Assembly: GCA_047459655.1 (NCBI GenBank)
Contig: JAJREF010000005.1
Location: 160,001 to 224,000, forward strand
Direction: 5' to 3'
From: Rhabdochlamydiaceae bacterium
Lineage (GTDB): Bacteria > Chlamydiota > Chlamydiia > Chlamydiales > Rhabdochlamydiaceae
Length of the DNA stretch: 64,000 nucleotides
Shown here: positions 1 to 64,000 of the stretch, piece after piece
Layout: the number at the start of each line of letters is the position of its first letter
How positions within the stretch are numbered: position 1 is the first letter of the stretch
Notes under the pieces: generated by a model
Seen by the model: the letters and a program-made list of their open reading frames with translations, nothing else
Told to the model about the DNA's origin: nothing
Database searches by the model: none
Made by a program: the position numbers and the translations under genes

Positions 1-851
1 TCTTGTAAACCCATGGTTAACCTTGGATAAAATCTTTATCTTTTCTAGCGTAAGGCCCAAATCTAAGGTAGAGTCCTTCGGTACATAAGGAAACTCGTAA
101 AGCCCCCCCATCACTTTGCCTAACTGCTCTTTTCGGACTAAGAGTTCCTTCTTGCAGAAGATGACTGCTACATCCCTACTCAGGTAGGTTATTTTAGCAG
201 GTTTTTTCTTTATTGGTAAAAGAAAGGCGCTGCCTTCTCCATAGGCAAGGCATTTTTCTTGTAAAGGACACTTTTCACACTTAGGTTTTTTTTGACAAAT
301 CTGGGCTCCTAGCTCAATTAAAGCCTCCATAAGGACCCAAGGCTCATCTTCGGGAAGAATAGAAATAACGGCATTTTCAAAAATTTTCTTTTTAGATGCA
401 TCTTCCCATATAGAGAAGAGGCGGGAGATTACGCGCACTACATTGCCATCTACAGCGGCTGCTTTTTGATGGAAGGCAAAGCTTAAGACAGCACCTACTG
501 TATAGGGTCCAAAGCCTTTTAGGGCCTCCAGCTGCTCTCTTTTAGAAGGTATTTCTCCTCGAACTGCTCTACAATTATTTTAGCTGTGGCATGCAGGTTT
601 CTTGCTCTTGAATAGTACCCCAACCCCTCCCACGCTTTCATCACATTTTCTAAAGAAGAGGCAGCTAAAATTGCCACGGTAGGAAATTTTTGCATCCATT
701 TCTCAAAATAGTTGATCACAACAGCGGCTTGCGTCTGTTGCAGCATGATTTCTGATATCCACACCCGGTAGGGAGAGGGATTCTCCCGCCAAGGGAGGGC
801 TCTTTTCTCTTCATTAAACCATTCTTTCAGGCTTTGGCACACTTCTTGCAT
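1..851 (-). CDS. mutY: A/G-specific adenine glycosylase, runs off the window start, frameshift near 540
   Basis: LPWRENPSPYRVWISEIMLQQTQ and WEGLGYYSRARNL motifs; a second frame continues GFGPYTVGAVLSFAF..AVDGNVVRV and a Cys cluster. Confidence 0.95.
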
Positions 852-910
852 GAGATCTAGCTACACCCCTCTCGTTTTCACTAAACGGAGATATTATACC
901 AGAGGTCTTT

Positions 911-1387
911 ATGATTAGCAAAAAGAGTCCCGCTTGGCTTGAAGTACACATACAACTGCAAGACTCTATGAGAAAAGAAATCGAAATTATGCGAGAAATC
1001 TTAGGCAATATGCACCAAGAGGAGTATTTTCTACTTTCAAATGACAAGGTTTCGAGGGATCACGTCGTGGAGGAGAGATCTCTTTTGCTAAAGCGTTTTA
1101 ACGACATAAGACAAAAAAGACTATTGGCCACAGAGACTTTAGAGAACTTATCTTTTCCTAATGCTGACCTTGAAAAAGCCTCTCTAGAAGAGTGTCTATT
1201 GCAAAGTGATGAAAATAGCTGTGAGACTTTGCTCCTCAGAGATCAACTGGTAGCCATTTTCAATCGTATAACGATGCAAAATTCCCGCAATCAACTTTTG
1301 TGCAAGCTTAGTCAGCATCAATCCTTGAGCGCTCCTAAGCCTGTGAAAAAAAGATCATCATTGAGACAATTCCTCGCAACTCGATAG
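911..1387 (+). CDS. hypothetical helical protein, weakly FlgN-chaperone-like
   Basis: 158-aa ORF with a coiled-coil pattern; precedes two glycerophosphotransferase-like genes. Confidence 0.6.
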   Translation: MISKKSPAWLEVHIQLQDSMRKEIEIMREILGNMHQEEYFLLSNDKVSRDHVVEERSLLLKRFNDIRQKRLLATETLENLSFPNADLEKASLEECLLQSDENSCETLLLRDQLVAIFNRITMQNSRNQLLCKLSQHQSLSAPKPVKKRSSLRQFLATR

Positions 1388-1395
1388 AATAAGGC

Positions 1396-2406
1396 ATGGC
1401 AAATGATATTAGAGCAGCAGGGTTAGTATATGGGCAGATGCTCCATCATCTTGATCATATAGGGCCTTTGTGCGCTCTCGTAGGCGTTCCTCTCATTGTC
1501 ACAGAAGAGGAGATAGCCGCTCTTGCAGAAAAATATTATCCAGGGCTAGAGGTCATCTACTGGGACTATCTTGAAACTCCTTTTAATCTTGTTCAGCAGT
1601 TTGATGCTATTTTTAGCTCTCTTCCCCGTCCTTTATTTGAGGACATTTTTTTTCTTGCCCAGCAGCTTGCGCGTAAGCAGGTGACCTCTATTTGGGTCCC
1701 TCACGGCAATTCCGACAAAGGTCATGCCTCTATTTTTATGGAAGGGCTGCAAAACGATCTGTATGCACTTGTATATGGAAAGAAGATGGTAGATTTTTTA
1801 AAAGAAAAGGAAGCCTTTCATCAGTTAAAATCGTGTATTACCATAGGAAATTTTCGCTATACGTATTACTTAAAAAACAAAACTTTTTACGACAATCTTG
1901 TCGAGCAAATCTTACCTAATGGTAAAGAAGTCATTCTCTATGCCCCCACTTGGAAAGACAAAGAAAATTCGACTTCTTTCTATGAAGCTTGTCCGATCCT
2001 CATTGATCATCTTCCAGAGCGCTATCATCTGATTGTTAAGCTGCACCCCAACCTGAATGACTCAGAAACAGATAGGCTGCTTTATCGTTATGAAAATACA
2101 CCGCGCGTTCTGTTTTTAAAAGAGTGGCCCCCTATTTATCCCCTTTTACAGAAAGCAGCCCTCTATATCGGAGATATGTCATCGATTGGATACGACTTTC
2201 TAATTTTTAATAGACCGATGTTTTTTCTCAATCAAAATAAGCGCCACCCTTCCAATGACAAGGGGCTATTTCTATATCAAGCAGGGGTTTCTTTACTTCC
2301 AGAAGAATATATGCACGTCTACACTATCATAGAGCGAGAAATTCAAAAAGATAAACAGCGCTTTCCCTCTATTCGACAGAATATGTATTCTTACACTTTT
2401 GCGTAA
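1396..2406 (+). CDS. CDP-glycerol glycerophosphotransferase (TagB/TagF-like) family protein
   Basis: PHG, ILYAPTWK, VKLHP and IGDMSSIGYDF..FNRPMFF motifs. Confidence 0.8.
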   Translation: MANDIRAAGLVYGQMLHHLDHIGPLCALVGVPLIVTEEEIAALAEKYYPGLEVIYWDYLETPFNLVQQFDAIFSSLPRPLFEDIFFLAQQLARKQVTSIWVPHGNSDKGHASIFMEGLQNDLYALVYGKKMVDFLKEKEAFHQLKSCITIGNFRYTYYLKNKTFYDNLVEQILPNGKEVILYAPTWKDKENSTSFYEACPILIDHLPERYHLIVKLHPNLNDSETDRLLYRYENTPRVLFLKEWPPIYPLLQKAALYIGDMSSIGYDFLIFNRPMFFLNQNKRHPSNDKGLFLYQAGVSLLPEEYMHVYTIIEREIQKDKQRFPSIRQNMYSYTFA

Positions 2407-2428
2407 GGTGAATTGATAAGGAGGATCT

Positions 2429-3484
2429 ATGCGTTTTGTGACTATTCATATGGGAGCTGACACCTATCTTGATCATTTAGGAGTGCTATCTATTTTGTTA
2501 GATATTCCAATGATAGTTACCGATCCAGAAACATTTCACGTAGCTCAGCGGTTTTATCCAAAGCTAAAATGTGTTCTCAAAGACCCGCTTGATTTATCGC
2601 TGCCATTTTTAGCTAACCATTACGATGTCATCCTGATGTCAGGACGTTTTCTAGCAGATGAAATGATCCCCCTTTTTGACCTTTTATTTCGTAAAAAAAT
2701 GCGGATGATCTATTGCCCGCATGGGAATTCTGATAAAGGTTATTCTTTACAAGATACACCTAGCCAAGATATTTCCCTTGTCTATGGACAGCACATGATA
2801 GATCTTTTACAGAAAATAGGAGCGTTAGAGAAGATCTCTTCATATGTTGTGACAGGTAATTTTCGGGCTCATTTTTATTTAGAAAACAAGTCTTATTACG
2901 ACTCCATCACTCACCAGTTACTAGGTCCTCACATAGATAAAAATAAAAAAACACTTCTATATGCTCCAACTTTTTCAGACAAGGAAAATACCTCATCCTT
3001 TTTTAGCAAGTGTGAGAAAATTATTGAAGGCTTACATCCAAACTTTAATCTAGTGATTAAGCTTCATCCTGGCTTAGAAGAGCAAGCTCTTGCGCATACT
3101 CACTACGTCAGAGAAAAGTACAAAAAAATAGAAAATGTTGTTTTTCTTTCATCCTTTCCTATGATCTATCCTCTTCTCAATTTTTGTGATGGATACCTTG
3201 GAGATTTTTCTTCCATTGGATATGATATGCTGTTTTTTAAAAAGCCGATGTTCTTTTTTGGATCAAATGCGGGTATTATTTATCGGTGTGGGCAGGAAGT
3301 TCCAGCAGATGGAGATATTCTATCGTTTATATTGGAAAATTGGGATTGGAATGTAACCCACTTTGTTTCTATTAGAAAAGAAATCTACAGCTATACCTTT
3401 GGAAGAAAGCAATCAGGGAAAGAGATGTTGCGAAAAATTAAAAGAGCCCTACTAAATCGTAGAGCTCTTGATAGAGAAAATTAG
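2429..3484 (+). CDS. CDP-glycerol glycerophosphotransferase family protein, tandem paralog
   Basis: PHGNSDKG, LLYAPTF, IKLHP and GDFSSIGYD motifs shared with the upstream gene. Confidence 0.8.
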   Translation: MRFVTIHMGADTYLDHLGVLSILLDIPMIVTDPETFHVAQRFYPKLKCVLKDPLDLSLPFLANHYDVILMSGRFLADEMIPLFDLLFRKKMRMIYCPHGNSDKGYSLQDTPSQDISLVYGQHMIDLLQKIGALEKISSYVVTGNFRAHFYLENKSYYDSITHQLLGPHIDKNKKTLLYAPTFSDKENTSSFFSKCEKIIEGLHPNFNLVIKLHPGLEEQALAHTHYVREKYKKIENVVFLSSFPMIYPLLNFCDGYLGDFSSIGYDMLFFKKPMFFFGSNAGIIYRCGQEVPADGDILSFILENWDWNVTHFVSIRKEIYSYTFGRKQSGKEMLRKIKRALLNRRALDREN

Positions 3485-3678
3485 TTAGACTGAGAAACTG
3501 GAGCTTCTGGAGCAACAGGAGTTTCTCCATTAGCAACTACTGGATTAGTTTCGTCTTTCTTTTCTTCGGGAACGGTAACAGCAACAGATGTTTCACAACC
3601 TGAGCATTCATTGGCAGTAACCAAAGAGCTTGTTCCACAGATAGCAGCTAGCAGTAACATCCAAACGTTCTTTTTCAT
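3481..3678 (-). CDS. small secreted protein (65 aa) with CxxC and an acidic Pro-rich tail
   Basis: MKKNVWMLLLAAICGTSSLVTA signal peptide, preceded by an AGGGAG RBS. Confidence 0.7.
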   Translation of the reverse strand: MKKNVWMLLLAAICGTSSLVTANECSGCETSVAVTVPEEKKDETNPVVANGETPVAPEAPVSQSN

Positions 3679-3778
3679 ACAAATCTCCCTTTTTGGTGGT
3701 TTTAAAAGAATGGCCTCATTTTTCCAAATTCCTTCATTTCTTGTCAACGAATCATATAAAAAAAATTGAGTTTAAAAA

Positions 3779-3808
3779 TTGACATTTATAAGAGGTCTTT
3801 CCTATACT
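3779..3808 (+). promoter_or_regulatory. putative sigma66/sigma70 promoter
   Basis: TTGACA-N18-TATACT about 37 nt upstream of the ATG at 3846. Confidence 0.45.
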
Positions 3809-3845
3809 TCTTCCTTTCGATGGGTCGTTTAAAAGGGAAATTGCT

Positions 3846-4592
3846 ATGCAATTAGTTACATATATGGGGGCTATGGCCCAATTCATGAGGAGAGCTCTTC
3901 CAGATCAAGACCTTTCTTTTAGAAATATTTGGGATAAATTTCGATATGATCTTGAACAAACTTATTTGAAAATTTCGCTTGCAGAGGCAATCATACAAAC
4001 ATCCGTGCTTCGGCCCGCTAATCTTTTTTCTGCAAATAATCCTTTTGTTCAAGAACTAGTCCGCTGTTTAGCTGTTTTCCAGGTGACAAAACCTATTTTT
4101 CAATTAATGAAAAGTGACTCTATTTCGGATTTTCTAGATGATTTAGAGTGTAAAGCAGGGAAAGATGCTATTGTTTCTGCCCCTCGATTTAAGGAAAATG
4201 GCCTTTTACACATTTTACAGTTATCTTCCATATTTGTTAAATTTTTTGTAGATTTTGCTGTTGGCTTATCTTTTCTTGGTAAGAGAGGGCTGCTTGGTAG
4301 AATTAATGCTTCATTCCCAGAGGATGGATTTGCTTTAAAAAACGGCGCATCACTGCTGTTCCATTTGGTTAATATCTACATGAGAGCCGTTCCTTTAAAA
4401 GAGTTTGAAGTCTTAAAAAGCAAGCAGATGTATAATAGGGAAGCTATAAACGTTTTAAGTTGGTTTGATTCTTCCGTTAAGGCCGTTGCTTTGGGGTGTA
4501 TGTTCTTGGAAAGGAGAAGCGTTGGTGGTCAACCGTTAAAATTTGCTGCTATAGCTTTTTATGGAGTCAGTGTGGTGTCTAAATGGTGTTAA
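3846..4592 (+). CDS. hypothetical protein; may extend to about 4660 via a frameshift
   Basis: 248-aa ORF with hydrophobic segments and no recognised motif. Confidence 0.65.
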   Translation: MQLVTYMGAMAQFMRRALPDQDLSFRNIWDKFRYDLEQTYLKISLAEAIIQTSVLRPANLFSANNPFVQELVRCLAVFQVTKPIFQLMKSDSISDFLDDLECKAGKDAIVSAPRFKENGLLHILQLSSIFVKFFVDFAVGLSFLGKRGLLGRINASFPEDGFALKNGASLLFHLVNIYMRAVPLKEFEVLKSKQMYNREAINVLSWFDSSVKAVALGCMFLERRSVGGQPLKFAAIAFYGVSVVSKWC

Positions 4593-4734
4593 ATTACTGG
4601 GTTGAAGCAGATTGTCAAATGAGTAGTCGCCGATTTTATGAGCACCATCTTGATGATTGAAGATGGTAGTTATAAACGCAGATTCACTTAAATTTAGGGA
4701 AACGTAGGTGTGTTTTAGCTGTATGAAAGCTCAA

Positions 4735-4807
4735 GGGGTGTTAGCTCAGTTGGTAGAGCGCAACGATGGCATTGTTGAGGTCAGCGGTTCGATCCCGCTA
4801 CACTCCA
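4735..4807 (+). tRNA. tRNA-Ala (GGC)
   Basis: GGGGTGTTAGCTCAGTTGGTAGAGCG, anticodon loop ATGGCAT, GGTTCGATCCC T-loop, acceptor end CACTCCA. Confidence 0.96.
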
Positions 4808-4820
4808 TTTTTAAGACCTA

Positions 4821-4848
4821 TGAACCTGAATTTTGCAACTACCTCAGA
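4821..4848 (-). repeat. half copy of the GAGGCAGTTGCAAAACTC palindromic element family
   Basis: reverse complement TCTGAGGTAGTTGCAAAATTCAGGTTCA matches the left arms at 38782 and 51074. Confidence 0.7.
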
Positions 4849-4851
4849 TGT

Positions 4852-6513
4852 CTATTCACTTTCTAAAAGATCTAAGAAGGCGTGTAGCTGTTTCGAGCGT
4901 GTGGGGTGGCGCATTTTACGGAGCGCTTTTGCTTCTATCTGTCTCACTCTTTCTCTTGTCACTTTAAAGCGAACGCCGACTTCTTCAAGGGTTTTTGGTT
5001 TCCCGTCAAGGAGTCCAAATCTTTCAATGAGGACGGTTCTTTCTCTTTCAGTGAGAGTGGACAAGACTTCTCCCATCTTATCTTTTAAGATGGCATAGCC
5101 TGTTGCTTCAGCAGGAGATTCTATAGTTGTATCTTCTAGAAAATCTCCAAATTGGCTTTCTCTCCATCTCCGACTTCAGCTTGCAAAGAAATTGGGTGCT
5201 GCGCAATTTTATAGATCTCACGCACTCTTTCGGGTGTTAAATCTAGCTCAATTGCTAATTCTTCAGGAGTAGGCTCTCTGCCGGTTTCCATCATGAGCTT
5301 TTTAGCGCCTCTGAGGACCTTGTTGATTGTTTCAATCATATGAACAGGGATGCGGATGGTGCGAGCCTGGTCAGCAATAGCTCTTGTGACAGCTTGTCTA
5401 ATCCACCATGTTGCATAGGTGGAAAATTTATAGCCTCGGCGGTACTCAAATTTTTCTACTGCTTTCATAAGGCCCATATTTCCTTCTTGGATTAAATCAA
5501 GGAAAGAAAGGCCTCTATTTGTATATTTTTTTGCAATCGAGATAACAAGACGTAGGTTGGACTCTACCATTTCTCTTTTTGCTTCTTGGCTCTTGTCCAT
5601 CCAGCGTTGTAGCATGCGGACGTCTTTTTTAAACTCGTCGAGCGTTCTTCCTGCGGCTAGCTCGCGTTTGCTCAATTTGCGTTGGACGGCGAGAAGTTTA
5701 GCAGCTGCAAATTTGTTTTTTTCTGCTCTTGGAATCAACTCTTGCATCTCTTTTTCTAAGCTTAAAAATCTGTCATAGGCAGTGAGAATCACTTCGCCGA
5801 AGTCTTCGATGATGTTATGGCGAAGATGCATTTGACGTAGGTAAGCTTGTGTGCGGATTCTGCTCTTTTCGAGATTTTCTAGGATTTTAGACTTGTCGAG
5901 TTTTTTTAGATTTGGATCTCGGAGCTCGACTAAATAATTTTGTAAGACAGCGTCTTCCTCTTTGAGGAGGTTGCATAATTTTAAAAGGATGGTCAGGTAA
6001 TGGGCCTTATCGGTCACTTCTTTTTCAGAGATAACCTTATCGAACCTTTCTTTATTCGTGATGAGGTAGTTGGCAATTGAAATGGCTTCTTGTCGAGTAG
6101 CGGAAACGGAGAATGATTTTTTCAACTTGGATCTGAGCTTTTTCAATTCTCTCGGAGATCTCCACTTCTTCTTCTCGAGTTAGAAGTGGAACAGATCCCA
6201 TTTCTTTCAAATACATCCGCACAGGATCGTCTGATGTGCCTTCTGTTCTTTTTCCAAGGCTTTCGATTTCCTTTGCTTCTTTCTTACGCTCCTTTTGGCG
6301 TTCTACATCTGCTTGGTTTTGAACTTGAATGTCCATTCCGCTCAAGAAAATCAAAACCTGATCGATTTGCTCGGGTGAGTCAAACGTCATTGGTAAGATT
6401 TCGTTGATTTCTTCGTATGTGATGTAGCCTTGTTCTTTGGCTAGGGATACCAGCTCTTCAACTTTTTGTTGATGCTGTTGATTAAAAATGTTTGAAAAAT
6501 TACCTTTACTCAT
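4852..6513 (-). CDS. rpoD: RNA polymerase major sigma factor (sigma66), two frameshifts
   Basis: [36 protein letters not shown] and [15 protein letters not shown] motifs spread over three ORF pieces. Confidence 0.97.
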
Positions 6514-6561
6514 GCAATTTCTTAATCATCCAATGATTATTCAGTTAAAGTCAAGAGGTCT

Positions 6562-7338
6562 ATGCAATTATACGCTCTACACAAGCAAGTTCCCATACTC
6601 GCCCAAGCTGCCTCAAAAAAACAACACTACCAGTGTCCCGAATGCGCAAGTCTTGTTCAAGTAAGAGGAGGCCCTCATCGTCAGCTTCACTATTTCCACG
6701 TTCGCAAAAATAGGCACTGCCGCCAACACTCTAAAAGTATAGCACATTTAAAAATCCAGCTCCACCTTAAATCCTTAATTCCTGAGGTTACTCTAGAGAA
6801 ATCTTTTCCTGCCATCGGCAGAATTGCAGATGTTGCATGGGAAGAAAGAAAAATTGTTTTTGAAATACAGTGCTCTCCTATTTCTAAAGAAGAGGTGGAA
6901 AGTAGGTGTAGAGATTACGAAAAAGCAGGCTACACTCCTGTTTGGATTCTCTATGCCAAACGTTTTAATAAAAGAAATTTAACGGCAGCAGAAAGCTTTT
7001 TAAGGAAAAGACCCTGTTTTTTTGCCGATGGTTTTAAAATCTACGACCAGTTTGAAATTATTCACAGGGGAAAAGAGTTCTTGCGGGGCCCGCCCCTAGT
7101 CGTCTTGCTCAACCAACCTCTTTCTAAGATCCCTTCCTTGACAAGCCCTCCTTTAGCAGTCTCTGTCAGAGCGTGGCCCATCTCTTTTCAAGGAGATCTT
7201 TTACACAGGCTCTCTGAGGGAACCCTTCCCCACCTAAAATATTTAGAGAAAAGATTTGCTAAACATTCCACCTTGTTTAGTTGGAAAGGTTTCTACCGCG
7301 AGCTTTTTTATAACTTGCTTGCCCGATTAACTCATTAA
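6562..7338 (+). CDS. CoiA-like competence nuclease family protein
   Basis: CPEC..HYFH zinc motif and RIADV..FEIQCS PD-(D/E)xK motif. Confidence 0.85.
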   Translation: MQLYALHKQVPILAQAASKKQHYQCPECASLVQVRGGPHRQLHYFHVRKNRHCRQHSKSIAHLKIQLHLKSLIPEVTLEKSFPAIGRIADVAWEERKIVFEIQCSPISKEEVESRCRDYEKAGYTPVWILYAKRFNKRNLTAAESFLRKRPCFFADGFKIYDQFEIIHRGKEFLRGPPLVVLLNQPLSKIPSLTSPPLAVSVRAWPISFQGDLLHRLSEGTLPHLKYLEKRFAKHSTLFSWKGFYRELFYNLLARLTH

Positions 7339-7787
7339 AGATGAGCGGTATTTGAGGATCCAGAAATAGCCCAGGAGCCCGAGAATAATCAGAGCATTAA
7401 AACATTTTTTGGAGGGGAAGGATTTTTCTAAAGAAGATATGGCAGGGTTTTTATGACTATACCATACAACCCAGCTGTGTTGTTTTTTTTGTGCCACTCC
7501 TTGTTCAGCAGAGGGACGATTTAAATAGTAGGGTTTTGAAAAAATCATTTGTCCATTCCACTCTTTTCCCTCTAAAGAAAAGGTGTTAAAAGCTTCGATA
7601 GCTAGCTTGGAGGGGAATATTCTACTATTTTCCATGTATTCACTTGGACAGCGGTAGCCCGATCGAGTTGTGTGTAAGAATAGAGCGCGACCCCGCTACA
7701 GAGCAAAACCAGCCTGCAGCTAACCCGACAATCATAAATAAGACCTTGAACATATCTCCCCAAAACAGGTAGAATACAGCTCATCAA
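7327..7787 (-). CDS. hypothetical membrane protein, probably one gene split by a frameshift
   Basis: overlapping ORFs 7602-7787 and 7327-7635, each with a hydrophobic segment. Confidence 0.5.
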
Positions 7788-7807
7788 TATTTATTTCAGG
7801 TTAATTT

Positions 7808-8101
7808 ATGTCAGAAGAAAAAAAAGTAAGTGAAAAAGGTCTCAAAAAACGTACTCCTTCAGCTCAAAAGAGGGATCTACAGAACGAAAGAAAAAAGCAT
7901 CACAACCACGGTTTAAAAGCCAAAGTTAAGACGGCGATTCGTGCGTTCGAAGATTCTGTGACTGCTGGCAACAAAGCAGATGCGAAAAAGCACCTCAATC
8001 TCGTCTACAGCTTGATGGACAAAGGCGTTAAGACAAACTTGTTCAAGATGAACAAGGCGTCTAGAGCTAAATCAAGACTTTCTGCACGCGTTGCAAAATA
8101 G
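7808..8101 (+). CDS. rpsT: 30S ribosomal protein S20
   Basis: SAQKRDLQNERK..KTAIR..DKGVK..NKASRAKSRL. Confidence 0.95.
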   Translation: MSEEKKVSEKGLKKRTPSAQKRDLQNERKKHHNHGLKAKVKTAIRAFEDSVTAGNKADAKKHLNLVYSLMDKGVKTNLFKMNKASRAKSRLSARVAK

Positions 8102-8110
8102 ATCTTCTTA

Positions 8111-8163
8111 GAGCCAGTTGCAAAACTCGAGATTCGATAGAATCTGAGTTTTGCAACTGTCTC
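8111..8163. repeat. palindromic element between convergent genes; may also act as a terminator
   Basis: GAGCCAGTTGCAAAACTC / GAGTTTTGCAACTGTCTC 18-bp arms with one mismatch, plus an inner AGATTC/GAATCT stem. Confidence 0.85.
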
Positions 8164-8164
8164 C

Positions 8165-9103
8165 TTAGGCTAGCAGAGTTTTCCAATCGATTGTTCCAAT
8201 TACAATTCCGAGCATACAGAGAATGTTGGCTTTCCAGTTAACTTTCTCTTTGTATAGCCATTGCCCCCAGAGATTACAGAGTACGATGATCGTGATAGCA
8301 AAAAGTGGATAGATCATCGCATGTTCAAATGAAGTAGCAACTTCTGTACTCCAAATCATAAAAAATGTTCCAATTCCGTTAGCAATACCTCCAAAGATCC
8401 CATAAATAACCTCCCCTTTATAGAGTTTTCTCTTCTCTTTGGAGAAGATGAAGGATTGGATGACAAAAGCAGCGCAAAAGGCCATTGGCATGAACCATTG
8501 ACTTTTTACATCATCGGTATCAAAAGAAAGAAGGAGTCCGTTGGCATCTGGGAAATTGATAAAAAGAGCTCGCCAGCTTAGAAATACAAGAAAAATCACG
8601 TGGAGAAAAAAAGCGGCTGTGACAAAACTCACCCAGTTTGCTTTTTTTTCACCACTCCCTCCTGTTTGCCACCCTGCCCAAAACAGCCCTAGTAGTACAA
8701 TAACAGATCCAAGGGCATGCCATAGGGTATAGAGATATCCAAAAGCGCTTCCGAAGCAACAGGCCATGACAATACTTGGCATCACGGTTGATCCGTTAAG
8801 CGCCGCAAAAGTAAGTCCTGGAGGGCCTGTTTCTAGCGCTCTTCCCAAACATGCCATCATGAACGCTAAAACAATCCCTCCTGCAACTCCAAATAAAGCC
8901 ATGCTCGAGCTCCACTGGTAATTGCCACTTCTAACGGGATTGAGTAAAATTGCAATCAAAAACACTAAGAAAAACTGAATCATCAAGAAAGCTTTGGTAG
9001 ATCCTCCTGAATCAATACTTTTACGCATACAGTAATTCGATGTTGCGACAAATAAACCAGCTAAGATCATGAGTTCTGTTCCAAGCATGCAATACCTCTC
9101 CAT
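8165..9103 (-). CDS. EamA/DMT family transporter
   Basis: about 10 hydrophobic helices in two repeated halves. Confidence 0.75.
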   Translation of the reverse strand: MERYCMLGTELMILAGLFVATSNYCMRKSIDSGGSTKAFLMIQFFLVFLIAILLNPVRSGNYQWSSSMALFGVAGGIVLAFMMACLGRALETGPPGLTFAALNGSTVMPSIVMACCFGSAFGYLYTLWHALGSVIVLLGLFWAGWQTGGSGEKKANWVSFVTAAFFLHVIFLVFLSWRALFINFPDANGLLLSFDTDDVKSQWFMPMAFCAAFVIQSFIFSKEKRKLYKGEVIYGIFGGIANGIGTFFMIWSTEVATSFEHAMIYPLFAITIIVLCNLWGQWLYKEKVNWKANILCMLGIVIGTIDWKTLLA

Positions 9104-9130
9104 TACAAGAGGAGAAGTCTATTATTTATT

Positions 9131-9949
9131 TTAGCAAGATGCAAGAAAAATCGAGGAGTCTATTTTTTGGACGTTGATGATAGGATAGGAGAAAAATTTT
9201 TCACCTAGCAAGGGGAATTTCTCGGGTGCATCGGAGACGTAAAAATCGTAGGTGGGAGGTGTCATAGAAACACGTAAGAGGTGTAGGTTTGTGAGGTGCT
9301 CTTTGACGGATTGCGCGCATCCTATAGCAGGATCGATTAAAGAAACAGGATGGGGAAAGTAGTTTTGGATTTGTCTAGATAAAAGAGGGAAATGGGTACA
9401 CCCCAGCAAGATAGTGTCAGCAGAGGTGAGAGATTGTAGGTACTCATGGATGGTTAATGCGGTTAAGGGGTGATCGATGAAACCTTCTTCGACCAAGTTA
9501 ACAAAGAGTTGACAAGGGATCCCGGTAATATCGATATGGTGACATTTTTCTTGGATCAATTTTTGATAAATCCCTGATGTAATGGTTGCACGAGTTCCAA
9601 GAATTGCCACTTTTTTTGCATGAGGAAGAAGTGCAATTTGTTCAACAGCTGGATGGGTAACACCTATAACAGGAATAGGGAATAGTTTTTGGAGCGTGTC
9701 AAGAGATAAGCAGCAGGCTGTATGGCAAGCTACGACGAGTAATTTGATATTTTGCGCGATGAGAAAAGAAGCATTTTCAATGGCGTAACGAAGGACAGTC
9801 TCTTTGCTTTTAGTTCCATAGGGGATTCTAGCGGTGTCGCCAAAGTAGACAATGTTTTCAAAGGGAAGGGCTTCCCGGATGGTTTTCATGACAGTCAGGC
9901 CCCCAAAACCTGAGTCAAAAATTCCAATGCTCTTATCTGAGTGGGGCAT
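9131..9949 (-). CDS. murI: glutamate racemase
   Basis: IGIFDSGFGGLTV, ACHTA and LGCTHFP motifs. Confidence 0.95.
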   Translation of the reverse strand: MPHSDKSIGIFDSGFGGLTVMKTIREALPFENIVYFGDTARIPYGTKSKETVLRYAIENASFLIAQNIKLLVVACHTACCLSLDTLQKLFPIPVIGVTHPAVEQIALLPHAKKVAILGTRATITSGIYQKLIQEKCHHIDITGIPCQLFVNLVEEGFIDHPLTALTIHEYLQSLTSADTILLGCTHFPLLSRQIQNYFPHPVSLIDPAIGCAQSVKEHLTNLHLLRVSMTPPTYDFYVSDAPEKFPLLGEKFFSYPIINVQKIDSSIFLASC

Positions 9950-10512
9950 ATGGTTCAGGTAGCTGAAGAGTTTGGCCGATGAGGATTTTATCGCCTTCAA
10001 GACGATTGATTGTTTTTAAGGTTTCAACAGAGGTTCCATGGGCTTTAGCAATTTTTGTAAGAGAGTCACCATTCTTTACTTGATAATAGGATGTTTTTTT
10101 TGATTCGATGTAGTGCGAAACGGAGACAAGGGCGCTTTTTACCTGATCTATATCTGCTATTTTTCGATCAAGAGCTTGAATATGATCTCCATATGAGGCG
10201 CTACGCTTTAGATCGGTTGATACTTTGTCTTGTGTTTTTTCAAGGAGTGTATTTTTTTCCTAAAACAGTCAGCTCTTCTTCTAAGTAATCAGTTTTAGAA
10301 GCGGTTTGATTTTCTAATTTTTCTTCTAAGAGGTGTAACTCTATTTCTGTTGCATGGATAGAGTGTTTGAGATCGGCAATTTCTGTTCGTATCTCTTCTA
10401 AGAGGGCTCCATTATCTTTAAATCTTTGGAGCGCGGCAAAGGGGGAGACGCATCCCCCCATTATTGCTAATGCTCCAATAAAAAAAACTGTTTTCAAAGT
10501 TAAGGTTGGCAT
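9933..10512 (-). CDS. LysM-domain lipoprotein with coiled coil, frameshifted
   Basis: lipoprotein-like N-terminus (IMGGC); downstream frames give VKNGDSLTKIAKAHGTSVETLK..ILIGQTLQLP (LysM); follows pal as in other chlamydiae. Confidence 0.8.
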
Positions 10513-10514
10513 AT

Positions 10515-11179
10515 TTATTTTTTATATATACGGAAGTGCCCGCGTCTATTTTGCGACCAAGCATCGGGATCATGCCCCTCTTTGAAAGGCATTTCCTTTC
10601 CGCACGATATCGTGTGTACTTGGCGTGCGTCGACACCTTCTTTGACTAAAAGTGAACGGACATAGTTAGCTCTTTTTGCACCGAGTGCCATGTTGTAAGC
10701 TCCAGGGCCTCTTTCATCGCAGTGGCCTTCAACGATGATAGCAACACCAGGGTGAGCTTTTAAATAAGAGATCATCCGATGAATGGTTTCTAGGTGTTCT
10801 TTATTCTTTAAGACATATTCATCTGTGTTAAAGAAGACGGGTTTAAAAATAGAGGCAAGCTCTCCTTGAGGATCTGAGAATTCATTGGCTCCAGGGACTC
10901 CATCTTCACCGAGAGAGGAAATGGGAGTTGCATCGTTTTTGAATTGATTTTTTAGATCATCTTCATTCAATGGGATGAATTCCTCAGAAGAAAGCATCAA
11001 CGCATGATCTTCTGAAGCATCTTCCCCGCTTTCCCATAGAGAAGAGCTGTTTTTTTGGACTGTTGATAAGTTCCATTTGGTTGATCATCCCATGTGTTGG
11101 GGGATCTATGTTGACATCCGGCCATCCACAATATTGCTGGGCCGAGCAAAAAAATCTTCAAAAGTTGCGTTTTTTTCAT
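10515..11179 (-). CDS. pal: peptidoglycan-associated lipoprotein (OmpA domain), frameshift near 11000
   Basis: MAGC lipobox; VEGHCDERG..YNMALGAKRA..NRR motif. Confidence 0.93.
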
Positions 11180-11212
11180 AATTTATCCTTAGCGGTAGTT
11201 ATAACTACTTCC

Positions 11213-12589
11213 TTAATGATTTCCCCATGTCGGGTAGTGTTTCACACCAGGGCCTTGGGAAATCTTTATAGCTTCTGGTTGATTTAAATTCACAATATAT
11301 AAATCTGAAGATACAGCATCTGTGGCATCAAACACAATATGATTACTATCAGATGCCCAAGAAGGATTTTCTTTGATCCCCGGCCCTTCTGTCAGCTGCT
11401 TTTCTTCTTTTGTTTCGAAATCATAAATCCAAATTTGGCGTACACCATTTGTTTTAGCGCTATAGGCTAATTTTTTTCCATCAGGAGACCAAGCTGGGCA
11501 AGAATTTTCCTGATTTTCTTTGGAAATCAAAATGGGAGTGGCTCGCTTGCCTTGGAATCTAGCTGGGATAATGTAGATCCGAGGAGATCCATCTTTGTCA
11601 GATACAAAGGCAACTCTTAGACCCGTCAGGACTAAATGTGGGAGAAGCTTGGGTAGCTTTTGGAAAAGAGAATAACTGGACGGGTTTTCCCACTTCTCCT
11701 GTTTCAGGATGAAACTCTTGAAGGAACAGGTCGATATTTCCTCCTGCATCTGAAATAAATGCAATTTTATCTCTTTTTGGGGAAATAGCTGGGAGCATTT
11801 GATGTCCTTTCAGATCGATCAATCGTTTTCCTGCTCCATCTTTCAAAGAAGCAAGGAAAATCTTGGGTTGTCCAGATTTGTAAGATACATATAGAAAGCG
11901 GTCGTTGGCAAATTTTGTATGAGGAGGAATAAAGACAGGTGTTACGCAATAACTGCCCTCTTTTGTGATCTGTTTTGGGTTAGCGCCATCCCAATCACAC
12001 GACCAAATTTCAGAGACCCAATCTCTTTTATGGGAGGGCTTTTGTTTAACAGAGTAAAGGATGCGTGTGCTTGCAATCCCATCTGTTCCAAACAGCGCTT
12101 TGTGGACAGCATCTGCTGCAACGTGGATTTGGTGGCGATCTTTTCCGATAATACCTGTTAAGGGAATGTCTGTAAATTGTTTAAGAGATCCTGTTTCTGA
12201 GGAGAAAACAGTGAGGGATAGCATCTTGTTCTCAATTTTAGCTTGTACAACGTGGGCTGCTCCAAAATTTCTCCATACCATGGGATTAAAAGCTGCGCTT
12301 AAATTTTTGTGTGCAAGCACTGCTTCTTTTTCTGCAGAGAGGGCATGATTTTTGTAGACCCATTATAATTAAAATCATAGGCGAGGATGTCTTCCAGAAG
12401 ACTTACATATTTAGCATCAACCCCTTCACCAGACTTTACTACTTTACCAAAATAGAGAGGCTCTAGAGAATTTGTAGTGGGAAGGTAGACGCGGATTTCC
12501 TGGGCATCTTTAGGTGGTTCATCCGATGCGCAGACAGATAACGTAGATATAAGGCTTAGGGAAAATATTATTTTATGTAAAAATCGCAT
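11213..12589 (-). CDS. tolB: Tol-Pal beta-propeller protein, two frameshifts
   Basis: PD40-type repeats (PAWSPDGKKLAY, PTFSPDG); tol-pal context. Confidence 0.92.
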
Positions 12590-12598
12590 AATTTTAAC

Positions 12599-13315
12599 TC
12601 AGTTTTTAGGTTCATTACAAAACGTTACTACAAAAACTTTCTCCTTAACTTGCAAACTTTGCAGATCGGGAAAATGTAAAAGCGGCAACTGTTTTTCTAG
12701 ATATATCCTATTTTTAACACTTTCCGCTTTTAAAACAACTATCTTTGCTAAAGTTCCATCCTCTTGTATAGAAAGCTGTATTTTTACCTCTCCTTGCTCA
12801 GGGAGATGCAAAGCCTCATGCAGGTAAGAGAGGAGTGCATCTTGATATCTCTCTTCAGGGGTGGCAATAAAAATAGCTGCCGTATCTTGTAAACTACTGC
12901 GTGTTTCTTGTAAAGGAGCAGGCGGACTTATTTTCTCCTGATCCTTTTCAATCTTAGCGACGAGTTCTTCTAGCTCTTGCACGATTTGCTTTTGGAGGTC
13001 AGCTGGTGGGGTTTCTTTTTTTGGAGGGGTAGCTGGTTGTTTAGGAGTTGGCTTACGGGTTACAGGGGCGGCTTTAGGCTCTATTTTTTTTGCGGGAGAT
13101 TTTTTCTTAACAGCTGGTTTTTTTGTAGGAGGGTTGGAAGGTGTTTGCGTTATTTTCTTTGGCTGAGCAATAGAGCGAGATGGTTGTTTAAAGGTATGTG
13201 TTTGGACAATGAATTTTTGTGGAGGGACTTTAGATGCTTTCACGGGGGAGAATAAGAGGAAAAAAATCCCCGCCAAATGGATCCAGATCACAGTGAGCGA
13301 GATTTTCTTTAACAT
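12599..13315 (-). CDS. TolA/TonB-like energy transducer
   Basis: N-terminal TM with His, Pro/Lys-rich linker, C-terminal LPEQGEVKIQL domain; lies between tolR and tolB. Confidence 0.7.
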   Translation of the reverse strand: MLKKISLTVIWIHLAGIFFLLFSPVKASKVPPQKFIVQTHTFKQPSRSIAQPKKITQTPSNPPTKKPAVKKKSPAKKIEPKAAPVTRKPTPKQPATPPKKETPPADLQKQIVQELEELVAKIEKDQEKISPPAPLQETRSSLQDTAAIFIATPEERYQDALLSYLHEALHLPEQGEVKIQLSIQEDGTLAKIVVLKAESVKNRIYLEKQLPLLHFPDLQSLQVKEKVFVVTFCNEPKN

Positions 13316-13322
13316 GAGATGA

Positions 13323-13744
13323 TCAACTTGGTTTTAAAATCACATCCATTTGCTCAAAGCCTGACATTTCAACAGCGTTCTTAACTGTTTGATAAGTCCC
13401 AAACACTGCGTTTTTGTCGTGGAATACCTGGGGCGTGCGTCCTGGGGTTTTTTTATGGATTTCTTTGAGCAGAGAAATCAATTCTGAGGCGTTCACTTTT
13501 TTCCGTTTAGCCAAATCGTATTGTTCGCGTGCACGTGGATCACAATTTCCCCTTTTTCTGGACTCAAAGTTACCGTTTTTTCTGGACCTGAAGGAGCGCT
13601 TGCAAGCGTCACTCTATCTAGTTCTAACATTGGCGCAATGATGATAAAAATGATGAGCACGACCATCACAATATCGATCAAAGGAGTAAGATTGATACCC
13701 GCATCTTCTATTTCTATATCTCTTTGAGAAGCTCTTTTACGCAT
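13323..13744 (-). CDS. tolR: TolR/ExbD, frameshift near 13500
   Basis: INLTPLIDIVMVVLIIF motif. Confidence 0.9.
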
Positions 13745-13758
13745 TTGAACCTATCCCT

Positions 13759-14505
13759 CTATTCAACCTTTCGAAACTGAATGTCGATGGTAGAGATTAG
13801 ATTAGAGAGAAAACCATCCATGTCAGAGGCGTAGCTTTTGACGGTGTTTTTGAGGTAGTTGTAAGAGACAAGCGCAGGTATGGCAATGATGAGTCCTAGT
13901 ACGGTGGTTGCAAGAGCGGTTGACAGTCCTCCTAAAATAGCAGAATTTGATCCAACAGCTCCTCCCGAACTAAATCCAGAAAAACTTTCTAAAATCCCCC
14001 ACACAGTTCCCAGCAATCCCATAAAAGGGGCCAAAGCTGCAATAGTTGATAAAACAAATATGTTGCTCTCAAGGCGTTTGTGCTCTTCTGCAATGGTTGC
14101 AGAAGCGTGGTACTCTAATAATTCCAGGTCACTTGCTGTTAGGTAAACAGAGGCTTTCTCTTTACTCCCTTCCGATGAGAAGAAGTGATTTTTATTGAGC
14201 ACATCGATTGTCTTTTGTTTTAAAGATTGGGAGATAGATAAAAAAGGATGGGGAATGTGAGGGTGTTTAGGTGAAGGGAAATGAGTTAAGTCTGTATCTA
14301 AAAAAGAGCGGCCCTGTTTTGTAAGCGATTGTTTAAAAGCGGAAGAAATTTCTTTTACTTTTTGTAGTACCCATATCTTGTAGATCAACACAATCCAACA
14401 GATAACAGACAGAACTATTAGGCCGATAATGATTAATTTTCCAAAAAGATCTGACTGCCCATAAGCAGAAAAAAAAGCTGTCAAACTAGCTAGTGGTGCT
14501 AACAT
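13759..14505 (-). CDS. tolQ: TolQ/ExbB/MotA proton channel
   Basis: APFMGLLGTVWGI and GLSTALATTVLGLIIAIPA motifs. Confidence 0.92.
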   Translation of the reverse strand: MLAPLASLTAFFSAYGQSDLFGKLIIIGLIVLSVICWIVLIYKIWVLQKVKEISSAFKQSLTKQGRSFLDTDLTHFPSPKHPHIPHPFLSISQSLKQKTIDVLNKNHFFSSEGSKEKASVYLTASDLELLEYHASATIAEEHKRLESNIFVLSTIAALAPFMGLLGTVWGILESFSGFSSGGAVGSNSAILGGLSTALATTVLGLIIAIPALVSYNYLKNTVKSYASDMDGFLSNLISTIDIQFRKVE

Positions 14506-14661
14506 ATCATCCTCTTGTGTGATTTGTTCTAGAATAGCGAAATATTAGGGCTTGCGCAAGAGAATTGCTTCAAAAACTTTTCTAAAAATAACTTGCAACA
14601 AAAATTGTATACACGCTAGATTCTCTCAATCATTCGGTAAGATTTTTTTGCGGAGGCAATC

Positions 14662-16659
14662 ATGTTTCAGCTTCCTAAGTTCTTCACTAACTTTATTCTC
14701 TTATTTACCCTCTTCACCGTTATTGTTTATCCTCAAGGGCATGTTCCCCTTCAACACTCTGAAATAACTCTAAGAATATTACCTGAGTTCTCTGAGATGA
14801 CTTACGATGATGTCATGAATCTGCTAGATGACTTCGAAACCGGTGCTATCGAATACAAATATAGCCGAGAAGATATCGAGAAGGCTATAGATCTAGTCAT
14901 CATGCTTGCAAGGACAGGTCTTTTACCCGACGAAGATCCTGAAGAGTTAGAAAGAGATATCCAAGAGCTCTTATACGGGGAAGGTGATTTTTCTGAGTGT
15001 TCTTTTAAGGAGGGTTGTTCCACTTTTCCTGCTCTTTTTTATGGGAAAGGAGATACTGTTTTATGTAAAAATTGGTTTGTTAAATCCTGCCAAAAGACAG
15101 GAAAATTCATTAAAAAGAAAAGAAAGGCCATCATCATTGGAGCAGCTGTTGCTGTAGCCGTTATAACCGTAGTTGGAATTGCAGCTGCTGCAACAGCAGG
15201 AGCTGCGGCAGTGGGAGCTGCCGCAGATAACTCCACCTCATCAAAATCAAGCACTTCAACTTCTTCTCCAACTGCTTCTAATCCAACCTCTACTCTATAT
15301 ACTCAGATAGAAGTCCCAACCATATCTTTCAAAGAAAACATAGCTAGCGAGCATTTTTTTCAACCCTCTTTTTACAAAGAAACTTCTCAAGAAAAGGGAA
15401 GAGTTTTAGGGTCCCTTTTTGCCCATGACACTCTTAATCAATTTAGTGATCGATTTGCTGTGCACCCCAACTTTGCTACCAATGAACATGATAAAATCGA
15501 CCATAAATTTACAACAGACTATACGCAGTTGTATTCAAACTCTAAGAAAGAGCCTGATTTCAATACCCTTGCCTATCAGCTTCAAGGAGAAAGAGAGCTA
15601 TCTTCTGGTCACCTAAACCAAGCCATCTATGACTTCAGCCAAGCCATTGAACGCAATCCCACAAGCCCCCTTCCCTATCTTGAAAGAGGCGTTGCACATT
15701 TTGGGCTGGGGCAATACGACCGCTCCTTAGAAGATTATCATCAGTTTGCAGCTCAAGTAGAAAAAACAGAACCACTATCAATCCCCTCCTTCAGCTTAGG
15801 CTTTGCAAAAGGTCTTCCAAGCGGCATCTGTGAATCGGGAAAAGGTTTGGCCTTGTTTGTCTCTGATGTCGCTCTACACCCCGTTCGCACAGGAGGTCAA
15901 GTTTGGGAGTCGCTTAAACTTTTAGCAGACCTTACAAAATCTCAGGAGTGGAGCACTTTAAGCGAGGTGTTAGCCCCAGAAGTTCATCAACTTGTCAAAG
16001 AATGGGATACGCTTGACTCTGAAGTAAGAGGGCAACTCGCAGGACATGCCTTTGGCAAATACGGAGCTGACATCCTCATACCAGGAGCCCTAGCAAAAGC
16101 TGTTGCCAAAGGAGCAAAGGGAGCCCAAGAGCTAAGCGCTGTCTACAAAACACTCCAAAATGCTGAAAAAGCGCTCCTTCTTGAGTCTGCAGCTGAGTTA
16201 GGCAGTAGCGCCAAGATCGGAGAAGCGTTAACTACCACGTATAATACGGCTCTTCTTGGAGAGGAGTTAGGGTTTAGTGTTAAAGAAATGAACCAGCTTA
16301 AGCAAGCGGGAAAGCTGGAAGGAGCTATCAATAGTAGCTTAGAGAAATTAGTCTCTCAATCGGAAAGTGAGGTTTACAAGGCTACAATCAATCAAAATAA
16401 ACATGTAAAGATGGTAAGAGACTATCTTGATAAGCCAGCTAAAGAGATTCAAAAGGGTATTAATAGCTACGAAAAACAAATTGCTATTCACAAAGATAAA
16501 ATTGTGAATCCAGCAAAATATTGCCCAGATTGGGATAAATTAGATCCAAGGCAGCGTGAAGCTTTACTTAATAAAAAATGGCCAGCAGAAATTCAGGTAT
16601 AAGAAGAACAAAGGGGCGTTCTTCAATCTATTCTAAATGAAAGGCTTTCTCATGAATAA
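14662..16659 (+). CDS. secreted TPR-containing protein with a putative C-terminal polymorphic toxin domain; in-frame TAA at 16600-16602 lies 18 codons before the natural-looking end
   Basis: signal peptide, hydrophobic helix, Ser/Thr linker, two TPRs, Gly/Ala-rich pre-toxin-like segment, distinct basic C-terminal domain; overlaps the next gene by ATGAATAA. Confidence 0.7.
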
Positions 16660-17186
16660 AGGGAAATTTAAAGGGTATATTGTTGATACAATAATTTTGT
16701 TAAAAGAGTTAGCTAGAAAAGCAAAAGTAGAGGCCGATAATCCAAAAAAAGGTCTTAAGAATTATGCACAAGGTGTAATAATGGGGTATTATTCAATTAT
16801 TACTCTGTTAAAGCATGAAGCATTTGCCTTTTGTATTGATCAGAAAAGAGTTAGGGTTGGCAGATATAAAACCTGATGTAGATTTGCTCAGCCTTGGTCG
16901 AAATCTTGATGTAGATAATGAGGAAGATAATTGGGCGGTCGATGTTATGCACGAGGAAAAAATCAAAGGCTATCTTATTGATTCAATAACCTTGCTGAAA
17001 GAGCAGGCGATAGAAGCAAAAAAAGAAGCAGATAATCCGAAAGAGGGTTTTGAGGATTACAACAAGGGGGAATTAATGGTTTATTGTTCGTTATTCTCTC
17101 TTTTAAAGAAACAAGCTTCTGTGTTTAACATCGATGAAAAAGAGCTCGGATTAGTTGATATAAAGCCTGAACAAGATCTAATCTAA
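16652..17186 (+). CDS. putative immunity protein made of two tandem 75-aa repeats, frameshift near 16847
   Basis: repeats are 43/75 identical by hand alignment; start overlaps the read-through stop of the upstream gene. Confidence 0.65.
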
Positions 17187-17214
17187 TGCACATTTTAGAT
17201 GGAAAAGTTGACTG

Positions 17215-17988
17215 ATGTATATCGATTCTCATGCACATTTGGCCGATGATTCGGTGATAGAAAATGTTGAGGGTATATTGCAAAGAGCCCAAGAAAAAGG
17301 GGTTGGGAAGATTGTTAACGTTTGTACAGGGCCTATCTCTTTGGAGAGGGGCCTTGTATTGGCAAAAAAGTTTCCCTTTGTTTATAACACGGCGGCTACA
17401 ACGCCGCACGATGTGGAAAAAGAAGGGGAAATATTTTTCCCTATGGTTGAAAAGGCAGCCCAAGAAAAGAAATTAGTTGCCATCGGAGAGACGGGGCTTG
17501 ACTATCATTATAAGCATTCTGACCCTCTCGTGCAGAAAAAGTTTTTATCAAAATATTTTGAGTTAGCCAAAAAAATGAACTTGCCGGTGATTTTTCACTG
17601 TAGAGAGGCTTTTGCTGATCTGTTTGAGATGGCAGATCTCCAATATAAAGCCCATCCAGCGGTATTGCATTGTTTTACTGGGACCTTAGAGGAAGCAAGG
17701 CAGTGTCTGGATAGAGGATGGTATATTTCCTTTTCGGGAATCGTCTCTTTTAAAAAATCTGAGCAATTAAGGGAAGTAGCAGCCTATGTCCCCCTAGAAA
17801 GAATGTTCATTGAAACAGACACACCTTATTTGGCGCCGCAAGCTTACCGTGGAAAAATGAATGAGCCCAGTTATATTGGAGAGACGGCCAAAGTTTTGGC
17901 TACAGTCAAAAATATTTCCCTTGAGGAACTTGCGCGGCAAACTTTATTGAATGCTTCTCAATTTTTTTCTTTTCCAAAAGTTCTCTAA
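17215..17988 (+). CDS. tatD: TatD family DNase
   Basis: IDSHAH, IGETGLDY, FHCRE, LHCF and ETDTPYLAP motifs. Confidence 0.95.
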   Translation: MYIDSHAHLADDSVIENVEGILQRAQEKGVGKIVNVCTGPISLERGLVLAKKFPFVYNTAATTPHDVEKEGEIFFPMVEKAAQEKKLVAIGETGLDYHYKHSDPLVQKKFLSKYFELAKKMNLPVIFHCREAFADLFEMADLQYKAHPAVLHCFTGTLEEARQCLDRGWYISFSGIVSFKKSEQLREVAAYVPLERMFIETDTPYLAPQAYRGKMNEPSYIGETAKVLATVKNISLEELARQTLLNASQFFSFPKVL

Positions 17989-18013
17989 AGATGTTTAATA
18001 TGCTGAAGTAAAC

Positions 18014-18988
18014 ATGATAAAGGCAACTCTCCCTAGTGTATTTGTATGGAAAAGACTTCAGTCTCTGATGGGGCTTTGGCTTGTTCTTTTTCTCATGGAG
18101 CATCTATTTGTTAACTCTCAGGCGGCGCTTCTTTTGGGAGAAAGTGGAAGGGGGTTTGTTGAGTCGGTAAATGCAATTCACAATTTACCTTACCTGCCTG
18201 TCATCGAATGCGTTCTCTTAGGGGTCCCGATCTTGATTCATATGGTGTGGGGCGTAAGGCTGTTATTTACAGCTAAGTCGAATTCGGTTTCGAGTGATGG
18301 TAGCAAACCACAACTTTCCGAATACAAAAGAAATAAAGCATATTCATGGCAAAGAATTACTTCGTGGATTCTTTTATTTGGACTCATGGGACATATCTTC
18401 ATGTTCAGATTTTTGAATTACCCTTGGTCTGCTTCTGAGGGATCTACTTCTTCGTATTTTGTAAAAATTAAAATGGATAAAGGGCTCTACACTTTGGCAG
18501 ATCGGCTGGGGTTTACTCTCTACGACAAGAACAGCATCTTAATAGAAAAGCAAGAGCTTGCAAATAGGCAAGAGGAAGCGGCAAAAGCTACTCCAGAGAC
18601 GCATGTATTTGATCCTGCTGAGCAAGTTGTTTCGGTGGCTGCACAGAAATATCGACAAAAAATAGCATGGGTTCAAGCTCTTGATAAGAAGCCTTTACAA
18701 GAGGGAGAAGTTATTGCTGTAGCGAGTAATTTTGGAACCGCCTCTCTTTTGACTGTGAGGGATACATTCAAAGTTCCTCTGTATGCATGCTTATACACTA
18801 TTTTTGTTCTTGCAGCTTGCTTTCATGGATTTAACGGATTGTGGACTTTTTTGATAACATGGGGCTTTGTTATTAAAGTAGCATCACAAAAAAGAGCGGC
18901 TTTTGTAGCTGTAGGATTGATGTTAATGGTTACTTTCCTTGGGCTTGCCTCTATTTGGGGTACTTACTGGTTAAATCTAAGATCATGA
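18014..18988 (+). CDS. sdhC: succinate dehydrogenase cytochrome b subunit
   Basis: His-containing TM helices, WQRITS and FHGFNGLWTF motifs; precedes sdhA. Confidence 0.9.
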   Translation: MIKATLPSVFVWKRLQSLMGLWLVLFLMEHLFVNSQAALLLGESGRGFVESVNAIHNLPYLPVIECVLLGVPILIHMVWGVRLLFTAKSNSVSSDGSKPQLSEYKRNKAYSWQRITSWILLFGLMGHIFMFRFLNYPWSASEGSTSSYFVKIKMDKGLYTLADRLGFTLYDKNSILIEKQELANRQEEAAKATPETHVFDPAEQVVSVAAQKYRQKIAWVQALDKKPLQEGEVIAVASNFGTASLLTVRDTFKVPLYACLYTIFVLAACFHGFNGLWTFLITWGFVIKVASQKRAAFVAVGLMLMVTFLGLASIWGTYWLNLRS

Positions 18989-20875
18989 AAAAAACAACTA
19001 AAGAAGTGATTGTAGTGGGTGGTGGTCTTGCGGGTCTTTCTGCAGCTATGAAGCTAGCAGAAGCTGGGTGCAGAGTCAAGATTGTCTCTGTTACAAAAGT
19101 GAAGCGCTCCCATTCTGTTTGCGCGCAAGGTGGGATCAATGCAGCAATTAACTTAAAGGGGGAGGATGATTCTCCCTACATCCATGCTTATGACACTATC
19201 AAAGGGGGAGACTTTCTAGCGGATCAGCCTCCTATCCTGGAGATGTGTTTGGCAGCTCCGGGGATTATTCGTTTAATGGACAGGTTGGGTTGCCCCTTCA
19301 ATAGAACACTCGAAGGGAATCTAGATTTTCGACGCTTTGGAGGAACGCTCTACAATAGGACAGCGTTTTGTGGGACATCTACGGGGCAGCAGCTATTGTA
19401 TGCTTTAGATGAGCAGGTCCGTCGATTTGAAAGCAAAGGAGTGGTTGAAAAATTTGAAAGCCATGAATTTTTGCGTCTTGTCATCGATGAAGAAGGGCGG
19501 GCAAGAGGGATCGTGATCATGGATCTGATCAATTTAAAATTAGATGTTTTGAAAGCGGATGCTGTCATTTTTGGGACGGGTGGTCCGGGGCTTATTTTTA
19601 AAAAATCTACAAACTCCACTTTTTGTACGGGTGCTGCCAATGGTCGTCTCTTTGTTCAGGGGATGTGGTATGCGAATGGGGAGTTCTATTCAAATCCACC
19701 CAACAGCGATACCGGGGGAGGATAAGCTCCGCTTGATTTCAGAGTCGGCAAGGGCAGAGGGAGGAAGGGTTTGGGTTTATGGAGATTCTTCTAAATCTAT
19801 CGAAACAGCCAATAAAAAGACCATTCCTTGTGGAAAGACGGGAGAGCCGTGGTATTTCTTAGAAGAGCTCTACCCTGCTTTTGGAAATCTAGCCCCTCGC
19901 GATATCGCCGCAAGAGAGATGTTAAAGGTTTGCGAGCTGGGGCTCGGCATAGATGGTAAGATGCAGGTTTATTTAGATTTAACACATCTTTCTAAAGCCA
20001 CATTCCACAAAATGGAGTCGATTTTAGATATCTATAAGAAATTTACGGGTGAGGATCCTAGAAAAGTACCGATGAAGGTATTTCCTGCTGTGCATTATTC
20101 TATGGGAGGTGCTTGGGTAGATTGGCCGGCTGCAGATGATCCAGATCGAGCAACAAGATTTAGGCAAATGACCAATATTCCTGGCTGTTTTAACATTGGA
20201 GAATCTGATTTCCAGTACCATGGAGCTAATCGTTTAGGAGCTAATTCTCTTTTATCCTGTATCTTTTCTGGCCTTGTAGCGGGTGTGGAAGTGCCGAAGT
20301 ATTTGGAAAGCTTAGAGGTCAGCTATGATGCCCTACCTACATCGATTTATCTAGAAGCTCTTACTCAAGAAGAAACCTTGAAAAAGGACCTCCTGGGTCG
20401 TAATGGTCCAGAAAATGTTCATCAGTTACATGATGAGCTTGCAGACATCATGGTGCGTAACATGACGGTGAAAAGAAATAATGCTGACTTGAAAAAAACT
20501 ATTTCTCAAATAAAAGAATTAAGGGAGCGTTATGGCAATATTTCTTTAAGTGACCGTGGGGCTTTAATGAATCAAACATATGCGTTTGCCAATCAATTCG
20601 GCTTCATGTTAGAACTGGCTTTAGCGATGACAGTGAGTGCGCTCATGCGCGATGAATCAAGAGGTGCACATTTTAAAGCAGATTTTCCAGAGAGAAATGA
20701 TGAAAGTTGGCTTAAGACAACCATTGCGTCCTATGAAAGAGAGGGTCCAAAGATTTTTTATCGCCCTGTTGATACAAGGCACTACCCAAATCTTGAAAAA
20801 AGGGATTATGCGCATGCAAAGAAAAAAAAACCTACATTAGAAAAGATACCACCTAACATACAACTCCCCTTATGA
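18985..20875 (+). CDS. sdhA: succinate dehydrogenase flavoprotein, frameshift near 19690
   Basis: VVGGGLAGL, RSHSVCAQGGIN, HGANRLGANSL and ESRGAH motifs. Confidence 0.96.
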
Positions 20876-21642
20876 GAAAATTTATCTTAAAAGTTTTTCG
20901 TGGAACTCCTGAAAAACAATATTGGGAGGAATTTGAGCTTGAGCTGAAGCCTTTTTACAACATCATATCTGCTTTAATGGACATACAGAAAACTCCTCAT
21001 AATCGGAAAGGAGAGAGGGTAGCTCCTGTTGCCTGGGAGCAAGGGTGTTTAGAAGAGGTATGTGGATCTTGTTCAATGTTGATCAATGGGAAACCAAGGC
21101 AGGCTTGTACAGCTCTTATTGAAAAGCTAATTGAAGCAACGGGTAGCTCTACTGTCACGTTAGCTCCGATGACCAAATTTGTCCTTATCCGGGATCTTGT
21201 GGTATCCCGAGACACGATGTTCAATAATTTAAAAAAGATGCACGCATGGATTGATGTCGATGGGTTTTTTGAGCGTGGAGTTGGCCCTAAGATGAGTCCC
21301 CAATTGCAAGATACGAGATATAAACTCTCCACATGTATGACATGTGGGTGTTGTTCTGAGGCGTGTCCCCAAGTCAACGAGCACTCCTCTTTCATGGGTC
21401 CTGCGCCCATCTCACAGGTGCGTCTTTTTAACTCTCATCCTACAGGTAAGATGCAGGCTTCCGAAAGACTCCATGCCTTGATGGAAAAAGAAGGGGTTGG
21501 TTGCGGCAATTCACAAAATTGCGTTGAGGTTTGCCCTAAAGAAATTCCTCTCACTGAATCACTTGCAGAGATGGGAAGAGAGGTGTCCAAACAAGCTTTC
21601 CGCGATTTATCTGGCTCCTTAAATCCCGAAGAAAAATTATAA
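20872..21642 (+). CDS. sdhB: succinate dehydrogenase iron-sulfur subunit
   Basis: CLEEVCGSC, CMTCGCCSEACP and CGNSQNCVEVCP clusters. Confidence 0.96.
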   Translation: MRKFILKVFRGTPEKQYWEEFELELKPFYNIISALMDIQKTPHNRKGERVAPVAWEQGCLEEVCGSCSMLINGKPRQACTALIEKLIEATGSSTVTLAPMTKFVLIRDLVVSRDTMFNNLKKMHAWIDVDGFFERGVGPKMSPQLQDTRYKLSTCMTCGCCSEACPQVNEHSSFMGPAPISQVRLFNSHPTGKMQASERLHALMEKEGVGCGNSQNCVEVCPKEIPLTESLAEMGREVSKQAFRDLSGSLNPEEKL

Positions 21643-21715
21643 ACTCACCTTGACGCAGAAAAGAGGTGAATTTTTTTTGGAATCTGATTTAATAGCCCTC
21701 TTTGGAGGAAAATCA

Positions 21716-22433
21716 ATGAGTCAGAAGAAACGAATACTATTAATCGAAGATGAAGAAGACATCGCTGCTCTTATAAAACTGCAAGCTGAAATGAGCGGAT
21801 ACAAACTTCATGTGGAAGTGGATGGGATCAATGGCTTTCAAGCTGTAAAAAGAGAGCGGCCTGATCTTGTGATTCTTGATATCATGTTACCTGGGCAGAA
21901 TGGATTTGATGTATGCCGTAAGATGAAAAGCGATCCTGATCTCAAAACTATTCCTATTATTATCGTGTCTGCTAAGGGAGAGGAATTAGATGTGATCTTA
22001 GGTTTAGAATTAGGCGCTGATGACTACGTTCCTAAACCTTTTTCTCCCAAAATTCTCTTTTCTCGTATTAGAGCTATTTTGCGTAGAGGGAAAGAGCCAG
22101 AAAAGCTCCTAAAGTGATCGGATTTGGAGAGTTCACTCTCGAAGTTGATCGTTATCTATTGCGTAAAGAAGATAAAATTGTAACAATTACCTTATCTGAG
22201 TTTGGCATATTGAAGAGGCTGCTCACTAACCGAGGTAAAGTGCTCACCCGCAATCAATTATTAGATGATGTGCATAATGATGATGCATTCATTGTAGATC
22301 GTAATATTGATGTCCACATCGCTTCTCTGAGAAAAAATTGGGCCCAAAATTTGATTGGATTGAAACAGTGCGAGGTGTAGGGTATCGTTTTAAAGAAGAG
22401 GCTATGCCTGCCCTTGCTAAAGATAGAGATTAG
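21716..22433 (+). CDS. OmpR/PhoB-family response regulator, two frameshifts
   Basis: receiver domain (IEDE, LDIMLP, GADDYVPKPF) and winged helix (DRNIDVHI, IETVRGVGYRF). Confidence 0.9.
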
Positions 22434-22442
22434 AAGGTTAAC

Positions 22443-22888
22443 ATGCAAAAAATTATCATTGTTTGTATATCAGCTGCCATTCTTGCTTTTGGATGTGAGA
22501 GTAAAGCGGGAACTGGCGCTCTTGCAGGTGGAGCTACGGGGGCTGTAGCTGGCGGCCTTATTGCTGGATCTGGGACTGGCGTTCTTATCGGTGCAGCAGC
22601 AGGAACTGTGGGAGGAGCCATCATTGGGGCTTCTCTGGAAGATTCTGATAGAGATTCCCTACAAAAAGAGAGTCCTCAGACAGTCAATAAAATCGATCAT
22701 GCACAGCCGCTGGACATCGATGATATCAAGCAGATGACAAAAGCAGGCTTCAGCGACCAGGTGATCATTACCCAAATTGACGCTACCCATAGCGTTTTTA
22801 CTTAAGTACCGCAGACATCATCGATCTAAAGAGTGCGAATGTGTCGCAAAAAGTGATCGACTACATGGTAAAAACAGGGAATCAATAG
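22443..22888 (+). CDS. glycine-zipper lipoprotein, frameshift near 22800
   Basis: LAFGC lipobox and GALAGGATGAVAGGLI glycine zipper; a second frame continues LSTADIIDLK..VIDYM. Confidence 0.8.
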
Positions 22889-22894
22889 GTGTTT

Positions 22895-23826
22895 TTAGAC
22901 TTTAGCAGATAAAAGAGGGAGAATGTCTTCCTGTGGCAGCGCAGTTGCAAGCGCAACCTGGTCTACTGAAAAGCCTTTTTCAAGCATAGCTTTGGCGGTT
23001 TCGATAAGCGCTGCTTGACGCCCTTCTTCGCATCCTTTCTTATGCCCCTCCTGAAGGCCTTCCTCATGTCCTTTCCTACGCCCTTCTCGGTGGCCTTCTT
23101 CACGTGCCTCTGTTTTAGCAGCGTCTATCATGCCTTGCGCATCTGCGGTATTCATAATGAGCTTTTCATACCATTGAAGCTCCCCTTCTGTCCAATGGTA
23201 GCGATCTAAGATTTCATAGGCTGCTTTAATTTCAGGATGGTTGGAAAGGACCGCTTCGATGTCCTTGCTCTCATCGGCGTGTTTGAGGAAATAGTACCAT
23301 CTGTCTTCAATGGTTTTGAGTTCTTCAAGGGTTTTTGTGAATTTTGGTAGTTCTACAAAGGTAAAATAAAAGTCCTTGAGATCGTTTTCATGGGAAAGGT
23401 TGTCTAGAATGACATGGTCAGATTTATACCCTTCTTTTTTCAGGAAAGACAACATAGTCAGTAATGGCTAAAAAAACAACTTTTTTCAAATCGGGGTATT
23501 TTTGCCTGCGCCAAAGTGAGCGCAATACGTTTTCGCAGCATAGTACTGCGCTCTTTTTTCAAAACCCTCGACTTTGGCAACTTGCATCTCGATGATATAT
23601 TTAACACCTGATTGATCTTCTACAAGAACATCCACAATGCTTTCCTTTCTGGCTTCAATTTCAGGAGCTTGTTTGGTGTTAAGAAACTCAAGAGAAATGA
23701 TTTTGTGCTTTCCTGTTAAATGAAATACAGCATTGAGAAAATCTATCGGAATACGTTTGTGCTTTTCAGCTCCAAACACTTTTTAAATGCTAAATCGTTT
23801 CTGGGATCTAAATATCTTGTAGACAT
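22895..23826 (-). CDS. Rpn family (PD-(D/E)xK) recombination-promoting nuclease/putative transposase, frameshifted
   Basis: YLDPRNDLAF, VDV..IIEMQ..RAQYY, FVELPKF and C-terminal EG repeats. Confidence 0.88.
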
Positions 23827-23876
23827 AGCATGAATCTAGCACGAAAGGAATTGGAAGACAATTTTTTTGATGGAAA

Positions 23877-23901
23877 GCCTCTTGCATAGATTGCAAGAGG
23901 C
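23877..23901. repeat. short palindrome with element-like termini
   Basis: GCCTCTTGCA-TAGAT-TGCAAGAGGC, perfect 10-bp arms. Confidence 0.55.
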
Positions 23902-24005
23902 CTGGATAAGCGCTACGTTCTTTTTTGTAGTATTTATGTCAAACATGATTTCTTAGAAAGCAGAAATTTATACGTTTGAATTGGAAAATCATATACACTG
24001 AGGAG

Positions 24006-25062
24006 ATGTTCACCTCAGAAATATCTCAACAAACAAGTAAAAATCCGCAGGTAAATCACCGCTCCTCTTTTGATGCGCAGGTCGGTAATCTGATCGGCAG
24101 CGCCGTCTCTTACTTTAGACAGATCACGCGCAGGTATGCTGTTTTCAATATGGGTTTTTTTCTTCTTGGTCTTTTTGAGGTTTTGGGGTTGATTCTTTTT
24201 TTCCATTTTTTGCACACTCTTCTCTTGTAGCTTTTGCTCTCGGAGCGATTTTTTTGACAGGTTTTGCTTATTTTATTCTTCGATTTTATTTAGAAGCAAA
24301 AAAGCCAGAGCAGTTTCTTCAGCTGAAAAAAGAATTTATCAGAATCTTGCCGGGACTGCTTTCTTATGAAGAAAAAGAATCGGGAAGCCATCTGCAGATC
24401 ACTCATATTGTCTACAGTTTACTGGAGCATCTTGAAGGACAAGAATGTCAATATTATGCGGCGTCTATTTATTTTAAATCGCTGCAACCTCTTTTAGAAA
24501 AATTCAGCCTGTGGTGTCATTGGCATGATACTCATCAGATGAAAGAGCTCTTACATTTTTACTGTATCCAGCAGCGGATTGAGTGGATCAAATTAGAGCC
24601 GACAAATGTTGAGGCGCATGCTGCCTTAGCAAAAGCTTATGAAGCACTCTATAAGTTATATATCGACCCTCAAAGACTGGGGAAAATATTCCCTACACAT
24701 TTATCATGAAAGAATACCAATCCTCTTCTATGGTAGAAAAATTCCAGCGGTCAGCAGAAAGAGCTTTAGAAGAGCTAAAGATTTTAGATGCTTACATCCC
24801 CCAAGATCCTTGGATCCATTCTGAAATGGCTGCAATTTACCATGATTTACAACTTCCTGATCAAGAAATCACCGAATATGAAATGCTGAGACTTATTGTG
24901 CCAGATGATAAGGAAATCCTTTTTAAATTAGGGGTCCTCTATTTCCAGCAAGGCAGAAACGCGCAAGGGCTTCGATTATATGAAGAGCTCAGAAGGGCAA
25001 AAGATCCAAAAGCTGGAGCTTTAATTCATTTTTATGACGCCTATAATTCTTCGCATTCGTAA
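24006..25062 (+). CDS. membrane-anchored TPR protein, two frameshifts
   Basis: two N-terminal TMs and TPR-like C-terminus (EILFKLGVLYFQQG..GLRLYEEL) across three ORF pieces. Confidence 0.75.
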
Positions 25063-25751
25063 ACAGTACTTTGTCTGTGGGGGCTTTTACAAGGAAGGTC
25101 ACTTTCAGATATATCTATGACTTCGTAGAGAGATCTTAAGGTAGCTTTTAGGGAGTTAATCCATAGATCTTTATTGGGGCTATGAGAAGAGAGGGGTGTG
25201 AGGAATTCTGTATGGGATCTTTCCTTCCGGTAGAGAGGTGTTTTCTTAGGGTGTAGTAGAAGTTCCATATGGGAAGGTTTAAAGTTCCATAGAAAAGAGG
25301 TGTGGTGTAGCCATCTGTCTTTTTTTATGTACTGCGCATTTCCACCGCATTTTTTGTTTCCAATCACGTAATCATTTTCTTTTAGAGAGATAAAAGGGAA
25401 TGCTTGGGCATAGATGGATGCTGACCATTTTAAAATAGGTTCTGGATAGGCGGGAAAAGGGTGGGAGGCCTTCTGGCAGATAAATGTCACAAAAATTGTT
25501 TCCTCATCGACAATCACGGTGCCACCTCCTGAGAAGCGTTTAATGATGGGGATGTTGCGAGACTGTGTTTTTGGAACGTCGATGAGTTCTCGTGTTTTTC
25601 CTGATATTCCCATGACAATTGCAGGAGAAGACCCTTCATTGATTAAACAAAAGTTGCGGCTATCGTGACGCAAAAGGGCTTCTTCGAGTTGCAGTTGGGA
25701 AAAGATGGGCATCCCTTTGAGGTGGAGAAGATAAAAGGGTATTGTGCTCAT
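25041..25751 (-). CDS. lplA: lipoate-protein ligase A family protein
   Basis: RFSGGGTV, NDY..KKCGGNAQ and HHTSFLW motifs; adjacent to mnmG. Confidence 0.88.
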   Translation of the reverse strand: MSTIPFYLLHLKGMPIFSQLQLEEALLRHDSRNFCLINEGSSPAIVMGISGKTRELIDVPKTQSRNIPIIKRFSGGGTVIVDEETIFVTFICQKASHPFPAYPEPILKWSASIYAQAFPFISLKENDYVIGNKKCGGNAQYIKKDRWLHHTSFLWNFKPSHMELLLHPKKTPLYRKERSHTEFLTPLSSHSPNKDLWINSLKATLRSLYEVIDISESDLPCKSPHRQSTVYECEEL

Positions 25752-25764
25752 AGGTTATACCATT

Positions 25765-27588
25765 TTAGGTATTACGTAAGTGCACCATCAGAACAAGAAT
25801 ATCAGCAGGAGAAATGCCTGAGATACGTGCGGCTTGTCCTAAGGTGGTTGGTTTAATTTTATGGAGTTTTTCTTTTGCTTCGTTGCCTAGTCCTTGAACA
25901 GAAAAATAATCAATATGTGAAGGGAGGAGCATCTCTTCGCTAGCTTTTAGTTTATCTGCTTCTTTCGACTGCCTTGCGATATAACCTGCATATTTTATTT
26001 CAAATTCAATGTGGAGGTTAATCTCAGGTGAGTGATGCTTGACGTGCTCAGGATGATGTTCGATTAATTTCTGATACGTCCATTCAGGGCGTGAAAGGAG
26101 CTGAGATAAAGAATTTGTTTTATCACCTGTTGGGATAAATTTCTTTTGCAATACAGTGATCTGCTCAGCAACGATTTGTTCTTTGAGGCGGAGTCTTTCT
26201 AGTTGGGTTTCATTGATTAGGCCTAGCGTGTATCCATAACGACGCAGTCTAATGTCTGCATTGTCTTGCCGGAGGAGCAAGCGATGTTCTGCTCTACTTG
26301 TAAACATGCGGTAGGGCTCATCGAGTTCTTTGGTGATCAATTCATCAATCATGACTCCAATGTATGACTCAGCGCGACTTAATTGAAATAAGGGTTTACC
26401 TAAGACTTTACAAGCGGCATTAATACCTGCAATTAGGCCTTGCCCTGCAGCTTCTTCGTAACCGGTAGTTCCGTTGATTTGCCCTGCAAAAAAAAGACCT
26501 TCAACTGTTTTTGTTTCTAAACAAGAAGTGAGCTGTCCTGAAATGACATAATCATATTCGATAGCATAGGCAGGACGCATGATTTCTGCTTTTTGTAGGC
26601 CAGGGATTGTATGGAGCATTTGTAGTTGCACATCAAAAGGAAGGGATGTAGAGATCCCATTGATATACATTTCTTGTGTTTGTACTCCTTCTGGTTCGAT
26701 GAAGAGTTGGTGTCTTTCTTTGTCTGCAAAACGCACAAACTTATCCTCAATAGAGGGGCAATAGCGGGGGCCTACGCTGTGGATTTTTCCTGAATACATC
26801 GGAGAGAGATGAAGGTTGTCTTGGACGACTTTTTTTGTTTCTTCAGAGGTGTAGGTGATATAGCAGGAGGCAGGAGGAAGCCCTTCCCCTTCTTTTGGAT
26901 CAAAAGAAAAACGAACTCCATGATCTCCATGTTGTTCTTCCATTTGAGAGAAATCCAAACTGCGACGGTTCACCCTAGGGGGCGTTCCTGTTTTCAAGCG
27001 CTTTAACTGAAATCCTAGCTTTGTGAGACTGGCAGAGAGGCCGATAGAAGGTAAATCTCCTGTTCTTCCGCCAGCAAAAGTGGTTGCTCCAATATGAATA
27101 AGCCCGCGCATAAAAGTGCCAGAAGAGATGATCACGGTTTTTCCTACATAGGCGATTCCTTCTACTGTTTCTACGCCGATAATTTTGCCATTTTCAACAA
27201 TGAGGGAATCGGTTGTACCTTGCTTGATGTAGAGGTTAGGTGTTTGCTCAAGTCTGTGTTTCATGGCTGTTTGATAGGCAAGCTTGTCGACTTGGGCTCT
27301 TGGAGACCAGACAGCAGGACCTTTGGAGGCATTCAACATCCGATATTGGATTGCGGTTTCTTCTGTTACTTTTCCCATGATGCCACCGAGTGCATCGATT
27401 TCTCGAACAATGTGTCCCTTTGCAGTTCCACCTACCGCAGGATTGCAGCTCAATTTGCAAATGGTATCGAGATTCATGGTGAGTAGGAGAGTGGAAGCTC
27501 CTATTTTTGCAGAGGCGTGAGCAGCCTCACAGCCTGCATGGCCTGCGCCTACAACAATGACATCGAACTGTTCTGGATATTTCCACAT
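25765..27588 (-). CDS. mnmG: tRNA uridine-5-carboxymethylaminomethyl synthesis enzyme
   Basis: [23 protein letters not shown] and [14 protein letters not shown] motifs. Confidence 0.98.
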
Positions 27589-27642
27589 AAGCTAGACGCT
27601 TAGTATATATCTTTGACGATCTTAGAGCAAGAAGGGATGGTT

Positions 27643-27686
27643 ATACCGTTTCCATTAAATATAAATTTATTTAATGGAAATGGTGT
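27643..27686. repeat. intergenic inverted repeat
   Basis: ATACCGTTTCCATTAAAT / ATTTAATGGAAATGGTGT 18-bp arms with two G-T pairs. Confidence 0.7.
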
Positions 27687-27888
27687 TATTTAGTCTTATG
27701 ACGATCTCTACGGCTACGTTTTTTTCTTTTATGTTTAGCCATTTTATACTTTCTTTTCTTCTTTACTGATGACATTCAAGATGCTCCGATATGTTAAATT
27801 TAATTTTAAAATTCTGGGAATATAAAAGACACATCCCCTCTTTTGCCTGTATCCTATAGCATTTGGTGTGATTTTTGCAACTGTAGTT

Positions 27889-29462
27889 TCAGGTAGCCAC
27901 TTCTTGAGGTTTGTTAGATTCAGTAGTGGGCTCTTCTTCTGGAAGGGCGATTGTTTCATCTTGTGAAACAAGCACGTTGAACTGTTTTCCTAGAGAGATA
28001 ACAGCGATCATCCAAGCAACGATGGCTAAAAGGAAGATGGCACCGACGTAGGGAACCGTTGAGCCTACGGTGCCTAGGAATATCAAGAGTGTCTGGTAGA
28101 TTAAAGCAGCGCCCGATTTTCCTAATCTAGATCCAACACCATCAATAGCGGCTTTCCCTTTTAACTTTGATTCTTTACTTAAGGGGATAAAGGCTAGCTC
28201 TTTTGTGGCGTCAAAAATAGTGTATTTGGAGGCTCTTGAAAAACAGTGTTGGAGAGAGCCAAAGAAGACGCCGATCATTTGAGGTGTGCTGCCTAGAACA
28301 AGAGAAATCATAAGCCCAAAAGAGGTGTTTTTAAAGATAAGAAAGGAGAAAAATCCAAGACCAGCAACGAGAAGGATAACAGGCGGGATAAGGGCATTAG
28401 CAGTCCAGCTCCATTTTCGGATAACAGTCGCAGATATGATGGCAACGATGGTTGCGGTGATCCCAATCCACATGGTGACTTTACCCATGTAGGCATTAAA
28501 ATCATTAGGATGGGGGCAGATCTGCAGGAGCTGATCTTTCCAAGTGACTTCTGTAAGGTTCATACAGATGTTATAAGTAAGCACGATAGTTGCAATGCAA
28601 AGTAAATATTTTGATTTAGCTAGGTAGCTAAAGGTCTTACGGAGACTTATCTTGAAGTCAGGTTTGTCGGTAGGGGGGCTGAGGTGGTGGGAGAAGTCTT
28701 GGTGTGTTAAAATATTTTTGTGTAGCCAGCGGAAAATCCCGATGATCAGAAAGCCACTAAAGATAATAACTGAGGTTAGTACTAAAAGAGAATATTGCCA
28801 TGGATCTGAACCGTGAAAGCTGCCCCAGTGGATCCCTAATTTAGAGATGACAGCTGATAAACTTCCAGCCCCAATGGCAGAGAGGTTACCGCCCACCAAA
28901 ATCAACACATAAAATCTTTTAGCCGTATGTACATTTAAAATTTCATTTGCAAAGCCCCAGAAGAGGACAGTCATGATGGTTGTTCCCCAGAGCTCTGCCA
29001 TCACATAGAAAGTGGTGTAGGTCCAGTTCCGGAGAAGTGCTACAAGTCCTTTACATCCAATAGGGAGCATGGTCTCCAGTTTGTCTGCAAATTCATGGGG
29101 ATGTAAATAATCTTTTAATGGGTAGAGAACTCCCGCAAAAAGGATGAAAAATCCTAAAAAGATGCTCATCATGATATAAAAAACTTTTTCTCTACTAAAA
29201 CGATTGGTCAACCTGGTAAACAGCAGGGTCATTAGCAGAGCCATGGGTAAGATTACCCATAGCTTAATAAAAGGAAGGATTTCCGCTCCTGAAGAGGGGG
29301 CAGTAATGACTAAAGAATCTTTTGCAGGTCGTAGAACGTTATAATTAAAACAAATGAAAAGAAAATTAACACCAGGGGGAGGAAGAGCTTCAGCTCACTC
29401 TTATGGACAGGGCAGAACAAAGAACGAAACTTACCAAATCCCTGAGAAGAGGATGTGCTCAT
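27889..29462 (-). CDS. Npt/Tlc nucleotide (ATP/ADP) transporter, frameshift near 29370
   Basis: FYVMAELWG..LFWGFAN and KGKAAIDGVGSRLGKSG motifs. Confidence 0.92.
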
Positions 29463-29562
29463 CGAACTCCCGTATTGATGACTTCACTGAACTGGCGCGT
29501 AAAATATTTTTATATTTAAAATAAATATATGCGCTTCATTATAGAGGGTTTTTGTTTATATG

Positions 29563-31004
29563 TCAATCGGGCGAGAAGGCTGCAAAAGCGTCTTTATTAT
29601 CTTTGGCAAAGGAGGGGTTAGTAGAGGCAGCTGAGTAGTTAGCAAACTGAGCGACTTCTTTGCGGAAGGCCATATTGATAGTTCCTACGCCTCCATGACG
29701 ATTTTTAGCAACGATGAGCTCGGCCATCCCAGGCTTATCATAGGGGTCATAGTATTCCCGTCTTAACAGGAACATCACAACGTCAGAGTCTTGTTCGATG
29801 GATCCACTTTCTCGGAGATCACTCATCATAGGTCTATGTCCTTGCCTTTCTTCAACTTTACGCGAGAGCTGAGAGAGGCAAAGAATCGGGATGTCGAGCT
29901 CCCTAGCAAGCGTTTTGAGCATGCGCGATATTTCGGAAATCTCGCTTTGTCTATTTTCAACATTGCGAACATGTCCAGATCCAGACAGAAGCTGCAGGTA
30001 ATCAACAACAAGGAAGGAGATGTTATGCGACTCTTTCATGCGCCTAGCTCTTGCACGTAGATCGGTAATTTTGAGTCCCGGTTGGTCATCAATGATCAAT
30101 GTATGCTTTTGCATCCTGTTAACAGCGGTCACAATTTTTTGAAATTCGTTCCCATTTAGAGCGCCTGTTCTGATTTTATCAGATTCGACATCTGATTGAG
30201 AGCAAATGATCCGGTGTAAGAGTTGATCAGCTGTCATCTCTAAAGAGAATATTCCAACGGCTTGATGGTTTTTAAAGCAGACGTTTTCTACGATGTTCAG
30301 CGCAAGAGCTGTTTTCCCATCGCGGGGCGGGCTGCTAAGATCATTAAGTTAGAGGCCCCGAGGCCATTGATCATTTTATCAAGATCAATGAAATGGGTTG
30401 GAATCCCCGTGATCCCTAGATCCCCTTCTGTGCGACTTAAAAATTTTTCTTGCCTTTCTTGCAGCTCCTTTAAATACGGTAGCTTCGAAGGAGCTTTTGC
30501 ACCTGATAGGAGATCTTTGAGTTGAAGTCCTGCCACAGGGTTCGCTGATTGGCTGATGTTAAAAAATTTTTGTTGAGCTGTATCCAACGCATTATGGACA
30601 TCTTCTGGTTCATCAAAGGCTTGTTTTTCGACTTCCTGTGAAGCATAGATCATCCGCCGTAAAAGAGATTTATTGCGCACTAAATCGGCATACTCTTCAA
30701 TATACGCAGCCGTTCCTGCATACTGAGCAAGTGTTGTAACATAGCTAACGCCGCCTGCTGCATTGAGCTTTCCTGAGCGCTTTAGCTCTTCACAGATGAG
30801 GTGAACATCGGCAGGCTTATCTTGCTTATAGCAATTACGAAGAGCTTCAAAAATAAGCTTGTGTTCGTTGTAGTAAAAATCTGTTTCATCCAAGGAGTCA
30901 GCTGCGACATTTAAGCTGCCGATGGAGGTGAGCATGCAGCCCAAAACAATCATTTCTGATTCTTTGGAATTGGGTGGGATTTTTGTTTTTGAGTTCTCGT
31001 TCAT
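29563..31004 (-). CDS. dnaB: replicative DNA helicase, frameshifted near 30280-30310
   Basis: AARPAMGK Walker A, VDYLQL and SDLRESGSIEQDSD motifs. Confidence 0.97.
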
Positions 31005-31051
31005 ACTATAACCAGACAGTAAAAGAAAGCCTTGATTTGTTCCAGAAAAAT

Positions 31052-31138
31052 CGGAAAGAGTGGGATTTGAACCCACGGTACCCGTAAAGGTACGCGTCCT
31101 TAGCAGGGACGTGCCTTCGGCCGCTCAGCCATCTTTCC
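31052..31138 (-). tRNA. tRNA-Ser (GCT)
   Basis: reverse complement GGAAAGATGGCTGAGCGG..CCTGCTAAGG, long variable arm, GGTTCAAATCC. Confidence 0.95.
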
Positions 31139-31198
31139 TTAAGGGAAACACTTTAGACCTTAGCTACGCAACAGGTCTTATCAGTTCGGAAGAGGTCT

Positions 31199-31226
31199 AT
31201 TATATTCTTTGAGAGGTATTAGTCAA
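31199..31226 (-). promoter_or_regulatory. putative promoter for tRNA-Ser/dnaB
   Basis: TTGACT-N16-TATAAT on the minus strand. Confidence 0.45.
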
Positions 31227-32100
31227 TGAGGATTGACGCTGATTAAAATAGAAAGAGAGAGGCCCGTGATCACTACGAGGGAAAAGAAAATACTTGTCTT
31301 GCCCAGCGATGATCATTGGAGCATGTAAATCCTTTTACACAAATCCAAAGCCACGTACTTCCAAGGATGCAGGCTGTCATCAGGTAGACATCCCCTACAT
31401 ATCCCAAGATAAAGGGCACTAGTGAGATACCTACAAAGGCGATTGTGTAGAAAAGCATCTGCACCTTGGTATGGAATATTCCTTTTTTATTTGGCAGAAC
31501 AGGAATAGACCCTGCAGCATAGTCCTCCAGGCGATAGATCGCAATCGCAAAGAAGTGAGGCATCTGCCAGAGAACCAATATAGCAAACAATAGAAGAGCG
31601 CATAGATCAAGAGCGTTAGATACAGCACAATATCCAACGACAGGTGGTATTGCCCCCGCTACACTTCCAATCAAAGTGAAGTGCACGGTTTTATATTTTG
31701 CAAAACTGTATAAGAAAACATACACAACGAGTCCTACAAGTGCAATGAGTGTAGCAAGAGGGTTTGTAAATATAAAAAGGCATCCTGCTCCAAGAAGGCC
31801 CAGAGAGGTTCCGAACGTAAGGGCCGACTTTTTCGATATGTCTCCTGTGACAAGAGAGCGATTTTTTGTTCTTTTCATTTTTTTATCTAGGTCACAGTCG
31901 ATGTAGTTGTTAAATACGCAAGCAGATGCCATGACAAGAGAAAGGCCCAGGAGAGTCGCTATACAAAGGGAAGGATTGAACGTTCCTTTTGCAGCCAGAA
32001 CAAAGCCTGCAATGGTGGTCAAAATATTTCCAAAAATAATTCCTGGTTTTGTTAAAAACCAATAGAGCCGCGCTCTCAAACTAAGAGTTGAAGTAGACAT
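31223..32100 (-). CDS. cyoE: heme o synthase (protoheme IX farnesyltransferase), frameshift near the 3' end
   Basis: LTKPGI, FNNYIDCDLDKKMKRT and WQMPHFFAI motifs. Confidence 0.95.
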
Positions 32101-32181
32101 AATAAAAGCCTTTGTGAAGAGGTCTCTTGACGCAGATTCGTTAAAATGTATATTGATGGCAAGAGAAAACCGGAGATTGAC

Positions 32182-32340
32182 ATGAAAAAAATAGCGTTTT
32201 TATATGTTTTTATGATTGCTTGTGCAGCTCTTTCATCTTGTTCCAAAGAAGCAATTAAAAAAGACTGTAACATGGCTGAGTGTGCCTGTGGAGAGGTGTG
32301 CGCGTGTAGCGCAAATTGTCCCTGCAAGTGCAATCCCTAA
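32182..32340 (+). CDS. small Cys-rich lipoprotein, metallothionein-like or OmcA-like
   Basis: GGAG RBS, MKK start, LSSC lipobox, then 8 Cys in CNMAECACGEVCACSANCPCKC. Confidence 0.75.
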   Translation: MKKIAFLYVFMIACAALSSCSKEAIKKDCNMAECACGEVCACSANCPCKCNP

Positions 32341-32342
32341 TT

Positions 32343-32666
32343 TTACATGTTAGGCATCATGTTGTAGTCGAGACTGTACATGATCCATAGAGAGCCGCCA
32401 ACGATAATGACCAGCACGATAGCAGTAAAGATAAGAGAGATGAGGCTCCAGCGGGGGTGGGATTCTGCATTGATATGTAGAAAGAAGATGCATTGTAAAA
32501 GGGCTTGCAAAGTGGCAAGGCCCAGGATGAGATAAACAAGAGGCAAACCACTTGATAGATGGTTTTTTGTAATCAGGTAAGCAAGTAAAGTCAAAATGAG
32601 GGAGAGCACAAATCCAATGACAAGAGGTTTGCTGCTTTTATTCCATTTATACTGTAGATCGATCAT
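32343..32666 (-). CDS. cyoD: cytochrome bo3 ubiquinol oxidase subunit IV
   Basis: IGFVLSLILT, FFLH and GSLWIM motifs. Confidence 0.93.
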   Translation of the reverse strand: MIDLQYKWNKSSKPLVIGFVLSLILTLLAYLITKNHLSSGLPLVYLILGLATLQALLQCIFFLHINAESHPRWSLISLIFTAIVLVIIVGGSLWIMYSLDYNMMPNM

Positions 32667-32667
32667 T

Positions 32668-33252
32668 TTAATTCCTCAGTAGATAGACGATAGAAAAGAT
32701 AAAAATCCACACGACATTTAAAAACTGCCAGAACATAGTCAAGCAAGAGAGCCTTCTAACGCTGACAGGTGTCAGTTCATTTTTGCAGACAGGTATCAAT
32801 AGAAGGAGGCTCCAAAGGAGAGCGCAAATAATGTGGAGAGAGTGCGTTCCAATGAGTGTAAAAAAAGCAGAAAGAAAAGCGCTTTTCTTCCAGCTATTTC
32901 CTTGTGATACTAGATCGTTCCATTCTGTGTAGCCCATTGTCATAAAAGCAGCACCTAGAAGAAAGGTAAGGCTATAAAAGATAAGCGTGGCTTTTTTCAT
33001 GCCGCGGTGGGTAAAAACCTTTCCAAGGCCACTTGTAAAGCTGGCTGTGAGTAAAATGAGTGTTTGAATAAGGGCGTAAGAAGGGTTAAACAGGTCGGCA
33101 GCTGAAGGGCCTCCGTAGGTTGCTTTACGTAGAACAGCATATGTCGCAAAAAGGGCTCCGAATAGAACAAGGTCGCTGAGAAGATAGACCCAAAAACCAA
33201 AGAGAGTTTTAGAATAATTTTCTTCCTGTTCGTGAGAAGCTGTTGCCATCAT
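32668..33252 (-). CDS. cyoC: cytochrome bo3 ubiquinol oxidase subunit III
   Basis: FGFWVYLLSD and SAFFTLIGTHSLH motifs. Confidence 0.94.
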   Translation of the reverse strand: MMATASHEQEENYSKTLFGFWVYLLSDLVLFGALFATYAVLRKATYGGPSAADLFNPSYALIQTLILLTASFTSGLGKVFTHRGMKKATLIFYSLTFLLGAAFMTMGYTEWNDLVSQGNSWKKSAFLSAFFTLIGTHSLHIICALLWSLLLLIPVCKNELTPVSVRRLSCLTMFWQFLNVVWIFIFSIVYLLRN

Positions 33253-35203
33253 ACCCTTCTTTTCATTTCGATGTTTTTAATTTCTTCTACCGACACATAG
33301 TAGTCAGTGTTGTTTTCATAAAGGCGGAGAATGATACAGGCGAGGATGCCAACACCTGAGATAATAGCTAGCCAAAACATATACCAAATCATTCCAAACC
33401 CAAATAGAAAGCTAAAAGCTCCAATGTAGAAACCATAGGGGGTATTCCGGGGCATATGGATTTTTTTATAAGAGGGGGATGGGTTTTTTATGGCACGGGA
33501 TTCTTTCATGACCCAGAAAGCATCCTTTTCATGGACTTCAGGAGTAATAGCAAAATTATAGAAAGGGGGAGGTGATGTTGTGCTCCATTCCAGCGTCCGT
33601 CCATTCCAAGGATCCCCTGTTGCATCTCTATTTTTGTTGCGCTCTTTAATGCTCGCAATGAGTTGTAGGACCTGAAGGCATAAGCCCGCACCAATGATGA
33701 GCGCGCCCAAGCATGCAATGATAAAAAGAGGTTGCCAGCTGGGCACGTCGTAATGGTTAAGTCGCCTTGTAGCGCCCATCAGTCCAAGAATATAAGAGGG
33801 GCATAAATGCAACAAAAAATCCAATCATCCAACACCAAAAGGCTTGTTTACCTAAACGCTCGTTGAGTTTGAATCCTGTAAATTTTGGGAACCAGTAGGC
33901 ATAGCCTGCAAAGAAGCCAAACAAGACGCCGCCGATGATGGTGGAGTGGAAATGTGCAATGAGAAATAGGCTGTTGTGCACTTGAAAGTCAACACCTGGA
34001 ATTGACATCAAGACGCCTGTCATGCCACCTGTCACAAAAATCACAATGAATCCTAAAAACCAAAGTAGGGGTGTTGTAAAAAGGACTTTTCCTTTGAACA
34101 TCGTAAATATCCAGTTGAATACTTTTACGCCAGTGGGGATAGCAATGATCATTGTCATGATCCCAAAAAGGCATTCACATTTGCACTAGCGCCCATGGTG
34201 AAGAAGTGATGTAACCATACGATGAAAGAGAGAACGGTAATGCCGACAATTGCCCATACCATTGTTGTATAACCAAATAACTTTTTCTGCGAAAAAACAG
34301 ATACTACTTTCTGAAAAAATACCGAAAGCTGGAAGGATTAATATATAGACTTCTGGATGTCCCCACGCCCAGATCAAGTTAATATACATCATCGGATTGC
34401 CGCCAAAATCAACCGTAAAAAGGCGTGTATCAAAGAGACGATCGGTTGTTAGCATGGCAAGCGTTGCTGTTAAAATTGGAAAAGCAAAAATTACAAGGGC
34501 TGTGGTTGCAAGAGTTGACCATACGAAGATAGGCATTTTCATGAGGGTCATTCCAGGGCAGCGCATTTTAAGGATGGTCACAAAAAAATTAACCCCTGAT
34601 AGCAAGCTACCAACACCTGAGACTTGTAAACTCCATAACCAATAATCGACGCCGACTCCTGGGTTGTACTTCAACCCTGCAAGAGGGGGATATGCAGTCC
34701 ATCCCGTTCCTGCAAAAACACCTACGACTAAAGAGACAAGGATATAGAGCGATCCTGCGGAAAAAAGCCAAAAACTTAGAGAATTTAAGAAAGGAAAAGC
34801 AACATCTCTTGCTCCGATCTGAAGAGGAAGGACGAGGTTGATGAGTCCGAAGATCACGCCCATCCCGACAAAAAATATCATTGTGACGCCATGGGCTGTA
34901 AAAAGCTGCTGAAATGGGGGCTTCCAGATAGCCCATAGAGTCTCCATACGCCATTGCTTGCTGAACGCGCATCATCACGGCGTCAAATAGCCCTTTAAAG
35001 AGCATAATCGCTGAGACAACAAGGTACATAACTCCAATTTTTTTATGGTCAACAGTCGTGATCCATTCTGTCCACAGCCATGTCCATTTTTTGTAATACG
35101 TGAGCAGTGCGAATATCCCAATTGCTGAAAAAAGCATGGAGACACCTGCTCCATACTCAATCAGGTCGTGTTTAAAGGCATCTATTGTGAGTCTTCCTAA
35201 CAT
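33249..35203 (-). CDS. cyoB: cytochrome bo3 ubiquinol oxidase subunit I, three frameshifts
   Basis: [29 protein letters not shown] and [10 protein letters not shown] motifs. Confidence 0.95.
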
Positions 35204-35227
35204 GTTACTCCATGGACATTATACCAT

Positions 35228-35393
35228 TAGACATCTTGCGTATTAAGGGTTCGTCGATTTTGTGGATTATTTTGGCCGATTCTCATTCCAATGGCAAGGG
35301 CAATATATACTCTATATTACCCTTGCCATTGGAATGGAGAATCGGCCAAAATAATCCACAAAATCGACGAACCCTTAATACGCAAGATGTCTA
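35228..35393. repeat. 166-bp near-perfect palindromic element
   Basis: 57-bp perfect outer arms (TAGACATCTTGCG..), one bulge, a further 16-bp perfect stem and a small loop. Confidence 0.95.
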
Positions 35394-35395
35394 TT

Positions 35396-35539
35396 TATTA
35401 AAAATACCCCGCATTTGAGCGCGTCAAAGCACCGCAATTCAGCGATCGCAAGTTGGGTTGTATTTGCCTAATACTACCCAACTTGCGATCGTTGAATTGA
35501 GCAGCTTTCGCGCAGCTGAAATGCGGGGTATTTTTAATA
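35396..35539. repeat. 144-bp palindromic element overlapping the cyoA 3' end
   Basis: 21-bp perfect termini TATTAAAAATACCCCGCATTT and an inner stem of about 30 bp around GGGTTGTATT..AATACTACCC. Confidence 0.9.
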
Positions 35540-36393
35540 CATGGCATTAGGTATTGCATAATGATATCGTCAAAGAGGCTATCTTTTGTCAGTTGATAAA
35601 AAAGAGGATTAGGGTTTTGGCCTGGCCGGACTAACTCACTATACGTTTCCCAATTTAAACTTTTATCTGATGAGCGCACAGATGAGACCCAGCTATTAAA
35701 TTCCTCTTCAGATGAGGCTTTGGCTGTAAACACCATGCCTGCAAATCCATCTCCACTGATATTAGCAGACGATCCTCTAAATGTTCCTGGTTCATTGGCA
35801 ATGAGATGAAGCTGCGTTTTCATCGCTGGCATTGCATAAATCTGGCCGCCTAATTGTGGAATCCAAAATGAATTCATGGGTGCATCAGCGGTAATTTCAA
35901 AACTAATCGGGACATTTTCTGGGAATTGGACAAAATTGATCGTTGCGATTTTTTGTTCTGGGTAGATAAAAAGCCATTTCCACTGCAGAGCCACCACTTG
36001 AATTGTCATTGGTTTTTTTTCTGTAACAATGGGCTTGTAGGGACTTAAATCATGACTAGATGACCAGGTTATCAAGGCTAAAAACAGGACGATTACACAA
36101 GGAATGCCCCACCAAAAACATTCTGCAACATGACTTGTATCCCAGTTTGGTTTGTATTCGGCTTTCTTATTCTGATGGCGATATTTCCAGGAAAAAACAG
36201 CTGTCATGATGAAAACAGGAACGACTACAATGAGCATGAGCCATGTTGCTGTAACCATCAAGTTGCGTTGTTTTAAGGCGATGATCCCCTTCGGATTTAA
36301 TACAGCGATATCTTGGCTATAAAAAAACCAAACGGTTAGTGCGCTCAATCCACACAAAAGAAAAGCAATGATTACAATCTTTAAATTTTTCAT
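35398..36393 (-). CDS. cyoA: cytochrome bo3 ubiquinol oxidase subunit II; last about 46 aa derive from a palindromic element
   Basis: LNPKG, VVALQWKWLFIYP and MNSFWIPQLGGQIYAM motifs. Confidence 0.95.
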   Translation of the reverse strand: MKNLKIVIIAFLLCGLSALTVWFFYSQDIAVLNPKGIIALKQRNLMVTATWLMLIVVVPVFIMTAVFSWKYRHQNKKAEYKPNWDTSHVAECFWWGIPCVIVLFLALITWSSSHDLSPYKPIVTEKKPMTIQVVALQWKWLFIYPEQKIATINFVQFPENVPISFEITADAPMNSFWIPQLGGQIYAMPAMKTQLHLIANEPGTFRGSSANISGDGFAGMVFTAKASSEEEFNSWVSSVRSSDKSLNWETYSELVRPGQNPNPLFYQLTKDSLFDDIIMQYLMPCIKNTPHFSCAKAAQFNDRKLGSIRQIQPNLRSLNCGALTRSNAGYF

Positions 36394-36956
36394 TTAGCAC
36401 GCAATTAGATACTAGATAGCAGGAATATTTTCAGTTGTCTAGCGAATAAAATCAGCGTGGGAAAGACGTCTACCATTGAGAGCATTCCAGTGGCTGATAT
36501 GAGTTGAGTCATCGGGGTTTTGTACAACGATGCTGTGCACAGGGAGGTAGACATATGTGATTTTGCGTATGGCAAAATCTTGGCCAAAGGCAGCTTTTGC
36601 TATTTTTTCGATTTGCGCTGAACTAAACTGTCTAGGAAGGCGGATTGCTTTTTTATATGGCTTGGTCACGAGCCACTCATCAATGCGGGTTTCAGGAATG
36701 GTCCGTAAGCGGGGTGCATTTAGATGCAATCGGTAATCATTGCCTGATTGAACGATCAGTTTTTTCTTTTGGCAGCTTTGGATCCAGCTGTCTAAAATTT
36801 CTTGGTCGATGTTGAGGGATTTAGAAAGGCCATCTCGATCAAGAGACCCCCTTTTTTGGCTAAAAGGCTTAAAATTTTAAACTCTTGCACATTTGTATCT
36901 GCATAAATGCAATCCCCAAAACCGTGTGTTTTATCCCACTCTTTTGTGTTGATGAC

Positions 36957-38441
36957 CTTGTCACTACCCACAAATACCAAGAAAAAAATTTAATAAAAAT
37001 GACAAGTAAATAGTTTATTATATACATCGAATATTGTATAATTTTTCTCCTAAACAATAGGAGATCAATATGTTAAATCATCAAAACTGGGTTTTAAAAC
37101 AATGGCCTTCATATCTGTTTTTTGATCAAAGGCATCAAAAAGAGTGCTCAACATCGCGTTAGCGATGTTGAGACTTCCTTCAGCTTCTATTCCGAAGCGA
37201 TTTGAGGTTCAAAAAGAAATCAAAGGTTGTTATCGTTTTCTCAATAACAAGGCAGTCAATCATCAAATGTTACAAGGCGAACACTACAAAAATGTCCTTG
37301 CAGAAGCAGCTTCAGCACCGGGAAGAGTTCTTTTTATCCAGGATGGAAGTGAGCTAATTTATAATAATCTCAAGTGGACAGAGCTAGGACCTACCGCTGA
37401 TGCAAACGGTAATGGGATTATGTTCCATACCTGCCTTGCTGTTAAAATTGTTGACAATCAACCTCAAGTCATTGGACTTACCGGGCAAAAAGCTTGGATT
37501 AGAAGGCACAAAAAAGAAAAAGCCAATCGTAAGGCGCAAGAAGCACGTGAATCTAAAGTATGGAAAGAAATGATAGACCTCATAGGCTCCGTGCCTATGA
37601 ATTGCAAATGGACAACTGTGGGAGATCGGGGAGCTGATATTTTCTCATTTGTGGAATCACTTCCTCCTGGATGGGACTTTGTTGTTCGCTCAAAACATGA
37701 CCGTAAAATTTTAGTCAATGATGAGGAACAGAACTTGAGGAAATATATTCGAGGGCTCCCTTCCATGGGCACAACAATTCATTCTCTACGAGCAAGAAAA
37801 GGCCCTTCTCGAGAAGTCACGCTGCAGATCAGCTGGCATGAGGTTGATGTGCTGCCTCCGGCAGCAGAAAAAACAAAAAGCCTATTAGAGGCTGTTATGT
37901 GCGTGCTTGGTCTGAAGAAGATCCAGATCTGGAGTGGATTTTATTTACTCGCCCCACGATAACTTCCTTCGAAGAAGCCTTAGAAATCGTGACGATATAT
38001 AAATATCGATGGCTAATCGAAGAATATCACAAATGTTTAAAAACCGGATGCAAGATTGAAGAGGCTCAACTCAAAACCTCAGATCGCATACTGACGCTTT
38101 TTGGCTTGCTAGGTGTTATTGCTACGCAGCTCCTGCAGCTCAAAACCCTTTCACGAATGAACCCCGATGATCTAGCTGATAAATATGTAGACAAAGACTC
38201 AATCCTTGTTTTACAGAGTATTTACAACTTGAAGATGCCCTGGACCGTAAAAGAATACTGGAGAAGAGTTGGGATGCTTGTTGGTTTTATGGGAAGAAAA
38301 TCAGATGGAGGTCCTGGGTGGCAAAAAATCTGGGAAGGCTGGGTTAAGCTGCGAGATCTATGTCGAGGAGTTGAGATCGGAAGGAAGTTAGGTGCAGTAT
38401 GTGTTTAAAAAATTTGCTTGGAAGTTGTGGGTAACGACAAG
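36957..38441 (+). mobile_element. IS4-family (IS50/Tn5-like) insertion sequence, 1485 bp
   Basis: terminal IRs CTTGTCACTACCCACAA / TTGTGGGTAACGACAAG; 9-bp direct repeat GTTGATGAC at 36948-36956 and 38442-38450. Confidence 0.93.
37070..38408 (+). CDS. IS4-family DDE transposase, frameshifted
   Basis: IQDGSEL, VGDRGADI, YKYRWLIEEYHKCLKTG (YREK motif) and PGWQKIWEGW. Confidence 0.92.
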
Positions 38442-38781
38442 GTTGATGACCATTTCTCCATCTGTTAAATCCATAGAACAACACTTTCATGGGTTTTGTT
38501 GTCGTTCAAAGTGTACTTCACTTCCATCATGAGGTAGGGGTAGAACTCTAGAAGAGGATCTAAGTAGCGGTGTCTATTATCCTTTAGGAGTTCTTTTCGA
38601 TGTTTTTCCATGATCTGGCTAGAAGTATAGCGGATTTCTAGCGTATGGAAGTGTCCTACATCGAGCACTTCTTCGACTTTTGTTTTTATATCAGGATGAT
38701 TACCTGCAATCCAAAAAAGCCCATATCCTGCAACAAAAAGAGAAAACAAACTTACAAGCAACCGCATATAAAAAACCTTTT

Positions 38782-38826
38782 GAGGCAGTTGCAAAACTCA
38801 GGTTCAGTCGAATTTTGCAACTGCCT
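38782..38826. repeat. short palindromic element (GAGGCAGTTGCAAAACTC family)
   Basis: AGGCAGTTGCAAAACTC / GAATTTTGCAACTGCCT arms. Confidence 0.85.
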
Positions 38827-38835
38827 TTTTTATTT

Positions 38836-38994
38836 ACTCACCTTACGCAAAAAGGATGGCTCATGGACTGTTTGAAAGCTGTTGATAAATCGAATTGCAG
38901 AAAATGGGTAGTATTGAATGAAATACAACCCAATTTCTGCAATTCGATTTTCAACGCTTTGAAACAGTCCATGAGCCATCTTTGCGTGATGAGT
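38836..38994. repeat. about 159-bp imperfect palindromic element
   Basis: GATGGCTCATGGACTGTTT/AAACAGTCCATGAGCCATC and AAATCGAATTGCAGAAA/TTTCTGCAATTCGATTT stems; centre TGGGTAGTATT..AATACAACCCAA shared with 35396-35539. Confidence 0.9.
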
Positions 38995-39094
38995 TATTTA
39001 GCGTATAGCATGGAAGTCATTTTCTAAAAAATGGTATTATTACTTGGCTCCAATGATGTGGAGTTTTAGGTCCAAGAGGCCTAATAGATGCGGT

Positions 39095-40700
39095 CTACCG
39101 GCTTTCCAGCCGAAGGTGGGAATAATCGAAGACACCGTTGGGAGAGGTTTCATAACCGGCAACGTAGGGTTGGGTCATGAAGGCAGATGACCAATGGTAA
39201 AGTGGCACAAGGGGCACTTCGTTCCAAAAACAAACCTTCCGCAAGTTCAAGTGTTTTTGCTCTTTCTTCAGGAGTGGGATCGAGCATGCTTTTTTCTAGC
39301 AACTGACTGAAATTAGGGTTTTCCCAGCCGGGATAATTTTTGGTGTTAGAGAGATATTTAAAGCGCTCTAGAATATTCATTGGATCTCGGTACTGCGCTA
39401 CCCAAAAAGATTGAGCTATTTCATACGTGCGAGAGCTGAGCTTATTTACATGTGTTTTGTAATCTGATGGATCAAGGGTGACCTTGATGCCTAGGTTACT
39501 GGTCAACTGATGTTGAACGGCCTGTGCAATAGCGTGATGATTTCCACTAGGGTTGTAGCTATAGAAATAGGGGGAATTCTTCTAGAGAAATTCCTAATTC
39601 TTTTAGTCCTATTTTTAAATGTTGTTTAGCTAGAAGGGGATTAAATTTATCTAAAAAAGATAGAGAAGGACCATTTTTTAATCCAAGCGGGATGATTCCA
39701 TTGGCTAGCTCTCCTTCAGGACCTGCAATGTTTTCTGTGATTTCTTTTCGGTCGAGTGCCAAGGCAAAAGCTTTTCGAATATGCAGGTTATTAAAGGGGA
39801 AACGGTTGATATTGAAGCAAACAATGGTTGTTCCTGGAAAACGATTGATGTTGAGAAGGCCTTTTTTTGCAAATTTTGCAATAGCATCAGAAGGAATAGG
39901 GGAAATCCCAAGACCTATGATGTCAAGAGCCCCCTTATTAAACATTTGAAGAGCTGTATTCTCATCGGCAATCATGCTTACGTGGATTTTCTCTAACTGT
40001 ATGCCTTTGGCATTCCAATAGAGGGGTTTTTCTGCAACATCAATTCATTATGATGTTTCCATGCTCCTAAAGAGAAAGGGCCATTGCAGACAAAAGAAGG
40101 GCTTGCTTCAAGAGCCCAATTATGGATATTGGTATCGACATGGTGAGATACGGGGAAAAAGGCGCAAAAAGAAACAAGATTCAAAAAGTAGGGTGTTGGT
40201 CGCTCTAAGGTGACCACCAAAGTTTTACTATTGGGCGCAAAAATCCCTACCTCTTCTGCAGAGACTTCCCCTTTTTCATCAATTCTGCATTTTTGATCGC
40301 ATAAAAAAGATGGGCATTGGGAGCCTGAAAGTTAGGGAGAGAACTTTTTCCAGCTCATTTCAAAATCTTGGGCGGTAACGGCCTCACCATTTGACCAGGT
40401 TGTATCGCGTAAGTGAAACGTATAAACAAGGCGGTCGTTAGAGATGGTAACAGACTCAGCCTGTGCAGGAGACAAAGAGCCATCCGGGTGGAAGCGCATT
40501 AACCCTTCGAATAAATTGAAATGCATAACAGCAGAAATCCAATCACTTCCTTTCCGAGGGTCCATGGTAGTCGGTTCTTGATGGACATTCATGCGCAATA
40601 TTCTCTGTTGCACAGAAGATGGGATTTTCTTATGGCAGGAAGAAAGAAAAAACATGCAGAATAAGCATAATCTGAAATACACTTTAATTTTTTTTAGCAT
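39095..40700 (-). CDS. oppA: oligopeptide ABC transporter substrate-binding lipoprotein, multiple frameshifts
   Basis: LSSC lipobox; EPTTMDP, LFEGL, YTFHLR..WSNGEAVTAQDF and NGPF motifs. Confidence 0.88.
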
Positions 40701-40761
40701 GCGTTCACCATAGAAGCAGAAAATACCTGGGAGGCATTCTACTGCTTCGGTGATATATTTA

Positions 40762-42126
40762 CTATTCTTTCATGCTTAACAGAAACTCAATATTGTTATT
40801 GCTCTTTCTTAATCTTCCTGAAAGCAGGTTCATGGCATCTATAGGAGAAAGATCTGCCAAAGCTTGTCTTAAGAGATAGATCTTCTCTAGTTCTTCAGGA
40901 TGGTAGAGAAGTTCTTCTTTACGCGTTCCGCTCTTCACAAGATCTACAGCTGGCCACATACGTCTGTCTGCTAACTTCCGGTCGAGCACGAGTTCCATGT
41001 TGCCAGTTCCTTTGAACTCTTCAAAGATAACCTCATCCATGCGAGAGCCTGTATCAATAAGAGCTGTTGCAATGATCGTCAGCGAGCCTCCTTCTTCGAC
41101 GTTTCTAGCAGCCCCAAAGAACCTTTTTGGTTTATGGAGAGCATTTGCGTCTACACCACCACTCAAAATTTTGCCAGAGTGTGGTTGGACTGTGTTGTAA
41201 GCCCTTGCTAGCCTTGTTAAAGAATCAAGAAGGATGACTACGTCGTGGCGATATTCGACAAGGCGTCTTGCTTTTTCGATCACCATTTCTGCAATTTGTA
41301 CGTGTCTTTCGGGTGGTTCATCAAACGTTGAAGAGATGACTTCCCCTTTGACACTTCTGATCATGTCCGTGACTTCTTCTGGACGTTCGTCAATCAAAAG
41401 AACAATGAGCGTGATTTCTGGGTTATTAGTGGTCAGAGCATTGGCAATATTTTGAAGGATAACCGTTTTTCCTGTGCGTGGAGGAGCAACGAATTAGTCC
41501 ACGTTGTCCTTTCCCGATAGGAGCTGCAAGGTCAAGTACGCGCGTGAGAAGTTTGTCTTTTGCTGTCTCCATGACAAAGCGGACGTTGGGATGGAGGGGT
41601 GTCAAGTTTTCAAACAAGATGCGCTCTTTAGCGGCCTCAGGAGGCTCATTATTGATCTTGTCTACTTTCAGAAGAGCAAAATATTTTTCCTTGTCTTTGG
41701 GGGATCTGAGTGTTCCATACACAGTATCTCCTTTTTCAAGTCAAATCTACGGATTTGTGCAGGAGAAACATAGATGTCTTCTGCAGAAGGCATGTAGTTA
41801 TAATTGGGAAATCTTAAAAACCCAAAGCCATCGGGAAGAACTTCTAAAACACCTTCTCCGACGAGAATTTCATTCGGTCTTTCAGATTTGGCCTTAGCAA
41901 TTTCAAAAACCATTTGAGATTTAGTGAGCGCGCCTAGATGGCGTAATCCTATGTTGCGGGCGTAATCGTTTAGATCGTCAATGTCCATCCGCTGAAGATC
42001 GGAAATTTTAGTGATCTCTTCTTGGCCTGTAGGAGCTTGTATCGGAGGGGGAGGGATAAAATTGCTCTTTTTTTCAGGTTCAGGGGAGGGTTCAGAAACG
42101 GAATTCGGTTGGTCTTCTGGTTTCAT
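40762..42126 (-). CDS. rho: transcription termination factor, two frameshifts
   Basis: [24 protein letters not shown] and [12 protein letters not shown] motifs. Confidence 0.97.
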
Positions 42127-42735
42127 TCGGAAAAATACTCCTTTAATTGCTGGACAATGCTAACAACATTTTGTTTCAAAGTTGCAAGATCTCCGTTGTT
42201 GAAGATGATAAAATCTGCTTTTTTTGTTTTTCTAAAGGTTGCTCTTGGTGTTTCATTCTTGCTTCAAAATTTTCCTGAGATAGGCCTGTCGTGTGTGTAT
42301 ATCGGGAAAGCGCCACACTGGGATCTGCACTAACAACAATAATTGCATCAAATAATTTTTCCATTCGTGCTTCATAAAGGAGAGGGACCTCTGCTACAAA
42401 AAAATATAGGAAGAATTGTTCTTTACCTGCTCGTAATGCTTGACAATTTCTTTTTTAACCGCGGGATGTAAAACGGCTTCTAACGCTTTCAACTTAACTC
42501 GATCGGAAAATATAAGTTTGGCGATTTTTTGCGATCGATCCGACCGTCAGTGCAAATATGTGGTCCTAACAACTGAACTACTTGCTTGCTTATGTTGGGA
42601 TCGCTATACAACAACTGATGAACAATTGTATCAGCGCTTACAACGTAAGCTCCACTGTCCTTTAAAAGGAGACACACCGTTGACTTTCCTGAGGGAAAGT
42701 CCACCCGTTATGGCGACTTTTCTCAAAGTTAACAC
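42123..42735 (-). CDS. coaE: dephospho-CoA kinase, frameshifted
   Basis: KVAITGG..GKSTV, SADTIVH and EVPLLYE motifs across frames. Confidence 0.88.
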
Positions 42736-45385
42736 TCCCCCAATTTTTTCCAATTGAAATATGAACTTTAAGGGGAACCTTTAATTGAATTACCGTTTCC
42801 ATCGAGTGCTTTACGTTGGTAGAAAGTTTCTTGACTTCGTCATCGGGAGACTCAAATAATAATTCATCGTGGATCTGGAGAAGCATATGCCCCATGTTTT
42901 TATGAGCCTGTAGATATGAGTCTATTTGAATCATTGCTATTTTGATCAAATCGGCAGCTGTTCCTTGTAAGGGGGTGTTCACAGCTAGCCTTTCTGCAGC
43001 AGCACGTACCATGGGGTTTTTGCTTTCGATGTCAGGGATGGGGCGCTTCCTGCCGGTGATTGTAATGGCAAGGCCTGTTTTGTGAGAGCTTTCTTTGCAA
43101 AACTCAATAAATTCTTTTACCCTTTTGTAGCGCTTAAAGTAGGTTTCTATGAAAGAGGAGGCTTCTTTATAAGGAATGCCAAGACCTTGCGAGAGTCCAA
43201 AAGCCTGCTGCCCATATAGTATGCCAAAGTTAACAGCCTTTGCTTTTTGGCGCATTTCAGAAGTAACCTCTTTGAGGGGATATCAAAGACCAAAGACGCG
43301 GTATATGTGTGGACATCTTCATCATCTTGGAAAGCTTTTAATAGGATAGGGTCTTCTGATAAATGGGCAAGAATACGTAGTTCAATTTGGGAATAATCAG
43401 CGGATAAAAAACTCCAGCCTAATTCTTGTGGTTTAAAAGCTTCACGTATTTTTTTTCCAGCAAGGGAACGGATCGGAATATTCTGCAAATTAGGCTGTTG
43501 GCAAGAGAGCCTTCCAGTTGCAGTCACAGATTGATTGAATGTGCAGTGGATACGCCCTGTCTTTGTATTGATCATTTGGGGGAGTGAATCGACGTAAGTT
43601 GAGCGTAATTTTTCGGTGACGCGGTATTCGAGAATTTCTTTAACGATGGGGTTGCCTTCATGCAGCTCCTCTAAAACATCAGCATTGGTTGAATAACCTG
43701 TTTTAGTTTTTTTGGGAGGTTTGATCCCCATTTTTTCAAATAGAATCAGGCTCAGTTGTTTAGGAGAATTGAGGTTAAATTCCTCTCCAGCTAGCTTGTA
43801 GATGGTAGTTTCCAGTCTTTTTATATCGGAAGCTAACTCATGGGACATTTTTTTAAAATATCAGCATCCATAAAAATCCCTTGTCTTTCCATCGATAAAA
43901 GAATGGGAACTAAAGGAAGTTCAATTTCTTGTAAAACAGGTAAGAGATCTTCTTTGGCAAGCTCTTGCTCAAAGCGCTCTTTCAGACGGAGCGTGCAGTC
44001 TGCATCTTCACAGCAATAGACGGATACGCTTTCTATAGGGACATCTTGCATAGAAAGACTGGAACTTCCCTTCCCGATTAAATCGGTAATCGGAATTTTT
44101 ATTTTATGTAATTTTTCCAAAGAGACTTGATCGAGATTATGGTGAGGGTTTTGAGGGCTCAAAAGGTAGGAAGCTAAAATTGTATCAAAGGTGATGTAGG
44201 GTAAAGGCAGATCTTCATTGGCTAGTACATGAAGATCGTATTTTACATTATGTCCATAAAAACCAGCATTGGGATTCATAAACAAAGTCTTTAGTTTTTC
44301 AAAGATAGTTTTTTTTGGTAGATCTCCATTCATTGGAATGTACCAAGCTTCAAAGGGACGTATTGCAAATCCTATGCCCACTAATTTTGCTTCCATTGGC
44401 TTAAGCGTGGTTGTTTCTGTGTCAAAGCAAATGGAGGGAGCCTGTGAAAGAGCGCTCATCATTTGCTCTAAACTTTCAGGGCTATTTACAAGCGTGTAGG
44501 TAACAGGTTCTTCTTCTTTTTTAGGAGGATGCGAGGTGTCTAATTCTTTAAGGAGAGAAAGAAAGTTCATCTCTTGATAGAAGAGTTTCAGTTTTTCCAT
44601 GCTAGGTTCTTTGAGGTGAAAAAACGTATCCTCTTTAGGGAAGTCAACATTTGGGTCAATTGTTGCAAGCTTTCTGCTCAGCAGGGCAATTTCTCGGCTA
44701 TTGCGCAACGTGGTTTGTTTTTTTTCGCCAGGAACCACCTCGGGATGATCTAAAAGGTAATCCAAAGTTTCAAACTTTTTTAGCAATTCGGCGGCTGTTT
44801 TTGGTCCAAACCCCTCAATCCCTGGAATATTATCGGATGCATCTCCTGTAATTGCCAGGTAGTCGACCATCTGTTCAGCCTTGATACCAAATAACTCTTC
44901 CACCCCTTTTTATCGATGATTGCATTTTCCTTATGAGGGTGAACAAGAAAAATTTTATCACTGACAAGTTGGCATAGATCTTTATCGCTGCTGCAGATGA
45001 ATGTTTTAATTCCCTGTTTTTCTGCCCACAGGGCAATGCTGCCCAGGGTATCGTCTGCTTCTACTCCAGGAATAGAAAGGGCTGGAATCCCTGCAAGCTC
45101 ACACCATTCGATAGAACGCATTAGTTGAGGAACAAGATCTTCCGGCATCGCTTTACGGTGTTTTTTGTAATCTGCATATAGCTCAGTACGCGCTTTTTTA
45201 TTATCAGGGCCATCGAAGACAGCCACCACATAATCAGGAGAAAAATCTTCAATGATCTTGTATATCGAACGGATAAATCCAAAAAGAGCATTGGTAGATA
45301 CTCCCTGAGGATTGGTCATGTTTCTAATAGCATAATACGATCGAAAAAGAAAATTGACCGCATCAACGAGATATAATGTTTTCAT
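42729..45385 (-). CDS. polA: DNA polymerase I, several frameshifts
   Basis: VEADD, GDASDNIPG, TATGRLS, ADYSQIELRILAH and QIHDEL motifs. Confidence 0.97.
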
Positions 45386-46426
45386 ACCCTGACGGGGTGT
45401 AAAGATACAGTAACTTTCCTGCTAATTCGGGGCTAAGTTGGTAAGGAAGATCGAAGGAATGAACGATTTTCCCCTGCTTAAATATCGATTGAGTGAGCCC
45501 AGATAGAAAGGGTTGGGGGAAGAGAGCTGAACAACTTGGTAGGGTTGCTCTCCGTCGATTCCAGCGGCGTGTGTAAGATCCATAAGACTCATATTATAAT
45601 CACTGTTTGCATGGTCAATATATCCATAGGTTTCTGCGGTTTGCGCAATGAATATATTGGCTCCATATTCTCCCACTAACTTCTCTTTGGTAAGTTTTGG
45701 TCTTGCTTTAGACACGATGCCTATGAACTGATCATACATAGCTAATATAACAGTTTGTATAGAGGCTCCCTCGCTTGGTCCCCAAGGGCGAAAAGGATTA
45801 AGTTCATCTTTATCTTTGCCAGCGGTAAGAGTAAGGGCGGAGACACCTATTTTTGTCATTGCATCAGCAAAGTTAAAATTAGGGCCTAATCGAACTCCCA
45901 CTGAACCAATGATGCTAGAAGGTGTAGCATAAATTTTATCACTGGCACAAGCAATATACACTCCTCCAGAGGCACAAATTCCATCTACGTACGTATAAAT
46001 AGGCACCTTGTACTTGTCTTTGTAGTTCACAAGAGCTTTATAAATGCTGTCTGCTTCAGAAGCAACGCCTCCTGGAGAGTTTATCCTTAGGAGAATGCCT
46101 TTTACGCGATTTCCTTTGAGCATATCTTCTTGCGAGTCAAGAAGGACATCTTGGATTTTTTCAGCTGTTAAATCTCCTACCCCAATCACGCCTGAAAAAT
46201 CGATGCGTAATATAACGGGTGCATTAGCAGGTAGAATTGCTCTGTTTCCATGTGCATCAGGCATCACTGTCAACTCTGATTTAGGAGGAAGGTAGTTGTT
46301 TCCACCCACCATTGTGATGCCCATAAAGACGACAAGAAGGCCTAAAGAGAGTCCCACTATCAGAGCAAACGATGAGCAAAAAGAACGAACCGCTCCCACA
46401 AAAACAGACTCGCGTGTGAAATGCAT
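45382..46426 (-). CDS. sppA: S49 family peptidase (SppA/SohB-like), frameshift near the 3' end
   Basis: INSPGG, CASGGVYIA and IIGSVGV motifs. Confidence 0.88.
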
Positions 46427-46565
46427 ATGAGACTCCCTTGTAACTCACCTTGCCCAAAAAGGAAGGTGAGTCTGTAAACATCTTATGCAAGAAATAGATT
46501 TTGCTCCAAGCGTTATCTTGCAAACCATCTTTACTTACATTAAATTAGAGGAAAATGGGGTGTCT

Positions 46566-47615
46566 ATGGGTTCATGGAGTGAGCTATGGTGGGTGGAGAT
46601 CTTAATAGGGCTACTTTTGTTAACAATTGTCCAGTTAGGAACAAGAAAAATTATCTGTGTTATAAGAAAAAAACAGATGAAATCTCCTTTGAACTGGCGT
46701 TACCGGATTGGTAGCATCATTCAACCTCCTATGACACTTGTGTTGTGGGTGGTTGGGGTGGTATACGCCATAGAAATTATCGGGCAAAGGTTTGGTTTTG
46801 TTATTTCTGTAACCTATATGCACTCCTTTAGAAATGCTCTTATTGTAGGGGCTGTTTCGTGGCTTATATTGAGATGGGCCAATGATTGTCAGAAGTCTCT
46901 TTTGTTAGAAGGGTCTAGAAAGGTCGATATAACAACAATTCAAATGATTGGAAAGCTTGTAACGATTTGTATCATTTTTGTGTCGGGTCTCACGGTCATG
47001 CAAATTTTTGGACTCAGTATCGCGCCCCTTCTTGCTATTGGAACAATTGGAGGTGTTTCTTTAGGTTTTGGCGGTAAAGATATTATTGCAAACTTTTGCT
47101 CAGGGATTATCTTTCAAATGACGCGACCATTTGTTATTGGAGATCTCATTTATTTGCCCGAAAAAGCCCTCGAAGGGGTCGTAGAAGATATAGGATGGTT
47201 TCGCTTGCTTATTCGTGACAAGGAAAAAAGAGAAGTATCTCTTCCAAATAATTTCTGCTCTACTTTGTTGGTTATCAATATTTCAAGAATGACTCATCGG
47301 AGGATTAGACAGGTATTAAAACTGCCTTTGGGAAAGATAAAGCATGTTGTGGAAGTAACAGAAAAAATCAAGAAAATGCTCATGTCTCATTCGGCCTTAG
47401 ATGCATTATTATCTATACAAGTGCATGTGCATGAAATTGGGGATTATTCCTGTAATGTAGAGATCGAAGCGTTTTCTAAAGAAGTAGACCTTGATAAATT
47501 CAACGAAGTGCAACAAGAGATTCTCCTAAACGTGCAAAATATTTTAAAAGCGGAAGATCTACAGATGGCGGTGCAGCCAATTCAGCTCATCGATTCAAAG
47601 CAGGATGTTGTTTGA
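46566..47615 (+). CDS. MscS family mechanosensitive channel
   Basis: LGFGGKDIIANF..RPFVIGD..GVVEDIG motif. Confidence 0.9.
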   Translation: MGSWSELWWVEILIGLLLLTIVQLGTRKIICVIRKKQMKSPLNWRYRIGSIIQPPMTLVLWVVGVVYAIEIIGQRFGFVISVTYMHSFRNALIVGAVSWLILRWANDCQKSLLLEGSRKVDITTIQMIGKLVTICIIFVSGLTVMQIFGLSIAPLLAIGTIGGVSLGFGGKDIIANFCSGIIFQMTRPFVIGDLIYLPEKALEGVVEDIGWFRLLIRDKEKREVSLPNNFCSTLLVINISRMTHRRIRQVLKLPLGKIKHVVEVTEKIKKMLMSHSALDALLSIQVHVHEIGDYSCNVEIEAFSKEVDLDKFNEVQQEILLNVQNILKAEDLQMAVQPIQLIDSKQDVV

Positions 47616-48123
47616 TATGGAAGAGCTCTCTAAGAGCTAGGGCTCCAAATAATACAAACAGGAAGTAGGTGTACCAAGGAAGGTGGATCTGTAAGGTGTG
47701 GGCAATAAGTACAAAAAATTGTAGGGCTGTTGAAATCTTCCCCCATTTAATAGCACGAAATTGATAGCTTTGCCAGTACCCGGAAAATACCAAGTAAATT
47801 CCAAAAGCACATAGAGCGATGTCTCTAGATACCATGCTTCCGGCTTGCCAAAAGGAAAGTTTTTGTTCTAACACAAAGACAATCAGAGCAAAAAAGACAA
47901 AAAATTTATCCATTGCTGGGTCAAGAATAGCGCCGAAACGGGTGGTTCCTTGATACTTACGCGCAAAATATCCATCAACACTATCAGTGATCATAGCTAA
48001 AATGATCGCTGTTACGCGGACAGCTACATTATCTATCAGGAATAGAAATGCCAAGGGCGCGCGCATTAGAGAAAGGCTGTTGGATAGACTAAATATTTTT
48101 GAATTGAGCGACTTCACAGGCAA
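47587..48123 (-). CDS. pgsA: CDP-alcohol phosphatidyltransferase (PgsA-like)
   Basis: TDSVDGYFAR..TRFGAILDPAMDK motif. Confidence 0.85.
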   Translation of the reverse strand: MPVKSLNSKIFSLSNSLSLMRAPLAFLFLIDNVAVRVTAIILAMITDSVDGYFARKYQGTTRFGAILDPAMDKFFVFFALIVFVLEQKLSFWQAGSMVSRDIALCAFGIYLVFSGYWQSYQFRAIKWGKISTALQFFVLIAHTLQIHLPWYTYFLFVLFGALALRELFHIKQHPALNR

Positions 48124-48208
48124 TTTTTAGATATTTCTGTAGTTTTTTTTCTACTGTTCAAAGGAAACAATTTCATATTTCAGCTGCATCAAAGCGCCGA
48201 ATGTAAAA

Positions 48209-48811
48209 TCATTTCCTGCGAACGGCATTGTACCAAATAAAGGCAATTAACGTCACACCTAAAGAGATGAATATTAGAAAATGAAAGTTTTTTAAGTATG
48301 CATAGAGCGTCTCGTGGTTTTCTCCAATTTTATAGAAGAGGTAAAAACAGGAGGAGCTCCAAATAGAGACGGCAACTAGATCCCATAGAAGAAATCTTAT
48401 GAAGGAGAAAGAACTGATCCCAATAGACATAAACATGCAATTGCGGACCCCAAAAGGAATGAACCTCCCTATGATAAGGGTGATAAGCCCCCGTTTATGG
48501 TAAAACTTCTGGATTTTTTCCAGGCGCTCGGGAGGTAAAAGCTTGGCAAACCAGGAAAAGGTCAGCAGTTTTTTACCTCCGAGGCGTCCGACCCAATAAG
48601 CGATGGCTGCGGAACAAAAGCTTCCCAATGATATTGCAAGAAACAGGTGAATGGTGTGCTCTGGGACAACCGTAGCTGCAAGAAGGCCCGATGTCATGAT
48701 CAAGAGGTCGATACTAATGGGAATGCTAAGCCCTGCAATTAATGCTCCTCCGAAGATTAACCAATGAGCGTAGCCGCTGTGCTGTGTGATCCACTCTATC
48801 AATGTCGTCAT
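48209..48811 (-). CDS. DedA family membrane protein
   Basis: AYWVGR..FY.KRG..IGRFIPFGVRN motif. Confidence 0.9.
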   Translation of the reverse strand: MTTLIEWITQHSGYAHWLIFGGALIAGLSIPISIDLLIMTSGLLAATVVPEHTIHLFLAISLGSFCSAAIAYWVGRLGGKKLLTFSWFAKLLPPERLEKIQKFYHKRGLITLIIGRFIPFGVRNCMFMSIGISSFSFIRFLLWDLVAVSIWSSSCFYLFYKIGENHETLYAYLKNFHFLIFISLGVTLIAFIWYNAVRRK

Positions 48812-48851
48812 ATCCTATCAATGATACTAATAGGATCCTTTAAATGGAAGG

Positions 48852-48990
48852 ACCTGTCCTGATAATAAGTTTTTGTTAATTTTTCGTTTTACCAGAGTTA
48901 TGCAGAGGTCTGTACACAGTGGATATTGCCCCTTGCAAAAGAGTCCAAAATAATCGCAAAAATCGACAGAAACTTATTATTAGGACAGGT
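48852..48990. repeat. about 139-bp degenerate palindromic element
   Basis: ACCTGTCCTGATAATAAGTTT / AAACTTATTATTAGGACAGGT termini; internal CCAAAATAATC..AAAATCGAC shared with 35228-35393. Confidence 0.8.
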
Positions 48991-49093
48991 TCAAAATGTG
49001 TTTTTTAGTTTTCATGTTTTTTGTTAATTAGTTTTATTTACTTGAAATATAATTCTTATTATTATAATTTGTAATTAAAGCGCGGAGGCTATT

Positions 49094-49426
49094 ATGAAGT
49101 CAAAAAATTTATCAATTGAGGCTAATTTAGCAGGTGCTAAGGCAGCTGCCAGGAAGATGATGGCAGAGTGGGCTCGCTGGAAATCTACCCATGATGCCGC
49201 GGAAAAGCAGGAGTGTTTAGCTAAGTATGCCGCTGCTGTGACTAGTTGCAAGGTTTTCATCGAAAACTATCTCAAAAGACTCTATCCCAATGAATTGCTA
49301 CCAGCAAAAGTCAGTAAAGATATTCAGAATATTGTGTCAGATATTGAACAAATTGAGAGTATCAGTGAGAAACAGTTTCAAAAAATTTTTAAAGATATTG
49401 ATCAATTATCTAAGGACGCTGCTTGA
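49094..49426 (+). CDS. hypothetical helical protein
   Basis: 110-aa ORF with a GGAGG RBS. Confidence 0.7.
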   Translation: MKSKNLSIEANLAGAKAAARKMMAEWARWKSTHDAAEKQECLAKYAAAVTSCKVFIENYLKRLYPNELLPAKVSKDIQNIVSDIEQIESISEKQFQKIFKDIDQLSKDAA

Positions 49427-50974
49427 GGTAGTTTCAAGTGGGGTCGGCTCTGGGGCTTTTTCTTCATCTGGAATGTTAAGTACTTGTTGTTCAGCGGTGA
49501 GCTGGTGAAATTTCTTGCCAAGAGCTTTCGCAGAGAAGATCCAAGCAAATATAGCTAAAAGCAGTAACCCTGCGACGATAGGGGTGCTGCCCATAATGGA
49601 TCCAAAGCACATCAAGAGCACTTGGTAGACCAAGGCTCCTCCTGATTTCCCAAGTCTAGATCCAACGCCGTCAATCGCGGCCTTTCCTTTTGACTTGCAT
49701 TCTTGGCTCAAAGGTACAAAGGCAAGCTCTTTTGTAGCGTCAACTAAGCTATATTTGGTTCCTCTAAGGAGGCAGTTTTGGAGAGATCCCAAAAAGACGG
49801 CAACGCCTAGGGGGGTTGATCCAACTGTAGCGCAAACACCTAAAAGAGAGTCTTTGGGGATGAGTAAGCAGGCAAAAAACAGGACGCCCGTGATCAATGT
49901 AACAATAGGGGAAATGAGCGCGCTAGCTGTCCATCCAAACGACCTGATCATATTGCCTGATACAAATAAGGAAATGCTGGCCGCTACGATGCTGCTCCAA
50001 AAGACAACAGTTCCAGTATAAGCATTAAAGTCGGCGGGATTCGGATACAGCTGATTGACTTGGTCTTTCCAGAACGACTTCGACTAAATTCATGACGATA
50101 TTGAATGTAACAACCAATACAGCAATAAGAATAAGGTAACGGGATTTTGCTAGGTAAGAAAAATTTTTGCGGATCCCCATCTTAATGGGAACTCCTTATG
50201 AGCACTTTCGATTTCCTGGGTATATCCTAGCCCCCTTGCGTTTAACCACCAATAAATACCGATACACAAGAGGCCGGTGCCTATTACAATAAGGTTTAAA
50301 AAGGCAACCGATTGATCCCATCCGTTAGATCCAAAAGGCAACGAAGGGTTAAAATTATGGGTGGAAAGAGCAGGAGAAATAAGCCCCTGCTGCGATGCCT
50401 GATAAGTTAGTCCCTATGGCAAAAAGGCCATAAAAACGCTTTGCATCTTTGACAGAGGTCACATCATTGGCAAAACCCCAGAATAAGACGGTCATGATCA
50501 TGGTGCTCCACATCTCGGCCATGACATAAAAAGTTGTAAAGGTCCAGTTTCTAAAGAGAGCAACAAGCCCCTTCATCCCTGCGGGAAGATAGGTTTGCAA
50601 AGTGTCGGCAAGCGCATGGGGATGGAGGGAGTCTCTATTAGGGTAGAGAAAGATCGTAAATATCGCAAAATAAGCAATATAGAAAGACATCATGGCATAG
50701 AAAACATTCCGCTTCGAAAGATAATTTGAAAACCTGGTGAAAATGAGAGTCATCAAGAGGGCCATGGGTAGAACAGCCCAAACTTTCAGAAAAGGTAGGG
50801 TTTCAGCACCCGACTGGGGGCTGTGACGACAAAGGTATCTTTTACAATTCGAAGGATATAATAATTAAAGCAGATGAGAAAAATCATTAGAAGCATCGGG
50901 ATGAACTTTCGGTGTTCACTCCGATGTACAGGCCACAAGAATGCCCGTATAGTACTAAAACCTTTAATACTCAT
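49406..50974 (-). CDS. second Npt/Tlc nucleotide transporter, several frameshifts
   Basis: FYVMAEMWS..LFWGFAN and KGKAAIDGVGSRLGKSGG motifs. Confidence 0.9.
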
Positions 50975-51073
50975 GCACCCCTAATTTTTGAGAATCTAAT
51001 CATCTCAATAAATCAAACACGAATCCCCTCTTATTATACAAAATTGCTTTTAAAGAGCAACTCTTATCCTTCT

Positions 51074-51140
51074 GAGGCAGTTGCAAAACTCAGGGTTCGT
51101 CGAATTTCGGGATTGTTTTGACCAATTTTTGCAACTGCCT
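51074..51140. repeat. palindromic element (GAGGCAGTTGCAAAA family) with an internal segment shared with 35228-35393
   Basis: AGGCAGTTGCAAAA / TTTTGCAACTGCCT arms; internal 32 nt match the 35228 element at 27/32 positions. Confidence 0.85.
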
Positions 51141-51147
51141 ATTCTAT

Positions 51148-52347
51148 TTATTTTTTGTCGGAAAGGGCATCTATTCCAGGCAGATGTCCAAATTCTAAAT
51201 ATTCGAAAGCCGCTCCTCCTCCTGTAGAAATATGGGAAAATGCGCTCGCAAGGCCTAAGGAGTTGATGGCAGCGACAGAATCTCCTCCTCCTACAACGGT
51301 TGTAGCTTTTAGGGAGGCAATCGCTTTAGCAATCTCTTGCGTCCCTCGCGCAAAGAGAGGAAATTCAAAAACGCCCAGAGGTCCATTCCAAAATACGGTG
51401 GCAGCATCCTGGAGTGCTTTTGTCCATATTTGAACGGTTTGAGGCCCGATGTCAACACCTTGCCATCCTTTAGGGATCCCCTCTTCAACACGGATCGTTT
51501 TATACGTCGCATCTTTACGAAAAGCGTCGGCAATAACGAGGTCTACGGGGAAATAGATTTTTGTTTTAGAGGATGCCTCTAACAAAGAGAGGGCCTGTTG
51601 TAAGGAGGTTTCGTCATAGATGGAATCGCCGATTTCAATCCCTTGAGCTTTTAAGAATGTGAAGGCCATGCCTCCTCCAATAAAAAGAGCGTCCACTTTG
51701 GAAAGAATAGATTTTAAAACACCCAATTTTGTAGAAATTTTTGCTCCTCCAATCACTGCAAAGAAGGGGTGGGAAGGATTCTTAAAAAGAGGGTTTAGAA
51801 AGGCAAGTTCTTTCTGTATTAATAATCCCATTGCTGATTTGTTGGGCAGTAAGCTGGGCACAATAACAGTTGAGGTGTGGGCTCTGTGAGCTGTCCCAAA
51901 GGCATCGTTGACATAAAAATCTGCAAGGGTAGCGAGTTGTTTTCCAAAGGTGGAGTCTAGGGAAGGTTTTTCTTCTGCTGGGTAGAAACGTAAATTTTCT
52001 AGAACCAGTACTTGTCCACCTTTTAGTTCTTGAATAGCTTTTTCTGTTTCTTTACCCACACAATCCGTTGTAAAGAAAACAGGAGCAGCGATCAGTTGAG
52101 AGAGTCGTTTAGCGCATATCCCTAGAGAATACTGTATATCCCGTTTTGACTGAGGTTTCCCCAGGTGGCTGATCAAGATAACACTGCCGCCTTGATTGAG
52201 GATATATTGAATGGTAGGTAGAGCTTCGCGAATTCTTGTATCATCAGAAATGGTTCCATCTTTATTTAATGGAACATTGAAATCGACTCTGACTAAGACT
52301 TTTGACCCTTTGAGAAGAAGGTCTTCAACGCGTAGTTTATTGACCAA
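51148..52347 (-). CDS. pgk: phosphoglycerate kinase
   Basis: RVDFNVPL, NDAFGTAHRAH, VGGGDS and HISTGGGA motifs. Confidence 0.97.
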   Translation of the reverse strand: MVNKLRVEDLLLKGSKVLVRVDFNVPLNKDGTISDDTRIREALPTIQYILNQGGSVILISHLGKPQSKRDIQYSLGICAKRLSQLIAAPVFFTTDCVGKETEKAIQELKGGQVLVLENLRFYPAEEKPSLDSTFGKQLATLADFYVNDAFGTAHRAHTSTVIVPSLLPNKSAMGLLIQKELAFLNPLFKNPSHPFFAVIGGAKISTKLGVLKSILSKVDALFIGGGMAFTFLKAQGIEIGDSIYDETSLQQALSLLEASSKTKIYFPVDLVIADAFRKDATYKTIRVEEGIPKGWQGVDIGPQTVQIWTKALQDAATVFWNGPLGVFEFPLFARGTQEIAKAIASLKATTVVGGGDSVAAINSLGLASAFSHISTGGGAAFEYLEFGHLPGIDALSDKK

Positions 52348-52421
52348 GTTTATCTATCCCCTAAGGAAGCTACACATAACTGGAGATTAATGATAAAGTC
52401 AAAAAACAGCCAACTAAATTG

Positions 52422-53170
52422 TTACAAATTTGAAAAGGGATTGGAGGCTGTGTTAAATCCCGGCCCTTTTTTTCGTTTTTGGAGCTCTGTACGGATGGAG
52501 AAAATAAGGTCTTGATCAAAATCTCCACGGGAGGCCCATTGGAGATATTCTATGGGGATTTCATTGAAAGGTCTTCCTTTGTACTTTCCTAGCGGCATTG
52601 CTTTGAGCAGGATGGGTTTTTTTAGCCGTTCAAAGAGTTGTTCTGTTGTTTTAAAGGAAGTTGCTAAATGTTTGAAGACTTCAATGTTAACAATCACATC
52701 ACTCATAGCTCTATGTGCGCCTTCAGATTGGATGTTGAAATGCTGTCGCAGTTTCTCTAAAGAGTTTGTCGGGCTTTCTCCATATAATCTAGCCATGCGG
52801 AGCGTGTCGATAGTTTGATTGGCTTCTAACTTACAAGGAATCTGATTGCGCTTTGCAGATTCACAGAGAAACAATAAATCTAGCTTAATCCCATGTCCTA
52901 CAATGATATGGTTCCCCAAGGAGGCTAAAATAGCGGGGAGAACTTGTTGGATTTTTGGCTTATCTTTCACCATGAGATCCGTGATATGGTGGATTTCTAT
53001 TGAGGGGGGCTGATTTTACAATCGGGGTTAATGAGTGTTTCATAATTTTCTATGATTTCAGAGAATGTGAATTTAACAAATGCGATTTCGATAATGCGGT
53101 CATTTCTTCCATCTAAACCTGTTGTTTCACAGTCCAAGCAACAGAAGATGTCTTTGTCAATTAGTCCCAT
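52422..53170 (-). CDS. dnaQ: DnaQ-like DEDDh exonuclease with C-terminal DUF3820-like region, frameshift near 53010
   Basis: LDCETTGL, HRAMSDV and MPLGKYKG motifs. Confidence 0.85.
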
Positions 53171-53762
53171 AGATCCTTTTATTGATGTTGCTGGCCAGAT
53201 TTTTTTTTGAGATGGAATCTTTAATAGAGTAATGTAGGGCGCTATGTTGTTTTAATTCTTTCAGAGCAAGCTGCGCTTGTTTCTCCCTTTCATGAGGCGT
53301 GAGTGTGTCTGACTTTGTAAATATGATTAAAATAGGTTTTTGATAATGCTCTGCCCATAGTATGAGCGTTAATTCTTCTTCAGCAGGAAGGCGTCTACTA
53401 TCAATCAGAAGGAGCAAAAGTTTGAGACAGGGGCGATTTTTTAGATAGAGATCGATCCCCGTTGCCCATTCTTCTTGGAGAGTTTTTGATCTTTTGGCAA
53501 ATCCATATCCGGGTAAATCGGCTAAAATCAGTTTATCATCGACATTAAAAAAATTGATCGTTTGTGTTTTGCCAGGTAAAGAAGAAACCCGGGCCAAGTT
53601 TTTGTGGTTTAGTAAATGGTTGATGAGGGAAGATTTTCCTACATTTGATCTGCCTGCAATTGCAATTTCCGGAAGAATTTCTCCGTGCTTGCTGCGGAAT
53701 TCTGGGAAAGAAGTTAGGAAAGAGCCTAAGAAGGTGCCATGGACAAAGTTGCACTTTTTCAT
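53157..53762 (-). CDS. engB: ribosome biogenesis GTPase YihA/YsxC
   Basis: GRSNVGKSSLIN, PGKTQ, DLPGYG and TKSD motifs. Confidence 0.95.
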   Translation of the reverse strand: MKKCNFVHGTFLGSFLTSFPEFRSKHGEILPEIAIAGRSNVGKSSLINHLLNHKNLARVSSLPGKTQTINFFNVDDKLILADLPGYGFAKRSKTLQEEWATGIDLYLKNRPCLKLLLLLIDSRRLPAEEELTLILWAEHYQKPILIIFTKSDTLTPHEREKQAQLALKELKQHSALHYSIKDSISKKNLASNINKRIYGTN

Positions 53763-54184
53763 CTGATTACCTCAATTGTTCGAGAGGTGTCACCTGCATG
53801 AGAAAGGACAACTTTAATGGTAGATGGGGGTAGAAGAGCCGCTATTTTTTCAGACCACTCGATACAACAAATGCCGCCTGCTGTGAAAAATTCATGAAAT
53901 CCCAAAGCTACAAAGTCGGTGCCATTATTTAGTCTGTATAAATCGAAATGGTACACAGAAATATCTCCAGGGTAAATATGCAAATATGTGAATGTAGGAC
54001 TATGGACCTCGTCAGGAGAGATGTTTTGTAGGGTCGCAATAAGACTTTTTAAAAAGGTCGTTTTCCCAGAGCCCAGATCTCCAAAAAAAGCCACAATATC
54101 CCCTTGTGTTAAGGTAGCAGCAAATCTTTTTGCAAAAAGATCTGTTTCTTCAAGAGACGAAACCGTTAGTTTAAGATTCCTCAT
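53759..54184 (-). CDS. tsaE: t6A biosynthesis ATPase
   Basis: GDLGSGKTTF, SPTF, HFDLYRL and IEWS motifs. Confidence 0.95.
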   Translation of the reverse strand: MRNLKLTVSSLEETDLFAKRFAATLTQGDIVAFFGDLGSGKTTFLKSLIATLQNISPDEVHSPTFTYLHIYPGDISVYHFDLYRLNNGTDFVALGFHEFFTAGGICCIEWSEKIAALLPPSTIKVVLSHAGDTSRTIEVIR

Positions 54185-54908
54185 CAGTTGCACTTTCAAG
54201 CCATTGATTGAGATAAGGCGCAAACTCCTTTATCTCAGAGACGGCTTCAACAAAGGCTGAAATTTTGCTGTCATCTAATTGAGTTTGGATGAAGAGTAGA
54301 AAATTCTCTTCGATTTGGTAACGATTCTGGTTGGGGACTTCAACAAGCTCAAGAGTTTTTAACTGATTTTTGATGAAATCTTCAATGACCGCACTTTTGC
54401 TGTTAAAGAGTTTTCCTGTAACTGCCGAAGAAAAAACGATTTTTTTCATGGGCTCTTTACGCTTAACAATATAATTTTTGATCACTTCTGGATCTTCAGA
54501 CACAAAAAAGCGCTTGACGCGCAACCCGTTGAGTCTTTCTGTGTTTTCAGGGCATTTCGATACCCAGTCATAAATAGCATCTTGAGGATTCGGATGAGTG
54601 TTGTCTCCAAAAACCTTCCCTGTGTGAGGGCAGATATAAATTTTTTTAGTTTGATCGTTGACGCTTTGTTGCCCAAACTGAATTTTAATCTCTGTTTCTC
54701 TCCAGAGTTTTCCTTGCTCTTCTAGCCTGCGAACGAGGTCTTCTTGACTCTGATAGATGGTTTTTTCGCGCGCAAAAAGAACAGGTTTAATGTGGTGCTT
54801 TTTTTCAAGAAAATATAGATAAGTGGTGATCAGATCAGCCTTCTTGTTTTTTCTTAAGAAAGACAAGACCACTTCTTTTAAATTATCAGTAACAACAATC
54901 GTAGACAT
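54171..54908 (-). CDS. conserved chlamydial protein (DUF2709-like)
   Basis: KIYICP.TGKVFGDNTHPNPQDAIYDWVSKCPEN; adjacent to tsaE as in chlamydiae. Confidence 0.75.
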   Translation of the reverse strand: MSTIVVTDNLKEVVLSFLRKNKKADLITTYLYFLEKKHHIKPVLFAREKTIYQSQEDLVRRLEEQGKLWRETEIKIQFGQQSVNDQTKKIYICPHTGKVFGDNTHPNPQDAIYDWVSKCPENTERLNGLRVKRFFVSEDPEVIKNYIVKRKEPMKKIVFSSAVTGKLFNSKSAVIEDFIKNQLKTLELVEVPNQNRYQIEENFLLFIQTQLDDSKISAFVEAVSEIKEFAPYLNQWLESATDEES

Positions 54909-54996
54909 TATGCCTCAATTTTTATAACAGTCCAGGCTATCTTAAATCCCCTTAATCTTCAACTAAAAGATTGCAGTAGCGGGATATAATATTTTT

Positions 54997-56223
54997 TTAA
55001 GAAAGTTCAACTAAGGTATGTATAGGCCTGTGATCAGAGACAGACGTTGGATCTAGTCTATGGGGGTTGTAGGAAACTTCTATAACATGAGTGTTTCCGA
55101 ATCCTGCTCCAACTCCAACCTTTGTAAAATCTAGACGTACAGGGGCCGATGCAACCTCACTGTAGCATTTATCGCCCATCCACGTTGGTTGATTCTCGAT
55201 ATCTGGATTTTTATCGGTGGTAAATAGGTTTTTCTCTTTCCAAAAGGTGTGTTCATAATAGTGCCCCTCTTCCGGGCCCAAATTGAGGTCTCCTGTGAGA
55301 ATCACCCGTTTTCCTAGATCAGTTACTCGATTTGCAAGCAGGGTCATGGCCCGTGTTCTTGCATTTAGTTCTACCTCTGTTGGTTCGTCCGGTTTGTGTG
55401 AACTGGATAAGTGGGTCCCTATTACGGTTACTGTTCTTCCGCCTCCTAAGTCTACCTTTGCCTCATACCAACCTTGTCCCGCTGGTCTTGCGCGTGGTGT
55501 TTTTGCCTCTGGAGGAAAAGGGGTAAACGTGAATTCTTGAATAGGGAATTTGCTAGCAAAGAATAGGCCTGATCCAGGTGCCATAGGCTTTCTGCCCATG
55601 CTATGACAGGTATGATATCCTTTTTTGCCTAATTCTTCAGAAAAGCTAGTAGCCACGCTTGTATGAAAGACTTCAGAGAGGCAAATAAGATCTGTAGGAT
55701 TTGTTTTGAGAACACTTACCACGTCGTCGAAACGAGTAGATATTTGATCTTCTGCATTCCTTCTCATAAACCAATCAGGAAGTACGCCTGTGTCGGAGAT
55801 GAGGTGTCCTGACCGTATCATCCCTATATTGAATGTCAAACATGAAAAAGAGGGCAGATTGCCATTAGAAATGAGCTGGTGGGGAGCTGTAAAGCGGACA
55901 AATGGGTGGGCTTCTAGGCGGGTGGCAAGCCAGCGCAAGGGAATGGCAGGCAGAGCAAGGGGAGCTAGAGCCCCCCATAAAACCATTCGCATTATATATA
56001 AGGCCCGGTTTGCTAGAGGAGCTTCTGGATGGAGATGATGAGCTACTTGTTGCAACCGGAAGTATAGGTGCACGCAACAGGCTGGTACTGTTCCGAGGGC
56101 AGCAACTCGGAAAAGCCTCTGAGCAGCAGCGTCTTGGTGAGGAACAGTCGCTTTGGCCAATCTTTGTGCTCCATTCAGAATGTAAGCAAAGGGGGCGTGT
56201 GCAAGGCGTAATGCTATATCCAT
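54997..56223 (-). CDS. endonuclease/exonuclease/phosphatase family protein, sphingomyelinase-like, with hydrophobic N-terminal extension
   Basis: TFN, CLSEVF, GSGL..ASKFPI, THL, GDLN, LD and SDH motifs. Confidence 0.8.
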   Translation of the reverse strand: MDIALRLAHAPFAYILNGAQRLAKATVPHQDAAAQRLFRVAALGTVPACCVHLYFRLQQVAHHLHPEAPLANRALYIMRMVLWGALAPLALPAIPLRWLATRLEAHPFVRFTAPHQLISNGNLPSFSCLTFNIGMIRSGHLISDTGVLPDWFMRRNAEDQISTRFDDVVSVLKTNPTDLICLSEVFHTSVATSFSEELGKKGYHTCHSMGRKPMAPGSGLFFASKFPIQEFTFTPFPPEAKTPRARPAGQGWYEAKVDLGGGRTVTVIGTHLSSSHKPDEPTEVELNARTRAMTLLANRVTDLGKRVILTGDLNLGPEEGHYYEHTFWKEKNLFTTDKNPDIENQPTWMGDKCYSEVASAPVRLDFTKVGVGAGFGNTHVIEVSYNPHRLDPTSVSDHRPIHTLVELS

Positions 56224-56322
56224 AAAAAAACTCCTTATTGCAAGATGTAAACAAAAATGTTACGCACGCTGTTTATTAATTACAATTGTTTTTAGTGATA
56301 TTAAAAAATTTAATACCCTTTT

Positions 56323-56490
56323 TAGGGAGCCTCTGGACAGGTGCTTTGTCGGAGATGGCTGATTAATTTTTCGAAGACGACGATTTTGGAAAACGCAGCT
56401 AACATGCAGAATGTTAGCGATTTTGAAAAATCTAGTATTCGCAAAAATTGGCAGCAAGATTCGGCAAATGACTTGTCCAGAGATTCCTTA
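56323..56490. repeat. about 168-bp imperfect palindromic element between divergent genes
   Basis: CTCTGGACAGGT..TTTGTCG / CGGCAAA..ACTTGTCCAGAG termini; central GCTAACAT..ATGTTAGC hairpin. Confidence 0.75.
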
Positions 56491-56561
56491 AGCGAGGGCG
56501 TTGTTGATTTGTTCTCGTTAAATTGGTAGAATGCTTTTTTTTACACGAAGGAGCTTCAACC

Positions 56562-57674
56562 ATGCCTAAGTTAGTCGAAGAAACGCTTGTATTGGAAGAG
56601 ATACCAGTAGATGGATATAAGAAAGTTTTTAAAGTAACGGATGAGAGGGTGGGCTTAAAGGCCATTATTTGTATACATGATGATACTCTGGGACCTGCTT
56701 TGGGCGGTACGCGTATTTATCCCTATCCAACTTTTGAAGCAGCTTTGACAGACGTAAAACGGCTTGCTAGGGGCATGACATATAAATCAGCTGTTGCGGG
56801 TGCAGGGCTTGGGGGTGGAAAAAGTGTGATTATCAGCGATCAGAAAGGCAAGACAAAGGAGATGATCATCTCTTTTGCTCAAGCTCTTGAAAAGCTAGGA
56901 GGCCTTTATACGGCTGCTGAAGATGTTGGATGTTCATTAGAAGATGTAACTCTTATGAGTCAGTATACGCGCTATGTTGTAGGGATTAGTCATAAGAAGA
57001 GCAGCGGAAATCCAGCTCCTTTTACTGGGTGGGGAACCTACCGCGGTATTCAGGCGACGCTTAAAAAAATATATGGCACAGACTCTGTTAAAGGGAGAAC
57101 GATTGCAATTCAAGGACTCGGTAGCGTGGGTGGATGGTTGGCAGAGACTTTATTTTGGCACGGGGCAAAACTTATTGTTTGCGATGTTGATTGGGAAAAA
57201 ACGCTAGCTGTTGCTGCTAAGTTTCATGCAAAAGCCTGCCCTGCAGATGATATCTTAATGCAGGAGTGCGACATTTTAGCTCCTTGTGCAATGGGAGGTA
57301 TAATTAATCCACAGACTATTCCTCAACTTCAATGTGCTGGTATTGCGGGGTGTGCTAATAACCAGCTGCTGTCTGATGTGGATGGGCAGGAACTCATGAA
57401 GAGAAGCATTGTGTATGCCCCTGATTTTGTAATCAATGCAGGTGGCTTAATCAATGTTACAGAAGAGGTTGCAAAAGATGGTTACAATCCTCATGTTTCA
57501 AGAGAAAAAATCGATCATATTTATGACCAATTGATTAGTATTTTTGATTTAGCAGAAATACAGCATATATCAACAAACGAGGCTGCTTTAAGTTTGGCAG
57601 AGTCCCATATTAAAAATGGAAAGGGAAAGCGTATTGGTCCACTCTCTTACCACCACCACCATGAAAAATCTTAA
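56562..57674 (+). CDS. ldh: Glu/Leu/Phe/Val dehydrogenase (leucine dehydrogenase-like)
   Basis: LGPALGGTR, GGGKSVI, AEDVG, GLGSVG and APDFVINAGG motifs. Confidence 0.9.
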   Translation: MPKLVEETLVLEEIPVDGYKKVFKVTDERVGLKAIICIHDDTLGPALGGTRIYPYPTFEAALTDVKRLARGMTYKSAVAGAGLGGGKSVIISDQKGKTKEMIISFAQALEKLGGLYTAAEDVGCSLEDVTLMSQYTRYVVGISHKKSSGNPAPFTGWGTYRGIQATLKKIYGTDSVKGRTIAIQGLGSVGGWLAETLFWHGAKLIVCDVDWEKTLAVAAKFHAKACPADDILMQECDILAPCAMGGIINPQTIPQLQCAGIAGCANNQLLSDVDGQELMKRSIVYAPDFVINAGGLINVTEEVAKDGYNPHVSREKIDHIYDQLISIFDLAEIQHISTNEAALSLAESHIKNGKGKRIGPLSYHHHHEKS

Positions 57675-59411
57675 TGATATTTTAGAAGATGGAATTAAGG
57701 AAGCGCTCAAGATCGCTTTCCAAAGAGGTGATCTTCAACCTGAGATCACCCAAAGCACGCAAGCGCAGTTTGGAGATTATCAGTGCAATAATGCACTCAA
57801 GCTCGCCAAAGACCTCAAATTAAATCCTAGGCAAGTTGCGCAGAAAATTATCGATGCGCTCACGCAAGAGAGTTCTGATGCGGTAGATCTTTTTTCTAAA
57901 ATAGAGATTGCAGGCCCTGGCTTTATCAACTTTACATTCAAGCCTTTTTTTCTATCAGAACAAATTAATCAGATGCTATTAGATACCCATTGTGGGATCG
58001 ATAGACCCAAGCGCCCTAAGAGAGTCATCGTAGAATTTTCTTCTCCTAATACAGCAAAAGAGCTGCATGTAGGGCATCTACGCTCGACGATTATCGGAGA
58101 TTGCCTAGCCCGCGTTTTTGAATTTTTAGGGGAGACGGTTATCCGTCTCAATCATATCGGCGATTGGGGAACGCAGTTTGGGATGCTCATTGCCTACATG
58201 CGTGAAAATGTTCCCGAGGTACTCACGGGTGATAAGAAGACAGATCTCCCTTCTTTAATGCAATGGTATAAAAACTCTAAAAAGCAATTCGATGAAGATC
58301 CCGAATTTAAAAAACGCGCGCAATTAGAGGTTGTTAAATTACAAGGAGGGGATGAAGCGACTCTTGCGGCTTGGAAAATCATCTGTGATATCTCACGTAA
58401 GTCTTATGGAGAGATTTATGATTTACTCGACGTTAAACTCACGGAAAGGGGGAGTCTTTTTATAATCCTTATTTAGCTGGTGTTGTGGAAGATTTAGAAA
58501 AAAGAGGCCTTGTGACGGTTTCAGAGGGTGCTAAGTGTGTTTATCTCGAAGGCTTTGAAGGAAGAGATGGAGCTCCTTTTCCGATCATCGTGCAGAAGTC
58601 AGATGGAGGGTATAACTATGACACCACCGACATTGCAGCGATCCGTCACCGCATTGAAGAGGAAAAAGCAGAACGGATCGTCTACGTGACAGATGCAGGA
58701 CAAAGTCTTCATTTTCAGATGCTTTTTAAAGCCGCAGAAAAAGCTTCCTATCTCGATCCACAAAAAGTCAGGGTTGATCATGTGCCTTTTGGAGTTGTCC
58801 TAGGCCCTGATGGGAAAAAATTTAAAACTAGATCAGGTAGTACGGAGAAATTGATCGATCTTTTATATGAAGCAATCAAACAGGCAAAAACCACTCTCCA
58901 GGATAGAATGCCCGATCTTTCCCCCGAAGAATTAGAAAAAAATGCTGAAATTCTTGGCATCAATGCTGTCAAGTATGCCGATCTTTCGGGTCACCGTGTT
59001 AAGGATTATGTCTTTAGTTATGAGCGGATGCTCAAGTTTGAGGGGAATACTGCAACATTTCTTCTATATGCCTACGTGCGTATTCAAAGCATCAAGCGAA
59101 AAGTGGGAAAGGAGATGGCAGATGTGATCAAAAGATCTCTTATTTCTCTTGAGCATCCTTCTGAAATTGCCCTTGCATTGCATGTCTTGCAGTTTGGTGA
59201 GGCTCTCCGCATGGTCACAGAAGAGCTGCTTCCCAATCGACTTGCTGACTACTTATATTCTCTTGCTGAAAAGTTTCACGCCTTCTTCAGAGATTGCCAT
59301 GTTGAAGGTTCTCCCGAAGAAGAAAGTCGCCTCCTGCTCTGTGAAGTCACAGGGAAGATCTTTAAGCAAGGCCTTGAACTTCTGGGGCTCAAAACCCTAG
59401 ATAAGATGTAA
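57661..59411 (+). CDS. argS: arginine--tRNA ligase, frameshift near 58450
   Basis: FGDYQCN, SSPNTAKELHVGHLRS, GDWGTQFG and KFKTRSG motifs. Confidence 0.97.
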
Positions 59412-60374
59412 TCGATTTTTTGCTCATCTCGCCTGGCACTTCTTTCACGTATTTGGGAACGGCATATCCAGGTAGCTTTGCTGTAAGTGAAGCTAGCAAT
59501 TCCTTTCCTTTATTTTCACTAACAGCGAAGTGGGCAGCGCCTTTCACCTGATCTAGCTGATGGAGGTAGTAGGGAAGAATGCCGTTGTTGGTCAATTTTT
59601 CAAACAATTCATGCAGGATTTCAAGAGAGTCGTTGACCTCTGATAAAAGCACGCATTGGTTAAGAACGGGAATTCCTAGCTTTTGGATTTTTTTCAAAGC
59701 GGCTAAGACATCATCATCGAGCTCTACCGAATGGTTGCAATGGATAATGAAAATGGTTTGCATGCGAATAGAAGACAATAGGGATAGAAATGCCTCATCA
59801 ATTCTTTCAGGAATGCCAATTGGGAAGCGGGTGTGAAAGCGTAACTTTTTTAGATGAGGGATGGCATCTAAGTCTTTGATTAAATGCTCGAGCGTTGAGG
59901 GGCTTAGGGAAAGAGGATCTCCTCCACTTAAGATAATTTCAGAGATAGAGGGGTCTTTTTGGAGTAGATCAAGTTCGTGGATAAAAGAAGTTTGCTCAGG
60001 GATTTATCGTAGTTAAAGTTTTGTCTAAAACAAAACCTGCAGTGCATTGCGCATACACTCGTACACAAAAGGAGAGCTCTCCCTTCGTATTTATGGAGTA
60101 GCTTTGAGCTTTTACGAAAGGTAGCATCTTGTACAGGATCTAGCTGGTAGCCAGAGGTCTGTTGCAGCTCTTTTGTTATAGGAACAAATTGCTTTAAGAT
60201 GGGGTCATTCAAAGTTTTTTTAGCAATTTTGTGTGCAAGTCGCAAGGGTAAGTTTAAAGGAAAATTGGGTCGTGGCAAAATCTCCTTTAGCTGTCTGGTG
60301 TCTAGTTGGAGGAACTCAGCGAGCTTGTGCCACTCTTTAAAATTTTGTTTTTGTATCTCTCTCCAAGCGCTCAT
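59389..60374 (-). CDS. KamA/EpmB family radical SAM enzyme, frameshifted
   Basis: LLHKY, CAMHCRFCFR, GGDPL, HCNH and PYYLHQLD motifs. Confidence 0.9.
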
Positions 60375-60407
60375 AGGGGTATAATCATACACGCTATGAA
60401 GCTTTTT

Positions 60408-61765
60408 CTAAACTAGAATCCCCTGAGGTTTTTTGGAGGGGGCTTTTTCCCTTGAGATATTAGCTCCTAGGCTGCTTAGTTTTTCAACGAGATTTTCATA
60501 TCCCCTATCCAGAAAGTGAGCCCCAGAGATAACGCTTGTGTCAGAGGCAATGAGCGCTGCCATCACATAGGCAAACCCTGCTCTTAAATCAGGTATAGTG
60601 ATTTCTTTGGCAACAAGGGGGGTAGCTCCTTTAACAACTAAGCTATGGTGGTAGTTCTGCGCATGGAACCGGCATGCTCCACTGCCTAAACAATCGGTGA
60701 AAAGCTGGATGTCAGCTCCCATCATGTTGAGGGTTTCTGTATACCCAAAGCGATTTTCGTATACAGTTTCATGTACAATCGAGTGGCCTACAGCTTGCGT
60801 TAGCAGAACAACAAAAGGTTGTTGCCAGTCTGTAAGAAATCCTGGGTGCACCCCTGTTTCAACAAGAAGGCCTCCTTTCAAGGGCCCTTTGTAAAAGAAG
60901 TCAATTCCATTGTTTTTTACTTCAAATCCAGCACCTGCTTCTCTTAATTTATTCAGAAAAGTGATCATGTATTGGTGCTGAGCGCCTTCAATGAACACGC
61001 GCCCTTTTGTGCTGATAGCAGCCATTCCAATAGAAGCTACTTCGATTCTATCTGTAATCACTGTGTGTTCGACATCATAAAAATCTTGTGTGGGTTGAAT
61101 CCGGATCGTACGATCAACATCGACAACAATTGCTATGCCGAGTTTTTGGAGGAAAAGAACGAGGTCGATAATTTCTGGTTCGATTGCTGCATTTTTAATG
61201 ACTGTTGTTCCTTTTGCTCTGCAAGCGGCAAGGATGGTATTTTCAGTGGCACCCACAGAAGGAAAAGGAAGTTGGATAATGGCTCCTTGCAAGCCTTGAT
61301 GAGCTCTTGCGAAATAGGCTCCTCTTTTTTCATCTGTCTGTATTCAATTGTGGCACCTAATTTCTCTAGAGCAGAGACATGAAAGTCGATGGGACGTTTT
61401 CCTATCTTGCAACCACCAGCTGTTGGGACGATGATGTCTTCATCTGTTCTTCCGAGTAGAGCTCCGATCATTAAAATAGGGATTCTATTCGACCCAGAAA
61501 AGCGTTGAGGAACATAGGTGCTTTTCAGCTCTTTAGTGACAATCTCAATAACGCCTTCTTTTTTATCCCAGTGTACATCGCTTCCAATCTCTTTACAGAG
61601 ATCAACGGTTATTTCTACATCTGCAATATTGGGGACATTGAAAAAGACACATCGCTTATCAGAAAGAAGAGAGGCAACGAGTAATTTTGTAACTGCATTT
61701 TTAGCCCCAGCCGCTTTCACATTTCCGCTCAGTGGGACGCCGCCTTTAATTTTCAGTATGTCCAT
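60408..61765 (-). CDS. murA: UDP-N-acetylglucosamine 1-carboxyvinyltransferase, frameshift near 61300
   Basis: GAKNA, GGCKIGKRPIDFH, SVGATEN, PDLRAG and RGYE motifs. Confidence 0.96.
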
Positions 61766-61771
61766 TGTGGT

Positions 61772-62793
61772 TTATCTCTTGAGTAATAAGCATGTCGAAA
61801 ATCTGAGCACATCACCATTTGGCTTAGAGACTACGTAGGGAAGAAGATTTTCTCGTTTGCTGTTTTTCCCATAGCTTACAGTAATGCGTTGTTTTGGAAA
61901 ATAGCGCTTTTGCATTTCCACACAAAACCATCCCATTGTTTTGCGCGCATTGATCTCAACAATTGGGTGAAGGACATCGTGATTATAGAGCATAGCATCA
62001 ATGCCTACATTTCCAAAGAAACCCATTTTTCCCATTTTTTGCAAAAGGGGCTGTGCAATTTCTAGGTGTTTTTCTACATGGACTCTACTTTTTCCGAAAA
62101 GCATATCGAGATCGCCCGCTTGATTGCCTCTATATTGTCCTTTTTCATCACTGATGCAAATGGTGGTGCCTAGCAATTCAATCCTGTCTGCAGAATGAAT
62201 TATCCATTGCGTACTAAAATCTAAGGAGCGTTGAACCCACGGTTCTGCAATGACAGGCAATCCTTTACTAAATTCCTTTCTTAGAAACGCCTCAAGTTTG
62301 GTGATATCCTGTGGAAGCCTTAAGTGGCCTTTTCCCGATACACCAAAGCAACTCTTAAAGACTTTTCTCCTTCAAAAGAGGCAAGCCATAGCTGAGCTTC
62401 TTTTTCAGTCCAAAGCAGAGCAGAGTGAGAAAGTTGAGGGCTGTGTGTGAAGGAAAAAGCTTTTGAATTAACCTCTTTGACGATATCCCAAGCAGGCATC
62501 TGATATCCAATGCCTCGCTTTTTTGCCCATCTAGCAATCATCTGAGAGTAGCCCCACGATTCGATGTGGGTGTAAGGCAGGGGCTGAGGATCGGAAAGCA
62601 AGTGGAGTGGCCACTTACTAGTAGAAGAAAGCATTGACACGCCGACCCCATCTCCTTCCCGCGCATAGAGGCAAGGCAAAAACTGCAACTGCAAGGGAAT
62701 AGGAGCGCTTCCAAAGGATTGTTCCAGGTCAAACGCAACCCTGCCTTCTAGCTCTTTTTCAAAGTGGGTGTTTGCAATGTGAAGTGTAGCCAT
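61772..62793 (-). CDS. ATP-grasp-like hypothetical protein, frameshifted
   Basis: EVNSKAF, EPWVQR.LDFS, FFGNVGIDAM and EINARKTMG motifs. Confidence 0.7.
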
Positions 62794-62849
62794 TTTGGTT
62801 GATAAAAGACTCTTTAGCATGATATTATGCGCGCAGCGAGTGTAGCACA

Positions 62850-63335
62850 ATGTATAAAACTAGAACAGGTCTTGGACAAGATAGTCATCGATTTTTGCCG
62901 GAAGATTCAACAAAACCGTGCATCATTGGAGGGTGCATTTTTGAGGATGTGCCTGGTCTTTCTGCCGATTCAGATGGAGATGTTGTTTTTCATGCGATTT
63001 GCAATGCCATCACATCGGTAACACACGTTTCTATTCTGGGAGATATTGCTATCGAGCTTTGCCATAAAGATGGAATTACCGATAGTCAGGTGTACCTTGA
63101 AAAGGCTATGGAAACTTTAGGTAAACAAAAGATAGAGCATATTGCTCTTGCCCTAGAAGCTAAAAGGCCTCGCTTGCAAAAGAGGATCCCCGAAATCCGA
63201 AAAAAAGTTGCAAAAATCATGGGATTAGACATTACGCAAGTGGGTGTCACAGCGACGTCGGGTGACGGGTTGACTGATTTTGGCCTTGGAGAAGGGATTC
63301 AGTGTCTGTGTATTTTGACAACTACAGAAATCTAA
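62850..63335 (+). CDS. ispF: 2-C-methyl-D-erythritol 2,4-cyclodiphosphate synthase
   Basis: RTGLGQDSH, SDGDVVFHA and GVTATSGDGL motifs. Confidence 0.92.
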   Translation: MYKTRTGLGQDSHRFLPEDSTKPCIIGGCIFEDVPGLSADSDGDVVFHAICNAITSVTHVSILGDIAIELCHKDGITDSQVYLEKAMETLGKQKIEHIALALEAKRPRLQKRIPEIRKKVAKIMGLDITQVGVTATSGDGLTDFGLGEGIQCLCILTTTEI

Positions 63336-64000
63336 TAAACATCTACGAGAAGGCGCTTTTCAGCTCTCAGATGTTTGAGATATTTTCTTGCTTCATGCTC
63401 AGAGAAATTGCCATAGCGTTCTGTGATAGTTACAAGCGCTGCTTCAACATCTTTAGCCATCGGGTCTGCATCTCCGCAGATATAAAAAAAGGCTCCCTCT
63501 TGTAACCATTGCCAGATTTCTTGCCCTTGTTCTAAGAGTTTATGTTGGACGTAGATTTTTTTTTCTTGATCACGTGAAAAGACGGCATCGAGCTGGAGTT
63601 TTTTTTGCGCCACAAGTGATTGCCAAAAATCTTCATAGAAAAAATCTGAGTGGCGGTTACGTTCGCCAAAGAAAAGCCAATTTTTTCCTGGAGAGTCTAA
63701 GGCAAGTCTCTCTTGCAAGAACCCTCTGAAAGGGGCAACACCTGTCCCTGGTCCCACCATGATAATAGGAGCTTTTGGATCTTTTGGCAGTGTAAAGTGC
63801 GGCGTTGCTTGAATATAAGAGGGAATAGGAGTTGTTTGTTCTTGCGCAAGATGGCAAAGAAAATGGCTGGCTACGCCATGTCTGATCACACCTCTATGCT
63901 CATAGGATGTAAGACCAACTGTTAGATGGATTTCTTCTGGATTGTGCTTAGGGGAAGAGGCAATGGAATAAAAACGAGGCAGCAAAGGAGAAAATTGCTC
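63332..64000 (-). CDS. cysJ: sulfite reductase flavoprotein-like oxidoreductase (C-terminal part; start outside window)
   Basis: PRFYSIASS, MVGPGTGVAPFRGF, YVQH, YICGD and DVY motifs. Confidence 0.88.
   Translation of the reverse strand, partial: EQFSPLLPRFYSIASSPKHNPEEIHLTVGLTSYEHRGVIRHGVASHFLCHLAQEQTTPIPSYIQATPHFTLPKDPKAPIIMVGPGTGVAPFRGFLQERLALDSPGKNWLFFGERNRHSDFFYEDFWQSLVAQKKLQLDAVFSRDQEKKIYVQHKLLEQGQEIWQWLQEGAFFYICGDADPMAKDVEAALVTITERYGNFSEHEARKYLKHLRAEKRLLVDVY

Follow-up and report, generated by a model that had tools for sequence, protein, structure and literature searches.

The window, by which we mean the whole 64-kb stretch of DNA analysed here, carries a dispersed set of hairpin elements without genes, listed below by terminus type (letters) and by the type of middle, or chassis, that they contain. 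An Rpn-family gene is also present in the window, and the elements act in addition as targets of a group II intron. Empty sites refer to a close relative (G002).

2395–2413, minus strand: single B-type end, from the end-profile scan, absent from the preliminary description
4821–4845, minus strand: half copy (one end) of a K-type element, right after a tRNA gene; site empty in G002
8111–8163: K-type short element, 53 bp; 4-bp duplication CTTA; no partner IS found
27644–27685: probably a minimal remnant, its ends of IS630 type (TACC), flanked on both sides by TTA
35222–35546: G-type element, chassis I, IS630-type ends; 3-bp TTA duplication
35229–35392: O-type element, 164 bp, chassis II, lying within the G-type element; 3-bp ATT duplication
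38782–38827: K-type short element, 46 bp; region empty in G002
38836–38994: B-type element, 159 bp, chassis I, IS701-type ends; 5-bp duplication TATTT
46443–46471: minimal B-type remnant, from the end-profile scan, absent from the preliminary description
48850–48992: M-type element, 143 bp, IS5-family ends; empty in G002
51074–51141: K-type element, 68 bp, chassis II remnant; 4-bp duplication TTCT; empty in G002
56326–56487: A-type element, 162 bp, IS5 ends, interior its own; 58 paired A copies genome-wide

The nine main hairpin elements of the preliminary description all lie at, or a few bases from, the positions it gave, and the 27/32 matches it reported between segments at 35228 and 51074 are reproduced. 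The two elements that it placed side by side at 35228 and 35396 are instead nested, 35229–35392 sitting inside the left end of 35222–35546 with ATT duplicated. The tip GGGTAGTATT-N5/6-AATACAACCC is indeed common to two elements, the member given as 35396 being really the one that starts at 35222, and the other the one at 38836. Once the nested copy is subtracted, the G-type element measures 158 bp; its model score is 118 bits, for a copy that itself belonged to the training set. It is inserted just 5' of the stop codon of cyoA, where the last three residues of the protein are exchanged for 47 residues coded by the element, and the empty-site comparison likewise supports insertion there. The O-type ends are those of a 0.9-kb IS5-family (DDE_Tnp_4) element, the left arm of the M-type element holds a C-type end fragment, and both ends of the A-type element resemble the right end of the IS5 at G000:C3:6644-7825. 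Among three shorter relics proposed earlier, the one at 27644–27685 is plausible, with 15–17/22 matches to an IS630 end and a weak model match (E 0.015), and those at 23877 and 31154 are unproven: in the end-profile scan against one shuffled window, 23877 and 27644 do not rise above the best shuffled score, and around 31154 a single position (31199) does so, with one profile only.

Genome-wide, 257 repeat regions make up 2% of the sequence of this genome (G000), whose assembly is 82% complete. Hairpins scoring at least 16 number 31 on the contig, versus none in a Markov-matched control, and 164 across the genome. The earlier observation is confirmed and had been understated. The typical full-length element is a gene-less hairpin of about 163 bp in environmental chlamydiae; 88 of 131 paired copies measure 159–168 bp and three are longer, and otherwise unrelated families share one common length, 161–166 bp. 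Short copies of 33–94 bp with undamaged duplications turn up repeatedly, which makes 163 bp a ceiling and not a requirement; recurring short forms are H at 70 bp (five copies) and B at 51 bp (four copies). The elements are short, lack a transposase gene and are bounded by terminal inverted repeats, as type II MITEs are.

Target duplications and empty sites record the insertion events themselves. The duplication is 2, 3, 4 or 5 bp long, and its length is specific to the terminus type, as given below for this genome with the number of paired copies in which it is exact.

Terminus A: 4 bp, 34/58
Terminus B: 5 bp, 5/14
Terminus C: 5 bp, 4/10
Terminus D: 5 bp, 5/5
Terminus E: 3 bp, 3/3
Terminus F: 3 bp, 4/5
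Terminus O: 3 bp, 8/11
Terminus H: 3 bp, 6/7
Terminus J: 3 bp, 3/4
Terminus K: 4 bp, 4/11
Terminus N: 3 bp, 2/2
Terminus L: TA, 1/1

Of the 67 sites that are comparable in G002, 44 are empty and 21 neither clearly empty nor filled; 25 of the empty sites lie outside ORFs, 19 at most 95 nt from an ORF end, and none deeper. The elements have inserted at empty sites, and the terminus type fixes the duplication length; target-site duplication together with empty orthologous sites is again the pattern of type II MITEs. Nesting is frequent, and copies lie within or abut IS630 and IS982 genes (L161, L182, L203, L212, L213). Contigs of four DNA sequencing runs contain no joint that skips an element, a result that carries no weight either way. 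The duplications and empty sites, together with the shared middles and shared ends described below, bear out the earlier proposal of a non-autonomous mobile system with swappable ends and middles.

The mobilising enzyme, given as unknown in the preliminary description, is now largely accounted for: the ends match those of IS elements of the IS5, IS630 and IS701 families in their terminal repeats, with agreement in duplication length as well. Autonomous elements with matching ends were identified for most termini (A, B, D, E/G, F/O, M and TATAC), nearly all of them in other chlamydiae, and the likeness is limited to the ends. The A ends match IS5 at 17–18/20 positions, the D ends match an IS5 in L164 with a 5-bp duplication, and the B ends match IS701 in L304 at 17–18/20. 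The F/O ends match IS5-family DDE_Tnp_4 elements with a 3-bp ANT duplication, the M ends match the IS5-family element L493 at 17/17, and in the chassis-I copy L022 20–21 of the first 21 bases match IS5 in L476. The G ends match IS630 L533 at 15–19/22, with a TAA duplication, and the TATAC ends match 8 of 13 scorable IS630 right ends at 18–21/24, compared with shuffled maxima of 15–18. The end comparison for L194 gives 11/20 for the left end versus 15–16/20 for the right end. The copies do not all match one IS, an outcome that had been named as counting against the earlier reading; several unrelated IS families are matched.

No partner IS was found for K, H, J, N, P, I and Q, and none directly for C; the K partner was sought repeatedly, the closest candidates being IS5-family ends with 10–11 matches of 14 or 16. 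The A partner, an IS5 whose gene is broken, is the only partner found in this genome. Profile searches for Y1_Tnp (PF01797), IS630 DDE_3, DUF4096, DDE_Tnp_4 and DDE_Tnp_1_2 gave no match in this 82%-complete genome, which does not amount to absence; an HUH (Y1) transposase, a kind of enzyme that the preliminary description had proposed to look for, was likewise not found in it. IS630 is seen in only 13 of 29 element-bearing genomes, this one not included; partners must have been lost, be missing from the assemblies or come from transient elements. A blastn search of plasmids with two termini returned chance matches only. Ordinary DDE transposases of IS5, IS630 and IS701 elements, acting in trans, are the likely mobilisers.

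The middles behave differently from the ends, with no resemblance to the interiors of the partner IS in 8/8 pairs. The termini are identified with those of autonomous IS, one middle occurs under ends of different families, and one end on different middles. Chassis I, a middle with a conserved G.G mismatch and a bulged T, is found under IS630, IS701 and IS5 ends, and one IS701 end occurs on several middles; a middle of its own is found in each of families A, C, D and F. Identities among chassis-I middles are 0.55–0.89 (shuffled mean 0.49, maximum 0.57), and those of the B middle with the others are modest, 0.55–0.64. In an independent metagenome set, chosen by the left inner motif alone and with lengths and duplication sizes assigned by terminus class, the right motif is also present in 78/98, the length is 159–164 bp in 54/70 with called ends, G lies opposite G in 71/82, and IS701-type ends occur on two copies; the TATT..AATA tip is kept in only 47/98. 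Two-armed chimeras were flagged in 2 of 106 copies, one of them convincing; L071 is such a chimera with an intact TA duplication.

These comparisons bear on the possibility that each family is an ordinary, independent MITE, derived by internal deletion from an IS of its own, with motifs shared through nesting, decay and chance. Deletion is how the origin of MITEs is usually explained (PMC3184786 section 16), and it fits the presence of IS ends and duplications in each family, the common nesting and the separate middles of A, C, D and F. We nevertheless consider it unlikely, and already weakened, because the partner IS are unmatched by the middles, a single middle carries the ends of three IS families, unrelated families reach 161–166 bp, and 36/53 copies of family A have two arms that each resemble the right end of IS5 more than its left end.

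In otherwise variable stems, the unpaired bases of chassis I are fixed (G.G in 49/50 copies, bulged T in 45/50), and covariation is strong (60/71 pairs). Fixed unpaired bases within freely varying stems, and the Rpn-family gene in the window, would suit a middle that is itself what moves, in the form of folded single-stranded DNA whose mismatches are read by an enzyme of HUH/Y1, Rpn or similar type, as for REP or attC sites, with the IS ends as passengers. This is very improbable given that the ends dictate the duplication length, as with DDE enzymes, that Y1_Tnp was not found in the 82%-complete genome, that short copies without the middle retain ends and duplications, and that no middle inserted without IS ends was met in passing, in unsystematic inspection. 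The IHF consensus occurs exactly in 0/50 copies and with one mismatch in 7/50 (shuffled mean 9.6); sigma-70 spacing is not above shuffles, and TTGAC is present in 28/50 (shuffled maximum 23) but lies within a conserved motif.

The same covariation, insertion between genes or at gene ends, and the RNA-level effects reported for Correia, ERIC and YPAL (PMC2229807) could reflect a middle conserved as RNA, be it a substrate of RNase III, a small RNA or a terminator, which aids the host or limits harm to neighbouring genes. However, pairing is strictly Watson-Crick, and G-T and A-C cells are equal in number (78 and 80), so that no strand favours RNA wobble pairs. The elements match no Rfam family at gathering score; in the window, only tRNAs reach it, and sub-threshold matches are to generic hairpin models, mostly microRNA. 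Insertion positions are not kept in the close relative, and any RNA effect could be a side effect rather than a cause; we therefore give an RNA role little credence.

The reading that we favour, and regard as probable, is that the elements are gene-less palindromic mini-transposons of about 163 bp (type II MITEs) whose outer 15–30 bases match IS5, IS630 or IS701 ends and which DDE transposases likely move in trans, with ends that would be captured and a middle that would have a role of its own. Shared middles under the ends of several IS families suggest that one gene-less element likely rides on whichever transposase the host has. A new family would begin when a copy lands within or beside an IS end or, alternatively, through recombination between two copies at a shared middle; the outcome would be an element with two unlike arms, and intrastrand template switching could then copy one arm onto the other, placing the same IS end on both. 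In what is the weakest step, the middle would be retained for a benefit to transposition, exerted as DNA: it may hold the two ends about 163 bp apart, and its fixed mismatches (G.G, bulged T, A.A/T.T) may make the palindrome sufficiently imperfect to survive yet leave it able to fold back.

MITEs are usually regarded as decayed copies of a single parent IS. Here the long-lived unit would be the middle, with IS ends as replaceable parts from unrelated transposase families, offering a testable path to MITE birth without deletion of a parent IS. For each palindromic repeat, the ends and the length of the duplication would allow its mobiliser to be predicted, a point of relevance to how RPE- and ERIC-like repeats are moved. 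Mini-transposon design, too, would profit from a conserved 100-bp spacer that functions with the ends of transposases unrelated to one another. For the genome, the impact is 2% of the sequence and at least one rewritten protein end (cyoA).

Our literature search found no description of these elements, with most subscription papers and supplements outside its reach. The preliminary description, partly supported as a whole, had likened them, and their termini in particular, to Rickettsia palindromic elements (RPE). Like RPE-1 and RPE-3, they are long hairpins of several families in an intracellular bacterium, with one protein-end fusion here (cyoA). We class them as type II MITEs, with ends that are combinatorial; membership of RPE is not supported, because the RPE1 and RPE3 protein models fail (in translation, TIGR01045 reaches E 0.27 at best, outside the elements, and TIGR03775 has no match) and because no insertion lies deep in a gene at the 44 empty sites, whereas RPE frequently insert in frame within conserved genes; length also sets them apart (105–146 bp in RPE, PMC2229807, versus 161–166 bp). 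The portions of PMC10969869 on type II prokaryotic MITEs and of PMC2229807 on pneumococcal RUP, which is tied to IS630-Spn1, describe elements that, as here, are gene-less, resemble IS only at their ends, duplicate the target, fold into hairpins and frequently land in IS genes. The cores of compared MITEs have no similarity (PMC3184786 section 16); our elements differ in that one middle spans IS630, IS701 and IS5 ends, one end occurs on several middles, and unrelated families are of one length. REP/RAYT or IS200/IS605-derived palindromes have a Y1 HUH transposase and no target duplication, whereas here PF01797 was not found in the 82%-complete genome and duplications are present. Correia (NEMIS) and ERIC (PMC2229807) are likewise palindromic, with TA-bounded forms and long as well as internally deleted short forms; they differ from the present elements, in which no IHF consensus was found, terminus classes are many (2- to 5-bp duplications) and partner IS are known. 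YPAL/RU-2 of Yersinia (PMC2229807) shares the length of about 168 bp, the long hairpin, the intergenic position and the empty and filled sites, but has duplications of 3 to 26 bp and internal inverted repeats, whereas here the duplications are short, with a length that depends on the IS-type ends. We tentatively entertain, at somewhat less than even odds, a phylum-wide 'universal adaptor' selfish DNA: a conserved, imperfect hairpin of fixed length that would repeatedly capture the end of an active IS (IS630, IS5 subgroups, IS701), copy it to both arms and outlive each transposase family. Such a design may also underlie orphan palindromic repeats, among them RPE, ERIC and YPAL; if so, the ends of these repeats would point to their mobilisers.

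The hairpin elements are a real, mobile and modular element family. They stand far above chance, with a hairpin score of at least 16 reached in 31 cases on the contig of the window and in 0 in a Markov control. Across the Rhabdochlamydiaceae genome (G000; 1.61 Mb, five contigs, 82% complete), 257 repeat regions total 34,591 bp, and the full-length copies fall into at least 12 sequence families, here lettered by terminus type. Among 131 paired copies with true boundaries, a count in which two copies enter under F and again under O, 88 are 159-168 bp long, with 40 below that range and 3 above it. Two remnants in the window (4821 and a putative one at 31154) adjoin tRNA genes (4735-4807 and 31052-31138). 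Two ATP/ADP translocase genes and a DUF2709 gene point to an environmental chlamydia as the host. Split genes are numerous in this assembly, and the short-read contigs of a sequencing run (X1), possibly made from the source sample itself and hence not independent of the assembly, differ by single-base indels at several of them, so that many gene breaks are assembly errors. Window positions 48582-49192 are covered by one such contig with zero differences. An 11.5-kb near-duplicate (C1:652364-663858 versus C4:3262-14749), making up most of contig C4, may have been duplicated in assembly or may represent a mobile island.

The mobility that had been proposed is borne out by target duplications whose length is specific to each terminus type and by empty sites in a close relative (G002), of which 1.108 Mb of roughly 1.6 Mb was compared, at ~80% DNA identity. 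Both flanks are collinear there for 67 of the 257 regions; 44 of these are empty in the relative, 2 have the same length and 21 are unclear. At cyoA, the window sequence with the G-type element and one copy of TAA taken out gives a C-terminus reading QYLMSME-stop, and that of the relative reads QYMMPME-stop. Although open reading frames (at least 100 codons) occupy 90% of that DNA, 25 of the 44 empty sites lie outside them, and the remaining 19 lie at most 95 nt from the end of a frame, with 0 deeper. The relative carries its own element copies at other positions. In the CyoA of the window (35398-35546), the last three residues are replaced by 47 element-coded residues. An O-type copy in the relative (L239, about 10480-10650) is identical over its first 52 bases to the O element of the window, in genomes ~80% identical, reflecting either recent exchange or strong constraint. 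At the site of the 8111 element (window 8100-8180) the relative holds ~2 kb of extra DNA, and the site may therefore mark a deletion in G000 rather than a clean insertion.

The ends of most families match those of insertion sequences (IS). Family A (56326 in the window) matches an IS5 element of the same genome (C3:6644-7825; NF033581, 295 bits) whose gene is broken near its start in both copies, with no gap there in an X1 contig. Both arms are nearer the right end of this IS5 in 36 of 53 A copies, and a variant in another genome (G006) bears the IS left end on both arms. Adjoining this partner, C3:4900-6480 holds a cluster of decayed IS5-like transposase pieces. The partners of D, B, F, O, M, E and G come from other chlamydial genomes: an IS5 for D (L164; 5-bp duplication), a multi-copy 1155-bp IS701 for B (38836; L304, 345 bits against a cut-off of 250), 0.9-kb IS5-family DDE_Tnp_4 elements with 3-bp ANT duplications for F and O (35229), an element in L493 for M (48850; 17/17 for the best genomic copies), whose NF033580 match is partial and below cut-off, and an IS630 with a TAA duplication for E and G (35222; L533). 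TATAC and TAGTAC ends likewise match IS630 ends. For K, H, J, N, P, I and Q, no partner IS has been found so far. The B end is present in 77 of 401 genomes; B-type end matches are abundant in G371, G108 and G277 (135, 102 and 78), as are TACC-type ones in G378 (119), and the copies seen to bear such ends, in G378 and elsewhere, carry further, undescribed middles of 159-171 bp.

IS elements are not the source of the middles: for 8 of 8 element-partner pairs, alignment of the middle to the partner IS is no better than that of shuffled sequence. One type (chassis I) groups B, E, G, H, I, J, L and IS630-ended copies of other genomes at a middle identity of 0.55-0.89, and a second (chassis II) groups K, O and two F-ended copies at 0.62-0.72, where shuffled sequence gives a mean of 0.49 and a maximum of 0.57. 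The middles of A, C, D and common F stand apart from both. Conversely, the B end bounds 159-166-bp elements with other middles at six loci, which the chassis-I model misses. The claim of swappable parts thus stands, with one middle under several IS-type ends and the B end on several middles. Of 401 Chlamydiota genomes, 30 contain the tip pattern of chassis I (reversed control, 0 everywhere), and 29 of 30 tip loci extend into a longer hairpin. Across all species genomes the pattern is present at at least 115 loci, mostly titled Rhabdochlamydiaceae, Simkania, Parachlamydia, Chlamydiales, 'Verrucomicrobiae' or unnamed bacteria; three bear Acidobacteriota titles, one of which is probably chlamydial, judging from a flanking gene 67% identical to that of G000.

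Chassis I was aligned from 50 copies, 48 hand-picked from 79 non-redundant matches plus two window copies, excluding truncated, contig-edge and chimeric ones. Changes on both sides are seen in 60 of 71 pairs, and 92.8% of cells pair, versus 64.5% in shuffles. The outer 32 columns have a conservation of 0.5; the inner motif (GAAAGCT.../...GCTTTG) reaches 0.81, the inner stem 0.6 and the tip 0.95, the tip being invariant by construction, since copies were selected on it. A facing G.G is present in 49/50 copies and a bulged T in 45/50. G-T and A-C cells are equally common (78 and 80, beside 3200 Watson-Crick), which marks chassis I as palindromic at the DNA level and not as folded RNA. In G000 the model gives at least 80 matches at at least 44 places (150 of 334 candidates scored). 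A metagenome scan with the left inner motif alone, which escapes tip selection, yielded at least 119 loci; among 98 scorable matches, some of them chance ones, the right motif is present in 78 and the TATT..AATA tip in 47, and G faces G in 71 of 82 copies. Of 70 copies with called ends, 54 measure 159-164 bp, and the ends are IS630-type in 57, GGAA/GGAG-type in 9, IS701-type in 2 and GGG-type in 2. Together with a chassis-I copy (L022) whose ends are identical over 20-21 bases to an IS5-family element in L476, one middle carries the ends of three IS families.

From established MITE biology and the agreement of ends with duplication lengths, the elements probably move by cut-and-paste, in trans, through a cognate DDE transposase. 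Putative intermediates suggest that ends are exchanged: a two-armed chimera with an intact duplication (L071; 2 of 106 copies are flagged chimeric), copies inside or against IS genes, nested copies, and a copy (L075) in which the inner mismatch has given way to perfect pairing, the outcome expected of template switching. A benefit to transposition and stability at the level of DNA, which would explain why the middle and the ceiling on length persist, has about an even chance of being right. The main points against this mechanism are the partners missing in G000 and short forms that look mobile.

The hairpin elements serve as targets for a group II intron of ~690 bp (Rfam D1-D4-3 and D1-D4-1), which has no room for an intron-encoded protein. 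Its two copies (C3:40903-41593 and C5:319182-319872; L352 and L353) directly follow the hairpin tip of an element, in one case of F type and in the other of a C-type variant, and the 7 bases ahead of the insertion are the same in both. An IS4-family element at window 36955-38443 (39-bp inverted ends, seven copies in G000) has a frameshift that looks like an assembly error, an X1 contig being one base different there; by eye, its ends match no hairpin family. A split gene for an Rpn-family (PD-(D/E)XK) nuclease/putative transposase (window 22895-23779) showed no link to the hairpin elements. A 1.47-kb repeat with IS-like ends has ten copies in G000 (C1:58293-59781 and nine others), one inserted in an F-type terminus (C1:701908).

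In the portions consulted of PMC2229807, PMC3184786, PMC10969869 and PMC3733652, an incomplete coverage beside which other work may describe shared cores, we found no account of chlamydial elements or of a middle common to several IS families, and the novelty of the shared middle is provisional. That the elements act as a universal adaptor able to outlast its transposases is a tentative reading, to which we give slightly under an even chance. The elements had been likened to Rickettsia palindromic elements (RPE); by the tests run they are not RPE, and the RPE-like ends pointed out are, for O and F, those of an IS5-family element. We conjecture that RPE-1 ends derive from the same IS5-family source. 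The known system that the elements work like is the type II MITE, all of whose testable features they display.
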